This document shows, piece after piece, positions 1 to 64,000 of a DNA stretch of 64,000 nt; the stretch's first letter is position 1, and each line of letters starts with the position of its first letter. The position numbers and the translations under genes were made by a program. The notes beneath the pieces were generated by a model. The model saw nothing but the letters and a program-made list of their open reading frames with translations. It made no database searches and was not told where the DNA came from. The stretch covers positions 121,178 through 185,177 of the IMG/VR virus record IMGVR_UViG_3300032132_000754. One strand, written 5' to 3'. The DNA is from a virus.

Positions 1-483
1 AACATCATTTAAGTAGATAATTACAGCCAATTCTCTATTGCTTGAGCCGATGGAATTGCGGTCAACGTGTGGCTTAAAACCATCTTGGCCATTATTTAAG
101 TAATACTGTATCTGAAAACCCGTGTTTTCGAGTCCAGAATCTGCGCATACGTAGTAAAGCGGCACAACATGTTGAACATAAAGAGGTCCAGTTTTACCAA
201 TAGCTTCTTTAAATGCTGTAGCTATTTTAATCCATCTAGGATCTTTGGCTACTTCACTACAAACATCCAGGTCTAGCGATGACTTTGAACCTTTGTTTAC
301 AGAGCCTGTTGCGTAGTTTGTTCCAGTCATTCCTTCGAATTTGTTTGGAGAATCCATAAATAAAGCATATGCTTCTCTACATATTTCTTCAGAAACAACA
401 TTGCGGTATTCTTTAATAAAAGTTTCGCCCACAGTTGGCCAATCCATAGTTGGCTCTGGAATTGTATAATTTACAACGCCCAT
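1..483 (-). CDS. 2OG-Fe(II) oxygenase (prolyl-hydroxylase-like), runs off the window edge
   Basis: Not in the ORF track. Manual translation from ATG 483 gives MGVVNYTIPEPT...FQIQYY...FKPHVD...RELAVIIYLNDV, with the HxD and IYLND motifs; TAATG overlap with the upstream gene. Confidence 0.8.
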   Translation of the reverse strand, partial: MGVVNYTIPEPTMDWPTVGETFIKEYRNVVSEEICREAYALFMDSPNKFEGMTGTNYATGSVNKGSKSSLDLDVCSEVAKDPRWIKIATAFKEAIGKTGPLYVQHVVPLYYVCADSGLENTGFQIQYYLNNGQDGFKPHVDRNSIGSSNRELAVIIYLNDV

Positions 484-1049
484 TAAGTTCCCCTAATACA
501 AACTAACGCTACATGGGCTATAGGGATCATGACGCAAATACGACCTTTTAATCCCATGACTGGAACAGTCAAATTAATTTGCTCGGTTTCTCCAGAAGTG
601 AAAGTCAACGTTCTTGGCGAAGGTGTGTCCAACATCGGAGCACCATCGTAGTCTTGCAATTCTACTTCTAAACCGTCTGGTGCCTCAGCACAAGTCAATT
701 TATATGTCACTGTTGCGTCAGCAGTTTTATCTAAATCAGCCATATGTGGAACAGGGGTTCCATCGACAACAGCTGTTAAGACATATTTTAATTGCAATCC
801 TGTTCCTGACCAGAAATAGTCTTCGATATGTAGTACAGCACAATCACAAGTATAGTCGTAAGCAAGACAATCACAGTCATATGGAATACATTCCACAAAC
901 CCGTCGTCATTTATAAAAGCATCGCGCAATTCTTGCATGCTTTGATCTGGCACGTCTGGGTCGGACAAATCTTTACCAATCCAAGCACCAGGGTGGTCTA
1001 AAGAAGCTCCAAGCCTACCCGTTAGATCATACCAAATGTAATGTCTCAT
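483..1049 (-). CDS. Hypothetical protein, possible fibre-associated or assembly protein
   Basis: 188 aa, acidic, Cys cluster CIPYDCDC...CDC; directly downstream of the collagen-like pair. Confidence 0.55.
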   Translation of the reverse strand: MRHYIWYDLTGRLGASLDHPGAWIGKDLSDPDVPDQSMQELRDAFINDDGFVECIPYDCDCLAYDYTCDCAVLHIEDYFWSGTGLQLKYVLTAVVDGTPVPHMADLDKTADATVTYKLTCAEAPDGLEVELQDYDGAPMLDTPSPRTLTFTSGETEQINLTVPVMGLKGRICVMIPIAHVALVCIRGT

Positions 1050-1051
1050 AT

Positions 1052-1543
1052 TTATCCTGCAGCTTCAAAGCTTACACCAGCTTGGCCATTTACCGCACCG
1101 CCCCAGTAAACAACTCTCACAGTCACTGTATTACTACCTACGCCCTGCACATTGTTCACACTTGTTCCGGCAGTATCAGGCTGTGTATTACGTTGACTCG
1201 ATGCTCCAGCGGCCATTCTCCAAACAAAACCTGGACCAAAATTGAATGAAACAACATTAGGCCCGCCAGTATTAATAGTACCAGTGGCACTGCCAGCATT
1301 AAATGAATTAAATCCTGCCCCTTGCGCGCCTGTATTGCCCTGGTTGCCTTGATTGCCTTGGCCACCTTGTGCTCCCTGTGGACCTTGTGCTCCCTGTGGG
1401 CCTACAGCGGAAACTGTAACCTGGCCAGGAGCAGTTTGAGACACACCGCCAGACGGAAACTCTAAAGATCTTAAATTAGTAGTGTTCTGAGGAACACCAC
1501 CGATGGTGATTTGTCCAATACTTGGTGGGAATGATCTTGGCAT
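1052..1543 (-). CDS. Short collagen-like virion protein, copy 2
   Basis: Gly-X-Y run GPQGAQGPQGAQGGQGNQGNQGNTGAQG followed by a beta-rich C-terminal domain. Confidence 0.75.
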   Translation of the reverse strand: MPRSFPPSIGQITIGGVPQNTTNLRSLEFPSGGVSQTAPGQVTVSAVGPQGAQGPQGAQGGQGNQGNQGNTGAQGAGFNSFNAGSATGTINTGGPNVVSFNFGPGFVWRMAAGASSQRNTQPDTAGTSVNNVQGVGSNTVTVRVVYWGGAVNGQAGVSFEAAG

Positions 1544-1546
1544 AAC

Positions 1547-1555
1547 TTATTTTTG
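1547..1555 (-). promoter_or_regulatory. Class L (putative late) motif CAAAAATAA
   Basis: YAAANRTAR-NNN-ATG pattern recurring upstream of several genes with 3-nt spacing. Confidence 0.55.
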
Positions 1556-1558
1556 TAC

Positions 1559-2050
1559 TTATCCTGAAGCTTCGAAATTTACACCAGCTTGGCCATTTAC
1601 AAAACCACCAAGGTAAACAACTCTAACAGTTACTGTGCTAGTACCAACGCCCTGGACATTTTGCACGCTTGTTCCGGCAGTATCAGGCTGTGTATTGCGC
1701 TGGCTGGATGCGCCATGTGCCATCCTCCATATAAAACCTGTACCGAAGTTGAATGAAACAATATTAGGGCCGCCAGTATTAATTGTGCCAACGCCACTGC
1801 CAGCTGTAAATGATGAGTATCCTGCACCGACTAATCCTGTATTGCCTGCATTTCCTTGGTTGCCTTGGTTGCCTTGTGCTCCCTGTGGTCCCTGTGCCCC
1901 TTGAGCACCTGGAACTGAAACAGTAACCTGACCAGGAGCAGTTTGAGACACACCGCCAGACGGAAACTCTAAAGATCTAATGTTAGTATTGTTCTGTGGA
2001 ACACCACCGATAGTTATTTGTCCAATACTTGGTGGGAATGATCTTGGCAT
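1559..2050 (-). CDS. Short collagen-like virion protein, copy 1
   Basis: Gly-X-Y run GAQGAQGPQGAQGNQGNQGNAGNTG; same length as and highly similar to 1052..1543. Confidence 0.75.
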   Translation of the reverse strand: MPRSFPPSIGQITIGGVPQNNTNIRSLEFPSGGVSQTAPGQVTVSVPGAQGAQGPQGAQGNQGNQGNAGNTGLVGAGYSSFTAGSGVGTINTGGPNIVSFNFGTGFIWRMAHGASSQRNTQPDTAGTSVQNVQGVGTSTVTVRVVYLGGFVNGQAGVNFEASG

Positions 2051-2053
2051 AGC

Positions 2054-2062
2054 TTATTTTTG
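2054..2062 (-). promoter_or_regulatory. Class L (putative late) motif CAAAAATAA
   Basis: 3 nt upstream of ATG 2050; back-to-back with a class M GTA motif at 2068 serving nucS. Confidence 0.55.
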
Positions 2063-2080
2063 TACTAGTAGATATTCCAA

Positions 2081-2719
2081 ATGAATATTAGAGTCGAACA
2101 ATCTTTTGTCTTATATGCTCATTGTGAAGTGCACTATGAAGGTCGTGCTAGGTCTTACTTAAACCCAGGAAATTACTTGATCACTCATAAGAATGACGGA
2201 ACTCTGAAAATAGATGGTGGGTCGTTGTGTAATCCGTTAAACTATCAACCGCCTGGAGCAATCCTATATAAGCAAGGCAATCACTTGCTATCGATTAGAA
2301 AAGGCGAGAAGATCCTAATAAAGATTTTCGACATTCATTATTATCAAGAACTTAAAGAATGGTCTACTAACAAAATCGAGATTACTAAAACCGAAGCACA
2401 ATTAAGAGACAAATTGATGGAAAATGTCGAAGACGTTCTTGGCATTAAAGCTAGAGAAATTTTCAAAGAGTTCAAGACACCAGTCGGGCTAGTCGATCTT
2501 CTTGTGATCGACGAATACGACACTTATCATGTCATTGAAGTTAAACGCGGGAAAGCCAACCTAGCAACTTGTAGTCAATTAGAACGTTACGCTTATTACT
2601 TCATCTCAATTATGAAAAATGTTAGAGACTACATAGCTAGTCCAGATATTAGCGATAACGCACTCAGATTTTCTAAAGAAAACTTCCAAAGTTATCTAAA
2701 AGTCGAACATGTGTCGTAG
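2081..2719 (+). CDS. nucS: Endonuclease NucS/EndoMS family
   Basis: N-terminal CEVHYEGRA...KNDGTL..D...PLNYQPPG and C-terminal PD-(D/E)xK core GLVDLL..D...VIEVKR...QLERY. Confidence 0.85.
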   Translation: MNIRVEQSFVLYAHCEVHYEGRARSYLNPGNYLITHKNDGTLKIDGGSLCNPLNYQPPGAILYKQGNHLLSIRKGEKILIKIFDIHYYQELKEWSTNKIEITKTEAQLRDKLMENVEDVLGIKAREIFKEFKTPVGLVDLLVIDEYDTYHVIEVKRGKANLATCSQLERYAYYFISIMKNVRDYIASPDISDNALRFSKENFQSYLKVEHVS

Positions 2720-2727
2720 GAAACAAA

Positions 2728-3030
2728 ATGAACGAAAAAATTAAACAATTACTAACGCAATATGACGATGAACTTTCAAAAATGAGAGTTAAACCAAGAA
2801 TCGTTAAAGATTATTGCGGCGATATTGGCGTTAAAGGTCTTCAAGACGACATGAATCAGATGGCGCATCTTCGTTATATGATGTCTCAAATGTTAGATGA
2901 TGAAGAAACTGAATGGAGCGATACAAAGACTAATCGTTGGCTCGGATTTGTTCAAGGCGTGCTCTGGTGCAACAAATTAAGAGGAATCTTAGAATTACGC
3001 GATGAAAGCCGTAATCTTTACGAAGAATAG
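2728..3030 (+). CDS. Hypothetical phage protein
   Basis: 100 aa with KTNRWLGFVQGVLW motif; AGGA Shine-Dalgarno (SD) upstream. Confidence 0.65.
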   Translation: MNEKIKQLLTQYDDELSKMRVKPRIVKDYCGDIGVKGLQDDMNQMAHLRYMMSQMLDDEETEWSDTKTNRWLGFVQGVLWCNKLRGILELRDESRNLYEE

Positions 3031-3042
3031 TATTTAAACGTT

Positions 3043-3537
3043 ATGAACAAGCCAAAGTACCGTAAATGCCCAAAATGTGGCAAGAAGATGGCCCTACGAA
3101 AGTCCCACACTAAAGGGACCAAATTCTGGGGCTGCATGGCATTCCGAGATGACGGATGCGATGGTACCGCTCCATATCACGGCACAGGAGCCAGAGCAGG
3201 GCTGGACTTAGATATTCGAGAGATTGAAAACGGATATATCGTAACCCCGTCTCGAAAATATTGCGACAATGTTGAGGATGAAGAATCCCCAGAAAGTTAT
3301 TGTGGCACCAAAGAAGAACTGCAAGTTTTTCTAGAGACTTTCCTTAAAGACCAGATCAGTTCGCTTCTTGAACAGATTGAAACTTCTACAGAATTTGTAG
3401 ATGAAATTGATGAGCAAATCGTCAAAGACGTTAAGGTAAAAGTGAAACGCCAGGGAACAGCCAAAGGCGATGTCAGCGCATTGTTAGCGAAGATGGCAGC
3501 AGCCAAAAAGAAAGCTGAAGCTGGGCAAGAAGCTTAA
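3043..3537 (+). CDS. Protein with topoisomerase-type C4 zinc ribbon
   Basis: CPKCGKKMALR...KFWGC...C at the N-terminus; GTA motif 13 nt upstream. Confidence 0.65.
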   Translation: MNKPKYRKCPKCGKKMALRKSHTKGTKFWGCMAFRDDGCDGTAPYHGTGARAGLDLDIREIENGYIVTPSRKYCDNVEDEESPESYCGTKEELQVFLETFLKDQISSLLEQIETSTEFVDEIDEQIVKDVKVKVKRQGTAKGDVSALLAKMAAAKKKAEAGQEA

Positions 3538-4100
3538 GCCAATCGAACCCAAACATCCGCATGACAGATAGGAGATTCACTTCCAGTAGCGCTAATATAT
3601 CGGAACCCAATCAAATTTCCAGCCGAAAATGCTACTGGTGGACTTATAGTAAACGGACTGGTAAGAGGGAACCCGGCACTGTCGACCGCTAATGGTGCAC
3701 CAATAACAGTGCCGTTCACAGTAACTTCATAAGTAGTAACACCGATTGCGCCGTCGTTGTTTATAATGACAAATTCAATTTGCCCATCTACTGGAACAGT
3801 ATATCCCAGTGTTGGGAATGTACCTAGAGGGATAGCTGGCAAAATATCTATAGGCCCAGGGCCTGAAATACTAGTATCTGAAAAAGTAAGTTTAGTTAAA
3901 CCGCTGGTTCCTGTGATTCCTAAATGGTCTTCTGAGCTATGGGCTGTCGCGTCGAATGCTTCTGCTGCAGGCACCCCTGTAAATCCAGCATGGTCTATTC
4001 CAGAGTGAGCCGCCGTCGTAAGATCGCCAACGCCGGGAATCCCAGTGTGGCTAACTCCAGAGTGAGCATTAGTATTAAATGGGTTTCGTCCTTGATACAT
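3534..4100 (-). CDS. Putative virion structural protein
   Basis: Repeated AHSG.xH.G..GV units and a beta-rich C-terminus; ATG 4100 overlaps the upstream stop. Confidence 0.55.
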   Translation of the reverse strand: MYQGRNPFNTNAHSGVSHTGIPGVGDLTTAAHSGIDHAGFTGVPAAEAFDATAHSSEDHLGITGTSGLTKLTFSDTSISGPGPIDILPAIPLGTFPTLGYTVPVDGQIEFVIINNDGAIGVTTYEVTVNGTVIGAPLAVDSAGFPLTSPFTISPPVAFSAGNLIGFRYISATGSESPICHADVWVRLA

Positions 4101-6625
4101 TAGAAGATTCTCCATCCGCCAAACGCGAACATTAACACAAAAGCTTGTTCATCGATATTTACGACAAATTGACTAGTAATGTCCCCATCAATCGCATTGC
4201 CGTTACCATCGACCATAACATTATTTGTCGAAGCGTTCATGTCTTCGTCTTTAAACCAAATACGATCCCCTTCAACCGGGGTTGGAGGCAATGTCACAGT
4301 AAAGCTTGGGTTAGAAGTTTGTAATCCCACATAACGATCAGTGGTTTGTGCCAAAGTCGTATTAGAAGAAACTTGTGTTAATAACGGCGAACTACTAATT
4401 CCAGTTTGACCAGTAGCTCCATCTGGACCAGTAGCTCCATCTGGACCAGTAGGTCCGGTTAAGACTCCGCCGCCTGGGCCGATAGTGCTTGGATTGAACC
4501 CAAAAACATAAACGTCAAAATCAGCAACAGATCCAACCAATAACTCCTGAGCAACATCTAGAGTTAAATTGTCAGCACAGATACTCTTGTCTTTTAAGGT
4601 TAGAGAGAAAACGTCCCCGGTTGTGAAAAATCCAGGCAGTGTTTTAGTAAAAACAATATTGTCTAATCCAGTATCATCGCTGGTTCCTAGACTAATAGAC
4701 ATTGGTGCGCCGCTGGCATCGCCGTTTGTCATTTTCAAAACAACCCTAGCGATTATGTGGTCATTGCCGGAATCTAAGAAAACTTGTGTAGAGCCGGGAG
4801 TTAAACCATCAAGGCCAACTGCGCTACTCAACATAGTTTCGGCACTATTAACTAAAGATATGCCAGTTAAACCAGTTGCTCCGATTGGGCCGGTGGGTCC
4901 TGTAGCCCCTGGAGCTACAGATGAACCACTTGTGATTTCATCCGGATCAAATCCGAAAATATAAACATCAAAAGTGCCAGGGTCAGTACCGCCGAAAGCT
5001 TCGTCGATTTCCAGGATTAAATTATCTGTGACGCAAACGCTCTTGTCTTGCAAGACTAATTGATAAACGTCGTCTGTGTTTTTAAAACCGGAAAGTACTT
5101 GATTTGTTACAACGTTATCGAGCCCGGTATCGCCAAGCACGCCGATATTAATTTTTAGAGACGAAGCTCCGATATCAACACTGCCACTAGTCATCTTGAA
5201 AAGAAGGCGAGTAACAACTTTAGCCCCACTTGTTCCAATGCTTAGGATCGAATTGACCCCACCTATTGTTCCATCAATAGAAATCGGAGGCGTTAGTAAA
5301 ATATCAGAGTTTGCTAACCCTGTGCCAACGTCGCCGGTTGGACCAACGTCGCCTGTGGGGCCAGTTGAGCCAATGTCGCCGGTCGGGCCAGTAGAACCAG
5401 TAACGCCGTCAGGGCCAGTCGGGCCGGTAGCTCCAATTGTAGAATCACTATCAATAGCGAATACAGCGATTAATTCGTCGTCGGCCATCAGCGGAGCAGC
5501 AGAGCCCGTTCCTGTAGGACCTGTTGGTTGCCAAATGATTTGTTGGAAATTCGGCCCGGTTAGTTGATAATCTCGGCCAACACCCTGAACCTGGAACATC
5601 TTGTTTTGGAACAATCGGACAGCAGTAGGATTGTTGATTTGAGCTGTAATTGTATCGCTAAGAATCGTATCACCGTCTGATAGAGTGACTTCTTCAGGAA
5701 CAAGTTCTTGTTGGATTGGAACGATCGGCAAAATGGCTGAATCTTCGATATAAACCGCGACAAGCTTGTCTTCTGGATCTAATTCTACGCCATGGTTATC
5801 GATCAACCAAACGATTTGATTGTTTTCTGGGCCAGTTAGCGAATAATCTACACCCTGCTCTAAGAACAATCTGTTCAAGAACAAACGGAAAGCTTGTGGG
5901 TTGGCTACTTGGAAGGTAACCGACCCAATATTTGTATTTCCGTCACTAGGGCCGACTCCACCAGTTGGGATAGCGACTTGCTCTTGATGAGGAATGGTGA
6001 AAAGATCGCCAGACGGACCAGTAGGCCCGTCAACGCCCGTTAGACCAGTGGCCCCAGTGGCCCCAGTCATGCCATTTGGTCCGGTTGGCCCAGTATTTCC
6101 TAGAGCACCGAATGTGCCAATGTAACGGTAGACGGTGATTTTGAGAGGAGTTAATAGACCTAGATCGGATGGTGTAAAACCTTCATCGAACCTAACAATG
6201 CCGTTCTTACTATCAACTTGATAGCGTCCATCTGTTAGGTTGATTACAGTGTTATCGTTTTCGAACAGCGTAAAGAAGTAACCAGCACCGAAAATCTGTG
6301 GAGTAATCCATTCTCGTAGTTGCGGGGTAGTTGGGTTTCCTGGAGTCTGATAAAGAGTCCAAGCTTGCCCGTTAGATAGCGGAACTTCAGTTAGGACTGA
6401 CAGGGTTAGTTTGTCTACTACTGGGTCTGTAGCGGCTGCTGCGGCATCGGCTGCTCCTGGCGTTGCAGCGGCTGGGACTGGCTCGGCATAAATATCAGTT
6501 AGACGAACCGTAGGCAGCCACGGTAAGCCTTCCTCGAAGTAATTCTTGTTTGTATTGGTAGATGCTACACCTAGAGATAGCTTATTTGCAATATCTAGTG
6601 TTGCTTCGTCGCCAAGCTTAGCCAT
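4100..6625 (-). CDS. Collagen-like (GPT/GAT) tail or capsid fibre protein
   Basis: Several GPT/GAT Gly-X-Y tracts separating duplicated globular domains; C-terminal TVTLP...GDRIWFKD...NGNAIDG fibre-type domain. Confidence 0.7.
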   Translation of the reverse strand: MAKLGDEATLDIANKLSLGVASTNTNKNYFEEGLPWLPTVRLTDIYAEPVPAAATPGAADAAAAATDPVVDKLTLSVLTEVPLSNGQAWTLYQTPGNPTTPQLREWITPQIFGAGYFFTLFENDNTVINLTDGRYQVDSKNGIVRFDEGFTPSDLGLLTPLKITVYRYIGTFGALGNTGPTGPNGMTGATGATGLTGVDGPTGPSGDLFTIPHQEQVAIPTGGVGPSDGNTNIGSVTFQVANPQAFRLFLNRLFLEQGVDYSLTGPENNQIVWLIDNHGVELDPEDKLVAVYIEDSAILPIVPIQQELVPEEVTLSDGDTILSDTITAQINNPTAVRLFQNKMFQVQGVGRDYQLTGPNFQQIIWQPTGPTGTGSAAPLMADDELIAVFAIDSDSTIGATGPTGPDGVTGSTGPTGDIGSTGPTGDVGPTGDVGTGLANSDILLTPPISIDGTIGGVNSILSIGTSGAKVVTRLLFKMTSGSVDIGASSLKINIGVLGDTGLDNVVTNQVLSGFKNTDDVYQLVLQDKSVCVTDNLILEIDEAFGGTDPGTFDVYIFGFDPDEITSGSSVAPGATGPTGPIGATGLTGISLVNSAETMLSSAVGLDGLTPGSTQVFLDSGNDHIIARVVLKMTNGDASGAPMSISLGTSDDTGLDNIVFTKTLPGFFTTGDVFSLTLKDKSICADNLTLDVAQELLVGSVADFDVYVFGFNPSTIGPGGGVLTGPTGPDGATGPDGATGQTGISSSPLLTQVSSNTTLAQTTDRYVGLQTSNPSFTVTLPPTPVEGDRIWFKDEDMNASTNNVMVDGNGNAIDGDITSQFVVNIDEQAFVLMFAFGGWRIF

Positions 6626-6628
6626 ATG

Positions 6629-6898
6629 TTATACACCCATCAACTGAATTCGAAGTTCGACTAGTTTTCGTTCATTAACGTAATAAACTTGTGAACAGCG
6701 ATCAGAGACCTGAAGTTTCAGTTTGAAAGTTCCACCACTTCTAGATATATGTTCGTTGTCAGACCCATCTAGAGCTGCTTCGACACAGCTAAGCAGATCA
6801 GCGCACTCTGAAGCAGATAATTGATGCACAGACTCACCTCGGCTGTCTCCAGCTTTCAGAAAAATCTCGTTACCTTGTCGTTCTGCTACAAATTTCAT
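6629..6898 (-). CDS. Hypothetical protein
   Basis: 89-aa ORF tightly packed in the structural operon. Confidence 0.5.
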   Translation of the reverse strand: MKFVAERQGNEIFLKAGDSRGESVHQLSASECADLLSCVEAALDGSDNEHISRSGGTFKLKLQVSDRCSQVYYVNERKLVELRIQLMGV

Positions 6899-6901
6899 AT
6901 T

Positions 6902-9145
6902 TTACCAGTTTATTGACAATCCTGACCCTGTGCCTACAATTTCCGTAGCCGCCGCATCAGCATACGTAATTTCGACAATGATTTGAAAATCAGATCCCGC
7001 ATCAGTACCAATAGCGCCGAGACTAAATTCAATAGCACCATTAATACTAGGACTATTAACACCAGAATTGATCCGACAACCTTCACCATCAGCGCCACCA
7101 ATCAGAGGAGCACCTGTAGGGAAAGTGCCAGCACTAAAAGCAATTAAAGCGTCTAACCACACCGTCTTTCCAGGAACCTTAAGGCGAATAGAAACATCAC
7201 CCGGACCCAAATCAGCGTCAGCAAGACCAGGCAAAGTAATAATTCCATTAGTTTGTGATCCAGTCCCAGATCTGAAAACTCGATAATAAGTCCTGTTACC
7301 AGGGCTCAAACCAGAATAATCCGGGTTTGGCTGTGGTTCAAAAGCAGACGTATAATCTGTTTGAGGATAAGCTAAACGATTAGATGGAACGACTTCGGCG
7401 CGATATACCTGAAGACTGCCCCCAGCTGCCGTGCCAGTAAGGTCATCGGCAGAATTCCAAAGGCTAGGATTTAACGCACCAGGGAGAGCTGTTCCGGCGA
7501 TCGGAGTGTCGAAATCGGTTGAATCAGGTAGACGATAACGTTCGTCCACGAATCTATCTAATGTATCTGTGCTATTTGGGCTTACACTCATAATGGCGAA
7601 ATTACCGCTTGCAGTTGCTAAAGTATAGTTACCATATGGATCTCGTGGAGTAATATCAGCATCTGGTTGGAAAATTTGTACCCCACCGCCTGCCGCAACA
7701 CTAAACGCAGTTACGGCCATCGTTTCACCACGATCTGGTGGAGTCGAAACACCAGCGACTGCTGGGTCTGTAATTGCGATTCCAGTTGTTGCATCTCCAA
7801 AATCGGAAACATCTAAAACATCAGGTATGTTAGTCTGGTGATAAACATTGTTAAATGGGCGTAGCAATGAAAAATCTAGATCGAACGTCGATCCGGCGTC
7901 GTAGTAGGTAATACCGCTTAATTGTTTTGTTACTGGAGTGTTTTCGACAATGGTTTGCCCAGAAACTGCAGGGTTTGTTGGAACCGTAGGCAGGTCGGCA
8001 TCATAAAACCATTCCAACAAGTTACTAGTATTAGTAATACCGGTAACGTGACGCAGTTGTGCTGAATTGTATCCGTCTACCATCCCAGCAGTGTTTAGAG
8101 TGATCCTAGACATGCCTTGTTGGAAAATATCGATTGAAACGACACCTGACGGCGCGACAGTTAGAATTTCCAGGGTACCGCCTACAAAAGTGACGACTCC
8201 GGAAACCATAGGATCACCAGCGCCCGTAGTGTTATAATCAGCGGCTACGTTTTGTCCGGCTACACGGTTTAGTTCTACGAAGTTGGCAGCCAAGTCTAAT
8301 GTGGCTACGTCAACACCGTTAATAGCTAGGATTAAAACTCCTAAACTTGCAGAACCAAATTGAGCTGCATTAGTGTTGAAGATATAAGATGTGTTTTGTG
8401 TGATGTTGTTATATAGGTCGCCTGCGACGGTAGCTGGTGGATAAACTGCAGCGTTCTGTGAAAGACGGCCAGCGACGAGGGCTGGGAGGCCAGCGATGAG
8501 GCTCAAAGCGGGTGGTGGGGCTCCCGCACCTATATACACTACTCCAGGTGCTACTTCGGTAGCTACGTGGTCTTGTCCGACCCCTGAATCAGAAATGAAT
8601 CTAAGCTCTGTGACTTCCGTAGCGATCTGTTCGTTGCCGCCACCTGGAGTATCAGACGCGACAGTGATGCTAGTTAATTCTGGGCTCCATTCGCCGCTAC
8701 GGAAGACAAGTCCTTGCCCGTCCACGGCTCCAGTAGTATCGACATCTAATAGATCGCCAAGATTGGCGGCTACTGCGGCAGGACCCCAAATGGTGCCATC
8801 GAAAGTAAGAACATCTCCAGCGTCTGGAGTTTGTGTACCGTCTGTATCGACATCTGTTAATGCGTTGAGGGTTAGGTCTCCAGGTACCCAATCTGGCCCT
8901 GAGAATTGTAGAACTTGTCCAATGGATGGAGCTGGAGCTACGACATCTCCTAAGTCATTGAGATCATTGTTGGTCTCAATGATTGTTAAACGTTCTTCTA
9001 CTGACCCGCCTGTGAAGTCGTAATTGCCAATTGCGTCCGTTAGACACTCAAGTTGGGTTTCCTGCTTGTTGTGGTCCGCTGCAGGGATGACTTCGCCATT
9101 TTCGCGAATAGTCTTAGAATATGGGAATTGTAGATTGCTGGCCAT
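6902..9145 (-). CDS. Putative virion structural or fibre protein
   Basis: Three L..L.DVD...G.vL.f.g..W.p repeats typical of phage fibres; Gly/Thr/Ala-rich; TAAATATAA motif upstream. Confidence 0.6.
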   Translation of the reverse strand: MASNLQFPYSKTIRENGEVIPAADHNKQETQLECLTDAIGNYDFTGGSVEERLTIIETNNDLNDLGDVVAPAPSIGQVLQFSGPDWVPGDLTLNALTDVDTDGTQTPDAGDVLTFDGTIWGPAAVAANLGDLLDVDTTGAVDGQGLVFRSGEWSPELTSITVASDTPGGGNEQIATEVTELRFISDSGVGQDHVATEVAPGVVYIGAGAPPPALSLIAGLPALVAGRLSQNAAVYPPATVAGDLYNNITQNTSYIFNTNAAQFGSASLGVLILAINGVDVATLDLAANFVELNRVAGQNVAADYNTTGAGDPMVSGVVTFVGGTLEILTVAPSGVVSIDIFQQGMSRITLNTAGMVDGYNSAQLRHVTGITNTSNLLEWFYDADLPTVPTNPAVSGQTIVENTPVTKQLSGITYYDAGSTFDLDFSLLRPFNNVYHQTNIPDVLDVSDFGDATTGIAITDPAVAGVSTPPDRGETMAVTAFSVAAGGGVQIFQPDADITPRDPYGNYTLATASGNFAIMSVSPNSTDTLDRFVDERYRLPDSTDFDTPIAGTALPGALNPSLWNSADDLTGTAAGGSLQVYRAEVVPSNRLAYPQTDYTSAFEPQPNPDYSGLSPGNRTYYRVFRSGTGSQTNGIITLPGLADADLGPGDVSIRLKVPGKTVWLDALIAFSAGTFPTGAPLIGGADGEGCRINSGVNSPSINGAIEFSLGAIGTDAGSDFQIIVEITYADAAATEIVGTGSGLSINW

Positions 9146-9165
9146 TTATACTACCCGTTTTATAT

Positions 9166-9309
9166 TTAACCAGCATTCTGTTCAGCTAAAGTTTCCCCTT
9201 TATAGAACGAATCAGGACGAAAGGCGAGCGGTACTGACTCTACAGGCTCATCTATAGCTGTGCCAAATTTAGTTGTTATAAATTTAGGTTGAACGGTTTG
9301 GGTGCCCAT
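9166..9309 (-). CDS. Small hypothetical protein (47 aa)
   Basis: Manual translation MGTQTVQPKFITTKFGTAIDEPVESVPLAFRPDSFYKGETLAEQNAG fills the apparent intergenic gap. Confidence 0.35.
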   Translation of the reverse strand: MGTQTVQPKFITTKFGTAIDEPVESVPLAFRPDSFYKGETLAEQNAG

Positions 9310-10067
9310 GTGCCATCTCGCATTTCGGTTAATGTTTTAATTCGATTGGCACATCCTTCGATCATTATCTCTAGTTGTGCAGAAATAGCTTCATTATCAG
9401 TGCTTTCCATAGCATCTAGATAACCTCTTACCGCTTCCTTTTCAAGTTCGATGCAATCATCGACTTTTTGCGGTAGTTCTTCTGTGTCGTTGGCCTCTGA
9501 TTCAACACCATTTCGTGTGAATAAGATATCTGGCTCTTTAAAGCTTAAGTCCATCATCTCTTGAATAGAACTGTCAAGCCTATTTTGGAACGTTCCTTCC
9601 TCGAAGGTATCGTTTTCTTTCTTCTTTTTCTTTTTCTTTTTCTTCTTACCACCCTCGCCGTCACCTTCATAGGTAAAAGCAGTCTTGTTACGTCTAAAAG
9701 AACTAGGGTGTTGGGACTGGGATCTGGCCAACTTATTGGTTGGGCCTTTAAATTGGTCTTCTTGCATTTCTTCCTCTTCTTGGATGGACAAAATAGTAAA
9801 CTTGAACAAAGGATTATAAGTAGAGACGTTAAAATCATTCTCTTTTAAATCATTATAATTTACTGAGCTACCGTTATAGCTTAATTCGACTTGTCTATCC
9901 TTTACAAAGTTGCTCATATGGCGCAAAGTGTTTACAATGTCTTTGCTATCTAAAAGTCGATATCCTTGTACGTTGTAATAATCTGCATCGATACTGTAAT
10001 CAATATTATTGATACGACAATGCTGGTCAAATTCGTCATAGACTTCTTTTAACCGATCATGAATCAT
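9276..10067 (-). CDS. Hypothetical protein with poly-Lys tract
   Basis: 263 aa, GGKKKKKKKKKKE, several I/L-x-E sites. Confidence 0.6.
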   Translation of the reverse strand: MIHDRLKEVYDEFDQHCRINNIDYSIDADYYNVQGYRLLDSKDIVNTLRHMSNFVKDRQVELSYNGSSVNYNDLKENDFNVSTYNPLFKFTILSIQEEEEMQEDQFKGPTNKLARSQSQHPSSFRRNKTAFTYEGDGEGGKKKKKKKKKKENDTFEEGTFQNRLDSSIQEMMDLSFKEPDILFTRNGVESEANDTEELPQKVDDCIELEKEAVRGYLDAMESTDNEAISAQLEIMIEGCANRIKTLTEMRDGTWAPKPFNLNL

Positions 10068-10495
10068 CTTAAAGACTTATACCTACTAAAATATTTTACC
10101 ATAGCGTCAACTAAAGGATCGACTTGATTGCTAAGATTTAGAGCGTGACCATTATTTCGCATGAAACGGCGTCCGTGTTGGTTGCCGTCGAAGACCCACA
10201 TAGCTTTTTCTAAATCTGGTTTGCAACTCAAGTTCGTTGAACGATAACCAGCCGACATTCTACCATCACCAAGATTAACCATTAACTGAGGCAAGCGCTT
10301 ACGCAGACCTTTAGCTAATTCAATGTTATACTCTTCAGTTGCATGACGAACATGCATCTCAAGTTCAGTGACTCGATCTTTAGCGTCTTGAAGCTCTTTG
10401 GAAAGTTCGATAATTAGATCGTACTTTCCTTTAGCATCGCCAGGACCATTGAAACTATCAAGTTGCTCGTTTAAAGCATCGCCAAATTCTTTCAT
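10064..10495 (-). CDS. Hypothetical protein (coiled-coil N-terminus)
   Basis: 143 aa, start and stop overlap both neighbours. Confidence 0.6.
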   Translation of the reverse strand: MKEFGDALNEQLDSFNGPGDAKGKYDLIIELSKELQDAKDRVTELEMHVRHATEEYNIELAKGLRKRLPQLMVNLGDGRMSAGYRSTNLSCKPDLEKAMWVFDGNQHGRRFMRNNGHALNLSNQVDPLVDAMVKYFSRYKSLR

Positions 10496-13362
10496 TATGT
10501 TCCTACCGCGTTAAGCTGGAGCTGTCCATAGACGAACTCATTGAAGGTTATTAATTGATCGCGGACTTCAACGTCTCTAAGGATCGCCCCAGGCCATAGA
10601 CGGAATCCAACCTTGCCAACCTCAGTTAGAGGAGCGACAGGGAAATATGGGGTCGTGATTGTCTGAGGGCTCGGAAGGGCAGCCGAAAGTTGAGCATCAG
10701 GTGGTACTAACAACTTGTTCCACCATACCCAAAGTTGACCGTCTCGATACATGATCTCAAGTTCGTTCCATTGTTCTGTTTCCCCTTCAAGAGGAACAGG
10801 TAGGAAACCACCATCGACAACCTTAAACCCAAGCGGATCAACAGTCGGTGTTTCATTACCAGCAACGATGAACCCGCTCTGAGTCATGATTCGACTAACG
10901 GCCTTAGTACCAGGTAGGAAATCGCGGACGAAATCGTCTGAGAAATCATTTTCGATGTTTAACCCATACGGAGTTGACATGTCTAGGATGCCAGCTGAAG
11001 CCTGAAATTGGATCGCTTCGGCCCCAGTGTTATCATTGATTGAGAATTCTAGTCTCAATGCCGGTGCTGAGTAATCTTCGTGGATCACTTGAACAACAGT
11101 AGTCTCAGCAGGACTAGTAGTAGCAGCTGCGTTTTCCAGCTCTGTCAAGTTAGTAGCATCAGGACCAGTAAGATCAGTAGCTCCAGTACCTTGTAGTTCT
11201 GGAACGAAATCTTCATTCAATGGGAACGGGTCAGAAAAGCCAATTAGCATTACTGCACTATCGTCTAAGCGATCGAAAGCTGCTTTATATTGATAGCCCC
11301 AAGTTTGGTTTCTCCACTTGCCATTCATGATACGAAGCATGCCAGATGGAGGAAGTTGTTTCCATCCAATGCCAGCACCCTTTAGAACAACGAATGAGTT
11401 ACCTTGGAAGGCTCCAGTCTCAATTGTTCCACGACGCACAACCTTCAAATAGATGTCATCAAGACTATCGATCGGAGCACGTAGCAAAATGTCCAATGGA
11501 GGGAAACGACTTGCGTCCGGGCGGCCTACGAGAGCTTTAATGTAGACGTTACGGTGATTTACTCGGTGCCAGAGGAAGACAGGACGTTCCTGGTCCGACA
11601 TTGGCGGAGTTTCACTGACGATAAGCCCAGGAATTGATGGGTCTACATCAGCGACATATTGGTTATTGATTGCGATGCCTGATGGCTCGTCTGTAGTATC
11701 CTTAATGAAGACATCGAAAGTATCAGTTACCGCTAAATCTGCGACTCGCCCATCTGGGTCGAATAGGGTGATTTGGCTAGCGCTATTCTCAACTACTCTG
11801 AATTCTACATCGATCAATAAGCCGCTGCGGAATACAAGCACTCTATCGACCAGCTCGTTAACTCCAAAAGTGGCTCCGCCAAGAGCGGCTGTTGCTACGA
11901 TTTTGAAATTCGGAGTGGGGTTGTTGAAATCGGAAGCAGGGTCGATCGCCTGGACCGAATCAGACAGTATGATTTGTACGTCTGTGCCAGCGGCAACCTC
12001 ACCATCGTCAGCAAGATATAAACGATCTTCGAATCCAGTAATACCCCACTGGGTACGCTCAAATAGACGGATATCGCTAACTGAAGACTTGGCTGAAGTC
12101 AATTCGGTGGGAACGACCCCAGGAACTTCATCGCGAGCATGTAACAAGTCACCAAATCTGATACTGCCAGTAGCGGCCCACAGAGTGCCAGGATTTAACT
12201 TAGGCTCTTTGCTAAAGTAACGACGGACTTGGCGAGCACCATTAATTGTTCCAATCTGGAATTCCCAAATTTGTACTAATTGCCCGATTGGCAGAAGATT
12301 TCTAGTAGCGTCAAGGAGTAGAGTCCTAGGGGCTTGTAGATCAGTTGGAAGGTTCTCAGGGTTTTCATAGCTCCACACATTAGTGGCTGTAAATTCGTCA
12401 CCAATTGGAGCAGCGGTATCAACTGACCAAAATCTGAGATTATAACGGTTGTCTGTAAGAACAGTGGATGTTAATCCAGTTACTACAGCCATTTGGCGGG
12501 TAAGAGTGTGGCCTTTATAAAGTAGAGAACCAAGTAGGTTAGGTTCCCTCTCGATATTCATATCAAAACGGATTTGGTTTCCGTCATTGTCCAAGCCCAT
12601 AAACCAAACATTCTGAGGAATGCCGGTAGCACCAGGAGTGAAAGCCCAACCAATATTAGTGGTCTTGTTAGAATTACGAGCTAGAATGAGTTCAAATTCT
12701 GCTTGTCCTGGAGTGATAGTATCGTCGGCGCGTTTGAAAATTAAAGCTGGATAACTACCTTTCTGGTTTAGAGCAGCGGTTGGAGAAGATGGGTTTACGA
12801 TCGTGCTTTCTGGGAGCTGATAGACTTTAAGTTCTCCATAAACGTTGACGTCCGGTATTTTACCGCCGCATGATGGCGGGCGAATTGCGGAAATGTCAGT
12901 TTCGTCTTGAATCCAGAAAATTTGGGCGCATTCCTCACATCCACAGTTTAAGGGGATGGGGGCGTCTACGGTAAACCGTACTACGTTTCCAATTCTTTCA
13001 ATGCTTAGAAATTCACTGCCAGAAGCTAGGATGACATCACCTTGTAGATAACCGCCATCATCTGGGAATCCAGCCCCAGCGAAACCAAGAATGCCTAGTC
13101 TCAATTGAGTTATGGCGTCTAATTTGGCCTTATCATCGGCGGACATGTGACCTTGAGTGTCCGTGGTGGCGATGGGTACTGGATCTTCTGCGACGTGGGA
13201 TACGCCGTGAAATGGTGGGATGATGATGTCTGACTCTTTTGCATACAGTGTACGAGTCTGAGCGTCATATCGATAGCTTATAGTAAGGCCGTCAGGACCA
13301 GCGAGGTTTACAAACTGCTGATCTACTAACGTTGTGCTTGGTGGGATTTTCGAATTTGCCAC
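10495..13362 (-). CDS. Large putative virion structural protein
   Basis: 955 aa; ATTDTQGHMSADDKAKLD fibre-type motif; GGAG SD and CAAAGATAA motif upstream. Confidence 0.6.
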   Translation of the reverse strand: MANSKIPPSTTLVDQQFVNLAGPDGLTISYRYDAQTRTLYAKESDIIIPPFHGVSHVAEDPVPIATTDTQGHMSADDKAKLDAITQLRLGILGFAGAGFPDDGGYLQGDVILASGSEFLSIERIGNVVRFTVDAPIPLNCGCEECAQIFWIQDETDISAIRPPSCGGKIPDVNVYGELKVYQLPESTIVNPSSPTAALNQKGSYPALIFKRADDTITPGQAEFELILARNSNKTTNIGWAFTPGATGIPQNVWFMGLDNDGNQIRFDMNIEREPNLLGSLLYKGHTLTRQMAVVTGLTSTVLTDNRYNLRFWSVDTAAPIGDEFTATNVWSYENPENLPTDLQAPRTLLLDATRNLLPIGQLVQIWEFQIGTINGARQVRRYFSKEPKLNPGTLWAATGSIRFGDLLHARDEVPGVVPTELTSAKSSVSDIRLFERTQWGITGFEDRLYLADDGEVAAGTDVQIILSDSVQAIDPASDFNNPTPNFKIVATAALGGATFGVNELVDRVLVFRSGLLIDVEFRVVENSASQITLFDPDGRVADLAVTDTFDVFIKDTTDEPSGIAINNQYVADVDPSIPGLIVSETPPMSDQERPVFLWHRVNHRNVYIKALVGRPDASRFPPLDILLRAPIDSLDDIYLKVVRRGTIETGAFQGNSFVVLKGAGIGWKQLPPSGMLRIMNGKWRNQTWGYQYKAAFDRLDDSAVMLIGFSDPFPLNEDFVPELQGTGATDLTGPDATNLTELENAAATTSPAETTVVQVIHEDYSAPALRLEFSINDNTGAEAIQFQASAGILDMSTPYGLNIENDFSDDFVRDFLPGTKAVSRIMTQSGFIVAGNETPTVDPLGFKVVDGGFLPVPLEGETEQWNELEIMYRDGQLWVWWNKLLVPPDAQLSAALPSPQTITTPYFPVAPLTEVGKVGFRLWPGAILRDVEVRDQLITFNEFVYGQLQLNAVGT

Positions 13363-13471
13363 AATAACTCCGCCGTATGTTTTGTCTATTTATCTTTGAG
13401 CCCTAAACATTATGGCATACCGTAGAAGAAGTAGCATATCGTATATAAAACACAACAGCCAGGGGCCACAA

Positions 13472-14458
13472 ATGTCAGACATCAAAAGCATTCCAAAGAT
13501 TGAATTGCATCAGCATACTGATGGATCAATACCTGTATCTACCACCTGGCAATTAATGGTAGAAAACAAGCTGGCACCTGTAGACACTATCGAAGAAATG
13601 GAAAAACTTCTAGTGGTTCAGCCAGAAGATGAAGGCAAGGGCCTATTAGAATATCTCAAGAAATTCCATTATCCGTTGTGGATCACACAATTCTATGATA
13701 ATTTGGAAAAAGTCACCTACGATATCGCCGCAGACGCTTATAACAATCATAATGTAAGACTGTTAGAATTGAGATATTCTCCAACGATCCATACGTTCGC
13801 GGGCTTGACCCCCAGACAAGCAGTTGGTTCAGTATTATCGGGATTGAATAATGCCAAAGAAGACTTCCCAGATTTAGAGACAGGCATGATCGTTATCGCG
13901 ATGCGTCATATGGGTGGCCATATCGCTAAAATCCTAGCACGGTTAGCTGTTTCTGAAAGTCAAGATTTGCATAGTCGATCTGGCGTTATCGGATTTGACA
14001 TTGCTGGGGCCGAAAGGGGTAATCCACCACGTTTGTTTAAGGAAGCATACCGCATAGCTGCACAAGGCGGATTAGGACTTACAGCGCATGCTGGGGAAGA
14101 TGATTCTTCTAAAGTGATCTGGGAAGCGATCGACGAATTAGGTTGTACCAGAATTGGTCATGGGTGTGCAGCGGTAGAAGATAAGGATTTATTGAGGCGA
14201 CTTGCAAGAGACCAGATTCTAATGGAAATCTGCCAAACTTCTAACTGGCAAACAGGTGCTTGGCCAAAAGACAAGAAGCACCCATTATACACTTTCTTAG
14301 ATTATGGCATCCCAATCGCCATTTGTACAGACAATACGACAGTTAGTAATACAAACCAAACCGTGGAAAATGACTTACTGGATTTAACGGTGGAAGAAAT
14401 CGAAAACATTCACTTCCGTGCGCAATCCCATTCATTTATTAAAACTGCACATGAATAA
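13472..14458 (+). CDS. add: Adenosine/adenine deaminase family protein
   Basis: PKIELHQHTDGS, ELRYSP, GFDIAGAE, TAHAGE, RIGHG, CTDN motifs; start moved to ATG 13472. Confidence 0.88.
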   Translation: MSDIKSIPKIELHQHTDGSIPVSTTWQLMVENKLAPVDTIEEMEKLLVVQPEDEGKGLLEYLKKFHYPLWITQFYDNLEKVTYDIAADAYNNHNVRLLELRYSPTIHTFAGLTPRQAVGSVLSGLNNAKEDFPDLETGMIVIAMRHMGGHIAKILARLAVSESQDLHSRSGVIGFDIAGAERGNPPRLFKEAYRIAAQGGLGLTAHAGEDDSSKVIWEAIDELGCTRIGHGCAAVEDKDLLRRLARDQILMEICQTSNWQTGAWPKDKKHPLYTFLDYGIPIAICTDNTTVSNTNQTVENDLLDLTVEEIENIHFRAQSHSFIKTAHE

Positions 14459-15365
14459 ACCAAGAAAACAAGAAGAAAAACTCAAAATCCAAATTCCTAA
14501 AAATGCTTCTAAGGAAGAAATCGAGGAATTTATCAGAGAGTTGCAAAACGCTAAAACACAAGCTCCTATCGTTGGAAAAACGAAAGAGATCATTATTACT
14601 GCAGAACATCAGGACAAAATGAGGGCTGCTTGTGCCTTTAATGCCGATCTTATGGATTATGTCAGACTTATGATGAATCCTGGTATGGTTTTAGAAGAAA
14701 TCGATTCTAGAATTGATTATTTCACCAGAGAACACGGGCATATCCCAGCTTGCAAAGGTTATTTAGGATATCCTAAATCTTCTTGCATTAGCGTTAACAA
14801 TGTCATCTGTCATGGAATCCCAGATTCGTATGTCCTTAAAGAGGGTGATATCGCAAATGTGGATTTGACTACTATCGTAGACGGTTGGCATGGAGATCAG
14901 TCTGAGACTTTTATCATTGGTGAAGTACCAGATTATGTTACAAAACTAGTTCAATGTGCTTTCGATTCAATGCATAATGCTATCGACAGTCTCTATCCCA
15001 AATGCAAGGTTAAGAGAATCGGAGCAGCAATTGAAAAAAGAACAAAAAAAGACGGTTTTTCAGTCGTAAAACATTTTCAAGGTCACGGAATCGGACAGAA
15101 ATTCCATCAAGAACCAAACATTCCGCATTTTGTTCATCCGCATTTTGGTGATTTTAAACTTAAGCCTGGTATGTGCTTCACTATCGAGCCGATGATTAAC
15201 GCTGGAAAATGGGAAGCAGTTATCGACAAAAAAGACAAATGGACTGCTAGAACTTTAGATGGTAGTCTTTCGGCTCAATTCGAACATACGATTCTGATGA
15301 CTAAAAGTGGCCCAGAAATTCTAACTATTACGAAGCACGGCCCGCAAAAAGGTCACAAATTTTAA
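14451..15365 (+). CDS. map: Methionine aminopeptidase type I
   Basis: CISVNNVICHGIP, NVDLT...GWHGD, GHGIG..FH, FTIEPMI, SAQFEHT. Confidence 0.93.
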   Translation: MNKPRKQEEKLKIQIPKNASKEEIEEFIRELQNAKTQAPIVGKTKEIIITAEHQDKMRAACAFNADLMDYVRLMMNPGMVLEEIDSRIDYFTREHGHIPACKGYLGYPKSSCISVNNVICHGIPDSYVLKEGDIANVDLTTIVDGWHGDQSETFIIGEVPDYVTKLVQCAFDSMHNAIDSLYPKCKVKRIGAAIEKRTKKDGFSVVKHFQGHGIGQKFHQEPNIPHFVHPHFGDFKLKPGMCFTIEPMINAGKWEAVIDKKDKWTARTLDGSLSAQFEHTILMTKSGPEILTITKHGPQKGHKF

Positions 15366-15658
15366 TGGCTAGAGCTACTGGATATTGCTTTACTTGCGGC
15401 AATAAAATCCCAGAAAACCCATCATATGTAGGAACTCCAGTGGCAGGAGCAGGGTTTTTCGGATCTATGGCTAAAAATCATTTTCACTGTTCAACAGAAT
15501 GCATGTCTAAGACTAGAGACAAACATCTTAAAAAAGATGATTGCTATCACGAAGACAGCTATTATCACGAAGATGATTACTATAAAGAAGACGATTACTA
15601 TAAAGAAGACGATTACTATAAAGAAGACGATTACTACAAAGAAAATGACTTCTTTTAG
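15365..15658 (+). CDS. Small zinc-finger protein with acidic Tyr-rich repeat tail
   Basis: CFTCG...HCSTEC then (EDDYYK)n. Confidence 0.6.
   Translation: MARATGYCFTCGNKIPENPSYVGTPVAGAGFFGSMAKNHFHCSTECMSKTRDKHLKKDDCYHEDSYYHEDDYYKEDDYYKEDDYYKEDDYYKENDFF
15533..15658 (+). repeat. In-frame 18-bp tandem repeat, about 7 units (GAAGACGATTACTATAAA)
   Basis: Read directly from sequence; ends at the stop codon. Confidence 0.9.
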
Positions 15659-16707
15659 CGGACTTGTTTCCAAACTGGCTTGGGTTTTGAATTTATTTTC
15701 TTGAACAGTTGATTGATCCGAGCATTATAGTAAAATTGATCTCTAAACGTTATTGGATCCGGCTCGTAATAAGATTCTGTAACAAATTTAGCGCCGACCA
15801 ACTCAGCATATCGTAACGGGTTTCCGCCACCTATTGGTTGTTCGTTACGTATTCCTATGGTTACAGGAATGAACTGCATCTTGCCATCTGGATAAATGAG
15901 AGAGAATAATTCCTCTTGTGTTTCATTTTGGATTCTGATAGTCCATAATTTCTGAAAAGCCGACATACCCCGTGGGACTGTCGCTTTAACCCATACGCCA
16001 ATGGCTGCGCCACCAGGAATTTCGATAGATTTTGGTGTGCTAGTATACGCTAATGGAGGAACGTCACCAGGACGCGTCACTCTATTTCTTGAAGTTGAAG
16101 CAGAATCGAAACTAGTATCGAAAGCGAATCCGACGCACCCATCCGGATCAGAGACTTCAGTCACCGTTATTGTTGTTGGTCCTGTAGAGACATTTCTAAT
16201 GAAGAATTTCTCATAATAAGTGATCGGAACAGTTGCCCTGCCGGTGACATCGGAGAATAAACCGATAGCTTCTAAATCTTCAGTACCAACGCCAGAATCC
16301 GAGGCATTTTCTAACCCGCCTAGAACACTAACGTCTGGTTGACGTATCACAAGTTCACCAACTAGCGTCGGGCCAGATTGTTTAGTAACGCTATTGATTC
16401 TAAACCATGACTTTTGTGTAGTAGCAAATTCTGGACCGTTAATCTCGACCACTTCGGTTTCAATATTTCTAGTCGATCCAATACCTTCAACGATATAAAC
16501 TTGGTCAATGTCGAAGAGGCTAGTACTACCAAGTTGAATTTGGCTTTCTAGCGTAAGGCCGTTTAATAACAACCTTTTTCTAAGGTCGATTGCCCCGCCT
16601 TGGGTATTTGTATCGTTTGCGGCATGGTTTTGCGCCCCATATAAGGCGATGAGTCCGGATAAAGATCCGAACCCTAGTCTACCAAATCCGCCAACGCCAA
16701 AGCTCAT
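15655..16707 (-). CDS. Putative virion structural protein
   Basis: 350 aa, beta-rich, YEKFFIRN and IPGGAAIGVWVK segments like phage tail or baseplate proteins. Confidence 0.5.
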   Translation of the reverse strand: MSFGVGGFGRLGFGSLSGLIALYGAQNHAANDTNTQGGAIDLRKRLLLNGLTLESQIQLGSTSLFDIDQVYIVEGIGSTRNIETEVVEINGPEFATTQKSWFRINSVTKQSGPTLVGELVIRQPDVSVLGGLENASDSGVGTEDLEAIGLFSDVTGRATVPITYYEKFFIRNVSTGPTTITVTEVSDPDGCVGFAFDTSFDSASTSRNRVTRPGDVPPLAYTSTPKSIEIPGGAAIGVWVKATVPRGMSAFQKLWTIRIQNETQEELFSLIYPDGKMQFIPVTIGIRNEQPIGGGNPLRYAELVGAKFVTESYYEPDPITFRDQFYYNARINQLFKKINSKPKPVWKQVR

Positions 16708-16708
16708 T

Positions 16709-17707
16709 TCAATCGGCCCTTAATAGCTTGATCACCTCTACCTTTTTACGCCACGCGGCAAGGAGATCACTCATTGTTTGTTCTAACGTATGTTTAGGTG
16801 ACCACCCTGTTTGGTTGTTAAATTTACTTGAGTCTCCATATAAGAGCGTAACATCTGACGGACGTAGCCTATCGGGATCAACCCGCTTCTCAATAGTTCC
16901 GCTAAAAGTAGACACCCCAATAAGGAGGTCGAGAAGCTCCCCAATAGAAATACGCATATTTGAACAAATATTATAAGGCTCCCCAGGGCGACACACGTCC
17001 ATAGCGATCCAGTAAGCCGCTGCAACATCTCTCGCATCAGTATAATCCCTTACACTCTCTAGGTTGCCATGTTTAATGACAGGCTCTTGAAGACCAGCCT
17101 CGATCATAGCAACTTGTTTACAAAAGCTAGATTCAACAAATGCATCCCCACGACGAGGACCAGTATGATTGAAAGTTCTAGTAATAATTGAATGGAGCCC
17201 GTGGGATTCCCAATATTGATAAGCTAAATGTTCTTGTGCACATTTACTAACAGCATATGGCGAAATAGGGCGAAGTTCATTGTCTTCAGTAATAGGAACT
17301 TCGTGTGGAAGAACTTTACCGAACTGTTCTGAAGAGCAAGCTATCTGAACTTTGGCCTCCGGAGAATACAACACTAAAGATTCCATCAAATTGATTTGGG
17401 ATACGGTGTTGTTGACCATAATGTCGGCAGGTTGATCCCACGATGATCTGACAAAGCTTGTTGCCGCTAAATGGAAAACCTTATCTGGGCGAACCTTAGC
17501 GACTACTTTGCCGACATTGTGGGCGTCTCTCAGCTCACAGTCGTGCAATTTTACTCTTGGGTTGCCATAAAGATGGGAAATATTAGAAACGTCTGACCGA
17601 TATCGAATAGTGCCGTGGACGGTGGCGTCTGGGACATTTTCTAAAATATAGTCAGCTAGGTGTGATCCGGTTTGTCCGGAGATTCCTGTAATTAGAACTT
17701 GTGTCAT
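16709..17707 (-). CDS. gmd: GDP-mannose 4,6-dehydratase family SDR
   Basis: LITGISGQTGSHLA, HLAA.SFV..SW, SSEQFG, SPYAVSK, FNHTGPRRG, GNLESVRDYTD. Confidence 0.82.
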   Translation of the reverse strand: MTQVLITGISGQTGSHLADYILENVPDATVHGTIRYRSDVSNISHLYGNPRVKLHDCELRDAHNVGKVVAKVRPDKVFHLAATSFVRSSWDQPADIMVNNTVSQINLMESLVLYSPEAKVQIACSSEQFGKVLPHEVPITEDNELRPISPYAVSKCAQEHLAYQYWESHGLHSIITRTFNHTGPRRGDAFVESSFCKQVAMIEAGLQEPVIKHGNLESVRDYTDARDVAAAYWIAMDVCRPGEPYNICSNMRISIGELLDLLIGVSTFSGTIEKRVDPDRLRPSDVTLLYGDSSKFNNQTGWSPKHTLEQTMSDLLAAWRKKVEVIKLLRAD

Positions 17708-17719
17708 ATGCTCCTACAC

Positions 17720-18040
17720 TTATGCGGATGCAGCGGCGCGCAGAAGGCTGAACCAGTCTTCTGGTGGCCCAACTAGACGATCATGATTTGGCAATTTTAC
17801 AAAAAGCCGATTGTTTTGTCTAGAGGATCCACTAATAGATACCGCTGTAGGATCAAGAATCTGAATTTCTCCTACTGGAGAATCTGGGCTTAATCGCACA
17901 AGTGTAGAGCCAGGAATTAAGGCAAGCACATCGAGAGGAGTTAGCTTGGTGCGCATAGTCCGCGCCCCGTCTGGGATTTCAACAAACCCGTTAACAACTG
18001 CTAATTTTCTTTCAATTCCAATGTCAGTCGAAAACGCCAT
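17720..18040 (-). CDS. Hypothetical protein
   Basis: 106-aa ORF in operon, GAGGTG SD. Confidence 0.55.
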   Translation of the reverse strand: MAFSTDIGIERKLAVVNGFVEIPDGARTMRTKLTPLDVLALIPGSTLVRLSPDSPVGEIQILDPTAVSISGSSRQNNRLFVKLPNHDRLVGPPEDWFSLLRAAASA

Positions 18041-18043
18041 AAC

Positions 18044-19156
18044 TCACCTCGGTATATTTTTGATCATTAGAATGTAGTTATCGTCTTTAGGGCTACCAAT
18101 ACTCCTCATCCTAAAAGAATGGTATGGCTCGAAACGATCTAAGCAATCCCTCCAATCATCCTGCCAAACAATCGCCATGACCGTCTCGCAGTTAGGATAA
18201 TTATCCAGAATCTGTCCTAACTCATCGGCATTCAAAGGAGACATAGGATCATTAGTGATGAGTAAATCAACTTCTTCTGCTTCATCAGATGCTGAACTCC
18301 CAAGAAATTCAGCCATTTCAGACATACCGTTGCTGTGTTCAGGGCTGATGTGCGGATGGATATATGATCCACCATCTATTAAAACCGCCAACCCAACAAA
18401 TCCCCAGTCTGGATTAAGATCGTAAACGTTTAACCCTTCTACGGGAAACCACTGCTTGAACAACGCGCGATAGAAATTTGGATGTCGGCTAGTATAGAGA
18501 AATCTGGCAATTTCATAAGCTATATCTTCTCTTATAAAATCCATATTCTTTTTATAAAGAGCATTTAGAGCTTTCCAAATATTATTAAAAGTCCAATGCA
18601 GTCCCAAATCATTAGGCATAAATTGAAAGATTAACCGCCTTCCTTCAGGTCGGTGACGCCTTAGTGTGGAAAATCTAATGACATTGGTCTGGAAATGCTC
18701 TAGCGGTGTAGACTTGACTTTTTCAATTTCATCCCATAAGATCGGCTTATCATATTGCGGATTTATCCATCCTTTTTCGAAAAGCTGAACTGCAAAGTCG
18801 TGAATAAAGAAACGCACGTCCACCCACCCCATTTTTTGTAAGTCCTTGTTCTTGACTATAAAATGGTTTTTAAGCAATTCATACTTTTCTGGATATAATT
18901 GTGCATTAATTTGAAATTGCTTGTGGATTGGTGGCAATGTTTCAGTGATTAGATTTTCAAAGTCTGGAGTAAAAAGATTTACAGTGCGTTTATTGTAAGC
19001 ATCTTCATTTAATGCCCAGTATTCAGTAATCCCGGTGTCGAATGTTACTCTGAGGAAGTAGTAGGTTCTTTCAACTCTTACTACGTGGGGATGTTCGTCG
19101 AGGTAATTTTCCAAATCTCTGAGCAAAAGTTTGGTCGCGATCCACTCTTTTCCCAT
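18044..19156 (-). CDS. Hypothetical protein with degenerate methyltransferase-like C-terminal half
   Basis: HPNFYRALF...VYDLNPDWGFVG loosely resembles a SAM-binding motif I, but key glycines are missing. Confidence 0.4.
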   Translation of the reverse strand: MGKEWIATKLLLRDLENYLDEHPHVVRVERTYYFLRVTFDTGITEYWALNEDAYNKRTVNLFTPDFENLITETLPPIHKQFQINAQLYPEKYELLKNHFIVKNKDLQKMGWVDVRFFIHDFAVQLFEKGWINPQYDKPILWDEIEKVKSTPLEHFQTNVIRFSTLRRHRPEGRRLIFQFMPNDLGLHWTFNNIWKALNALYKKNMDFIREDIAYEIARFLYTSRHPNFYRALFKQWFPVEGLNVYDLNPDWGFVGLAVLIDGGSYIHPHISPEHSNGMSEMAEFLGSSASDEAEEVDLLITNDPMSPLNADELGQILDNYPNCETVMAIVWQDDWRDCLDRFEPYHSFRMRSIGSPKDDNYILMIKNIPR

Positions 19157-19841
19157 TAGAATACCTCTTACCCCTGATAATCATATTTATCGTTCCAGCC
19201 CTATATTGCTCATAGAATGAATCGCGGGCGGCACGAATTTCTTTAAGTGTAGCCTTCCTAGTGTTATAAATATTAGATTCTGCTAATCCGCGCGTTCTGA
19301 TTTGGAATAAAGCTAGCCAATTGGCGATCGTCTGATGAGAAACACCGGCTAACCCGGCGCATTGATGAAGAGTATACCCACACCCACCATCGTCATCAGA
19401 TTCGAACCCATTAGACTCGCACCATTTTAGATAATCTTTACGACGAGAATAATAGTATTGTAACCATCCTTCTTCGCAACACGGATTTTTGGAGTAAACA
19501 GATTCTTCATGTGTTCTTCTCCGGATCCCATGTCGTTTCAATCTTCTAGCGACTTTATCCCAATCATTAGGATGGCCAATTAAAGCTGCGATAGCTGTTA
19601 AACCCATGCCTTTCTGGACATAGTGTTCTTCGAAGAAAGCTTTATTATCCCATCCTACTACTGGAGTTGGCAACGGTTTTACTGGTTTAACATAGCCGTT
19701 AACAATAACGCCACAACGACGTTTCCATATAACAATAGTATCAACAGATCGATCAGCCAAGACAGCTAACTCAACATTGGTTAGCCCCTTATTGATGCTG
19801 AAAAAATCTCTAAGAGAATTGTTGTCTCGTGGGTTTGGCAT
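19071..19841 (-). CDS. Multi-HTH DNA-binding protein
   Basis: Three HTH-like segments (TNVELAVLADRSVDTIVIW, GLTAIAALIG...RRLKRHGI, TLHQCAGLAGVSHQTIANWL). Confidence 0.6.
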   Translation of the reverse strand: MPNPRDNNSLRDFFSINKGLTNVELAVLADRSVDTIVIWKRRCGVIVNGYVKPVKPLPTPVVGWDNKAFFEEHYVQKGMGLTAIAALIGHPNDWDKVARRLKRHGIRRRTHEESVYSKNPCCEEGWLQYYYSRRKDYLKWCESNGFESDDDGGCGYTLHQCAGLAGVSHQTIANWLALFQIRTRGLAESNIYNTRKATLKEIRAARDSFYEQYRAGTINMIIRGKRYSNGKRVDRDQTFAQRFGKLPRRTSPRSKS

Positions 19842-20812
19842 TATTCTTCTGGAATAGCATCGATAGACTGACTCATGCTCTGAAGAGCTTTTCTGATTTG
19901 CTCTTTCTCATCATCAGAATGTCCAACTTTTACCTTCTGAGGAGTAGCCATGCTAGACTTGACACTCTGGATTGGCGATTGAACAGGTTCAGTCCTAGGA
20001 TGCTTCTTGACCTTAGGATGAATGACTGGTCTTGGAGCAGGTGCTTTAGGAGCTGGTGCTGGTTTAGTCGGTGTAGGCTCTGCCGCTGGCTCAGGTTCAT
20101 CAAAACCAGGGCCTAGATCCAGTGGTTCCATTTCAGCTTTTGGTTTCTTCGGAGGTTTAGGTGGAGCAGGTGGCTTCGGAGGTTTAGGTGGTTTTGGTTT
20201 ACTTAATTGTGGTTCAAGCTCAGGTTCCGGCAATTCCGGCTCCTCTTCAGCTTTCTTAACTGCTTTTTGTCGTTTAGCATCTTCAGACCCTCTAGACTGA
20301 ATCGCTTTATCTAACAATTCACTTTTAGTGTCTATATCGAGTTCATTCCAGTCTTTGTGTGGATAGTCTTTGGCGGCTAATCCTTCAGCTTCTTCTTTAT
20401 CGTCAGTTGTAGCTTTTAAAGCGTATAGTCTACCCCTTACCGGCCTGGTAGAAATCTTTGCCATATTATAAGTCCGATAAGCTCTGCGGAAAATATCTGG
20501 CAATAAAGTTTTCCCAATTCTATATCGAGACTTCATGTTGTTTACTTTAAGGATGTCTGGAAGAGCTTTTTGTACTGCAGCCAATTCTTCTTCATCAGCT
20601 AATACTGCTAAATTTAAACCACATAGAAATTTCTTTTTGACATCATGTCTATCGGTCATGCGCCAAGTTCCTAAATATAGGACAATCGGGCTCGGGTGAG
20701 ACATAACAGCTTGACCACGGCGAATCTTCTGATAATCGAAATATAGTTTTTCGCCATAATCGTCAGAATTTTCGAAGATTGTTTGTGGTTCAGCTATTTC
20801 TTCTAAAAACAT
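19841..20812 (-). CDS. Possible DNA end protector (T4 gp2-like) with Pro-rich tail
   Basis: PIVLYLG...FLCGLNL...AYRTY resembles gp2-type motifs from recall; long Pro/Lys linker. Confidence 0.4.
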   Translation of the reverse strand: MFLEEIAEPQTIFENSDDYGEKLYFDYQKIRRGQAVMSHPSPIVLYLGTWRMTDRHDVKKKFLCGLNLAVLADEEELAAVQKALPDILKVNNMKSRYRIGKTLLPDIFRRAYRTYNMAKISTRPVRGRLYALKATTDDKEEAEGLAAKDYPHKDWNELDIDTKSELLDKAIQSRGSEDAKRQKAVKKAEEEPELPEPELEPQLSKPKPPKPPKPPAPPKPPKKPKAEMEPLDLGPGFDEPEPAAEPTPTKPAPAPKAPAPRPVIHPKVKKHPRTEPVQSPIQSVKSSMATPQKVKVGHSDDEKEQIRKALQSMSQSIDAIPEE

Positions 20813-21015
20813 TAGTTCAACTGCCCTGACATGCCGTTAATCTTCATCGTAATCTTTCCAAGCTGACGACATTCGGCTCTAATATCTCTTGAACCGTCAG
20901 GGCGTAATTGGAATGGTCCATATCCAACATCAATAGACTTGGGCATAATGATTGGTTGTAGTTTTTTGGCTACTGGTCGTCCTAAGACGCACTTTTTAGC
21001 ACGGATCTGATACAT
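20812..21015 (-). CDS. Hypothetical protein
   Basis: 67 aa, TAATG coupling to the next gene. Confidence 0.45.
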   Translation of the reverse strand: MYQIRAKKCVLGRPVAKKLQPIIMPKSIDVGYGPFQLRPDGSRDIRAECRQLGKITMKINGMSGQLN

Positions 21016-21262
21016 TATTTCCCTTTTCTACTTTAATGAATTTGTCTTGGCCTTGCAAGACTCGATCAGAATAGTATTGAAATTCCCTGAAATTATTAAA
21101 ACGACGGATTAGGCGATCGCCATCCATCAATTTATATTGGCCAAGGGCTCGTTCAGATTCTTGGGTACGTAAAAGAGTTAACCTAGATAGGGATTCAGCT
21201 GGGACACCAGACTTGGAACCAAGTTTGGTACTATTCTTAGCCGTTACTACTTTCAGGTTCAT
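20996..21262 (-). CDS. Hypothetical protein
   Basis: ORF in operon; start moved to MNLKVV. Confidence 0.45.
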   Translation of the reverse strand: MNLKVVTAKNSTKLGSKSGVPAESLSRLTLLRTQESERALGQYKLMDGDRLIRRFNNFREFQYYSDRVLQGQDKFIKVEKGNNVSDPC

Positions 21263-21692
21263 CTTTTTGGATCGACATCTTTCCATGCTGCATTAGAACT
21301 TCAACTTGGCGCTTACGCACACCAGTCAATTTATCTAACGCACTCTTTTTATTTTTGGATCCTGCCTTCTTTACAACACTAGGATTAGCTTCAGTTCCTG
21401 TGATGACACAAGTAAAATCTTCCTTAATAAAAAGACCTTCCTTCAAAAGTTCCAAAGCTCGACCAGGGTTAACCGGCCCAGGCCAGAATGCAACCTGCTT
21501 AGATAACGGTGAGAACCGGCCAGCAGAAAGGTAAGTCGAACGGTTCTCTAGATAACCGCCGCGACCAGGCACAGAAGGCAATTCGTTTCGATGCCGAACA
21601 ACAACCAACCTCTCATCTCGCAAGACGAAGAATTCTTTTGAATCGGGATCGTTTAATAGTGAATCGGGTGAAGTAATGTCAGTTTCGCTCAT
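21237..21692 (-). CDS. Hypothetical protein
   Basis: 151 aa, AGGAG SD. Confidence 0.6.
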   Translation of the reverse strand: MSETDITSPDSLLNDPDSKEFFVLRDERLVVVRHRNELPSVPGRGGYLENRSTYLSAGRFSPLSKQVAFWPGPVNPGRALELLKEGLFIKEDFTCVITGTEANPSVVKKAGSKNKKSALDKLTGVRKRQVEVLMQHGKMSIQKDEPESSNG

Positions 21693-21716
21693 AGTTGCTC
21701 CTACGAGGTTATTTAC

Positions 21717-22112
21717 TTAGGACCCATCGCGCTCTGGTATAATGCGATGGCAGCTAGCAGTCTGAACAGCATGCTTAACATTTAAGCCCCTACGAATAAG
21801 CATGATCTCAGAATTGCGCAAAACAGGGTCGTCAAAACCGATGAGACGTCCGTTTTTATATGGCAGGTGAGTGCTAAAACTAGTGCTAGTCAGCCCAAAA
21901 GCTTGACGTACAGTTGAAACCCTAGATGGATTATAAGCTTGTTTTTGGATATTAGAACGTTGATGCGGTGTTCCAGTAGTGTCCCGATGAATAGTATTTA
22001 ATGCAGCTACGCCAATTGTCGATGCTACGTCGAAATGATTAGTTTGCTTTTTCTCTGAAGCAGCCAGGTTATTGACCACAGTAACTATAACGTAATCATT
22101 CAATCCAAACAT
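21717..22112 (-). CDS. Hypothetical protein (putative late gene)
   Basis: 131 aa; CAAAGATAG-AAC-ATG motif upstream. Confidence 0.55.
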   Translation of the reverse strand: MFGLNDYVIVTVVNNLAASEKKQTNHFDVASTIGVAALNTIHRDTTGTPHQRSNIQKQAYNPSRVSTVRQAFGLTSTSFSTHLPYKNGRLIGFDDPVLRNSEIMLIRRGLNVKHAVQTASCHRIIPERDGS

Positions 22113-22155
22113 GTTCTATCTTTGATGGCACAAAAATACGATACTGGAAAACCGC

Positions 22156-23238
22156 ATGGATTTAAACGAAGAGCTTCTAAAAGACATTATGGAACGCCAA
22201 GAGAGTAACTGGGCTAAACGGGACTCTAAAGACGGTAAAAAACAAGTAAGCCAGGAATACTCGGCCCATAAAAAACGGCGAAATGCAACTGGAGCCGCGC
22301 GAGAGCAGAACAAGCGAGTTCGAGGCACAGAAAAAGGCCACAAACAAGCCGCAGCCCGTGATAAAGTTCGCCGAGCTAAAGAACAAGGCGAGATTAAACA
22401 ACCTAAAACTTGTCCAAAATGCGGCACTGCTACTAGCGATATGATTTTCGACCACGATAAGAGCTATGAAAAATCAGATCAACTCGCTGGAAGATTCATG
22501 TGTAGGACGTGTCACAATAGAAAGGATAACAACAAACCAGGAGACAAATCCACTAAAGGAAAGCGTCGCCCTGGCATTATTGGCAAATCCAAAGGCGATA
22601 CTGAAATCGCTAAGACTAAAGCCGAGGCCGTCAGAAAAGAAATTTCACCAATCCAAGAAATTATCAACATTATGGATGATGGTTGGGACGTAATGAACGA
22701 AGGTTGGGACGAATTAGGAATTGAAGACCCCAATTTGCCAGGAGACGAGCCACAGGGCGCTGATTGCATGCGATTTAGAGAAGAATTCTTCAAAGAATGG
22801 GAAGAATGGGAAGGCCCAGACGCCGAATTCGAAGCCGAAGAATTTAGTGAAGAACACCATGAACGTTGTAAAGGCTGCCAGACATGGCTTGAAGTCGAAA
22901 TGAACCAAGTAGAAAAACCTTTTATGGATTGGTTATTCAATCGACTAACCGACGATCCAGAAGAGGTAAAGCGCCTAAAACAAAATGTCGAGCGATCCAG
23001 ACGACGGGAAGCGAAGTCTCAAAATAATAAAGCGCCTGCCGAGCCCCCAGCAGGTTGGCAAATGGATTGCAACGCCGCGAGAGACATCATCGATCAATTA
23101 GATCAAAACAATCCTAAAGAATGGCAGCAAATGGAGCAACATACTCGAACGTGCGAAAATTGCACACATTATCTGCATCAAACAGGGCCCTATGAAGGCA
23201 AGCTTGGATTCAATCCAGACGATTTAGATTACGATTGA
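22156..23238 (+). CDS. Multidomain protein: HNH-like Zn domain plus two HxxxCxxC (zf-HC2/ZAS-like) motifs
   Basis: CPKCG...DHDKSY...MCRTCHN; DC..F...HHERCKGC and MDC...HTRTCENC; CAAAAATAC upstream. Confidence 0.55.
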   Translation: MDLNEELLKDIMERQESNWAKRDSKDGKKQVSQEYSAHKKRRNATGAAREQNKRVRGTEKGHKQAAARDKVRRAKEQGEIKQPKTCPKCGTATSDMIFDHDKSYEKSDQLAGRFMCRTCHNRKDNNKPGDKSTKGKRRPGIIGKSKGDTEIAKTKAEAVRKEISPIQEIINIMDDGWDVMNEGWDELGIEDPNLPGDEPQGADCMRFREEFFKEWEEWEGPDAEFEAEEFSEEHHERCKGCQTWLEVEMNQVEKPFMDWLFNRLTDDPEEVKRLKQNVERSRRREAKSQNNKAPAEPPAGWQMDCNAARDIIDQLDQNNPKEWQQMEQHTRTCENCTHYLHQTGPYEGKLGFNPDDLDYD

Positions 23239-23582
23239 TGCAGATCGTATTTTCGGTACGTAACGATTGCACCATAAACACTATGGGTCAACACTGCGCC
23301 GAATTTTTCCCAGGACCATATCATATGGTTATAACAACTGGCAGCTCGTTCTAGTTTATCATCGACGGATTGTAGGCTACCAGGGCTTGTAACATCTATT
23401 ACTAAATCACTAGTAAAACGAGATTTAGCAGTCACTATAGTGTCTTCAAAAAAGAATTCCATAATTTCAAATGGACGCCCAGGGCGATTCATATGCATTA
23501 CAAAAACTTTATCGTTATTTCGAAAAACTCCGTTAATTTTATTCTTTAATAAATGCTCGTGAACAAGATCGATTGTATTCAT
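23229..23582 (-). CDS. DP-motif paralog family member
   Basis: N-term IDLVHEHLLKN; VIDVTSPGSLQSV; GTA 13 nt upstream. Confidence 0.6.
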   Translation of the reverse strand: MNTIDLVHEHLLKNKINGVFRNNDKVFVMHMNRPGRPFEIMEFFFEDTIVTAKSRFTSDLVIDVTSPGSLQSVDDKLERAASCYNHMIWSWEKFGAVLTHSVYGAIVTYRKYDLHQS

Positions 23583-23601
23583 ACAATTTAAATACTAAAC
23601 T

Positions 23602-24453
23602 TTATCTAACGTCTGGCAGATCTAAATCTGGAGCGTCGTAGTCGTCGTCATCATCATAATCGGGATGGTTAGATGAAATATGCGTAGAGCGGTGCACTCT
23701 CTGAACCTCCGGAGAATCTGTTTTACGTACTCGACAGGTAGCACAAATGGTGTCAGTAGTAAGGTAGCTGCCTCCGCCTGCTTTAGCGATGGCTGACAAC
23801 ATTACAACATTTTGTTCTGCACTAACGCCAAAGCAGAAGATTCCGATTTTTCCTTTTTTACGATCTGTTCGTGCTTTCTGCAATTTATCGATTAGAATTT
23901 TAACTTCTGACGGTTTCTTACCTTGAAAACTTGGATAAGTATTGTTCCCATCAGAGAAAAGAATAATAGTTAAATCATCACGATGAATATTTAATTCAAA
24001 TGCTTTTTGGATAGCTGAGCCAATATCAGTATAACTAGTACATCTTACTTTATTTAGAAAATCGTTAGCCGATTTCACTGCATTTAAACTGGGAAGCTTT
24101 GCCCATCCGGTCGGCGGTGGTTTTGGATCGTCTTTTTCTTTAAGACCTGCCCAGAAACTCATCTCGTTTAATGTAGATTGAAATGTGAACATGCTAAACA
24201 TGGCTTCGTCTGTAGGCATATGTAGTATGCCATTTACTTCGCGCATCGCCACTTTAAAACGGTCATTTCTACCCATTGAAGTAGAACAATCAAATAAGAA
24301 AATAATGTTCTTTGTTACACGTTGTTTGGTTCTAACAACGTGTGTGATAATTGGTTTAGTTGGTGGTTTAGCCCCTTGCTTGGTATCTTGGCCACCACCT
24401 CCGGGGCAAGCAATACCAAATAACAAGGCTAATACTAGAAAAATCTTCTTCAT
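23602..24453 (-). CDS. vWA-domain putative lipoprotein
   Basis: Signal peptide ending LFGIAC; MIDAS DCSTS, T, and LFSDG. Confidence 0.75.
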   Translation of the reverse strand: MKKIFLVLALLFGIACPGGGGQDTKQGAKPPTKPIITHVVRTKQRVTKNIIFLFDCSTSMGRNDRFKVAMREVNGILHMPTDEAMFSMFTFQSTLNEMSFWAGLKEKDDPKPPPTGWAKLPSLNAVKSANDFLNKVRCTSYTDIGSAIQKAFELNIHRDDLTIILFSDGNNTYPSFQGKKPSEVKILIDKLQKARTDRKKGKIGIFCFGVSAEQNVVMLSAIAKAGGGSYLTTDTICATCRVRKTDSPEVQRVHRSTHISSNHPDYDDDDDYDAPDLDLPDVR

Positions 24454-24462
24454 ATTTGGCGT

Positions 24463-24663
24463 TTATAAAGACCTGTATACATGACCAATATCCTTAATAT
24501 GCTCAACTTGAACGTCATTATCGATTTCTTTATCTGATAAGAATTGAACGGTTAAGTTGAACCCGTTGCATTGAATGCTGGCTATGTTCGTACCTTCCGG
24601 TAAGTCAAGCCAATCCTCAAGTTGTGTAATCGGAATTGTGAACGAAGCCCGATTTAGTTCCAT
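24463..24663 (-). CDS. Hypothetical protein
   Basis: 66 aa, TAATG coupling. Confidence 0.45.
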   Translation of the reverse strand: MELNRASFTIPITQLEDWLDLPEGTNIASIQCNGFNLTVQFLSDKEIDNDVQVEHIKDIGHVYRSL

Positions 24664-25103
24664 TAAATGGCTGCTAATAGAAGAGGTAGAAGGAAACGGG
24701 CCCCAGCTGTCCCGATAGCTTTGGCAATTTCTAAAGCTTGTTCTTTTGCCTTTTCACGGTCTACTTCTTCTTGGGCAACATCGACCGCATCCCTAAGCAT
24801 ACCATCGATGAGGTCATCCGCCGAAGAAGCCCCAGATCTAATAAATTCTAACTGGGCTTCATGCGTATCGCCACGGGCTACGTGAGAAACGAATAATGTT
24901 AAACCTTTGCCGCCTAGCAACACTAGACTAGATTTATGGCTCTTTACAATATCTAGAGCTTGTGTTGCTCCTTGTTTAAGAAATTCGTCATCGGTTTTAT
25001 CAATTAATCTGCCTAACTCGCCAGCTAAGTCATCAAACCATTCATCGCTATTGTCGTCATATTGACCTTGCAATGCGTCAAGTGCTTGTCTAAATAATGA
25101 CAT
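24663..25103 (-). CDS. Hypothetical protein with hydrophobic C-terminus
   Basis: Ends GARFLLPLLLAAI; coupled to the lipoprotein gene. Confidence 0.55.
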   Translation of the reverse strand: MSLFRQALDALQGQYDDNSDEWFDDLAGELGRLIDKTDDEFLKQGATQALDIVKSHKSSLVLLGGKGLTLFVSHVARGDTHEAQLEFIRSGASSADDLIDGMLRDAVDVAQEEVDREKAKEQALEIAKAIGTAGARFLLPLLLAAI

Positions 25104-25381
25104 CAGTTACCCTCTGGATCTAGACCTAATTCTACTAGAACTAGTTTCACGTCAGCAGGCGGTTCATTACCATTGACATTCCATTCGAATGCCCAAAACG
25201 CGACTCGTGAAGCATGGATATACCTACGATCTTGCTCTGGAGTAGTTTCACCGCTCTCCATCAAGTTGACATATTGGTCGGCACGCGCGGCGTTGCGACT
25301 AGCAACATCTCTAACTTTTTGAGAGACACATCCGGTCGTAAAAACTAAAGCCAATAACGTTGTGTACAGTAATTTTTTCAT
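25103..25381 (-). CDS. Putative small lipoprotein
   Basis: MKKLLYTTLLALVFTTGC lipobox; AAGGAG SD. Confidence 0.7.
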   Translation of the reverse strand: MKKLLYTTLLALVFTTGCVSQKVRDVASRNAARADQYVNLMESGETTPEQDRRYIHASRVAFWAFEWNVNGNEPPADVKLVLVELGLDPEGN

Positions 25382-25383
25382 CT

Positions 25384-25677
25384 TTACTCCTTGTTGAGAG
25401 CGTAACGCCCTTTAGATGCATCAGCAATTACATCAATAAATACTGATAACAAATCATTTTCTATCCTAATTGAGTTTTGCTTTGCGATACCCAAAATAAC
25501 GTCCATCACAGCTTTCTTCTTTTCAGGACCACCCTCTACGTCATATGCTTTAGCTCTTACTTCAGCAGATTCCATAATTTGTGGCAGCAAGATGAATAAA
25601 TCGGTTGGGTCGCACAAATCATATAGCTTACTAAGCTTCTTTACCGTTTCTGCCAATTTTTCTGGTTTGTAGATCAT
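25384..25677 (-). CDS. Hypothetical protein
   Basis: Start moved to ATGA overlap at 25677; GPEKKKAV helix motif. Confidence 0.5.
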   Translation of the reverse strand: MIYKPEKLAETVKKLSKLYDLCDPTDLFILLPQIMESAEVRAKAYDVEGGPEKKKAVMDVILGIAKQNSIRIENDLLSVFIDVIADASKGRYALNKE

Positions 25678-26411
25678 TTTGTGTGTAGCTTTACTTTCCA
25701 AACACAATCGATGTGATCGGCCACTGGAACGCACGGAACACCAGCCTTGTAGACTGCATGGTCGTTACCTCCTGGCTCTAAAGCATCGCCGAAAAATAAG
25801 ATATCTTCTCTTTTGCAATGAAGATATTTTTCGATCATCTCTACGGCGAACCCTTTGTCCATGCCCCTGCGAGTAACATCAATACTAGTGGTACCGCCTA
25901 ACCGGACATCGAAGTCAGGCAATAGAGGCCGCATGATATCAAGTATTTCATGGCGGCGGCTACGCGTAGGGTCCCAGCCCTTTTTTAATTCGTACGGAGC
26001 TTCTTGGCCTAGCGCACTAAAAGTGACTTGAGAACCTCGTTCTTCTAAGACATCTCCAAAGGTTGTAGGTTCGTAATAACCGGTTTGTACAAACGCTTCA
26101 TTAAAAACACGGAAAATGACGCTGACTTCATCGTCTTCTAAATCATTCTTATAGACATTTTTAAGGTCGCCGTTTTCACCAACAGTGTAATAAGATGTTC
26201 CACTAGTGGGGAATAAATGTAAGCGTTCGAACCCATCACAAGTTGGGATCAGAGGTCCAATTAGTTGTTCTTTAAATTGTTCAATCTTTCCGCCGCTGAT
26301 AACACAGACTCTGTTTGAGAACAATAGTTTAACAAGTAGAGATTTCATTTGTTCGTCGATTGGACTCTTGCTTTGGGCTAGCGTGCCATCTAAATCGAAT
26401 GCTAAAATCAT
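25674..26411 (-). CDS. HAD subclass IIB hydrolase, phosphomannomutase-like
   Basis: FDLDGTL, VISGG, EERGSQVTFSALG, GGTTSIDV...DKG, FFGD...GGND. Confidence 0.8.
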   Translation of the reverse strand: MILAFDLDGTLAQSKSPIDEQMKSLLVKLLFSNRVCVISGGKIEQFKEQLIGPLIPTCDGFERLHLFPTSGTSYYTVGENGDLKNVYKNDLEDDEVSVIFRVFNEAFVQTGYYEPTTFGDVLEERGSQVTFSALGQEAPYELKKGWDPTRSRRHEILDIMRPLLPDFDVRLGGTTSIDVTRRGMDKGFAVEMIEKYLHCKREDILFFGDALEPGGNDHAVYKAGVPCVPVADHIDCVWKVKLHTK

Positions 26412-26869
26412 TTGGCTCCTTCTAGACGATAGACGGTGATATTCCCGTCTATTCTCTCAGAGAATGCTTTAATTTCTTTTAAATACCGAACCCAATCACC
26501 GCCAGCCGCCCCGCAACCGATACGCCACGGGAAAGCGAAGTCACCTTCAAGTTGTTCCAATTGTTCTAAACATTCTTGGAAATAATGAAGCCTAGCTTCG
26601 CCGCCATCTTTTCTAGAATTAGGAAATCGGCTAAAACCAGGGTAATATTGTCCGAACAAGGCAACAACCATGCGTTGGTCACCTGTTCCTGTAAGGCTTA
26701 CTGTACCAGGGACGTCATGAATTTTCCTATCCGTATAAACGTCAGAATACGGATACTTGTTAAAAACAGCTTTGGCTAAATGTGCCGACCTGGTCGTGAC
26801 ACAATTACACTGATGACATAAAAAAGTTTCCGTAGATTCGAAAAGATCGCCAGTAATAATTTTAAGCAT
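26408..26869 (-). CDS. Macrodomain (ADP-ribose processing) protein
   Basis: IITGDLF, CHQCNC, AFPWRIGCGAAGGDW. Confidence 0.8.
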   Translation of the reverse strand: MLKIITGDLFESTETFLCHQCNCVTTRSAHLAKAVFNKYPYSDVYTDRKIHDVPGTVSLTGTGDQRMVVALFGQYYPGFSRFPNSRKDGGEARLHYFQECLEQLEQLEGDFAFPWRIGCGAAGGDWVRYLKEIKAFSERIDGNITVYRLEGAK

Positions 26870-27425
26870 CGCAGTACATCGCATCCGTTCTTAGAACATA
26901 TTTAACACCCCAAAGCACCGGATCGCCTTGATGGAGGACAGGATGGTCGAAGATTAGCATCTTACCGGCTTTTGGTTTAACAATTTCGTCAATTTCATCG
27001 AACCTAGTCGCTCCGCCTTGAACGTCATCATTTAAGTAGATGAGAACAGTTAGATAACTCTGTTCTTGAGGGCTACGATGGTAAGCTCCATCGTAGTGCC
27101 ATTTGAAGTATTGGCCAGTAACATATTTGTAATATCGGAACCGCTCATTTAATCCACTGAATTTTCTGCCGCATCGTTCATTTGGAATATATTGTCTAAT
27201 TTTTTCTAATAATAAATCAGCGCGTTCTTTGTTGTCTTCGATTACTCTAGTGTTATTTCGAACATCTGAATTTTTTATCATCCCCTTTTTGGTGGTGATA
27301 GTGGCCTCTTTAGGCCCATTAGCTTCAATAAATTCAATGAGTTCTTCACACTCTTCAACAGTAAGAACGTTTTCGACAGTGTAAATCTGGACACCAATAG
27401 GGTCTTCGTAAATCATATGCTTCAT
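26862..27425 (-). CDS. 2OG-Fe(II) oxygenase, prolyl 4-hydroxylase-like
   Basis: LTVEEC, FRYYKY..GQYFKWHYD, LIYLND...GGAT.F, LHQG..V..GVKYVLR. Confidence 0.88.
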   Translation of the reverse strand: MKHMIYEDPIGVQIYTVENVLTVEECEELIEFIEANGPKEATITTKKGMIKNSDVRNNTRVIEDNKERADLLLEKIRQYIPNERCGRKFSGLNERFRYYKYVTGQYFKWHYDGAYHRSPQEQSYLTVLIYLNDDVQGGATRFDEIDEIVKPKAGKMLIFDHPVLHQGDPVLWGVKYVLRTDAMYCDA

Positions 27426-27440
27426 AATAATATATACAGA

Positions 27441-27563
27441 TTATCGTTCTAACCACCAGCAATGAGGGCAACCGCGTTTAAAGAAAAAGTTGTGAAACCA
27501 CTGAGGAAGATATCCTCCTGGGCGCAATTTAAATATGCAGCAGTCGTAGTGCCCAACGTCCAT
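27441..27563 (-). CDS. Possible small Cys/aromatic-rich peptide (40 aa)
   Basis: Manual translation MDVGHYDCCIFKLRPGGYLPQWFHNFFFKRGCPHCWWLER in the gap. Confidence 0.3.
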   Translation of the reverse strand: MDVGHYDCCIFKLRPGGYLPQWFHNFFFKRGCPHCWWLER

Positions 27564-27579
27564 AATGTTCAGATACGGC

Positions 27580-27607
27580 AATACCCACCTGGAGGAAGGT
27601 GGGTATT
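27580..27607 (-). terminator. Hairpin downstream of structural gene
   Basis: Perfect 11-bp inverted repeat AATACCCACCT/AGGTGGGTATT with 6-nt loop; no strong U tract. Confidence 0.5.
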
Positions 27608-27627
27608 TGGGGCGAGAAGATTAGATA

Positions 27628-28305
27628 TTAGGGACGTGCAGCAGTAACACGGTAGGTGACGCGGAGAATATCGCCACCGCCAACTACTTGGTCTCCACCA
27701 GTGAACAAAGCATGAGCCCAAAGAAGCGGGGTAGCACTAGTGCTCCCCTTGAGATTAGCCTCGGTCGCACCGACAGAACCTGGAGCACCCAGGACACCCA
27801 TTACTAAGAAAGAACCGGCAACGGTACCAGCGCCAGAAATATCAAAGTCAAGGAGGGAAGGGTTAACAAGTTGTTGGGAAGCTGCAGGGCCTGGATCGAC
27901 AACGCCAGTACCAGCCGTGTTGCCAGTGTCAGACCAGATAGCACGTGTATCAGTTTGAGCATTGACAGCGTAAGAAGTGAATTCAGTCCAACCAGCATGC
28001 GAAGCATGAGTATCAGCATTGGCTAGAGTAGCAGGGCCAGTAACAAGACCGACGGCGGCTCCGGCGTGGTTTGTTCCAGCGCGGAAGTATTTATCCAGAA
28101 TATCATCGAGGCCGTCATCGACGACGGCGTTTTTTGCGGTGTCTTTCCATCGTAAACTGCCATCTGCGCGATAACATGAGAACTCGAAGACTCCAAATGG
28201 ATTGAAAGTGTTGTTAAGTTGATCCATGGTTTTGTTCCTTGCCGCCTTAATTAGGATGGCCGATGTCTCGACGCCCAATTTAAATTTGCTCTTCTTTTTA
28301 GCCAC
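27628..28305 (-). CDS. Putative virion structural protein
   Basis: [14 protein letters not shown]...KNAVVDDG..., GDILRVTY phage structural pattern; GTG 28305 with AAGGA SD and CAAAAATAA motif. Confidence 0.65.
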
Positions 28306-28351
28306 TATAAAGATCCTTGATACAATTATTTTTGATGTATGTAATGAACTA

Positions 28352-29179
28352 ATGAAAGCATATTTAGATCTGTTACGTAACGTAATGAATAATGGTGTCC
28401 AGCGTGGAGATCGTACAGGCACTGGAACCAAAAGCATCTTCGGATGCCAGATTAGGTTTAACCTAGAAGATGGGTTTCCATTAGTCACCACCAAGAAAGT
28501 TCACTTAAAATCGATCATCCACGAACTGTTATGGTTTATAGCTGGAGATACCAACGTCAAGTACCTCCAAGATAACGGAGTTAAAATCTGGAACGAATGG
28601 GCTGATGAAAATGGAGACTTAGGACCAGTATATGGGCATCAATGGCGAAACTTCGGAACAAACCGAATCTTTACATTCGTTGATCAGAGAAGTGAAAACG
28701 ACAACGGCGTGGATCAGATGGAACGCCTAATTGATGGACTTAAAAAGAATCCGAATAGCAGACGACATATCATGTCTGCTTGGAACCCAGTCGATATCGA
28801 TCGTATGGCTCTGCCACCATGCCACGTACTAACTCAATTTTATGTACATGAAGGGAAATTAAGTTGCCAACTTTATCAGCGATCGGCTGACCTCTTATTG
28901 GGTGTTCCGTTCAACATCGCAAGTTATGCACTATTGTTAACGATGATCGCTCAAGTATGTAACTTGAAACCACATGAGTTTATCCATACCTTCGGCGATG
29001 CTCACATCTATAGCAATCACGTGGATCAGGTAAACTTGCAATTAAGTCGAGAAACCAGAGAACTTCCGACTATGACAGTAAATCCAGATGTTAAATCGAT
29101 CTTCGACTTTAAATATGAAGATTTCAAATTAACTAATTATAAACCGCACCCTAGAATTAGAGCACCAATCGCTGTATGA
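28352..29179 (+). CDS. thyA: Thymidylate synthase
   Basis: [43 protein letters not shown]; start at MKAYLDLL. Confidence 0.96.
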
Positions 29180-29679
29180 ATTTAGAAGCTATCGCCGCCA
29201 TTTCCAAAAACCGTTGTATCGGAGTTGGTAACGAACTCCCCTGGCATTATAAGGAAGACATGAAACACTTCCGAAAGATCACCAGAAGTCGAGTAGTTAT
29301 TATGGGTCGAAAAACATTCGAATCCATTGGTAAACCTCTTCCGAAACGGATTAATCTTATCTTGACTCGCGATGAGGATTGGGAACCAACAAACGCCGAA
29401 GGCCATATGGGCACACACGTTGTCCATTCTAAAGAGGAAGCATTAGAACTTCTGCCAAAAATTCAAGACACCACTCTTAATCCAATGGTTATTGGTGGTG
29501 GAGAAGTTTACAAGCTTTTCCTACCAGAAACTAGCAAAATTCATCTAACATTGGTTAAGAAAGAATGCGAAGGCGATACGTTTTTCCCGGAATTGTCAGA
29601 AAACGAATGGGAAGTTGAGGAAGCGATAAATTCCCTTACTACACCAGAATTGCAATTTCAAACATGGGTCCGCAAATGA
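29176..29679 (+). CDS. folA: Dihydrofolate reductase
   Basis: [43 protein letters not shown]. Confidence 0.95.
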
Positions 29680-29909
29680 ACCTGAATAAGAAGCGTGGAT
29701 TTATTATACGCGGATTCGATTTTCATACTGGAGCAGAGACTGCTCCATTTTTCCGAGTTTATAACGAAGATAAGTCGTTCACCGATTATGATATCGCCAT
29801 CCATGATCTAGAAGTAGAGATCTGTGACCCAAACAATTTTTACACCATCCGTGAGCGAGAAGGAAAAAGGAAGTATTTAGACTATTCAGATAAGGTCCTC
29901 GGAAAATGA
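29676..29909 (+). CDS. Hypothetical protein
   Basis: ATGA-coupled small [19 protein letters not shown]. Confidence 0.55.
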
Positions 29910-30232
29910 GTGACGAGATGAATCTTGACGATGTCATAGAATTTGTTTGCGAGGATCTCGGATTAAAGTACGGCGGCAAGCATTCTAGGGGTTTCACTAG
30001 AACGATCGAGTCTGAGCATGGTTTAATTTATCTAAACATCTTTAAAACTTCGCTCGATATCACGAGTTTTAGTATGAAAATCCCTGGTTCTAATGTTAAA
30101 ACTAGGAAGATGGATATTTCTCCGAGTTGGCACGTCGATATTCACGACCCAACATCTCTTGAGAATGTTTCAGATGCCATTAAATCAATTGTGAAATTTT
30201 CAAAAGAACAACAACAAGAGCTAATAGTATGA
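29906..30232 (+). CDS. DP-motif paralog family member
   Basis: LDDVIEFVCEDLGL; VDIHDPTSLENV. Confidence 0.65.
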   Translation: MSDEMNLDDVIEFVCEDLGLKYGGKHSRGFTRTIESEHGLIYLNIFKTSLDITSFSMKIPGSNVKTRKMDISPSWHVDIHDPTSLENVSDAIKSIVKFSKEQQQELIV

Positions 30233-31593
30233 ATGAAGTGTTGTCTGAGAGGTATGCGAGCCCAAAATTAAATAGGCTGTTAAGCAAAGAATCGCGATAT
30301 CGCGGTTGGCGAACAGTTTGGATCGTTCTTGCGGAAGCACAACACGAACTAGGTTTCCCGATCAACAAGCTTGACCTAGACGCTGCCAAAAGAACGGCAC
30401 ATATTATTGATTTCGATCGTGTAAAAGAAATCGAATCCCAGACTCGACACGATGTGATGGCTCACCTTCAACATTGGGCTGAGATCACCCCAGAAGCCGC
30501 CAGTTGTATCCATTTGGGTGCCACAAGCTGCTACGTAACTGATAACGCAGAAAATGTTATCAATCGGGAGGCTCTCCACATCATTGTCGGGTCAACCAAA
30601 GAACTCCTTAGGGAGTTAGCACCCGTTGCGCTAAAAACCGCTAGCCATGCGGTTAGAGGATATACTCATTTCCAAGTCGCCTCTCCAACCACCGTCGGGA
30701 AGAGAATCGCGATGTGGATGCAAGACATCACAGACGATGTGATTCAACTTGAGGAATTCCTCCAAAACATGGTTTGTAGAGGAGCGAAGGGTACCACCGG
30801 TACCCAAGCTTCCTACTTAGCACTAGCCGACGGCGATCACTTTAAAGTTGCAAAACTAGATGAATTGATCGCCGAAAAGTTAGAATTCAAGTCAACAATT
30901 GGATTATCTGGCCAAACTATTACGAGAAAACAGGACGCCAAAATCGCTGACCTGTTATCTCAATTAGCAATTTCTCTTAGTAAAATGGGAAATGATGTCA
31001 GATTGCTTTCACACACAGGCGATTTAAGAGAAGGTTTCAGCAAAGGGCAAGTCGGATCATCCGCTATGCCATATAAACGAAATCCTATGATGGCAGAACG
31101 GCTTTGCGCGTTGACTAGACTAGTTCCACAATACAGGAACATGCTGGCTCAAGTCGCAATGACACAATGGCTAGAACGATCATTAGATGATAGCGCCACT
31201 AGACGAGTAGCCATTCCGGATATGTTCCTAGCTATTGACGGCGCATTGAATACTGCGAAGAAATTAGCTAAACTTCTCACACCCGGCCCAGAAGTAGAAC
31301 ATTGGGAAGATTCTGTAATGCTTGGGTTTGAACAGATTTTAGCTCAAGTTATGGCCAATGGCCATAAAGAAGGTCGTAGAGTAGACCGGCAAGAAATTCA
31401 CGAGAAACTAAAATTATATGCCCATCAAGCCGACGACTTCGACGTCTTGCTACAATTATTGAATGATGATCCGACGTTTGAGGATTGTGTATTATGCCCT
31501 CTTCCGAATAAACTAATCGGAGCAGCACATCATCAGACTGTAAAATTTCTTAGGAACAACCAACAACACTGGTCTAAACGGAGCGGATCTTAG
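30229..31593 (+). CDS. purB: Adenylosuccinate lyase
   Basis: TRHDVMAH, IHLGATS, GYTHFQ, GAKGTTGT, signature GSSAMPYKRNP, QWLERSLDDSA. Confidence 0.92.
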   Translation: MNEVLSERYASPKLNRLLSKESRYRGWRTVWIVLAEAQHELGFPINKLDLDAAKRTAHIIDFDRVKEIESQTRHDVMAHLQHWAEITPEAASCIHLGATSCYVTDNAENVINREALHIIVGSTKELLRELAPVALKTASHAVRGYTHFQVASPTTVGKRIAMWMQDITDDVIQLEEFLQNMVCRGAKGTTGTQASYLALADGDHFKVAKLDELIAEKLEFKSTIGLSGQTITRKQDAKIADLLSQLAISLSKMGNDVRLLSHTGDLREGFSKGQVGSSAMPYKRNPMMAERLCALTRLVPQYRNMLAQVAMTQWLERSLDDSATRRVAIPDMFLAIDGALNTAKKLAKLLTPGPEVEHWEDSVMLGFEQILAQVMANGHKEGRRVDRQEIHEKLKLYAHQADDFDVLLQLLNDDPTFEDCVLCPLPNKLIGAAHHQTVKFLRNNQQHWSKRSGS

Positions 31594-31809
31594 ATGACTA
31601 ATGAACCAAAAGGTGGCTGGGATAAATACGCCAGAGAGAATCCATATGCACCACTATCCAAGGATGGTGCGGCGAGTTATCTAAACCATTTAATTGACGG
31701 CGGGAACGATAGAATTCGAGCCATTAATGAATATAAGAAGAATTTGGCTAAATGGGAAGCTAGATCTTGGTTTGGTCGTCTAATATTTCCACGACCGAGA
31801 TGCCCTTAG
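31594..31809 (+). CDS. Hypothetical protein
   Basis: 71 aa directly after purB stop. Confidence 0.5.
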   Translation: MTNEPKGGWDKYARENPYAPLSKDGAASYLNHLIDGGNDRIRAINEYKKNLAKWEARSWFGRLIFPRPRCP

Positions 31810-31827
31810 AACAATCAAAAGTAAAAT

Positions 31828-32529
31828 ATGAAACTTAATTTAATAAATGAAACAGATTTAGAATTAAGGCGTAACGAACGTGCTGCCCGAGCAGGGGGTG
31901 ACATCGAAGCTATGGGAAAAGCTTTACGGACACGCCAAAGAGTTGGCAGACAAACAGAATTTGAAGCAGATAAAGTAACACCACAAGTGGCAGGTTTGGA
32001 CAACTTGAATGACAAATGGTCATGGAAAGACACCTCAATACCATTGCCTAAAAATTGGGTCGTATATTGGATGTCTAATTATGATCTTGATGATGAAGAA
32101 GAACAGGAAGACGGATCACCATTAGCTAAACTCTCTTGGGCAACCTATCATAGAGTTGATTCTAACTGGGGCCATATGTGGTCATCGCCAAGCGTAAGAA
32201 TCAACGTATCGGGTGAAAACCCAGAAAGAACATATTCGATTTGGGTTCAAATTTCCTTGCCTGACGAAATAAATAATATAGGCTCGTTAGAACCATATGA
32301 AGGAATATGGCAAGACTATGACGAAAATCTTAGTAAAGATGATATGACAAGCATTGTGGAAATTGCTTTGTTTTGTCCGAGTCTAAAAAAAGCTGTCGAA
32401 GTAGGAATAAAGCATGCATTTGGCGGCACTTGTAATAAAGGAATTTTAACCGGAATAGATACTCAAATTGGTGATCATAGCGGTTGTTCTATCGATGATC
32501 ATTATGGTCACCAAATTGGTGAATTATAA
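31828..32529 (+). CDS. Putative head-packaged protein (MKLNLINE N-terminus)
   Basis: Shared N-terminal peptide; CAAAAGTAA-AAT-ATG motif. Confidence 0.55.
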   Translation: MKLNLINETDLELRRNERAARAGGDIEAMGKALRTRQRVGRQTEFEADKVTPQVAGLDNLNDKWSWKDTSIPLPKNWVVYWMSNYDLDDEEEQEDGSPLAKLSWATYHRVDSNWGHMWSSPSVRINVSGENPERTYSIWVQISLPDEINNIGSLEPYEGIWQDYDENLSKDDMTSIVEIALFCPSLKKAVEVGIKHAFGGTCNKGILTGIDTQIGDHSGCSIDDHYGHQIGEL

Positions 32530-33065
32530 ACGAAGCGATATCCAACACTTATCCTAACGTCTTCAGCCCCAACACAATGCCATAATGGGTTTTCTTCATC
32601 GAAAGTGAAAATCCTAAAAACCCATTTTTTAGGTGTATCCCAGGAAGTTATAATTTCTTTAGATATTGGATCTTGGTAACGAAAGAATGACTTTCCTTCT
32701 GCCCAAGTTGCGTACAGACGTCCACCGTCTCTATCTGTGTGCCAGCCAAGGTATCCGTCTGATGGATACCAAGTTTTAGCAACACGAACGAACTCATAAT
32801 CTTTTATATTCGTTTCGTTTTCGTAGATCTTCCTGCAATAATGCTCTATTTTGGGGTGTTCATTACAATCTTTGTTAAACTTATATAAATAAGCACTGTT
32901 GTTTTTTGCATTTGTTTTGCGTTTTAAAAGTTGTTTTGACGATAGATCGTTTCTATCTGGCCTGCCAGACATGATTTTGGGAATGGACATAATCCATTCC
33001 CTCATTTCATTAAGTTCAGCTATAATGGGATGATCAGACAGTATGTCTAATTCTTTATAGATCAC
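32508..33065 (-). CDS. 2OG-Fe(II) oxygenase/cupin-like protein
   Basis: YP..GYLGWHTD...LWHCV...RISVG double-stranded beta-helix metal-binding pattern. Confidence 0.65.
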   Translation of the reverse strand: MIYKELDILSDHPIIAELNEMREWIMSIPKIMSGRPDRNDLSSKQLLKRKTNAKNNSAYLYKFNKDCNEHPKIEHYCRKIYENETNIKDYEFVRVAKTWYPSDGYLGWHTDRDGGRLYATWAEGKSFFRYQDPISKEIITSWDTPKKWVFRIFTFDEENPLWHCVGAEDVRISVGYRFVYNSPIW

Positions 33066-34153
33066 GGTCCAGCAATAACAACCGTTGGGACAGAAGAATA
33101 TCCTCCAGCAGTTGTAACAGCGATTGACGTGACAACATCGTCCGTTAACGTAGCTGTAGCTGCCGCGCCACCAATAGATGGTACAAATGTGACATCCGGA
33201 GCGCTTTCATAACCAGCTCCACCGTCAACAACTGTTATGGCTTCAACGCCCCAACCAACAATGAAGGTAGCACCAGTAGCGCTTCCAATAGCTGGTGTAG
33301 TTGCGACTGGATTACTTGGCGTAGCTGTGTATTCACCTTCTGCTGAAACTGTGGCTGCAAACACGCCTTGGTTATTAGTATCTTGTGTAAGCGAGAAACC
33401 GGAACCACCACCAGAGGTTGATGATTGTGTTAAGACAGCAAAGTTGGAATGTCCTGATGTGCTTGGAGTAGTAATTGTAAACTCAATTACATCTCCTGCT
33501 GTTCCTTCTGTAATAATGGTTACTACTGTGCCATCGCTTAGCGTAATGGTGTCTCCGCTAGCATACCCAGTACCAGGAACAAATGTTCCATTGAGTTCTC
33601 CACCGCCATAATCAGCTTCTGTTTGCGACAGAATAGTGCTAAAAGATGAAATGCTTAAAGTTGCTAATGTTAAAGAAGTTCCACCAACAATTGATAGTAA
33701 TCCTGAGGAAGAGGAATAACCGCTGCCACGGGCTGAAATTGTTGCTGCTAACGCTTTTACAGAAGCGGAGGCGGTAGCAGTCCCAGTTTCTAATTTATCA
33801 GAAACGTCTTCGTCTACCGTTGGGAATTTAGTTGCGTCATAGGTGGTGTTACCAGACCCGCCTGATCCGCCTGTGGCTTCGAATCCGCCAATGTGCAGTT
33901 TCCCGGTTTCATCTGACATTGCAGCCGACCAAGTAATGTCTCTAATATGAGCAACACTTACGGCAGCGGCGAGCGATAACCCAAGAGACTCCATAAAAGC
34001 ACGGAAATCTGGCCATGAGTAAAGTTCTGCCTCGACGACATCGACGTCTGCATTCGAGATGCGTTGACTTTGTCCGTCGTTGGCGCTAGTAAAATTAGCG
34101 ACACGGCCATCACTATAGGCAATTAACGCGTTGATTCTATGAATTGAAGCCAT
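33062..34153 (-). CDS. Putative virion structural protein
   Basis: Repeated V..I....G.GY...P.V motifs typical of myophage tail/baseplate proteins. Confidence 0.6.
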   Translation of the reverse strand: MASIHRINALIAYSDGRVANFTSANDGQSQRISNADVDVVEAELYSWPDFRAFMESLGLSLAAAVSVAHIRDITWSAAMSDETGKLHIGGFEATGGSGGSGNTTYDATKFPTVDEDVSDKLETGTATASASVKALAATISARGSGYSSSSGLLSIVGGTSLTLATLSISSFSTILSQTEADYGGGELNGTFVPGTGYASGDTITLSDGTVVTIITEGTAGDVIEFTITTPSTSGHSNFAVLTQSSTSGGGSGFSLTQDTNNQGVFAATVSAEGEYTATPSNPVATTPAIGSATGATFIVGWGVEAITVVDGGAGYESAPDVTFVPSIGGAAATATLTDDVVTSIAVTTAGGYSSVPTVVIAGP

Positions 34154-34179
34154 TGGGGTATCCCCTCTGGTAATATATT

Positions 34180-34629
34180 TTATCTAACTTGATCTCTAAC
34201 CATCATTAAAGCTTTAAGCAAGATTGATCTAACCATCTGGTCTTGAGAGGTTCCAGCGTGCTTGCTAATTTCTATAATCAACTCTTTAAAATAAGGATGG
34301 ATTGTACAAGTGACCTTTTTGCCACCTTCTGTCGGTTTCTTAATCAGAGTAACTGTAGCAAATGGGTTTTCTGGTTTAAACTCATAGGTAACAAAAGGTC
34401 CGTCTTCTCCTACCATATACTTTAAAGTCAAGCAGTAACCAGGCATAGCTCCTTTTTCAAACAACATCAACAAAGCTTTTTTAACGCCTGGTTCTTTTAC
34501 AGGATCGAAATAACCACCATTATCTTGGAGCATCATTTCAACTATCTCACGAATTTCAACAACATCAAACGACTGCCCAACAGACATTAGTTCTTTAATT
34601 GCAAATTGAATCTCGTGAGAGTAAATCAC
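34180..34629 (-). CDS. Hypothetical protein, possible C-terminal ribbon-helix-helix
   Basis: 149 aa; VTCTIH...ISKHAGTSQDQMVRSIL. Confidence 0.5.
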   Translation of the reverse strand: MIYSHEIQFAIKELMSVGQSFDVVEIREIVEMMLQDNGGYFDPVKEPGVKKALLMLFEKGAMPGYCLTLKYMVGEDGPFVTYEFKPENPFATVTLIKKPTEGGKKVTCTIHPYFKELIIEISKHAGTSQDQMVRSILLKALMMVRDQVR

Positions 34630-34874
34630 TCAGATTCATCCTGTTTACGAGCCCTATAATTTCTATTGTTAATGGCGTTACGGCGGCGGTATTCTTGCAG
34701 ATTATTATCTCTAATCTGCTTTTTCTGAGCGGAATCGCACTCTTTACAAGACGCTCGCTTGCCATCTTTGCGACGACTGTCTGCGTTAAAACTGCTAAAA
34801 GGAAGTTCTAGCTCACACTTCGTGCAAGTTTTAACTTCTTCATTTTCCGGCTGGTCTGTTTCTAAATCCGACAT
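34626..34874 (-). CDS. Zinc-finger protein of the type found at HNH N-termini
   Basis: KTCTKC....FSSF...KDG.R.SCKEC. Confidence 0.65.
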   Translation of the reverse strand: MSDLETDQPENEEVKTCTKCELELPFSSFNADSRRKDGKRASCKECDSAQKKQIRDNNLQEYRRRNAINNRNYRARKQDESE

Positions 34875-35154
34875 GATATACCGTGTATTGTGATATGGTA
34901 TCTTTATTTCCAACCGTTATAATATTGAAATTCTGCTCTATTGCAATTATTTTGCCATATCGGAGAGCGCGGTTTACAGCGTCCATCTGAATTTGGATTT
35001 CTTTAGGAGTCATCGGATGTTCTAAACTAGATGACCCAACTATAAACCTTTCTACCCATTTTATTTCCGGTACGTCCCAATCTGTCATAGTGTATATTCT
35101 ACTCCTGCTAACAGGTGGTTTGGTCTGAACATGCCACCCACTAGCACGTGTCAC
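34840..35154 (-). CDS. Hypothetical protein
   Basis: 104 aa, GTGA coupling. Confidence 0.5.
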   Translation of the reverse strand: MTRASGWHVQTKPPVSRSRIYTMTDWDVPEIKWVERFIVGSSSLEHPMTPKEIQIQMDAVNRALRYGKIIAIEQNFNIITVGNKDTISQYTVYHVGFRNRPAGK

Positions 35155-35465
35155 AACCAGGCCGCAATCTTGTCTAAGCTATCCTCCTCATACAAGTTTA
35201 CACTGATATTATCGTGGTCTGCTATCTCCAGCTTGCGACGACCGCCACGGACAGCCGGGACAGTCGGATACGGCCTCCGCATCTTCTGTCGCGCTTTGTA
35301 AATCCGAAGACTACACGTCTTGTTTTCGAAAAATACGGAATAAGAGTTAAGTCCCTTCTTAAAGCGAATGAGACCATTCCATTTTCCTTTTTCATCAGGA
35401 GGATCAACTAAGAACAAGCCTTCTCCCTTTAAAAAATCGATAATTAGCTCTTCAGACGGTATCAC
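35151..35465 (-). CDS. DP-motif paralog family member (divergent)
   Basis: EELIIDFLKGEGL; VNLYEEDSLDKIAAWL. Confidence 0.55.
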   Translation of the reverse strand: MIPSEELIIDFLKGEGLFLVDPPDEKGKWNGLIRFKKGLNSYSVFFENKTCSLRIYKARQKMRRPYPTVPAVRGGRRKLEIADHDNISVNLYEEDSLDKIAAWL

Positions 35466-35926
35466 GATTTAGGGGCCTCATATAACTTCTTGGCAACATC
35501 AATTAATAAAATCCCGTCAAGATGATCGATTTCATGCATAGCACACCTAGCTGCTAAAGCATCATCAATAAATGTGAATTCTTCCCCGTCGATATCAATA
35601 GCTTTAACAGTCACACCTTGAGGACGTTCAACTAAACCGACTAATCCAGGGAACGATAAACAGCCTTCTGGGTAATCAACCATATCACCATTATATTCAA
35701 CGATTTCGGGGTTGATAAAGACCAAATTGTCTTCTGGCTTCTGAGTAACATTCATAACAAAAACGCGAGCGTTCCAGCCTACTTGCGGGGCAGCTAACCC
35801 AATTCCTCCAAAAACTTGGAGCTGCTTTAACATTTTGTTAATTCTGTCTTTGCGTTTCTTAGATAGGTCGCCTAAATAACGACACTTTTTGCGCAAAATC
35901 TTGCTAGGGTGTTTTTCTAATCGCAT
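35462..35926 (-). CDS. def: Peptide deformylase
   Basis: GIGLAAPQVG, EGCLS, HEIDHLDG. Confidence 0.95.
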   Translation of the reverse strand: MRLEKHPSKILRKKCRYLGDLSKKRKDRINKMLKQLQVFGGIGLAAPQVGWNARVFVMNVTQKPEDNLVFINPEIVEYNGDMVDYPEGCLSFPGLVGLVERPQGVTVKAIDIDGEEFTFIDDALAARCAMHEIDHLDGILLIDVAKKLYEAPKS

Positions 35927-35936
35927 GACTTATTTA

Positions 35937-36323
35937 CTAAGCCCAACTATGAGACATCCACTCAGGATTAAGTCCCAAATTCTTAAACGCTGACTTTGGA
36001 TCTCTATAATTTCTAACGTAACGGGCAGCCCTTTTAGCCATTAAATCGCGGGCCAAAGAATCTGGATCGGGATCCCTAGCCATATCCGGAGATTGCAACA
36101 ACGTTTGTTTATATCTCGTAAGGCGTCGTTGTATATCTTGGCGGTCTTTATCATCTAATTTCATCACCACTGATGATCTGACTACTGCATCAAACGCTTT
36201 CTCAACCGCGTTGCGAATCCTTTTAGTTTTAGGATTTTGTCTGCGCGATAATAATCCTCTAATTTTATCAGAAAAGCCTTCATTGAAGTCATGCTGTTCC
36301 GTATATAGTAGTGAAAGCTTCAT
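35937..36323 (-). CDS. Putative head-packaged protein (MKLSLLYTE N-terminus)
   Basis: Basic 128-aa protein; TAAAGATAA-CTT-ATG motif. Confidence 0.55.
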   Translation of the reverse strand: MKLSLLYTEQHDFNEGFSDKIRGLLSRRQNPKTKRIRNAVEKAFDAVVRSSVVMKLDDKDRQDIQRRLTRYKQTLLQSPDMARDPDPDSLARDLMAKRAARYVRNYRDPKSAFKNLGLNPEWMSHSWA

Positions 36324-36335
36324 AAGTTATCTTTA

Positions 36336-37265
36336 ATGAAAAAAGACAGCAAAATATTAGTGTTAGGATCCGGAGGGCTGGTCGGCGGATCCGTCATTCG
36401 AAAATTGAAGACTGCAGGATACTCAAAAATCCTAACGCCTAAAAGGAAAGAACTTGACTTAATCATACAAAAAGATGTCCTTGATTATTTCGCCGCTAAT
36501 CAACCGGAATATGTATTTCTTGCCGCAGCTAAAGTCGGTGGAATCATGGCTAATGCCACGTACCCCGCCGACTTTATTTACCAGAACCTCATGGTACAAA
36601 ATAATGTAATTCACGTATCTGCGGTAACAAATGTCAAGAAATTATTATTCTTAGGAAGCTCCTGCATTTATCCAAGGGAGTGCCCCCAGCCAATTAAAGA
36701 AGAATATTTGCTAAGCGGACATTTAGAACAAACCAACAAAGCATATGCTATGGCTAAAATCGCTGGTCTAACAATGTGCGAAGCTTACAATAAGCAGTAT
36801 GGTTTAAACGCTATCTCTGTTATGCCATGCAATTTATATGGACCAGGTGACAATTTCGATCTTAATAACAGCCATGTATTGCCAGCGTTACTAAGGAAAT
36901 TTCACGAAGCTAAACCAGATGATCCGGTTACTGTATGGGGAACAGGTTCACCATTGCGTGAATTCCTTTATATTGAAGATCTAGCTGACGCTTTGCATTT
37001 CTTGATGTTGAATTACGACGATCCTAGCCCAATTAACGTTGGCTCCGGAATGGATTTAAAGATTAAGGATCTTGCTCTTCTCATACAAGAAGTGACTGGG
37101 CATTCCGGGGAAATATTTTGGGATACAAGCAAACCGAATGGGACCCCACGGAAAGTCTTAGACATTTCGAAAATTAAGTCTCTTGGATGGATGCCAGAGA
37201 TAAGTTTAAGAGAAGGCATTAGAAAAACATATGCCTGGTATCTTGCTAAACGATTATCACAATGA
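36336..37265 (+). CDS. fcl: GDP-L-fucose synthase
   Basis: GSGGLVG, LAAAKVGGI.AN, FLGSSCIYP, YAMAK, NLYGPGDNF...SHVLPALL, WGTGSPLREFLY. Confidence 0.93.
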   Translation: MKKDSKILVLGSGGLVGGSVIRKLKTAGYSKILTPKRKELDLIIQKDVLDYFAANQPEYVFLAAAKVGGIMANATYPADFIYQNLMVQNNVIHVSAVTNVKKLLFLGSSCIYPRECPQPIKEEYLLSGHLEQTNKAYAMAKIAGLTMCEAYNKQYGLNAISVMPCNLYGPGDNFDLNNSHVLPALLRKFHEAKPDDPVTVWGTGSPLREFLYIEDLADALHFLMLNYDDPSPINVGSGMDLKIKDLALLIQEVTGHSGEIFWDTSKPNGTPRKVLDISKIKSLGWMPEISLREGIRKTYAWYLAKRLSQ

Positions 37266-37704
37266 AACATACTTTGTGGTAAATCATAGCTCAGAACTTG
37301 AAAGTGCATGCAAACGCGGGATCTTAGAACTAATCATACCACAACTGCGCACCAAGTTTAAAAAATATATTCAAGTTACATGGCCGACAGAAGTAAGAGA
37401 AGAACATAACGATTACTCTTATGATTTCACTCATGCTCACATAGCAATAAAAAACCCAGAGCCCAAAGCCAAAGCCTTTTTCGCCGACGTGCGATTGCAT
37501 TTCGATGCCATGCCTGGCACCTTGACGGTTGAGCTATCAAACAATGAACACCGCTCGTTACGCGTTGGTACCCGGACAGTAGGGTACCCGCTACAATACC
37601 AGACGCAACACATATCATTGACAGATCCCGATTGCCACTTAAAAGCAATACGGTTGATCTCTGATAATATCATTCAATTTACCAGAAATGTGGAATCGCC
37701 ATGA
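37231..37704 (+). CDS. DP-motif paralog family member
   Basis: C-terminal ISLTDPDCHLKAI. Confidence 0.55.
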   Translation: MPGILLNDYHNETYFVVNHSSELESACKRGILELIIPQLRTKFKKYIQVTWPTEVREEHNDYSYDFTHAHIAIKNPEPKAKAFFADVRLHFDAMPGTLTVELSNNEHRSLRVGTRTVGYPLQYQTQHISLTDPDCHLKAIRLISDNIIQFTRNVESP

Positions 37705-38615
37705 TTAAGAAAATCCTACTATGTATCGTGTTATGGACAATTTCACTTGGAGCATTCTATGTTTTGCCAACTCCCCAAAAACACCCTGAATTAAGCCAAG
37801 AATTTAGCTTTTACAGTTCTGTTTGCGAAATAAGCACAGGAACAAGAATGGGTAGTGGAGTATTATTAGAATCCGGCTACATCCTTACAGTTGCACACAA
37901 TATCGATATAAACTCCAACGGCGAATTAGACGATAATGAGAAATTAATAAATGCTCATTTCCATTCTACCAACTTCGAAGTTCAACTAGAGGTTCTTGCT
38001 ATTTCTGATTATACTGAAGATGGCGAAATGGACATAGCTATTTGCAAACCAGCCGAGCGCGTACCATTGGCGGGAATAAGATTATGCAGAAATAAAGAGT
38101 ACTGGTCAGACGTTAAAATCGGCACAGCGGTTCGTGTCATTGGGATGACCAATGGACAAACACCAGCCAACATTACAGATGGCAGGTTGATTACAAGATA
38201 TAGAACAGAAGATCTGCATAGGAATAGCGCAAACTCATATTTCGGCAATAGCGGAGGCGGTGTTTTTACAGAAGATGGGTTATTAATTGGTATTTCAGCT
38301 AGGGTAGCAGCAGGACAAATTCCGGTTGTCACCCCTGTCATTGATCCGCGTACCGGCGTACCAGTTGGAAGAGTTCGCACTTTTATCGCAGTGCCAATTG
38401 CTGGATCGTCATTGCATGTTTCGGCACCAGCAATAAACAATTTTGTAATTGATCAAGGATATCCCGAAGCTTTGGTACGAAGTGCAAAATGTCCACTCGG
38501 CCCCAAATGGATGTATTATTTGTCGTGGTCAGGCCATTTTGCAGCCTCGATGTTGTTCTTACTATCAATTATGATGTTGTTTAAAAAATCCAAGAAACGA
38601 TCCCGTCGAAGCTAA
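37701..38615 (+). CDS. Membrane-anchored trypsin-like serine protease
   Basis: GSGV...LTVAH, DIA, GNSGGG triad motifs; hydrophobic N- and C-terminal helices. Confidence 0.85.
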   Translation: MIKKILLCIVLWTISLGAFYVLPTPQKHPELSQEFSFYSSVCEISTGTRMGSGVLLESGYILTVAHNIDINSNGELDDNEKLINAHFHSTNFEVQLEVLAISDYTEDGEMDIAICKPAERVPLAGIRLCRNKEYWSDVKIGTAVRVIGMTNGQTPANITDGRLITRYRTEDLHRNSANSYFGNSGGGVFTEDGLLIGISARVAAGQIPVVTPVIDPRTGVPVGRVRTFIAVPIAGSSLHVSAPAINNFVIDQGYPEALVRSAKCPLGPKWMYYLSWSGHFAASMLFLLSIMMLFKKSKKRSRRS

Positions 38616-38637
38616 ATAGTACAGGTGAAAGTTTTAA

Positions 38638-38970
38638 ATGGACACTTCTCTACAACACCCAGAATTTATAGAGAGCGTACTCAGATCGTATCTGGGTAGG
38701 TATCAAAACCAATTCTACTTCAAAAAACTTTTAGACGACAGCATTGTTTTGATTACTGACCCGCCACCAAGGCTTGCTATTACACTGTCTTCTACCCAAA
38801 ATGGCGTGTTCATAGTCCTTGCTGAATGGGTAGTCGTAGACCAGATGTCCGAAATGGCTGGTGTATGTGAATTTGAAGCGTACGAGCTTGAAAGCATCCC
38901 TATTGAAGACCCTAACGGATTCTTCAAGATGGAGGAAAGGGTGGCTAAATCGTTACTTAGCCCAACATAA
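38638..38970 (+). CDS. DP-motif paralog family member (divergent)
   Basis: IESVLRSYLG; IPIEDPNGFFKME. Confidence 0.55.
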   Translation: MDTSLQHPEFIESVLRSYLGRYQNQFYFKKLLDDSIVLITDPPPRLAITLSSTQNGVFIVLAEWVVVDQMSEMAGVCEFEAYELESIPIEDPNGFFKMEERVAKSLLSPT

Positions 38971-38971
38971 A

Positions 38972-39334
38972 ATGCGATTAATTGATAACTACCTACCAGA
39001 AGACGAGATATTAAAACTTTATATCGGTAGACATTTACCGCATTTTCAAAAACAAGTTGTAATGGCATCAAGCCCCACGGCCAGGGGCAGAGTCCAAATA
39101 ACAGTATATTATCACGTTTTTGACAAATTTAAGTACAGTATTAGCTATACCAGAACAAGATCAGCGGTTAGATTGGCTCTAAAAGAACAATTTGATGATC
39201 CAAATGCCGCGTATGCCAAGCCGCATTATTTAACAATGGAACACTGGCTTTACCCGATCCATGATCCAGAAGGGCCTATCAATCTTCAGAAGGAGATTTG
39301 TAAACACTCCGCCATCCTGCGCTCTTCGGTTTAA
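38972..39334 (+). CDS. DP-motif paralog family member (divergent)
   Basis: Start moved to ATG 38972; DEILKLYIG; YPIHDPEGPINLQ. Confidence 0.5.
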   Translation: MRLIDNYLPEDEILKLYIGRHLPHFQKQVVMASSPTARGRVQITVYYHVFDKFKYSISYTRTRSAVRLALKEQFDDPNAAYAKPHYLTMEHWLYPIHDPEGPINLQKEICKHSAILRSSV

Positions 39335-39698
39335 ACAACGGATGTCTGTCCGGGGCCTTACGAGCAGACTTGCCTAACCATGGCGCTTTGCCAACATTGC
39401 AGTGTTTACAGCGATAATTCTTCTTGGTGTTATCCCAACCTTTATAGAGGTCTTTTCTACAAAACCATTGTTTTTTATAACAATGGGGGCATGTGACTTT
39501 AAACCCATATGGAATTAAACGGAGTTTAGTCTTCCATTCAATAGCAGTAGCTTTGGCGCGTTTTGTTCCTACTCTAACTTCAAATAGGTCCTTCATGTAC
39601 CACCCTATCCTAACCACTGGGTAGAGCAGGATGGATATCAATCCTGCTAATACTATATACTCAATGGTCATCTGGAGAGTAATAACTTCCACAAACAA
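39279..39698 (-). CDS. Membrane protein with C4 zinc finger
   Basis: N-terminal TM helix, CPHC...CKHC. Confidence 0.55.
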   Translation of the reverse strand: MFVEVITLQMTIEYIVLAGLISILLYPVVRIGWYMKDLFEVRVGTKRAKATAIEWKTKLRLIPYGFKVTCPHCYKKQWFCRKDLYKGWDNTKKNYRCKHCNVGKAPWLGKSARKAPDRHPLFKPKSAGWRSVYKSPSED

Positions 39699-40092
39699 AA
39701 CCGCCGCTTGGGTTAGCGTAGCCAGAGTTTATAGTCTTGTTTGGTTTTGAATTTAAATTTTGATAGCCATATTGGCTTGTGGTCTGAAGAGTAACGCTAT
39801 ATCCAGGCGATGCTTGGTAACCATAAAGCATCAGACTATCATCTTCGTAAAGAGTTGGGCTAATGAGGTATCCACGGATCTTATTGAGGCTTTTGGAGTC
39901 GTATAGGTCGACTTCAACGCGCTCTGGTCCTAGAAAGACTTTGGTCTCGTGGTCGAAGAAAAGGCGTTTCATGCCCTTTTCTTTCATCTGTACTATCATC
40001 GCGCCCTGCGTGTCCTTTGTGGCTTCACGCGTGGTCATGATGCGGTGTCCGGTATTAAACGCTAGGTCCTGTAAGACGTCTACTATGTCCAT
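39661..40092 (-). CDS. DP-motif paralog family member with C-terminal extension
   Basis: IVDVLQDLAFNTG; VDLYDSKSLNKI. Confidence 0.55.
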   Translation of the reverse strand: MDIVDVLQDLAFNTGHRIMTTREATKDTQGAMIVQMKEKGMKRLFFDHETKVFLGPERVEVDLYDSKSLNKIRGYLISPTLYEDDSLMLYGYQASPGYSVTLQTTSQYGYQNLNSKPNKTINSGYANPSGGFVCGSYYSPDDH

Positions 40093-40396
40093 TGATATCT
40101 AACTTCCCAATCCACTCTTTTAGTATATTTATCGATTGGGGGTCATGAAGATCAATCTCTGTACATTCTTCAATGTCAACAACGTCAGCATCTAAAGGAT
40201 CGGGCGTTGGGCCGTTAATTAGATAAACATTGAGGGTGGTGCCATCGACAGAGTAAATCGATATGATTTTACTTTCGTCTTTGTTTTCTAAAACAACGCT
40301 ATCGTTTTCAAAATAAGCATATTTAGCCAACCCAAGCTCACTAATTAAAGCAATGACGCATTTCGAGGCGTCATCAATATTAGTTAGACCGTCCAT
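40055..40396 (-). CDS. DP-motif paralog family member
   Basis: IALISELGL; IDLHDPQSINILKEW. Confidence 0.65.
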   Translation of the reverse strand: MDGLTNIDDASKCVIALISELGLAKYAYFENDSVVLENKDESKIISIYSVDGTTLNVYLINGPTPDPLDADVVDIEECTEIDLHDPQSINILKEWIGKLDINGHSRRLTGPSV

Positions 40397-40670
40397 TGCC
40401 GTTCTCCAATATCGTCTGAAATTTATCTAAACTAGCTGGGTCAGTAACGTCCATATCAGTAATGACATCGCCTTCTCCAACATATTTTATCTTAGTTTCA
40501 GATACAAAAAACATCCGTACACCACTTAAAACGGGGAATCCAGCTTTTATAAACATTACCGACTTTTTGGCGTTGGAGTCGGCGTAATGTTCTGGTGGAC
40601 GTATCGCCCCGCTACATTCAACAAAACCATGTTCAAGGGCAAGCTCAATGAGCAGTGACTTTAAGTCCAT
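40380..40670 (-). CDS. DP-motif paralog family member
   Basis: LKSLLIELALEHGF; MDVTDPASLDKF. Confidence 0.65.
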   Translation of the reverse strand: MDLKSLLIELALEHGFVECSGAIRPPEHYADSNAKKSVMFIKAGFPVLSGVRMFFVSETKIKYVGEGDVITDMDVTDPASLDKFQTILENGNGRSN

Positions 40671-40947
40671 TTATGAAATTCTCAAGGGCTAAATTTATTT
40701 TATCAAAACATTGCGGGTCAGCTATGCGAGCAAGCTCTACCTTAGGACCTTTGTTTACATAGATATATACGAAGCTATCATCATGTGTCAATTGAATCGA
40801 TTGCTTAGGATTTTCCCAAATTGGACGATCAAAAGTCCTAATGATAATAGTTCTATCTCTTTTAACACGAACCAAATCATGTTTCTGGAGCCAGTAAGAC
40901 ATACCAAACTGTTTAAAGTGCTCTTCTAACAAATCAAGAAACGTCAC
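40645..40947 (-). CDS. DP-motif paralog family member
   Basis: GTG 40947 with GTA 13 nt upstream; LDLLEEHFKQFG; RIADPQCFDKI. Confidence 0.65.
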   Translation of the reverse strand: MTFLDLLEEHFKQFGMSYWLQKHDLVRVKRDRTIIIRTFDRPIWENPKQSIQLTHDDSFVYIYVNKGPKVELARIADPQCFDKINLALENFINGLKVTAH

Positions 40948-40976
40948 GTATATAAGATACAAGATAAAAATAATAT

Positions 40977-41408
40977 ATGAAACTCAACATGATTAACGAA
41001 GCAGGAAGTCTAGGGTCTATCACGCACGATAGGGCCGTTGTGGGGACTCCACTCTATACTAGTCCAGAAGCTGTCAGATTAGGCATGAAAGGGACTCCAA
41101 GGCCGCCGAGCAAGCTTGGTAGAAAACCACTTCCTCGATTTAAATATCTAGATCGAGATGAGTGGACTGAATGGACAGGAGACCCAGAAACTATGGTCCA
41201 TGGAGTCCTACAACATTTTGATACTAAAATGACGTGGATGCAAATTTGGCATAAGATTAAACCAGAACTTGTAAGAATGCAATCTAAAGATTCTCGTTTT
41301 GAAGTCCCATCATATAACCAAACGAAAAGTGCTTTAAAGCAACTAATACAGAGAAAAGTCATAAGATCAACAGCTATAGGCGACAAACTGGCTTTTGAGT
41401 TAATTTAA
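40977..41408 (+). CDS. Putative head-packaged protein (MKLNMINE N-terminus), winged-helix-like C-terminus
   Basis: TAAAAATAA-TAT-ATG motif; TKSALKQLIQRKVI. Confidence 0.55.
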   Translation: MKLNMINEAGSLGSITHDRAVVGTPLYTSPEAVRLGMKGTPRPPSKLGRKPLPRFKYLDRDEWTEWTGDPETMVHGVLQHFDTKMTWMQIWHKIKPELVRMQSKDSRFEVPSYNQTKSALKQLIQRKVIRSTAIGDKLAFELI

Positions 41409-41833
41409 AATCTCTTACCGGCTCCATCTATATCCCAATCGCCATCTAATTCAATTCGGCCAGTAACAAACCCTAGACAAAGTTCGCGTTCCTGACGCCG
41501 ACGGACATATCGGCTGTTGCTAAAATCCCAACGTGGACCACGCTGACGCGGCTGTCCTTTTTTAGACTTCCCTCGCCTCCCAAGAGTTTGGTGACAGCGA
41601 TGACGACCGATCATAGCTTCATTGGGGCCCCAGGCGCAATCCATCGTGCCAAGCTGCCAATTATACCATCCGATATCACATCTGGATAATAGCCTAGCGC
41701 CCCAAGCGAATTTGCCTTCATTAGGCTTTAATAAGTCGCGGTCTTCCCATTTACCTTGTTTTAATTTCAATCTCTTTTTAGCAACGAGATTCGCTTTTAT
41801 TAGCCGCTCCCCTCTCATAATGAATCTCTCCAA
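41405..41833 (-). CDS. Hypothetical basic protein
   Basis: 142 aa, Arg/Lys-rich. Confidence 0.45.
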   Translation of the reverse strand: MERFIMRGERLIKANLVAKKRLKLKQGKWEDRDLLKPNEGKFAWGARLLSRCDIGWYNWQLGTMDCAWGPNEAMIGRHRCHQTLGRRGKSKKGQPRQRGPRWDFSNSRYVRRRQERELCLGFVTGRIELDGDWDIDGAGKRF

Positions 41834-42225
41834 CGTTTGCCAGGTTTTTTCTTAGCAAATTCTTTAAACCATACTTCGACGTCATCGTAAAGAGTTGGAC
41901 TAGCTAAACCGAATTTCTTAATTGCTACGCCCCAACCTGGCGAATTGATATAAAACAGCCATTTATCTGACTTAATTGCCGGAATTTTTAGGCCACCCCA
42001 AATAAATCTCTTACTTGTTTTGTAGTAACGCCAAATTATCCCACCAGACATGGGCCTCTTGCGCGTGCGGGAAACACCATTTAACAGCCTATAGCCGATT
42101 TGCTCCTCATATTCTTGTTGAAAATGATGGTCTACAATGACTAATTTTTTGTCGGAAGACGGAGAGAAATGCTCAACGAAATCTTCAAATAGCATCTCGT
42201 TGAGTGCGTCGTCTAAGGCGGTCAT
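41815..42225 (-). CDS. DP-motif paralog family member (divergent)
   Basis: EMLFEDFVEHF; FGLASPTLYDDVEVWF. Confidence 0.55.
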   Translation of the reverse strand: MTALDDALNEMLFEDFVEHFSPSSDKKLVIVDHHFQQEYEEQIGYRLLNGVSRTRKRPMSGGIIWRYYKTSKRFIWGGLKIPAIKSDKWLFYINSPGWGVAIKKFGLASPTLYDDVEVWFKEFAKKKPGKRWRDSL

Positions 42226-42232
42226 TATTATT

Positions 42233-42670
42233 CTACAACGTAAAAGGCTTAGTGTGTTCAGATTCGGATTTGATAAGAATAGCTGTTAGATTATCGAAAC
42301 TATCTGGTGCATGAAAATCAATTCTACAGCGCCCTAAGAGGTATTTCTCTTCATGAATCATGTTTTCGACGGTTAAGATTGAGTTATCATCATCCTTGAC
42401 GTTTTCTTGAAGATTTTTAAGCAGTTTTTTGGGGCCAGGCCATCTAGTATTTCTGTAGATGCTGTAGACATAATGTAAATGTTTTTCGTGGTCACGGTAT
42501 AATGAGAAATATCGATTAATATATCGACCCCATACTCTGCCGCTGTAATCTATTTGAAAAGACATTGGTTGGCCAAACTGATCTGACGAAGCGTATTTCG
42601 ACAATCGGGTTAAACCCATCTCGATGAAATACTCTGCCAACAACTCTTCGAATTCTTGCCTAGAGGACAT
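42233..42670 (-). CDS. DP-motif paralog family member
   Basis: EELLAEYFIEMGL; IDFHAPDSFDNL; GTA 13 nt upstream. Confidence 0.6.
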   Translation of the reverse strand: MSSRQEFEELLAEYFIEMGLTRLSKYASSDQFGQPMSFQIDYSGRVWGRYINRYFSLYRDHEKHLHYVYSIYRNTRWPGPKKLLKNLQENVKDDDNSILTVENMIHEEKYLLGRCRIDFHAPDSFDNLTAILIKSESEHTKPFTL

Positions 42671-42700
42671 AATTCTTATATACTAGACCAAATATAAAAT

Positions 42701-43039
42701 ATGTACGAGTATAAAGCAATAGTGACCCATATTGTAGACGGAGACACAATTGACGCCGACGTCGATCTCGGTTTCCATCTTACAGCCAAACTACGCCTGC
42801 GCTTCTCAAGGATCAACACTCCAGAGAGAGGAAAACCAGGCTTTACGGAAGCTACAGATAGAGTTAAAGAACTCATCCCTGTGGGGGCACTTATCCATAT
42901 CACTACTTCAAAAACTGGTGGATTTGGACGATGGCTAGCAGAAATTAATTACTTCAACGATCAAGCTCCTATCCTTCCAATCAATTTGAACAACCAATTA
43001 CTTCGTGAAGGCTACGCCGTTCCGTACGTGAGGAAATAA
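42701..43039 (+). CDS. Thermonuclease (SNase-like) family protein
   Basis: IVDGDTID..VDLGF...R...INTPE, FGRWLA, LLREGYA. Confidence 0.85.
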   Translation: MYEYKAIVTHIVDGDTIDADVDLGFHLTAKLRLRFSRINTPERGKPGFTEATDRVKELIPVGALIHITTSKTGGFGRWLAEINYFNDQAPILPINLNNQLLREGYAVPYVRK

Positions 43040-43041
43040 AC

Positions 43042-46002
43042 ATGTCTTTAATATTAATCGCTAAAGATTCAATAACTGGACAACCTACTGAAGCCAGCGA
43101 TGATAATCCGATAACTATTCCATTAATTGGAGATGGTGGGGTTACTAAATTTGATGGAACGTTAGAAGCTATTAGCCCGATGACTATTCGTGGTCAGGCT
43201 GGCCAAGGAGCTAACAGCATCGGCGGTGTTATAAACGTAATTGGCGGCATCGGTACCGGAACAGCTACAGGCGGTGCCGTAAACATCTTAGCAGGTACTA
43301 CTGAATCAGGTCGTGGAGGGCAATTAGCTTTAGTAGGCGGCGACAGCGGCACCAACGATCATGCCGGTATTGTTATCATTCAGGGAGGCCAAGGTAATGC
43401 CGCAGGCTTCACTAGCGGCGGCGTACTTATCAATTCTGGTGTTGCGCATTCTGATGGTAGCTCTGGAAGTGTCCTTATTAGCACTAAGAGCGGAGGGGGC
43501 ACATCAGGAAACTCAGGCAACGTCACAATTGATATTGGAGCAGCCCCAGGCGGCACACGTGGAACCCTTATCATCGGGCAGACATTACCTAAAATCACTT
43601 TCACTGGCGGTATTGGTAGTTCAATCAGTGTACTTGGCGTTGGCGTTAATAGTGAAATGTTTGGCGCTGGTGCTACTGGAATTGGCGCTGGTGCTACTGT
43701 TGTTGGCAATGGTGCTACTGGAAATGGAGGAGGTGGGGTTGCAGTAGGCAATAATGCAGCGTCTCTAAGCCCTGGCGGTATCGCAATTGGTACTTTAGCA
43801 ACAACTGGTGGACAAAGCAGTATCTCTATTGGTGGTGGCGGTACATTATCAGGGCACGATTATTCAATTTGTATCGGTGACTTTGCCGCATCTTCAGCTG
43901 CAAACCAATTGATTATTGGCAGCAGTTTTCACAAAATCTTCCAAATGTTTATTGGGGCAGGCGTATCAGCGGCAACCACAGCCAATATGAGCATTAATTC
44001 TACTTCTGGAACCGGAGTTTTTGACGGCTCAGATTTAGAAATTGCAGCCGGAATCGCCCTAGGTTCTGGCGCAGATGGAGAACTAATTCTATCGGCCAGA
44101 GGCGGTTCAATCAATATAAATGAAGTTGGACAAGAGTCTCTCTCTACAACAGATTTTGGCGCTACTTCAATCATTGGTGCTCTAAATGAGTTGGCTTCAA
44201 TATCAATGGCTGGTGTTGGCACTCTTGCTGCCACTCTTGCTGTTGGAAACACTACTAACGGAACTAACATTGTTCTATCCGCGCTCGATAATATCTCATC
44301 GACAAATGGCACTAACCAGCTATCATTAACAGCTGGTGTCGTGAATGTTCATCGTGAAACTGTCGCCAGTAACAACGTCGCCATGCAAATAATCAAAACC
44401 GCTAACAATACTGTTAGCGGCGTTGTTAATGTTATACAAATCCAAGCCGCATCCTCTTCTGGTCTTCCTACTGCCGGGTTTGGATCTTCAATAGATTTCC
44501 TACTCGAAAGAGGATCTGGTGGTGGTAATAACCTTGCTGGTAGATTATCAGTTATTACAACTACTCCTCTAGGTGGTGGTAGCGCTGCATCCTATGTGGC
44601 TTTAAGTTCAATCGCTTCTGGTTCTGAGGTTGAATTTCTTAGAGCTGGTTATCTCGGAAATGTTTCCATTAGCGACGTGAATTTGGTTTGGGAAACGGAT
44701 AACACCGCCGACATTGGTGCTACTGGCGCAACACGACCGCGTACAATTTATGCTGGAACTAGTGTTGTGGTCCCTAGTGTTGTGGCCACAACTAGTGTTA
44801 CAATTGGCACTACTATAATCACACCAACTACTCTTACTAGCGTTTCAACATTTGCTATATTAGGAGGGCCTGGAACTGGCGGAGCCAGCCCTGGAGGCGA
44901 TGGTAAAGCTGTTTCTATTACTGGCGGTGCTGGCGGGCAATTAGGTGGTGCTGTTTCTCTTACGGGTGGTGCTGGTAATCAGAAGTCTGGCGGATCAGCA
45001 TTTGTCACAGCTGGTGCAAGTACAAACTTCATCGGTGGTCAAGCCAGACTTAAAGGTGGAATGGGTGCTACCTTTGGTGGCGCTGCTACTGTAGAAGGTG
45101 GAACTGGTGCCTCCAATGGTGGATCAGTACAAATGTCTGGTGGATCATGCCTTGGCACTGGCCCTGGTGGTAGCGCTGGAATGTTTGGCGGATCTGGCAG
45201 GCTTACCGGCGCTGGCGGATTAGTCCAAATCATTGCTGGAAATGGTGGTGCAAGCGGAAGTGATACTGGCGCAGGTGGTGCCGCAACTTTCAAAGCCGGA
45301 AACGGTGCAACAGGATCCGGCGCTGGCGGCGTTATGATGATTGCTTCTGGCAATGGATCTGTGGGCGGCGGTGCTGGAGGCGCTCTAAGCATTTTAGGTG
45401 GTGTTGCTGGTGGGTCTAATCAAGCCGGTGGAGCTATCACTGTCCAAGCTGGGCATTCAACTGGAACAGGTTTAGCAGGCGCAATTAGCATTCTAGGAGG
45501 AAACAACCAGAGCGGCACCGTAGCAGGTGGAACAGTCACTATTACTGGTGGCAACGCCTCATCCTCTTCAGCCGCAGCAGGTGGTGCAGTCGCTATCGCT
45601 GGTGGCGTTTCTGGTGATACCGATGCGAGTGTTGGTGGAGCAGTAACAATTTTTTCTGGTTCTAGTGCGGCTACTAACGGCGATAGTGGTGGTGTCACCA
45701 TTGACGCTGGCGCTCCTACAGGATCTGGAACTGCAGGCGATGTTGCTATCGCCGCCACAAATGCAGCGACTTTAGTTCTTGGTACAACTGGAACACTGAT
45801 GAGTTTCTTCGGAGTAACAGCAGTGTCACAACAAACTGATACTGTAGCGCTGACTGATAGTACAACAGGATCAGCAAACAATACCGTAGTGGACGTTGGA
45901 GCTAGCTTCAGCCAGGCTACACTAAATGATAACTTCGCGGACATAACCGCAAAGTATAACGCACTAAGAACAGTCCTCCGCAATCTAGGATTGATGGCTT
46001 AA
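43042..46002 (+). CDS. Gly-rich tail fibre/adhesin-like protein
   Basis: 986 aa; many GGxVxIxGG repeats, YadA-head-like (A/S)(I/V)(A/S)IG repeats, C-terminal LRNLGLMA. Confidence 0.7.
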   Translation: MSLILIAKDSITGQPTEASDDNPITIPLIGDGGVTKFDGTLEAISPMTIRGQAGQGANSIGGVINVIGGIGTGTATGGAVNILAGTTESGRGGQLALVGGDSGTNDHAGIVIIQGGQGNAAGFTSGGVLINSGVAHSDGSSGSVLISTKSGGGTSGNSGNVTIDIGAAPGGTRGTLIIGQTLPKITFTGGIGSSISVLGVGVNSEMFGAGATGIGAGATVVGNGATGNGGGGVAVGNNAASLSPGGIAIGTLATTGGQSSISIGGGGTLSGHDYSICIGDFAASSAANQLIIGSSFHKIFQMFIGAGVSAATTANMSINSTSGTGVFDGSDLEIAAGIALGSGADGELILSARGGSININEVGQESLSTTDFGATSIIGALNELASISMAGVGTLAATLAVGNTTNGTNIVLSALDNISSTNGTNQLSLTAGVVNVHRETVASNNVAMQIIKTANNTVSGVVNVIQIQAASSSGLPTAGFGSSIDFLLERGSGGGNNLAGRLSVITTTPLGGGSAASYVALSSIASGSEVEFLRAGYLGNVSISDVNLVWETDNTADIGATGATRPRTIYAGTSVVVPSVVATTSVTIGTTIITPTTLTSVSTFAILGGPGTGGASPGGDGKAVSITGGAGGQLGGAVSLTGGAGNQKSGGSAFVTAGASTNFIGGQARLKGGMGATFGGAATVEGGTGASNGGSVQMSGGSCLGTGPGGSAGMFGGSGRLTGAGGLVQIIAGNGGASGSDTGAGGAATFKAGNGATGSGAGGVMMIASGNGSVGGGAGGALSILGGVAGGSNQAGGAITVQAGHSTGTGLAGAISILGGNNQSGTVAGGTVTITGGNASSSSAAAGGAVAIAGGVSGDTDASVGGAVTIFSGSSAATNGDSGGVTIDAGAPTGSGTAGDVAIAATNAATLVLGTTGTLMSFFGVTAVSQQTDTVALTDSTTGSANNTVVDVGASFSQATLNDNFADITAKYNALRTVLRNLGLMA

Positions 46003-46012
46003 GGAATAAAAT

Positions 46013-49000
46013 ATGAGTATTGTCCCAGGTCTATACGACATAGAATTGATCTTCGAAACCCTAAACGGAGGTGGAGTATCAACTATCGGCGGCGGAGCCC
46101 CATTCAACATCGACGGAAGCCTAAATGTTGGTTTAACCACATCAGCAGTTGATACCGGCGATTTCGCAGCCAGTGACGGCACCAACTCAATGACCTACGA
46201 CGCCTCTGTCGGGTCACTTCAGGTCCTCCTAGGCGCGGGAGGTGTCAACGGGGCCATGCACTTCGGTGTTGCCGGTGTCCAGCCGTTGAAATTCAACGGT
46301 CCCAGCTTTGTAGAAGGCCCGACGCAGACGATCATTGAGGGCATCAACCTCGATGCCTTCGGAATCAACATCGGCGGTTGGATGGGCTTAGGAGGTAGGC
46401 ACACCGCTGGAGGAGTGACGAACTTCGGGTTCATCGGCGGCATCAAAGCTAACGCTACAGACGGCAACAATGCCGGGCACCTGGCATTCGCCACTAGACC
46501 GAACGCTTCAGTGCCGGTCACTCGCTGGCGCATGACCGATGCCGGACACTTCATCGGTGAAACAGACAACACCTATGATTTTGGAGCATCCGGAGCTACA
46601 CGCCCACGTTCTGGTTATTTTGGTACCGCACTAAATGTTGGAAATGGGATTACACCTAGCACAGACAACGGAGATATCGTCGCAGGTGACGGCACGCGCT
46701 CCATGGCCTGGGACGCGAGTGCTGGAAATTTACAACTCATCAACGGAGGAGATTCCACCAGCATTAATCCAGGTGGTGGTGTTCCCTTGTTTGTCGTCAA
46801 GGAGGTATCCGGGGTCGCGATTGCGAACATGGTCACTTGGCGTCTGGCTAATTCAGCCGGAGCAGGCGTAGCTGGAATGGTTAACCGGCTACAGTGGCAA
46901 GGTGAGACGACGGCCAGTGGGTTCACTACGATGGGGATCCTGGATATCTCGTGGCGTGACTCTCCGGTGCTCGGTTCCAACAATGCCCAAATGGATTTCC
47001 TACTACCTCGTGGGGGTTTCGCTACTACGCAATTAACCATCGGCAACTCCGTCACAGCTTCCGGGGCAACTCGTGTTGAGATTCCTTCAGGACTCATGGT
47101 CGGAGCACCTTCTTCGACTGTCATCGCCCCAGGAGACATATTCGCAGGGACGCCCACCAGCAACGCAATGGTCTGGGATCAGAGCGCTGGAACGCTGGTT
47201 ATCGGTGATCCCTCCGCAATTCCGTTTGTAAGCATTAACGCAGTAGGGGCGGTGGGGATCCAACGCTTAGGTGTTCCCGGTGCGGTAGTCGGTACGCTGT
47301 CTCTAGCGAACTGTGGCGGAGGCCCAGGTACCGCTGGTTCAGGTACCGGAATGGCGCTGATCGCTCCCAACAGCGCTGGTGAATGCAACACAGTTTCAAC
47401 CGTAAATGCGGTCCTCAGACAGGCGACGAACGGTGATACTTACGCCGATTATGTAGTCTCACTGGCTCTTGCGCAGGCGACCACCGAGCTAGTCGAAGCT
47501 TTCCGAGTTGGCAACAGTCAGTCGGCTGCTGGGATTCACCGTATCGAGGTTCCCGGTGGCGGCCTCATGGCTGGAACCATTGCGTCGATAACAGCTGCTG
47601 AAGCTGGTGACATCGTAGCCGGTGACGGAACGATGGAATTATTCTGGGATACTTCAACTGGTCTACTGTCGCTAACAGGAGCGGGGGCAGGACTCACTAC
47701 TGACGGAAGCGTCATTATTGGTGGTGATCTTACCGTCAATGGAACGACAACTACAGTCAACTCCGAGATTCAGACCGCCGATAATTACATCCTATTAAAT
47801 AGCGAGTATACTGCTGCCGCAGCACAAGCTTCAGGACTAATTCTAAATATTGATCCATTCGCAACTAGTTTTGGAATTAATGATATCGTAGACGGCACTG
47901 GCGGATCTGTAATCACAGTCACATCAGGTGATCCATCAGCCTCACTCAGCGTGGGCAACTTCATCCTGATCGAAAACCCTGCAACCGCAGGAAATGCTGG
48001 GATTTTCGAAGTCTCAGCTGTCAATTCAACTACAATCACTATCGAAGTTTCCCCAGCCGAGGCATTCTCTGGTACATCCCTAACAGACGACGCCACTGTT
48101 CAGGGGACAGTCGTCGGAGTCGAGCTTGCCGTATGGGAGTCCAGTGCTGATGGTACCTTCCAACGTGCTTTCGGATCAACAGCCCCTCTAACTCGGGACG
48201 TCAAGCTTGGCGCTGGGTTCGTAAACATCGGTGGTTCTACAACTAGCGCGACTAGCGCAGGAGACTTCGCCGCAGGTGACGGTACGCGCTCTCTCGTCTG
48301 GGACGCAAGTGCTAACGCTCTTGCTATAGGAGACTCTACTAACGCGTTAACATGGGCTACAACTCAGTTACAGGTTAGCGTAGATTCATCTACGTCAGCG
48401 ATCCTGACTACCAATACAGATTCGCTTGGATTCAACGGCATCGTCAGCGGGCTTAGAGCACAATACCTTCCATCTGGACGCGCCGGACTAGCAGGCGACG
48501 GTATCGCCTACTATATGGACTTAAAAGACAGCACAAGCGTTACTAGGATCGGTGCCGGTGTCTTGCAGACAAGATGGCTTAATGCCACTGCCGGGGCTCT
48601 AGATGTAGAAATTAGTCTTGAAGGTTACGTTGCCAACACATCCCTAAAGAAAATGTTGGTCCTTTCTGGTGGAGACCTTACCATTAATGACACCGATGGC
48701 ATGGCAGGAATCGGTGTCAACCGTACATGGCGCACCAGTGACGGCTGGATGGCTGTTGGCCGAAGCGCGAGCATAGCTGGCTTGGCTGATGGTGATATCG
48801 TCGCTGGTGATGGTACCCGTGAGATGTCCTGGGACGCTAGCGTCGGCAAGTTCACCATTTCAGGACTTGATGGAGTAGACCCGAGACCCATCGTTCTCAC
48901 TGGGGCCGCTGACGGCCCGATAATTCACGAGTTTGAAAACACAAGCTCACATGCAGACGCACGGGTCGAATACCGGCTTGTCGGAGACAACAGCATTGCG

Positions 49001-51868
49001 CAGATTTTGCAGCGCAGTTCGACGCACGCAGTCTGGCCAGATCAGTTTGGCATCCAGACCACAAACGGCGGCATTCGGATCGCGACAATCTCAACCGATT
49101 CGATCATTCTCGGAACGAGCAACCTGTCCCGGTGGACAGTAGAGGCGGCGGGGCACATCACCAGTGTGCTCGACAACACCTACGACGTCGGTGCGTCTGG
49201 AGCGACTCGGCCACGTAGAGTATATGTCGGGACTGAAGTAGTCATCGGTGATACTATCACAATTGATACTGATTCAATTCAAGCATCAGGCGACCTCGCA
49301 ATCGATGCTGATGGAACTGGTGGCGTTCTTAATTTAGGAACAGGGACAACCAAAGAGATTAATATCGGCACAGCCAGCGTCGGGCTTGATGTTCCAGGTT
49401 GGCTCAACGTTGGAGGAGCCACAGCAGCAGTAGCCACAGGTGACCTAGCTGCTGGTGACGGAACTCGTGAGCTGAACTGGGACGCCAGCGCTAACCACCT
49501 CAGTGCTGGTGCGGGCAACAATCTTCTCGATTGGAGCGGAAATAGGCTCCTTATCCGCTCTGAGTTCGCGACCACAACCACCACCTTCTTCAACGCGGAT
49601 CTCGCCAGATACAACTCCACTGGTTCGTCTGCTGTCGGCATGGGCGTCGGCATCCGTTTCAGGATGGAGGACAACGCTCCCGCCATCGAGTCCACCGGAA
49701 CGATTGAGACTGTTTGGGCCGATGTCACGCTTGGCGCTGAGAACACGAACATGCTTCTCAGGGCCTTCGACCAGACCGGCGGCGATCCATCAACCCACCT
49801 GTTGACCGTCGCTACCCTACGCGGCGTTGATGCTTCGATGCGGATCGAGGGTGGCCTTGAAGTTGGAACAAGCGCTGGGTCGATTACAGGCCCTGGAGAC
49901 ATCATTGCCGGTGACGGTACCAATACTTGGTATTACGACGCGTCTACAGGCAGGCATCACGCCATTGTCGTTGAAGCGGCCAACACAACCACCAACATCC
50001 TCACCTTCACCAGAAAGCACGCTACCCCGGCAAGCGCTGCTGCTGGCCTCGGCCTCAGCTTCTCGTTATCTGGACACAGGACCGATGACACGCTGTCGTC
50101 GATGCTCCAATTAGAGGCTTCTTGGGAGAACACGCCGGTCGCCGGAACAGAGAACGCCCAGATCAAGTTCATCCAGAAACGCAGATCAGGTGGCTTTGTC
50201 AACCCCGCCTCGTTCTTGTTGGGCGACTCCTCCGCAGGAACAGATCTACGCGCTGAGTTCCGCGCCGATGACGGCGAAGGAACGGCGGCTACGATCCGAG
50301 CACTAATCAACATGACCGATGGCTACATGGCCGTTGGTGATGTCGCGTCGACTACGGCGGCAGCACTAGGTGATTTCTCCGCTGGTGATGGAACTCACGA
50401 ATTGTTTTGGGACACAAGTTCTAGGACACTTAATATTAACTCAACATCCGACGCGACATTATACGCCAATGGAAATAACCTAAACATACGTTCAACACAT
50501 GATCTTTACTTCTTGGCAGGAGATACAAATCGTTGGCAGATAACTTCTGATGGGCACCTATTAGCCTCAGACGATAATAACCACGATATCGGATCAGAGC
50601 CCGGAACAAACGCAGGAAACAACCGCCCGCGCCGAGTTTACGTTGGTACTGAAGTAGTGATCGGAGACACAATCACCATCGGTACAGATAGCATCGACGC
50701 TAATGGCGCTTTGTCAATCACATCCGGTTGGGTAGATCCAACCTCCGGCGATGGAAGCACTAGTGCGGTCACCATAACTTCTGGCGATGCTGCTGGGTCT
50801 TCTGGTGACGATGGTTCTGATGTTACAATTGGTACCGGAGCTGGCGACGGCGGCGGTACCCCAGGCGACATCTACCTAACTTATGCCGGTGCTGCCAGAT
50901 TTAAATTCTCCGATGATAGTTGGCTTCGTGGATACGACGGTGGCGGAACAGCCTCCATAAACGAACGTTTCAGAGTTCAATGTGAAACCGGAGAAATGAG
51001 GCTAGGACGTAACAACGTAACTGGCGGCGAAGGTGACATAGCTTGTGGTAACAACAATTTTGCTGGCGGCACTCAAACAGGTATTTTCTGTTTTGATGCC
51101 AGTGCAGCAGAAGCCGAAATTCGCAACGATAACGATCAATCAATAATTCAACTAGACGCTGCTAATGAAGAAATCGTTCTTCTGAGCGCCACTGGTTCAA
51201 CACCACGAGCCGGTGCTTTACAAGTTATTTCTGGCACTTCACTTCTATTAAAAGCAGAAGATGCTGCTAACCGCACTGGCACAGATTCAGTTTTGCCATT
51301 TACTATTCGTGGTGGAGATTCTGCCGCTGATGTTGTTGGCGGTTCACTAACACTTCGTGGTGGTAATGCTATCGGAGCCGGTGCTAGCGGTGGTATTACC
51401 CTAATTTCCGGCGCTAACTCAGGTACAGGAGATTCAGGCGACGTAAGTATCGACGTCGGCACAATAGCATCCCCGACATCAGGAACCGAAGGCACAATCA
51501 CCATTGGTGGTACAAGCGCAAGCGCCATCGCAATTGGCCGTTCTGGAATCACTACAGACTTCCTAAGTGGATCAACTGTCGACTTCACCGGAGTAACAGT
51601 TACCGGACTTACACCGTCTACTACGCCACAACAAGAGACTCTGACCGCAGAAAACATCAGCGGATCAGATACAGCATTAGGCGATACTCTAGCAGCCACA
51701 CCAACATCAAATGCATCAGTAATGCTATTCCACGAGGGTGTGTTCCAAGAGCAAGGCGTAGGCAAGGATTATACAATTAGCGGTTCAACGATTACGTGGT
51801 TACAATCAACAGGAACCGCCCTACCCATGACTGACACAGACACACTTGTTGCTGTATACTCGTCATAA
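46013..51868 (+). CDS. Giant modular tail fibre / receptor-binding protein
   Basis: 1951 aa; about 10 GD(F/I/L)xAGDGTxxxxWDAS repeats and three DN.xD.G...RPR motifs; C-terminal domain shared with 4100..6625. Confidence 0.75.
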   Translation: MSIVPGLYDIELIFETLNGGGVSTIGGGAPFNIDGSLNVGLTTSAVDTGDFAASDGTNSMTYDASVGSLQVLLGAGGVNGAMHFGVAGVQPLKFNGPSFVEGPTQTIIEGINLDAFGINIGGWMGLGGRHTAGGVTNFGFIGGIKANATDGNNAGHLAFATRPNASVPVTRWRMTDAGHFIGETDNTYDFGASGATRPRSGYFGTALNVGNGITPSTDNGDIVAGDGTRSMAWDASAGNLQLINGGDSTSINPGGGVPLFVVKEVSGVAIANMVTWRLANSAGAGVAGMVNRLQWQGETTASGFTTMGILDISWRDSPVLGSNNAQMDFLLPRGGFATTQLTIGNSVTASGATRVEIPSGLMVGAPSSTVIAPGDIFAGTPTSNAMVWDQSAGTLVIGDPSAIPFVSINAVGAVGIQRLGVPGAVVGTLSLANCGGGPGTAGSGTGMALIAPNSAGECNTVSTVNAVLRQATNGDTYADYVVSLALAQATTELVEAFRVGNSQSAAGIHRIEVPGGGLMAGTIASITAAEAGDIVAGDGTMELFWDTSTGLLSLTGAGAGLTTDGSVIIGGDLTVNGTTTTVNSEIQTADNYILLNSEYTAAAAQASGLILNIDPFATSFGINDIVDGTGGSVITVTSGDPSASLSVGNFILIENPATAGNAGIFEVSAVNSTTITIEVSPAEAFSGTSLTDDATVQGTVVGVELAVWESSADGTFQRAFGSTAPLTRDVKLGAGFVNIGGSTTSATSAGDFAAGDGTRSLVWDASANALAIGDSTNALTWATTQLQVSVDSSTSAILTTNTDSLGFNGIVSGLRAQYLPSGRAGLAGDGIAYYMDLKDSTSVTRIGAGVLQTRWLNATAGALDVEISLEGYVANTSLKKMLVLSGGDLTINDTDGMAGIGVNRTWRTSDGWMAVGRSASIAGLADGDIVAGDGTREMSWDASVGKFTISGLDGVDPRPIVLTGAADGPIIHEFENTSSHADARVEYRLVGDNSIAQILQRSSTHAVWPDQFGIQTTNGGIRIATISTDSIILGTSNLSRWTVEAAGHITSVLDNTYDVGASGATRPRRVYVGTEVVIGDTITIDTDSIQASGDLAIDADGTGGVLNLGTGTTKEINIGTASVGLDVPGWLNVGGATAAVATGDLAAGDGTRELNWDASANHLSAGAGNNLLDWSGNRLLIRSEFATTTTTFFNADLARYNSTGSSAVGMGVGIRFRMEDNAPAIESTGTIETVWADVTLGAENTNMLLRAFDQTGGDPSTHLLTVATLRGVDASMRIEGGLEVGTSAGSITGPGDIIAGDGTNTWYYDASTGRHHAIVVEAANTTTNILTFTRKHATPASAAAGLGLSFSLSGHRTDDTLSSMLQLEASWENTPVAGTENAQIKFIQKRRSGGFVNPASFLLGDSSAGTDLRAEFRADDGEGTAATIRALINMTDGYMAVGDVASTTAAALGDFSAGDGTHELFWDTSSRTLNINSTSDATLYANGNNLNIRSTHDLYFLAGDTNRWQITSDGHLLASDDNNHDIGSEPGTNAGNNRPRRVYVGTEVVIGDTITIGTDSIDANGALSITSGWVDPTSGDGSTSAVTITSGDAAGSSGDDGSDVTIGTGAGDGGGTPGDIYLTYAGAARFKFSDDSWLRGYDGGGTASINERFRVQCETGEMRLGRNNVTGGEGDIACGNNNFAGGTQTGIFCFDASAAEAEIRNDNDQSIIQLDAANEEIVLLSATGSTPRAGALQVISGTSLLLKAEDAANRTGTDSVLPFTIRGGDSAADVVGGSLTLRGGNAIGAGASGGITLISGANSGTGDSGDVSIDVGTIASPTSGTEGTITIGGTSASAIAIGRSGITTDFLSGSTVDFTGVTVTGLTPSTTPQQETLTAENISGSDTALGDTLAATPTSNASVMLFHEGVFQEQGVGKDYTISGSTITWLQSTGTALPMTDTDTLVAVYSS

Positions 51869-51892
51869 TGCAAACTATACAAAGGAAATAAC

Positions 51893-52528
51893 ATGGCAGC
51901 TATCCCAGGACGATATATTGAAAGTCTTATTCCATTCGCGTCGGGATCTTCATATCTTGGTGTTGATACAGGCGTCTACGGCCCAGGAAACGTCACATAT
52001 AGCAACGGTGGAACGGACGTCTGTGACATGGACGTTGAAGAGGGGCCGTACGCCCTACCGTTCTTAGTCCACAAGACTGCAACATTCGATCGTATCGGAG
52101 TTGGAGTAGATAGCGCCGGAGTGTCTGGCAATATCCTATTATCAATCTACGATACAGGAACTGACGGATTACCAAACTCACGTCTATTTACCGAAGTCAC
52201 AATCGCCTGGACGACAGGAACTGGTGAGCAACTTGCTACAATCTCTCAAGAACTAACGCCAGGTCTATACTGGCTTGCTGTCGGGTCTAGCGTTGCGTCA
52301 AGTAGTGGACAGCCTGGGGCTCTAGATGGTTACGCACCTATAAACCTAGCTAACGGAAGCATCCTAGGGCGCACACAGATGGATGTTACAAACAATTCTG
52401 CCATGGCCCTAGGAGTTAAATTAACCACACCAGCAACCGCTTTACCAGCAACGTGGGGCGCATCCACGTTTGTAAATGGTAATGCTAGTGACGAGCGCGC
52501 CCCCGGTGTTGGATTGAGGGTGGCTTAA
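51893..52528 (+). CDS. Putative virion structural protein
   Basis: ALPF....TFDRIGV...IYD...GLP...LTPGLYWLA pattern; AAGGA SD. Confidence 0.6.
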   Translation: MAAIPGRYIESLIPFASGSSYLGVDTGVYGPGNVTYSNGGTDVCDMDVEEGPYALPFLVHKTATFDRIGVGVDSAGVSGNILLSIYDTGTDGLPNSRLFTEVTIAWTTGTGEQLATISQELTPGLYWLAVGSSVASSSGQPGALDGYAPINLANGSILGRTQMDVTNNSAMALGVKLTTPATALPATWGASTFVNGNASDERAPGVGLRVA

Positions 52529-52540
52529 TGGCTTATATGC

Positions 52541-53923
52541 CTAAGACCAAAGAAGGTCCCTAACACCCTTCAAATCCTGGTCTACCAGAACTTCCCCATC
52601 CCTAAAGACTTCCCTAAGAAGATCCTTTTCATCAGCACCCATCGTACGCTCCTTAATAGTATCGTACCCAAAAGAATCCTTAATTAAAGCCAAACGACCC
52701 CTCTTAGAATCCTTAGTCGGATCACTAGCAGGACGCTTAAACACATCCCGCTCCTGACCATCAACCACAACACTACTGCACTTGAAAGCGAACCTCTGAG
52801 TATCGCGGTTCAACCTCTGTAGCAAACCGCCACCCATACCAAATGCGATGTTATCCAAAGACCAACCAGTCCGAAGCATAGCATCAACTACCTTCTTAAT
52901 AGTATCAGGCGTGCAACCATCACCCTGGATCACACGAACATGATCATCCAAGACCTTATAGCCCTTCTTATTCGTATAAGTACCAAACGCCTCACCAAGA
53001 CGATTTAGCACATTTAATACCATAGGGACAATCTCACCACTATCAGGCCGAACAACCAAAGTGCCATCCCTATTAAGAATTTTACCCTTTAAGTGTTCAC
53101 CCCAAAGTTCAGTGCAAGCCCTATCGATATCGAATGAGTCACTAACGCAAGCCACCAATCCAGTAGGGTACTGATCAAGCATATTCCTAAATGCTTCAAC
53201 CTCTCCATGTTCACCCCAACTAGTAATAGTACTATGCTCCGAAGCCGGGATCGAGAAACCAGCCATCTCAGCATTATAGTATTTCTTGCCAGTCGTTAAC
53301 GCAGCAATAGTATCCGTACCCATGAAGTTGCAAAGATGAGCCAATCCACCAATTCCAGCAGATTCTACAGAGGTTGAACCCCTAAAACCGAAATCGTGAA
53401 GTTTAAAAGGAAGACCATCAAGAGTATCACAAGATGTCTCCATTCCCTTTGCAATTAAATTTCTGACATAATTAGAAATTGTAGCAACAGTCGAAGGGTA
53501 CCAAACCATCACGAGAAGTGTCTCAAGATAATTCGGCAACCAATAGCACTCAGGGTCAGTATTCTCGATAGTCATCATGACATTAGACTCAGGAACAGCC
53601 ATACCCTCAGGCACAGCCTTGATGCTCACAGGTAGCTTGCCACCATGCTTCTCAAGAATATGTCTCCATCCGGCCTCATTGAAAGCTCCACCGACGCCAC
53701 CCATATGGGCATCAGAAAACTCCTTGGCCTCCTGGATGAATTCCTCAGTGACTACTACACCTTCAAGGTACTTCTTTAAGAAATACTGCAATCCGAAGAA
53801 CACAGTGTCCGGGTATTCAGACCCAACACGAGATTCGAAGTAAGAATAGACCTTACTAGTCCCAGGCGGGTACTGCTTGTAGTGAGAAAGTTTATATGAA
53901 TCAGTTAACAAAAGAATAGACAT
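52541..53923 (-). CDS. nadV: Nicotinamide phosphoribosyltransferase (Nampt)
   Basis: LLTDSYKLSH..QYP, KLHDFGFRG, GTDT, SIPASEHST, VSDS, VVRPDSG, IQGDG, FGMGGGLLQ. Confidence 0.93.
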   Translation of the reverse strand: MSILLLTDSYKLSHYKQYPPGTSKVYSYFESRVGSEYPDTVFFGLQYFLKKYLEGVVVTEEFIQEAKEFSDAHMGGVGGAFNEAGWRHILEKHGGKLPVSIKAVPEGMAVPESNVMMTIENTDPECYWLPNYLETLLVMVWYPSTVATISNYVRNLIAKGMETSCDTLDGLPFKLHDFGFRGSTSVESAGIGGLAHLCNFMGTDTIAALTTGKKYYNAEMAGFSIPASEHSTITSWGEHGEVEAFRNMLDQYPTGLVACVSDSFDIDRACTELWGEHLKGKILNRDGTLVVRPDSGEIVPMVLNVLNRLGEAFGTYTNKKGYKVLDDHVRVIQGDGCTPDTIKKVVDAMLRTGWSLDNIAFGMGGGLLQRLNRDTQRFAFKCSSVVVDGQERDVFKRPASDPTKDSKRGRLALIKDSFGYDTIKERTMGADEKDLLREVFRDGEVLVDQDLKGVRDLLWS

Positions 53924-53955
53924 TTTAATCCCCTTTCTGAGTAGATTAAATATTG

Positions 53956-54861
53956 TTAGATTTTAAGGTGTTCTTTTACCATCCTCAAAATAGGTAGATG
54001 CTGTTCTAACAGCAAATTTTCATTGAAATTATCCAAATTGAACCATTTCGCCTCGAACAAATCATCACCAGCATGCAGCTTGCCCCAAGCATACTTAGCA
54101 ACAAATACCGTTGACATTAGACCATCAACCTGGCCTCTATAACGCCAATCGTCAATTTTAGTAGACCCAACGTACTCCCAATCGTTCAACTCAATGTCGC
54201 CAAGCTCCTCACGAGCCTCACGCTGAGCTACCCGAAGGAGACTCTTGTCGCCGGGATCAGCGAACCCACCAGGGAAACGCCACTTATCCTTAGGATCATT
54301 CTTCTTACGACCCAAAGCAATACTATTGCCCTGTAACACAGCAACATCAACAACGCTGTAAACCGCAGGATACTTATTGAACGCCGCGTAAATCACCCCA
54401 CGACGGAACTCTTCGGAGAGTCTAACATCATTAGAGCATTCTTTACGAACTTTAGTACCGGAAATGCGGATCTTATTACTTAATTCAACCGTCTGATGTT
54501 TCCCTTTGTAATGAGGGATAAAACCATCGCGGGACCCATAAAGCAATGGGGTGCCAATAGAAAACGTTTCATTAATTTTCGTATCGACGACTCTAGACCA
54601 ATCCTTGTCGCTAGGCATATCATGCAGCGGCAACACATTAATGTCAGGATAGGCTTCCTTGATCATTAACATTCTAGTGTGGTAATCTAAGGGATCATGT
54701 CTGGTGACAAGAATGCCAGGCGTACTACCCATTAGGATTAGTACTTTATCGTGCCTAGATTTAACAAAATCGATGAGTTCGATATGCCCATCGTGAAGGG
54801 TCGGAACCTGAAAACGTCCGACGATTACACCAATTGCGGTGTCTGGTAGCTTAACTTCCAC
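53956..54861 (-). CDS. Bifunctional NMN adenylyltransferase / Nudix hydrolase (NadM-Nudix, NatV-like)
   Basis: VGRFQ..HDGH, ISGT.VR; Nudix box FPGG...AQREAREELG. Confidence 0.9.
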   Translation of the reverse strand: MEVKLPDTAIGVIVGRFQVPTLHDGHIELIDFVKSRHDKVLILMGSTPGILVTRHDPLDYHTRMLMIKEAYPDINVLPLHDMPSDKDWSRVVDTKINETFSIGTPLLYGSRDGFIPHYKGKHQTVELSNKIRISGTKVRKECSNDVRLSEEFRRGVIYAAFNKYPAVYSVVDVAVLQGNSIALGRKKNDPKDKWRFPGGFADPGDKSLLRVAQREAREELGDIELNDWEYVGSTKIDDWRYRGQVDGLMSTVFVAKYAWGKLHAGDDLFEAKWFNLDNFNENLLLEQHLPILRMVKEHLKI

Positions 54862-54923
54862 GCCAATCTCCTTTTTAAGGTGAGATGTCTGCTATATTTT
54901 TGGAGGGAAATCCCCTCATTACA

Positions 54924-55235
54924 TTAAATACGTCTGAGTAAATCCTCAAATTTTACAAAACACGTCGGATCAGCCAAGTCTACCTTATAATGCTTCACCA
55001 TCCCAGGATCAACAGGACAATAAATAGAAGCAACACGATTCATTAAACTGACAGATCTAATCAAGAGTTTAGCCTTCCAAAACTTAACATTGATAGAAAT
55101 GCCATCTTTAATATAGCGATATTCAAAACTAATATCACTTAAAAACCCGTTTTGGTTTTCCGCAGACCAACCGCATCTAATACAAGTTTCCTCGACATAA
55201 TCGCGAACGGCCATCATCCCGATATCAGGATTCAT
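54924..55235 (-). CDS. DP-motif paralog family member
   Basis: DYVEETCIRCGW; VDLADPTCFVKF. Confidence 0.65.
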   Translation of the reverse strand: MNPDIGMMAVRDYVEETCIRCGWSAENQNGFLSDISFEYRYIKDGISINVKFWKAKLLIRSVSLMNRVASIYCPVDPGMVKHYKVDLADPTCFVKFEDLLRRI

Positions 55236-55570
55236 CTGCTAATTCCCATATAAAAATCAACGAATTTCTTCTTAGCATTGTTGATAGATTGAGGATCGTG
55301 TAAATCCTCTTCAAACACTATCTTCCTTGGAGGTAAATTTAAGGGACCCTCCGGACCAGCGTTAGTAAAATCTTCAATGCCGACCCACTCACACTTGAAA
55401 TTAGTGTGGCGAATGGTAAACTGATACCACGGTTTTTGATAATGCTTCTTAGTTCCAATTACACAATGATAAGTCTCACCGTCCATCTCGACTGAAAATT
55501 TGTTATCATCAAGTTCCAGATAAACAGGCCATTCGGTAAGAATTTGATTTAAAATTTTAGCATCAACCAT
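55232..55570 (-). CDS. DP-motif paralog family member
   Basis: ILNQILTEW; EDLHDPQSINNAK. Confidence 0.65.
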   Translation of the reverse strand: MVDAKILNQILTEWPVYLELDDNKFSVEMDGETYHCVIGTKKHYQKPWYQFTIRHTNFKCEWVGIEDFTNAGPEGPLNLPPRKIVFEEDLHDPQSINNAKKKFVDFYMGISR

Positions 55571-55898
55571 TAGATATCCTGTATGAACTCGACAAAAATG
55601 TATCTTTGGAGCTATTTATGCTTTCAGGATCCGTAAGATCAACTGAAAAAACATCAATTTGAAACGGAACAGACCAAGGATCAGTATGCTTATCAATCCA
55701 ACGACACCTAAAAGTAGTACCATGGATCACAAAAATGAATTTACCACTACTATATTTCAAGGTAGATTCAGCAAGACCAGGGCTATAAGGTTGTGTAACA
55801 ACACCCTGATGATCCACACCCCACTCCGTTAAAATCTCAAGGAGAATCGCACCAGAAGTGATTTTATCACTATTTGACGGCATTCCAAATTTCTTCAA
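55563..55898 (-). CDS. DP-motif paralog family member
   Basis: ILLEILTEWG; VDLTDPESINSSK; visibly close to 55232..55570. Confidence 0.65.
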   Translation of the reverse strand: MKKFGMPSNSDKITSGAILLEILTEWGVDHQGVVTQPYSPGLAESTLKYSSGKFIFVIHGTTFRCRWIDKHTDPWSVPFQIDVFSVDLTDPESINSSKDTFLSSSYRISNG

Positions 55899-56304
55899 AA
55901 CAATCAGGAGAATAAGGATTAACTTTTAACTCATCCCATTCCCACTGCTCATATCCACGATAAGGAGGCTTACTGTCACCACGCCTAATATACTCACCAA
56001 GAAACACCTTCATACTAGTCTTAGATAAGTAAACCTGATAAACAATATCTTTAACTTTCCTAACATTAATATTAGTTTTATTGAAACCAAGTCTAACCCA
56101 ATTTAACGGATTGAAAGTAACCGCTTCCCGTTTCATAACAATGAAAGAACCCTCGTTGGAAACACCGAAAAAATGCGGAGGCCCTAATCTATCCTTGCAC
56201 CATTCGTACATCGCTCCACTAAACAAAACACACGGCATAATTGGTGAAAATCCTGGGTCTCTATAGACCGTCATATGGCGGTAAGGATGCGGAAGATTGT
56301 TCAT
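55870..56304 (-). CDS. DP-motif paralog family member
   Basis: AMYEWCKDRLG; VNPYSPDCFEEI. Confidence 0.6.
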   Translation of the reverse strand: MNNLPHPYRHMTVYRDPGFSPIMPCVLFSGAMYEWCKDRLGPPHFFGVSNEGSFIVMKREAVTFNPLNWVRLGFNKTNINVRKVKDIVYQVYLSKTSMKVFLGEYIRRGDSKPPYRGYEQWEWDELKVNPYSPDCFEEIWNAVK

Positions 56305-56313
56305 ACTTTACTT

Positions 56314-56502
56314 TTAACTCTCGCGAGATTGTTCCAAGTAAAGTTTTTTCTTTAAAACAATCTCCCCACTATAACACCACAAGCTGCGCGCTAGGCTAAA
56401 CCAAGGATCATGGTCCATGTTGTCTTCTGAACTTCTTAACCATATTTTAGTGTGAGTTCGGTTAGCTATTTTACTAATTGCGTTGATGGCCAATAGTTTC
56501 AT
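56314..56502 (-). CDS. Small hypothetical protein
   Basis: Start moved to ATG 56502, which has GTA exactly 13 nt upstream. Confidence 0.45.
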   Translation of the reverse strand: MKLLAINAISKIANRTHTKIWLRSSEDNMDHDPWFSLARSLWCYSGEIVLKKKLYLEQSRES

Positions 56503-56527
56503 AAAAATTAGATACCAAACATAAAGT

Positions 56528-56743
56528 ATGAAACATCTCGAAGAAGTCAACCTAACATACTGTCAACACCTAAAATGGGCCTTCTGTAGCAGCTGGAAAT
56601 TGCTATACGCTGGGGTTGCCTGTCTAGTACACTCCCTACTACCATTCCTATTCCAAAACACCGCAAGCGGAATAGTCTACGACATCTACGACGAACTAGA
56701 AGAACGAAGACTTAAACTAAAAGATACCAAAAATCCCTGGTAA
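56528..56743 (+). CDS. DUF6356-like small membrane protein
   Basis: HLEEVNLTYCQHL..A...ACLVHSLLPFLF..TAS; CAAACATAA-AGT-ATG. Confidence 0.65.
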   Translation: MKHLEEVNLTYCQHLKWAFCSSWKLLYAGVACLVHSLLPFLFQNTASGIVYDIYDELEERRLKLKDTKNPW

Positions 56744-56756
56744 CAATAAATAAAAT

Positions 56757-57512
56757 ATGAAACTTAGAATTCTAGGCGAATCAGATGAAGATCTAAGAGC
56801 GTTAAAACGATATGCTCAATCATCTGGTGATTGGCAAGCATTAGAAAAATATTATCACCAGGCTAATCGAGCTGGAATCGTAGAAGGTGAAGCTTATTTA
56901 AGCCAAGTCCGTGCATTTTGTGTAACAAGCTCTTCAACCAACGAATATGTCGTTAACGTTTTTGCAAACAGACATGCTGTGCGCGGTGTTGTAATGAATC
57001 AGATCACAGGCATCCGAGATCGCGATTTACATATGTTCGATATGGAAAATGGATCTGGACAACCCGAGGGAGTCTGTTTTGTTGATCGTAAGAATAAAAT
57101 CCCAGATGGTGGAACAATTCTTAATCCAAGATTGAGCCAATACACTAGAAACAACATGACTCCAGAACAAATACAAGAATTTATGGAGTCATGGGACTTA
57201 AAAATGGTGCCAGCTAAAGCTTGGTTTCTAACCATCTACCATTTTAGCTCTGTAGATAATGCTCGCGAGCATTACGGCAAATTATATAGTGGTACGCAAG
57301 CAAGAATCGCTTATAAAAAATTGGATGCTGGCACAATCGGTTTACAAGATAAAAACCCGCCAAACTTCCCAAAGAAATCGAACGGTTTCCCATACAAAAG
57401 CAATAGAGCTGCCCTCAAATGGGCATCAGAATACCTACCACCAACAACAGTAGGTTCATTACAAGGGCCAGAAGTAAAAGTTAACCGCCAATTCCTATTC
57501 TGCGCTATCTAA
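56757..57512 (+). CDS. Putative head-packaged protein (MKLRILGE N-terminus)
   Basis: Shares ESD..LR...R.A...GD..A..K......R.G segment with 31828..32529. Confidence 0.55.
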   Translation: MKLRILGESDEDLRALKRYAQSSGDWQALEKYYHQANRAGIVEGEAYLSQVRAFCVTSSSTNEYVVNVFANRHAVRGVVMNQITGIRDRDLHMFDMENGSGQPEGVCFVDRKNKIPDGGTILNPRLSQYTRNNMTPEQIQEFMESWDLKMVPAKAWFLTIYHFSSVDNAREHYGKLYSGTQARIAYKKLDAGTIGLQDKNPPNFPKKSNGFPYKSNRAALKWASEYLPPTTVGSLQGPEVKVNRQFLFCAI

Positions 57513-57887
57513 CTTCTTACGACCAGCACGCTCACGCTTAATGTAATCAGCAAATTTCTCAGAACCCATGTCTTCTTCTAGAGAAATACCGCAGTACATG
57601 CAAATGCGATCCTCAGGCCCGTAAGGCTCTGAGACCCACTTCCACGGGTGCTGCCGACAATCAGAACAGGATGGGCACTGATAACCCTCCTCGCTAACCC
57701 ACTGGTGTTGGCACGATACACACTCCCAACGTGCCTTACAATTAGGATGCAAAAACGTGTGGATGACCTTATGGCCCATATAAGCCATCCTTGGAATAAG
57801 ACGATTCATCGCATCGTCTTCACTTTCGCCGGATTTAACAGCCTTCTCGACTTCATCCATAATGTTTTTCATAGCGTCTGGGTGCAT
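57495..57887 (-). CDS. Cys-rich zinc-finger protein
   Basis: CVSC...CPSC, C..H...CMYCG. Confidence 0.6.
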   Translation of the reverse strand: MHPDAMKNIMDEVEKAVKSGESEDDAMNRLIPRMAYMGHKVIHTFLHPNCKARWECVSCQHQWVSEEGYQCPSCSDCRQHPWKWVSEPYGPEDRICMYCGISLEEDMGSEKFADYIKRERAGRKKLDSAE

Positions 57888-58162
57888 TAGTATTCCTCCA
57901 TAATTCTGCGGTGTTCTCTAATAGCTTTATGCAACTTATCGAAAAATTCAGGATCACACAAATCACCTGTAAAAGCTCCTAAACCTTTAAGAGCGAACAG
58001 GGAAGTATGGACCTTACTTCCTCTGACAGTGATTTTCTCTTGCCTCAAAGGTCCAAGATCAATGACGATAAGCTGTTCACGTTTTTGAACATCAATATGG
58101 CTGCGAACGATTGTGCAACCTATTTCTCTAAGCCAATCCTCTAAGATTTCTATAGCGAGCAT
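57887..58162 (-). CDS. DP-motif paralog family member
   Basis: IEILEDWLREIG; GDLCDPEFFDKL; GTA 13 nt upstream. Confidence 0.7.
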   Translation of the reverse strand: MLAIEILEDWLREIGCTIVRSHIDVQKREQLIVIDLGPLRQEKITVRGSKVHTSLFALKGLGAFTGDLCDPEFFDKLHKAIREHRRIMEEY

Positions 58163-58183
58163 ACTTTTAATATACTGGTGAGA

Positions 58184-58295
58184 TTAAACGCGATACCCTT
58201 CGGAATAGGGGTGATGAACGCGATTTACACGTCGCATGTTACCGCGCGAAGCGCCTTTCGGGTACCCCCCTCTACCCCTCTCATGATGAACGCGA
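58184..58295. repeat. Non-coding element with three AACGCGA cores (two TGATGAACGCGA)
   Basis: TTAAACGCGATACC 58184, TGATGAACGCGA 58212 and 58284. Confidence 0.6.
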
Positions 58296-58300
58296 GCGAA

Positions 58301-58597
58301 TCAGAGACCATGAACTTTAAAAGCACTAACTAACATCCACTTTAACTTATCGAAAAACAAAGGATCCACCATATTAAGACCATAGAACTTACCATCAATC
58401 TCAACACTAGACCCAAACCTGACCTTACTATCCTCATAAACCACCAGCTTAATATTGAAAGCTAAATTATCAAAATCAACAGGCCGTTTAGGTCTGACCG
58501 CCACCATATCAGTATCACCATAAGACGGCGTCTTAACCACCCACGCAGACCAACCCTGCTCCTCACACCACTGAATTAAAACATCGGAGGCCGTCAT
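58301..58597 (-). CDS. DP-motif paralog family member
   Basis: DVLIQWCEEQGW; LNMVDPLFFDKL. Confidence 0.7.
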   Translation of the reverse strand: MTASDVLIQWCEEQGWSAWVVKTPSYGDTDMVAVRPKRPVDFDNLAFNIKLVVYEDSKVRFGSSVEIDGKFYGLNMVDPLFFDKLKWMLVSAFKVHGL

Positions 58598-58890
58598 TCC
58601 TTACCCAAATCCGCCAATGTCATGGGACCCAGTTTAATAATCGTGTAGAGCCTGTCGAAAAACTCAGGGCTATGTATATCCATAGGTAGGTAGCCGCCTT
58701 TAACCCGGCCATCAAATATCCACCCGACGAAAATCGTCGTGGACGGCCAAGACTTACCACCGAGAGTAATCACGAAGCGGCTCCCAGGGTGTGCTGGAGC
58801 TTCAAAAAACATAGTATCGACGCCTAGCTCCAAACAAGGCTCCCAACCCATCCCTTTAAACCACTCCCCAATCAGATCAAGGGGACCCAT
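58594..58890 (-). CDS. DP-motif paralog family member
   Basis: Start MGPL; DLIGEWFKGMGW; MDIHSPEFFDRL. Confidence 0.7.
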   Translation of the reverse strand: MGPLDLIGEWFKGMGWEPCLELGVDTMFFEAPAHPGSRFVITLGGKSWPSTTIFVGWIFDGRVKGGYLPMDIHSPEFFDRLYTIIKLGPMTLADLGKE

Positions 58891-59176
58891 AAATGCCACG
58901 CTTATCCAACACAACCTTCAACTTATCAAAAGAATCAGGATCAGCCAAATCAATCTCATCAACAAAACCAATACTCAACGAACCATTCTTCATAGCAGGA
59001 GTATAAAGAATCTTAGTCCCCTCAATAGCAACTACAATATTCCGACCCTTAACAAAACCGGTGATTAACCACGTCTGATTCTGGACCTCCTCACCAGGCC
59101 CAAAATCCATAAACTTCAAACCATTCTCAACGCACCAAAAACGCAAAATATCAATTGTACGCAAGGAAGATCCCAT
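58877..59176 (-). CDS. DP-motif paralog family member
   Basis: DILRFWCVENGL; IDLADPDSFDKL. Confidence 0.7.
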   Translation of the reverse strand: MGSSLRTIDILRFWCVENGLKFMDFGPGEEVQNQTWLITGFVKGRNIVVAIEGTKILYTPAMKNGSLSIGFVDEIDLADPDSFDKLKVVLDKRGIYGSP

Positions 59177-59441
59177 TTAAAAACTGCCCTAACTTATTAA
59201 AACACTCAGGATCTGTCAGATACAGACAATCCACAGGCGTATTGCGATGATGAACTTCAACCCTAGTAGGATTACCAGGCCCACCCATACACAAAATCAC
59301 AGTCTGAAAATCATTGCTATGATTCCCATGCGTCTTAACCTCAATTCTACTAGGTCTAGAAGCCGGTCTAAAACGCCTCTGCATATGGCACTTCCAGCCA
59401 TTCTCACGCAACCACTCCAACATTAACTCATGTACTTCCAT
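59151..59441 (-). CDS. DP-motif paralog family member
   Basis: ELMLEWLRENGW; LYLTDPECFNKL. Confidence 0.7.
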   Translation of the reverse strand: MEVHELMLEWLRENGWKCHMQRRFRPASRPSRIEVKTHGNHSNDFQTVILCMGGPGNPTRVEVHHRNTPVDCLYLTDPECFNKLGQFLNGIFLAYN

Positions 59442-59724
59442 CTAACAATCTCTTCAAAGCCACCTCTAGCTTAACAAAAAACTCCGGATCATAAACATTA
59501 AAATAATCCCACTTACGAAAACGCTTATCAATCTCATCAACCATAGTATCTTCCCTATTCGTAGCAGGAAGCTTAACCCTAGTCCTAAAAATACCAACTA
59601 CAGTATTATACCTAGAATTTTCCCTCTTAACACTAATCCCATACCACGCAATGCCGCCATCGATCTCATAAAGAGTCCAACCACGCTCCTCACACCACTC
59701 ATGCAGCAGACAGACTAAATCCAT
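59428..59724 (-). CDS. DP-motif paralog family member
   Basis: LLHEWCEERGW; FNVYDPEFFVKL. Confidence 0.7.
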   Translation of the reverse strand: MDLVCLLHEWCEERGWTLYEIDGGIAWYGISVKRENSRYNTVVGIFRTRVKLPATNREDTMVDEIDKRFRKWDYFNVYDPEFFVKLEVALKRLLDGST

Positions 59725-59968
59725 AATTCAACAACGCCATCCTCAAATCATTAAAACACTTAGGGTCAGTAGCTTGAAATCTATGGCTGCGAACGTTTCC
59801 TTGACCCCACAACACTATTTCGTCCTTATAAACAGAAATAGCAACTCTATGCATGTCACAATGAAACTCCCCAGGGCGATGCTCCCCAGGGCCATCATCA
59901 AGTTCGTAGAAATGTTCATCCCAATCTTGCTCAATCAACCACTCTTTAAACAAATCATTTAAAGTCAT
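59699..59968 (-). CDS. DP-motif paralog family member
   Basis: DLFKEWLIEQDW; FQATDPKCFNDL. Confidence 0.7.
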   Translation of the reverse strand: MTLNDLFKEWLIEQDWDEHFYELDDGPGEHRPGEFHCDMHRVAISVYKDEIVLWGQGNVRSHRFQATDPKCFNDLRMALLNYGFSLSAA

Positions 59969-60270
59969 CCACGGCCCAAGTATACCTCAAGGTCATTAAA
60001 AAACGTAGGACTAGCCATATCAAACTCATGGCCATCCACAGTAGCCTTAGACCCCATAATAAAAATCCTATGCGCCAAAGCCGCCTCTAAACACAACCCC
60101 ATCTGCTCCAAAATATTACCATTAGGATCAGCGTCAACCTTAGTTATCCTATCATAATTAAAAGTAATACGATGCATCAACCCCAGACCGAAACTAATAG
60201 ACTCCCTATGAATCTGAACGGGTTCATACTTATCCTTAATCCAATCATATAAAATATCAGCCCCGTTCAC
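59965..60270 (-). CDS. DP-motif paralog family member
   Basis: Likely GTG start 60270; DILYDWIKD; FDMASPTFFNDL. Confidence 0.68.
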   Translation of the reverse strand: MNGADILYDWIKDKYEPVQIHRESISFGLGLMHRITFNYDRITKVDADPNGNILEQMGLCLEAALAHRIFIMGSKATVDGHEFDMASPTFFNDLEVYLGRG

Positions 60271-60595
60271 CCAACACCCGCTTAAGTAACCCATCAAGTT
60301 CAATAAAGAACCCAGGGTCCGTCAAGTTCAACACCTTAGACTTATGGTCGACAATATTCAGATTTAAATCCAAATCATACGTCTTAACCCTACGCGCCTT
60401 ATGGCCAATCTCCCACGTCACCAAAACAGAAGTAGGACTATTCTTACCAGCCTTAATAGTCACCTTAACCTTAGGGAAACCCCACCCCAAATTCTTAACA
60501 GTAATAAAACGATACCGACCCGGCTCAACAGGCGGCAAATGATGCTTCCACCCATTCTCCACCAACCACTCAGCTATCAAATTAATGCCAGTCAT
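60257..60595 (-). CDS. DP-motif paralog family member
   Basis: NLIAEWLVENGW; LNLTDPGFFIEL. Confidence 0.7.
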   Translation of the reverse strand: MTGINLIAEWLVENGWKHHLPPVEPGRYRFITVKNLGWGFPKVKVTIKAGKNSPTSVLVTWEIGHKARRVKTYDLDLNLNIVDHKSKVLNLTDPGFFIELDGLLKRVLGERG

Positions 60596-60969
60596 AAAGC
60601 GCCTTTATCATAACTATAAATCTGATTCTTAAGAATGACATCCCACTCATACCGAATACGTTCCCCAAGCTTATCAAAAAAATGCGGTTCCGCCAAATTC
60701 CAGATAACCGGGATTTTCGTCTTAATTAAAACATCCAACGGCACTAATTTAGAACCATCATTAGAATCAAGCAACGGGTCCTCCCCAGTACCAAAAACCA
60801 CCAACCTAACCTGCTTACGACCAGAAGTTAACAACCCCTCAACAGACTTATCCCAAATTTCAATCCACATACCATGAGAACTAATATAGCTCTTATCCAT
60901 ACGACGAACCCCGAAACCCTGGTCTTCCGCCCATTGCATAATTAGATCAACTGGGGACATATTAACCAC
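60592..60969 (-). CDS. DP-motif paralog family member
   Basis: DLIMQWAEDQGF; WNLAEPHFFDKL. Confidence 0.7.
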   Translation of the reverse strand: MVNMSPVDLIMQWAEDQGFGVRRMDKSYISSHGMWIEIWDKSVEGLLTSGRKQVRLVVFGTGEDPLLDSNDGSKLVPLDVLIKTKIPVIWNLAEPHFFDKLGERIRYEWDVILKNQIYSYDKGAL

Positions 60970-61225
60970 GCCAAGCCTCCACAGCTAAACCAAGGTCATC
61001 AAAAAACTTAGGGTCATACAAATTACCATTAAATTGAGTGCCATTATAAGCCCTAAAATTACTAAAAACATTTAAAGAAGAATCCGCCACGAAGTAGTAC
61101 TGCATATTCCCCAAATGCAACTCAACCGTATGGGACCCCTCCTTAACTACGTTACCGTCTCCGAAAACCTCACCCAAGTACTGAGCAACACCATCAATCG
61201 CTTCCATCTTTATCCTCCGGAACAC
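60962..61225 (-). CDS. DP-motif paralog family member
   Basis: IDGVAQYLGEVFG; GNLYDPKFFDDL. Confidence 0.68.
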   Translation of the reverse strand: MFRRIKMEAIDGVAQYLGEVFGDGNVVKEGSHTVELHLGNMQYYFVADSSLNVFSNFRAYNGTQFNGNLYDPKFFDDLGLAVEAWRG

Positions 61226-61430
61226 ACTTAGGACACTTACAATCCTTCAACGCCTCAACAACCTCAGCCATATGCTTAGCAACCCCATCAAACAAATCAG
61301 CAATATTCTTAGCCGACTCCTCAGGAGTCCCAACAAGATCAGCAGAAATCAACTTCTTAGCAGGCTTCCTAATTAAAGGCCAGACAAAACTCTTAAATTC
61401 CGGTATATCAGAATCTTTTGGCAAACTCAT
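61194..61430 (-). CDS. Small protein with a major-capsid-like peptide motif
   Basis: FVWPLIRK..KKLISADLVG resembles the gp23-type (L/I)RR..P.LIA.(D/E)(I/L)VGVQP segment. Confidence 0.5.
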   Translation of the reverse strand: MSLPKDSDIPEFKSFVWPLIRKPAKKLISADLVGTPEESAKNIADLFDGVAKHMAEVVEALKDCKCPKCVPEDKDGSD

Positions 61431-61780
61431 ATATTCAACCCTTCCTCAATATGCGCATGGTACCAAGCGCCATTCCTACTCTTTTCCCCCCACACCCAAG
61501 AAAACAATTCATCGAAAAAGTCAGGAGACGTCATCCGCAAATCAATGACAGAACTACCCTGCAAATCATCGCTACGAACCCTAATTCTAACCCAATCCCC
61601 CTGAATATATAAAACCCGATGAGAATCCCCATCCGACTCACACCGCTTTAAAGCAATAACCCAACTAGTAAGCCTAGAACCACCACCAGGCCGAGAATTC
61701 ACAACAAACTTCCCCAACTTCATCTCATGAATCCACTCATGAATAATAGCCTGCGGCGTCAACCTCGCTTCAAGTGTCAT
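61427..61780 (-). CDS. DP-motif paralog family member
   Basis: AIIHEWIHEM; LRMTSPDFFDEL. Confidence 0.68.
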   Translation of the reverse strand: MTLEARLTPQAIIHEWIHEMKLGKFVVNSRPGGGSRLTSWVIALKRCESDGDSHRVLYIQGDWVRIRVRSDDLQGSSVIDLRMTSPDFFDELFSWVWGEKSRNGAWYHAHIEEGLNI

Positions 61781-61789
61781 CCTATCTCC

Positions 61790-62059
61790 CTAATGCTTAA
61801 ATAAACTCTTTGGTGGAGATTTAATTGGCGGCAACGGTTTAGGCCAATTAGGTGGCATCTTCAAATGAGAAAAATCCGGGGGACCCAAACAACTCTCCCC
61901 GCACGACCAACCCTTATAAGTCTTCCTAAACCCATGTTTAGTAATAGCCGCCCAAAAATCATCCTCAACCCCATCCGCCCAATCCTCATCAGCCGCCCGA
62001 ACTGGACCATTGATCCTCTTCGAACACGAGCTACACTTAACCTGTAAAGCATACATCAC
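61790..62059 (-). CDS. Small zinc-ribbon protein
   Basis: CSSC...WSCGESC, Pro-rich tail. Confidence 0.55.
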   Translation of the reverse strand: MMYALQVKCSSCSKRINGPVRAADEDWADGVEDDFWAAITKHGFRKTYKGWSCGESCLGPPDFSHLKMPPNWPKPLPPIKSPPKSLFKH

Positions 62060-62127
62060 TGACTATCCGCGAAAACCATCAGGACAATAAAAACAACGAA
62101 AAGTAGCAGGCAGAAGTCAGCAAACAT
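62056..62127 (-). CDS. Possible 23-aa membrane peptide
   Basis: MFADFCLLLFVVFIVLMVFADSQ, GAGGT upstream, GTGA overlap with the next gene. Confidence 0.4.
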   Translation of the reverse strand: MFADFCLLLFVVFIVLMVFADSQ

Positions 62128-62228
62128 GTGTTTCTCACTACCTCTAAAATACCCCGTGTCGTGAGACGTTAATTATATTTAGAGAAATAACCCAATAAGA
62201 AACATAATATCCATCGTATGTTAAGATA

Positions 62229-62486
62229 ATGGAAACTTGGAAATTGTTAGAAGAATGGGTTTTAGAAAAACGCCCTAAAACCACTTTAATCCATTATAGA
62301 AAGGCTCGCAACAGCGCAGAAGAAAACATTTTAGAGATAGGGAGATACGACGTCGTTATTGACAAAACCGCAGTAAAAATCGCCCTAAGAGTAGACCAAA
62401 ATTTCAGCAAAATAAAATGGGTAAATCTAGATCTCTGCGACCCTGACTTTTTTGCCAAATTCGGCAAAAGCTTAAATGTCCTATAA
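62229..62486 (+). CDS. DP-motif paralog family member
   Basis: KLLEEWVLE; LDLCDPDFFAKF; GTA 13 nt upstream. Confidence 0.7.
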   Translation: METWKLLEEWVLEKRPKTTLIHYRKARNSAEENILEIGRYDVVIDKTAVKIALRVDQNFSKIKWVNLDLCDPDFFAKFGKSLNVL

Positions 62487-62510
62487 CGCGTCTTTCCACG
62501 TAAGAGCACC

Positions 62511-62565
62511 TTAAACGAGATACCTCTCCGGGCCATATTAGAATTTAACTGAGTGATGAACGCGA
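62511..62565. repeat. Second copy of the TTAAACG(A/C)GATACC...GTGATGAACGCGA element
   Basis: Matches 58184..58223 in motif order and orientation. Confidence 0.55.
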
Positions 62566-62684
62566 CCATAGTGTTGGAATGAACCTCGATAGAGAGACTA
62601 GGTCGCTCGGGGACCCACATAGCCCAAATTCTCACATGGCCGTACTCCCCACATAGCCGTCCCGGAGCCCCCGGAGCGGGGGGG

Positions 62685-62713
62685 TTGCGTCTGCGGCCAC
62701 CCGCTGATACAAT
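62685..62713 (+). promoter_or_regulatory. Sigma70-type promoter TTGCGT-N17-TACAAT with extended -10
   Basis: 17-nt spacer, TGn before -10, G-run upstream; duplicated at 63434. Confidence 0.75.
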
Positions 62714-62808
62714 GGGAGCGCCGGAGGGGGGCGCGGGCGCAACGGAGCGCGCGCAACCCACCCGAGGCGCAACCCCAACGGCCACAACCGAGTGGCACGG
62801 AGACCCCG

Positions 62809-63234
62809 ATGTTTGAGAAGCTAAACCTGACCGCAGCCCCGAAGACCTCTCGCGCGACCGCCTTCGCGTTCCCGCTCACGATCGCCTTCGTCCAGACGCT
62901 CACGGACGAGGGCTACCGCCTCTCGTACACGGCCTTGCGCAACGCGGCGCACGACCTGGGCGAGGACGCGAGCAACCAGAAGCCCGCACAGCGCGGAGCC
63001 TTCCTGGCGAAGAAGCTGCCGGGACACCTCCAGCCGAGCGTGTCGCGGAAGAACGGCACGTACCACGAGAAGGTCCTGACGGCCTGGACGGTCGACGTCG
63101 ACCGTGCGGAGCTGGCCACGCGACCGGTCGTCACGAAGGACGACCTCGACGGTTTCCTGAGCGTCTGGCAGGAGGCGACCGAGGCGGAGGCCGAGTGTGG
63201 CGAGGACGAGGACGAGACCGTCAGCGAGGGCTAG
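62809..63234 (+). CDS. High-GC putative early protein, paralog A, acidic tail
   Basis: GGAG SD, strong GC3 bias, clear homology to 63555..63953. Confidence 0.8.
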   Translation: MFEKLNLTAAPKTSRATAFAFPLTIAFVQTLTDEGYRLSYTALRNAAHDLGEDASNQKPAQRGAFLAKKLPGHLQPSVSRKNGTYHEKVLTAWTVDVDRAELATRPVVTKDDLDGFLSVWQEATEAEAECGEDEDETVSEG

Positions 63235-63246
63235 CCAGCCCGGCGA

Positions 63247-63294
63247 GCGGGGAGCCGGAAGGCTCCCCGCGAGCCACTCCCGCAAGGGGGTGGC
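63247..63294 (+). terminator. Two tandem GC-rich GNRA-tetraloop hairpins
   Basis: GCGGGGAGCC-GGAA-GGCTCCCCGC and GCCACTCCC-GCAA-GGGGGTGGC just after the stop; no U tract. Confidence 0.6.
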
Positions 63295-63433
63295 AAAGCC
63301 ACATAGCCGACCCACATAGCCGACGGGGAAACCACATAGCCGGTGCGAGGGGGAGCGGAACGCGGAGGGCGAGAGAGACCTTCCTATCTGAAGAGAACGT
63401 TGAAGAGTAACCACATAGCCGGAGGTGGGGGGG

Positions 63434-63462
63434 TTGCGCGTGCGGCCATGCGCTGTTACAAT
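63434..63462 (+). promoter_or_regulatory. Sigma70-type promoter TTGCGC-N17-TACAAT with extended -10
   Basis: Second copy of the cassette promoter. Confidence 0.75.
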
Positions 63463-63554
63463 GGGGGTTCGGAGGGGGGGCGGACGCCGAGCGGCGCGAG
63501 CGACACCCTTCCGAGCAACCCCGAGTGGGCCGAGTGGCCCGAGGACCGATTACC

Positions 63555-63953
63555 ATGTTCGAAAAGATCAAGCTGACCGCGAAGACGACCGTGAAGACCT
63601 CCGACAAGGCCATGCCGAAGACGATCGCGTTCGTCCAGAAGCTCACCGAGGAGGGCTACCGGATCTCGTACACGGCGCTCCGGAACGCGGCGACGGAGCT
63701 GGGCGAGGACAACTCGCAGCAGAAGGCTCCGCAGAGGGGCGCGTACCTCGCCAACAAGCTGCCCGCCGACCTGCAGCCGAGTGTGACGCGGAAGAACGGC
63801 ACCTACCACGAGAAGGCGATCGCCAAGTGGACGGTGGAGGCTCCCGCCGACCTGGGCAGCCGACCGGTCGTGACGAAGGACTCCTTGGACGCCTTCCTGA
63901 GCGTCTGGCTGGAGGGCACCGCCGAGGCGAGCGACGAGGCGAGCGAGGGCTAG
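63555..63953 (+). CDS. High-GC putative early protein, paralog B, acidic tail
   Basis: GAGGA SD, ATG 63555 (MFEKIKLTA); shares TIAFVQ.LT.EGYR.SYTALRNAA..LGED, LQPSV.RKNGTYHEK. Confidence 0.8.
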   Translation: MFEKIKLTAKTTVKTSDKAMPKTIAFVQKLTEEGYRISYTALRNAATELGEDNSQQKAPQRGAYLANKLPADLQPSVTRKNGTYHEKAIAKWTVEAPADLGSRPVVTKDSLDAFLSVWLEGTAEASDEASEG

Positions 63954-63965
63954 AGAACGGGGGGA

Positions 63966-63987
63966 GCGGGGGCCGAAAGGCCCCCGC
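63966..63987 (+). terminator. GNRA-tetraloop hairpin
   Basis: GCGGGGGCC-GAAA-GGCCCCCGC after the paralog B stop, similar to 63247. Confidence 0.6.
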
Positions 63988-64000
63988 GACCTTCGGCTGA

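What the first reader, a model, noticed from the sequence alone, without database searches (positions are those of the whole stretch)
23229..62486. About 29-member hypervariable small-protein family with a constant C-terminal DP motif
Seen: about 29 ORFs of 85-160 aa, dispersed and in clusters (37.2-42.7, 54.9-56.3, 57.9-62.5 kb), look unrelated in the middle. They carry [DN]-h-x-[DS]P-x-[FSC]-[FL]-x-x-L plus a short helix at or near the C-terminus (DLCDPEFFDKL, DLADPDSFDKL, NVYDPEFFVKL, DIHSPEFFDRL, DLHDPQSINIL). Most begin with an amphipathic helix hh-x-EW-h-x-E-x-G[WF]. About five members (35151, 38638, 38972, 39661, 41815) are weaker matches. Inference: a helix/variable beta-sheet/helix scaffold whose conserved ends fold together or dock on one common partner, while the core binds many different targets. 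That would be a diversified adaptor or anti-defence repertoire, conceptually like viral F-box or ankyrin expansions. I do not recognise the family; it is the best candidate here for an undescribed system.
Basis: partly seen in the sequence, partly recalled or inferred. Interest (0 to 1): 0.9.

Follow-up and report, generated by a model that had tools for sequence, protein, structure and literature searches.

The report
Jumbo-phage helix-sheet-helix protein repertoire
An uncultured jumbo phage carries at least 24, and probably up to 29, very different copies of one small undescribed protein in 64 kb; the shared ends are predicted to hold the fold together, while the differing middles likely let each copy grip its own target inside the infected cell, a function nobody has tested.

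The parts
23229..23582 (-). family member, solitary; GTAT-N-T-W motif 13 nt before ATG
29906..30232 (+). family member, within the thymidylate synthase / DHFR / adenylosuccinate lyase-like run
35151..35465 (-). degenerate member (no Pro); positional ortholog in G001 carries the full motif
   Evidence: 14 of 500 shuffles
37231..37704 (+). probable member (motif only)
   Evidence: not found by the profile
38638..38970 (+). possible member (weak)
   Evidence: not found
38972..39334 (+). degenerate member with syntenic ortholog in G001
   Evidence: 0 of 500 shuffles
39661..40092 (-). member, motif decayed (no Pro), long C-terminal tail
40055..40396 (-). family member
40380..40670 (-). family member
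40645..40947 (-). family member, GTG start, GTAT-N-T-W at -13; heads the overlapping chain 40645-40380-40055-39661
41815..42225 (-). probable member (weak)
42233..42670 (-). family member, GTAT-N-T-W at -13
52541..54861 (-). NAMPT plus cytidylyltransferase-Nudix pair (NARP2-like NAD salvage) beside the 54.9-56.3 kb cluster; context, not a member
   Evidence: Pfam; NARP2 named in PMC12028318; the match of this pair to NARP2 is recalled
54924..56304 (-). cluster of four members: 54924-55235, 55232-55570, 55563-55883, 55870-56304; 55232/55563 is the closest paralog pair by BLAST (32%)
57887..58162 (-). member; GTAT-N-T-W at -13; AlphaFold model H3-13, E22-27, E30-36, E43-49, E64-67, H73-90
58301..61207 (-). 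chain of ten overlapping or abutting members (58301, 58594, 58877, 59151, 59428, 59699, 59965, 60257, 60592, 60962; gaps -26 to +1 nt); 58877 modelled
61427..61780 (-). member with two homologs elsewhere at 48-51% identity
62146..62152 (-). GTAT-N-T-W site 25 nt before a 23-codon ORF (62056-62127); possible promoter of the array (inferred)
62229..62486 (+). member, divergent from the array, GTAT-N-T-W at -13
62600..64000 (+). GC-rich repeated unit (promoter-like repeat plus a 133-141 aa gene, two copies, contig ends in a further copy); marks the edge of the array, not a member

Best explanation
These genes are a paralogous family of small jumbo-phage proteins, predicted to fold as two helices flanking an antiparallel sheet, in which the conserved ends likely only build the fold and each copy likely uses its own sheet and loops to bind a different protein target in the infected cell. 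Shown: one family of 24-29 window genes; no transmembrane segment; no conserved catalytic-type residue in the core; cores kept between most ortholog pairs but unalignable between paralogs; copy number from about 0-2 to 23+ across the clade. Predicted: the fold, and the D-x-x-D-P string as the link from the last strand into the last helix. Inferred: production during the replication phase (five members share an upstream motif with replication genes); gain by local duplication and loss in accessory regions; targets that are host proteins such as defence, nucleotide or regulatory enzymes, inhibited by plain binding in the way T7 Gp1.2 blocks dGTPase.
Confidence: 0.5

Rival explanations
1. The conserved helices and DP motif dock on one common partner (a phage or host machine such as a protease, polymerase or clamp) and the variable core recruits different substrates, as F-box adaptors do.
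For: Both ends are conserved independently. Some polar positions are enriched (Glu/Asp in the N-helix, Lys at +5). Gp1.2 shows that a helix of such a fold can be the binding part. Members share an upstream motif with replication genes.
Against: Most conserved positions are hydrophobic with helical spacing, or capping residues. The string recurs in Rab GTPases. It has decayed in 35151 and 39661 and in the G001 ortholog of 38972. Copy number falls to 1-3 in a complete relative. No fusion to a known effector domain: 0 of 14 longer members pass a Pfam cut-off.
Confidence: 0.15
2. The proteins bind nucleic acid or RNA polymerase and tune transcription, like the C-terminal domain of T4 MotA.
Against: pI runs from 4.2 to 9.8 and 16 of 31 are at or below 5.7; Lys+Arg is 12.0% against 14.0% in other small ORFs. 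No basic residue is conserved in the sheet. The scores are no higher than for unrelated folds.
Confidence: 0.12
3. They are chaperones or orphan immunity proteins: each binds a toxin or effector, or one of the phage's own proteins, like type III chaperones, YbjN or TriTu.
Against: Neither model has a helix between the strands, and that helix makes the YbjN dimer interface. No sequence match to these families. The genes sit in runs of their own kind, not paired with cognate toxin or client genes.
Confidence: 0.13
4. The array is mostly redundant or near-neutral filler made by a duplication-prone region, and most copies have no separate job.
For: The closest relative fills the matching slot with an unrelated family (28 CRCG-type ORFs). 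Copy number swings widely. No BLAST-level orthologs between sequenced relatives.
Against: At a median 16% pairwise identity all frames are intact, overlap their neighbours and keep the scaffold. Orthologs keep core sequence. One whole-library hit is a tandem two-domain form.
Confidence: 0.1

Closest known systems
Lineage-specific small-protein expansions in jumbo phages, e.g. the ~35-copy zinc ribbon of Bacillus phage G (PMC7824862, passage)
   Same: Tens of copies of one small protein of unknown function in a jumbo phage.
   Different: A different fold with no metal ligands; present across a clade at about 0-2 to 23+ copies; swapped for another expanded family in the closest relative.
YbjN / type III secretion chaperone (TY-chaperone) superfamily, incl. 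TY-Chap2 (PMC5398634, PMC9503650; passages)
   Different: No central dimer helix in either model, 81-157 aa, no sequence similarity, phage arrays rather than single bacterial genes.
Frataxin / CyaY
   Different: 6-8% identity to 4hs5, no Pfam match, no uniform acidity; tied with unrelated folds.
T7 Gp1.2 (dGTPase inhibitor; PMC9478638, passages)
   Same: [quoted passage not shown] Functional analogue.
Rab GTPase D-V-T-D-x-x-S-F segment
   Same: Matches the DP motif and following helix in register (E 0.003).
   Different: Local convergence only: no P-loop or other G-domain part in any member.

Membership tests
Any Pfam / PHROG / NCBIfam family | Profile match at the curated cut-off, or shared by several members | tested here: not met
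   0 of 29 pass a Pfam cut-off; best PHROG E 0.022; of 72 aligned members no Pfam or PHROG family is hit by more than one; NCBIfam none
YbjN / type III chaperone (TY-chaperone) | Strand meander with terminal helices | tested here: met
YbjN / type III chaperone (TY-chaperone) | Central helix plus strand forming the dimer interface | tested here: not met
   No helix between the strands in either model; middles have pLDDT 45-79 and only 2 members were modelled
YbjN / type III chaperone (TY-chaperone) | Homodimer that binds extended peptides | not tested
Frataxin / CyaY | Helix-sheet-helix fold | tested here: inconclusive
Frataxin / CyaY | Sequence match to the family profile | tested here: not met
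F-box / ankyrin-type adaptor repertoire | Constant module that binds one common machine | not testable with these tools
   Only indirect: conservation pattern, motif decay in members and orthologs
Cassette-shuffled phage paralog arrays | DNA-level conserved blocks that serve as crossover points | tested here: not met
   Repeats at the motif are 65-85% alike, but synonymous identity equals codon-usage expectation, 202 against 198 of 366
Small GTPases (Rab) | P-loop and G-domain | tested here: not met
   The alignments shown start at profile position 50-52 and cover one segment; no Ras-family Pfam hit
Lineage-specific paralog expansion in jumbo phages | Many paralogs in one genome, copy number varying among relatives | tested here: met
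Lineage-specific paralog expansion in jumbo phages | Paralogs of one genome group together in a tree | tested here: inconclusive
   Tree unresolved; nearest-neighbour test 46 of 93 against 18 expected

The most novel reading that the evidence does not exclude
A whole clade of uncultured 300-400 kb phages keeps a natural binder library on one small scaffold: each copy inhibits a different host defence or metabolic protein, and the accessory slot beside the GC-rich divergent region works as a nursery that different lineages fill with different scaffolds (this family here and in G011, a CRCG zinc-ribbon family in G001). The roughly 100 sequences gathered would then be a ready panel of new anti-defence proteins.
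Probability: 0.3. Interest if true: 0.85.

Novelty: new variant of a known kind. Interest (0 to 1): 0.56.

Why it matters
About 9.7 kb of this 64-kb window (29 genes) goes to one unnamed family, and related jumbo phages hold anything from a couple of copies to more than 23. If each copy binds its own host target, the family is a compact, screenable source of phage counter-defence or host-takeover proteins, and a case of a virus reusing one scaffold many times. It also makes testable how jumbo phages fill their accessory genome: by expanding a few scaffolds rather than importing unrelated genes. Large paralog expansions in jumbo phages are known in principle and the fold is a common arrangement, which limits the surprise.

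Full report
Setting. The window is the last 64 kb of a 185,177-bp virus record with T4-like capsid, portal, terminase and prohead protease genes. Window proteins also occur on a 311,419-bp contig, and complete relatives are 320-395 kb, so this is a fragment of a jumbo phage. Among 50,697 annotated phage records the capsid protein reaches only 41% identity, while IMG/VR holds many at 72-91%: an uncultured clade. The one run that holds the DNA is a marine metagenome and may be the source. The host is unknown.

The strict motif occurs in 8 of 254 kept ORFs (shuffle mean 0.012) and a relaxed form in 19 (1.5). Each of 22 core members is recovered by a profile built from the other 21 (E<=0.013). Splitting the proteins shows where the signal lies: the N-terminal 24 residues place 19 of 22 above all 85 other small ORFs, the motif region 22 of 22, the middle 0 of 22. 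An iterated profile gives 24 window members plus one at genome 46,671 at E<0.001, with no reversed decoy below 0.05. Five candidates are missed at E<1. 38972 aligns to the gene in the same position in relative G001 (0 of 500 shuffles). 35151 lies between the same two neighbours as a G001 gene with a full motif (14 of 500). 37231, 38638 and 41815 stay uncertain. Median pairwise identity is 16% (325 pairs). Ten genes at 58.3-61.2 kb overlap or abut. One contig at flat depth covers 44.1-63.3 kb.

No known family. Pfam, PHROGs and NCBIfam give nothing consistent. A full search of 1.84 billion representatives gave 38 hits; of the 21 I read, three are the window's own, one is a spurious repeat and 17 are foreign members, one of them a tandem double domain.

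The DP motif is probably structural. Across 87 of 93 domains the conserved positions are hydrophobic at -5, -3, +3, +6 and +10 relative to the Pro, D/S/N at -1, and hydrophobic at helical spacing in the N-helix; the core has no conserved polar residue (the Pro was used to anchor, so its invariance there is by construction). The 72-sequence profile matches the Rab1A segment D-V-T-D-Q-E-S-F-N-N-V-K-Q-W-L in register (E 0.003). I recall this as the strand-4 to helix-3 link, a structural cap. The Pro is missing in 35151 and 39661 and in the G001 ortholog of 38972. Against this reading, an acidic residue in the N-helix (56 of 74) and Lys at +5 (33 of 83) are enriched and could form a shared surface; burial could not be measured and no complex could be predicted. 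At DNA level the motif repeats are explained by codon usage (202 identical codons against 198 expected), so there is no sign of cassette shuffling.

The core is specialised, not hypervariable. In 6 of 8 cross-genome ortholog pairs the core keeps 36-83% identity, about as much as the N-helix; two pairs keep only 26-27%. Yet 0 of 31 members have a BLAST hit in five relatives, against 44 of 85 other small ORFs, 41 of them in G001 (capsid 89% identical); none has a hit in G003, G004, G009 or G011 either. Copy numbers at E<0.001 with the iterated profile: G006 23, G001 9 (one spurious), G005 8, G007 8, G002 6. With a single pass of the 72-sequence profile, which is less sensitive: G011 19 (23 at E<0.05), while complete G003 has 1 at E<0.05, G009 1, and G004 2 without a clear motif. 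G011 was found through a DNA pattern of the motif (3 hits in IMG/VR) and belongs to the same clade (59% identity in the gene at genome 33,765, which I read as the tail sheath). G001 is syntenic with the window up to about 39 kb, has four members at 330-333 kb, and then, where the window has its large array before a GC-rich plus-strand region, carries 28 small CRCG-type genes; the right edge of that slot is matched by composition and strand, not by a shared gene. In G011 the array also borders a GC-rich block but points towards it. A tree does not resolve genome-specific clades; the nearest-neighbour test favours them (46 of 93 against 18). Birth and death of paralogs is therefore inferred mainly from copy number and missing orthologs.

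Timing and place. No member has a transmembrane segment; pI spans 4.2-9.8. The string GTAT-N-T-W is followed by ATG at exactly 13 nt at 15 of 139 genome sites (0-6 at other distances) and shows the same peak in G001 and G002 but not in the six other relatives. Carriers include both DNA polymerase III alpha parts, DnaB, the SbcC/D-like pair and a helicase, and five members: 23229, 40645, 42233, 57887, 62229. I read it as a leaderless replication-class promoter (inferred). It is not significantly enriched on members (p=0.056), was chosen after inspecting these genes, and lies before only 1 of 51 foreign members, so timing is suggested for this genome only. An NAD salvage pair (NAMPT and a cytidylyltransferase-Nudix fusion) lies next to the 54.9-56.3 kb cluster; NARP2 is described as countering NAD depletion in PMC12028318 (passage).

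Mechanism. Most likely each paralog is a stand-alone binder: the two helices and the capped last strand build the scaffold, and the sheet and loops carry specificity, as argued for YbjN proteins. T7 Gp1.2 shows that a 10-kDa phage protein of this general shape can inhibit a host enzyme, though through its helix. Amplification of a counter-defence gene by recombination is documented in T4 (PMC9391042, abstract and outline). Targets and the anti-host role are inference (0.5). Rivals: common-partner adaptor (0.15), chaperone or immunity protein (0.13), nucleic-acid or transcription factor (0.12), near-neutral filler (0.1).

Comparison and verdict. The phenomenon is known from the ~35-copy zinc ribbon of Bacillus phage G (PMC7824862, passage). 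This family is not in the profile libraries searched, and seven paper searches listed no description. It is probably the same family; I could not compare sequences, and it is not independent support. Verdict: a real, unnamed, clade-wide family with large swings in copy number; new variant of a known kind; interest 0.56.

Noticed in passing
window 62600-64000: GC rises to about 60%. A unit of promoter-like repeat (TTGCG, 17 nt spacer, TACAAT) plus a 133-141 aa unknown gene occurs twice, 743 nt apart, and the source contig runs into a further copy. Possibly host-polymerase early genes of a GC-rich host.
   Followed up: partly
G001 333386-344654 (L121, L122): Array of 28 small CRCG-H...W-[YF]-S zinc-ribbon-like genes, 40 such segments in that genome against 0-3 in the other eight records examined.
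   Followed up: partly
L121:18670-19236 (-): One G001 frame joins a CRCGH segment to a DP-family domain; an internal Met could also start the second part separately.
   Followed up: no
genome-wide; window 3043, 23229, 40645, 42233, 57887, 62229: GTAT-N-T-W exactly 13 nt before the start codon of replication genes and some family members, also in G001 and G002; looks like a leaderless phage promoter.
   Followed up: partly
window 31828-32529 (+), 35937-36323 (-), 40977-41408 (+), 56757-57512 (+); genome 42795, 116406: Unrelated ORFs share an N-terminal M-K-L-x-h-h-x-E start, reminiscent of T4 capsid-targeting leaders (recalled, untested).
   Followed up: no
window 52541-54861 (-): NAMPT plus cytidylyltransferase-Nudix pair, NARP2-like; also present in G002.
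   Followed up: partly
window 58213, 58285, 62555: The 10-mer GATGAACGCG occurs three times in the genome, all in intergenic or edge positions flanking the array.
   Followed up: partly
window 62615-63420: CCACATAGCC occurs six times in the GC-rich end and nowhere else in the genome.
   Followed up: no
genome 90163-91713 and 92623-95091 (L003): DNA polymerase III alpha is encoded in two separate genes, each with its own -13 motif.
   Followed up: no
window 2081-2719 (+), 13412-15365 (+), 35462-35926 (-): Phage-borne NucS endonuclease, adenosine deaminase-like, M24 peptidase and peptide deformylase genes.
   Followed up: no
window 62056-62127 (-): A 23-codon hydrophobic ORF heads the minus-strand run that leads into the array.
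   Followed up: no
G006 170-233 kb (L132-L135): Several members are longer, with an extra N-terminal domain or a charged C-terminal extension; none passes a Pfam cut-off.
   Followed up: partly
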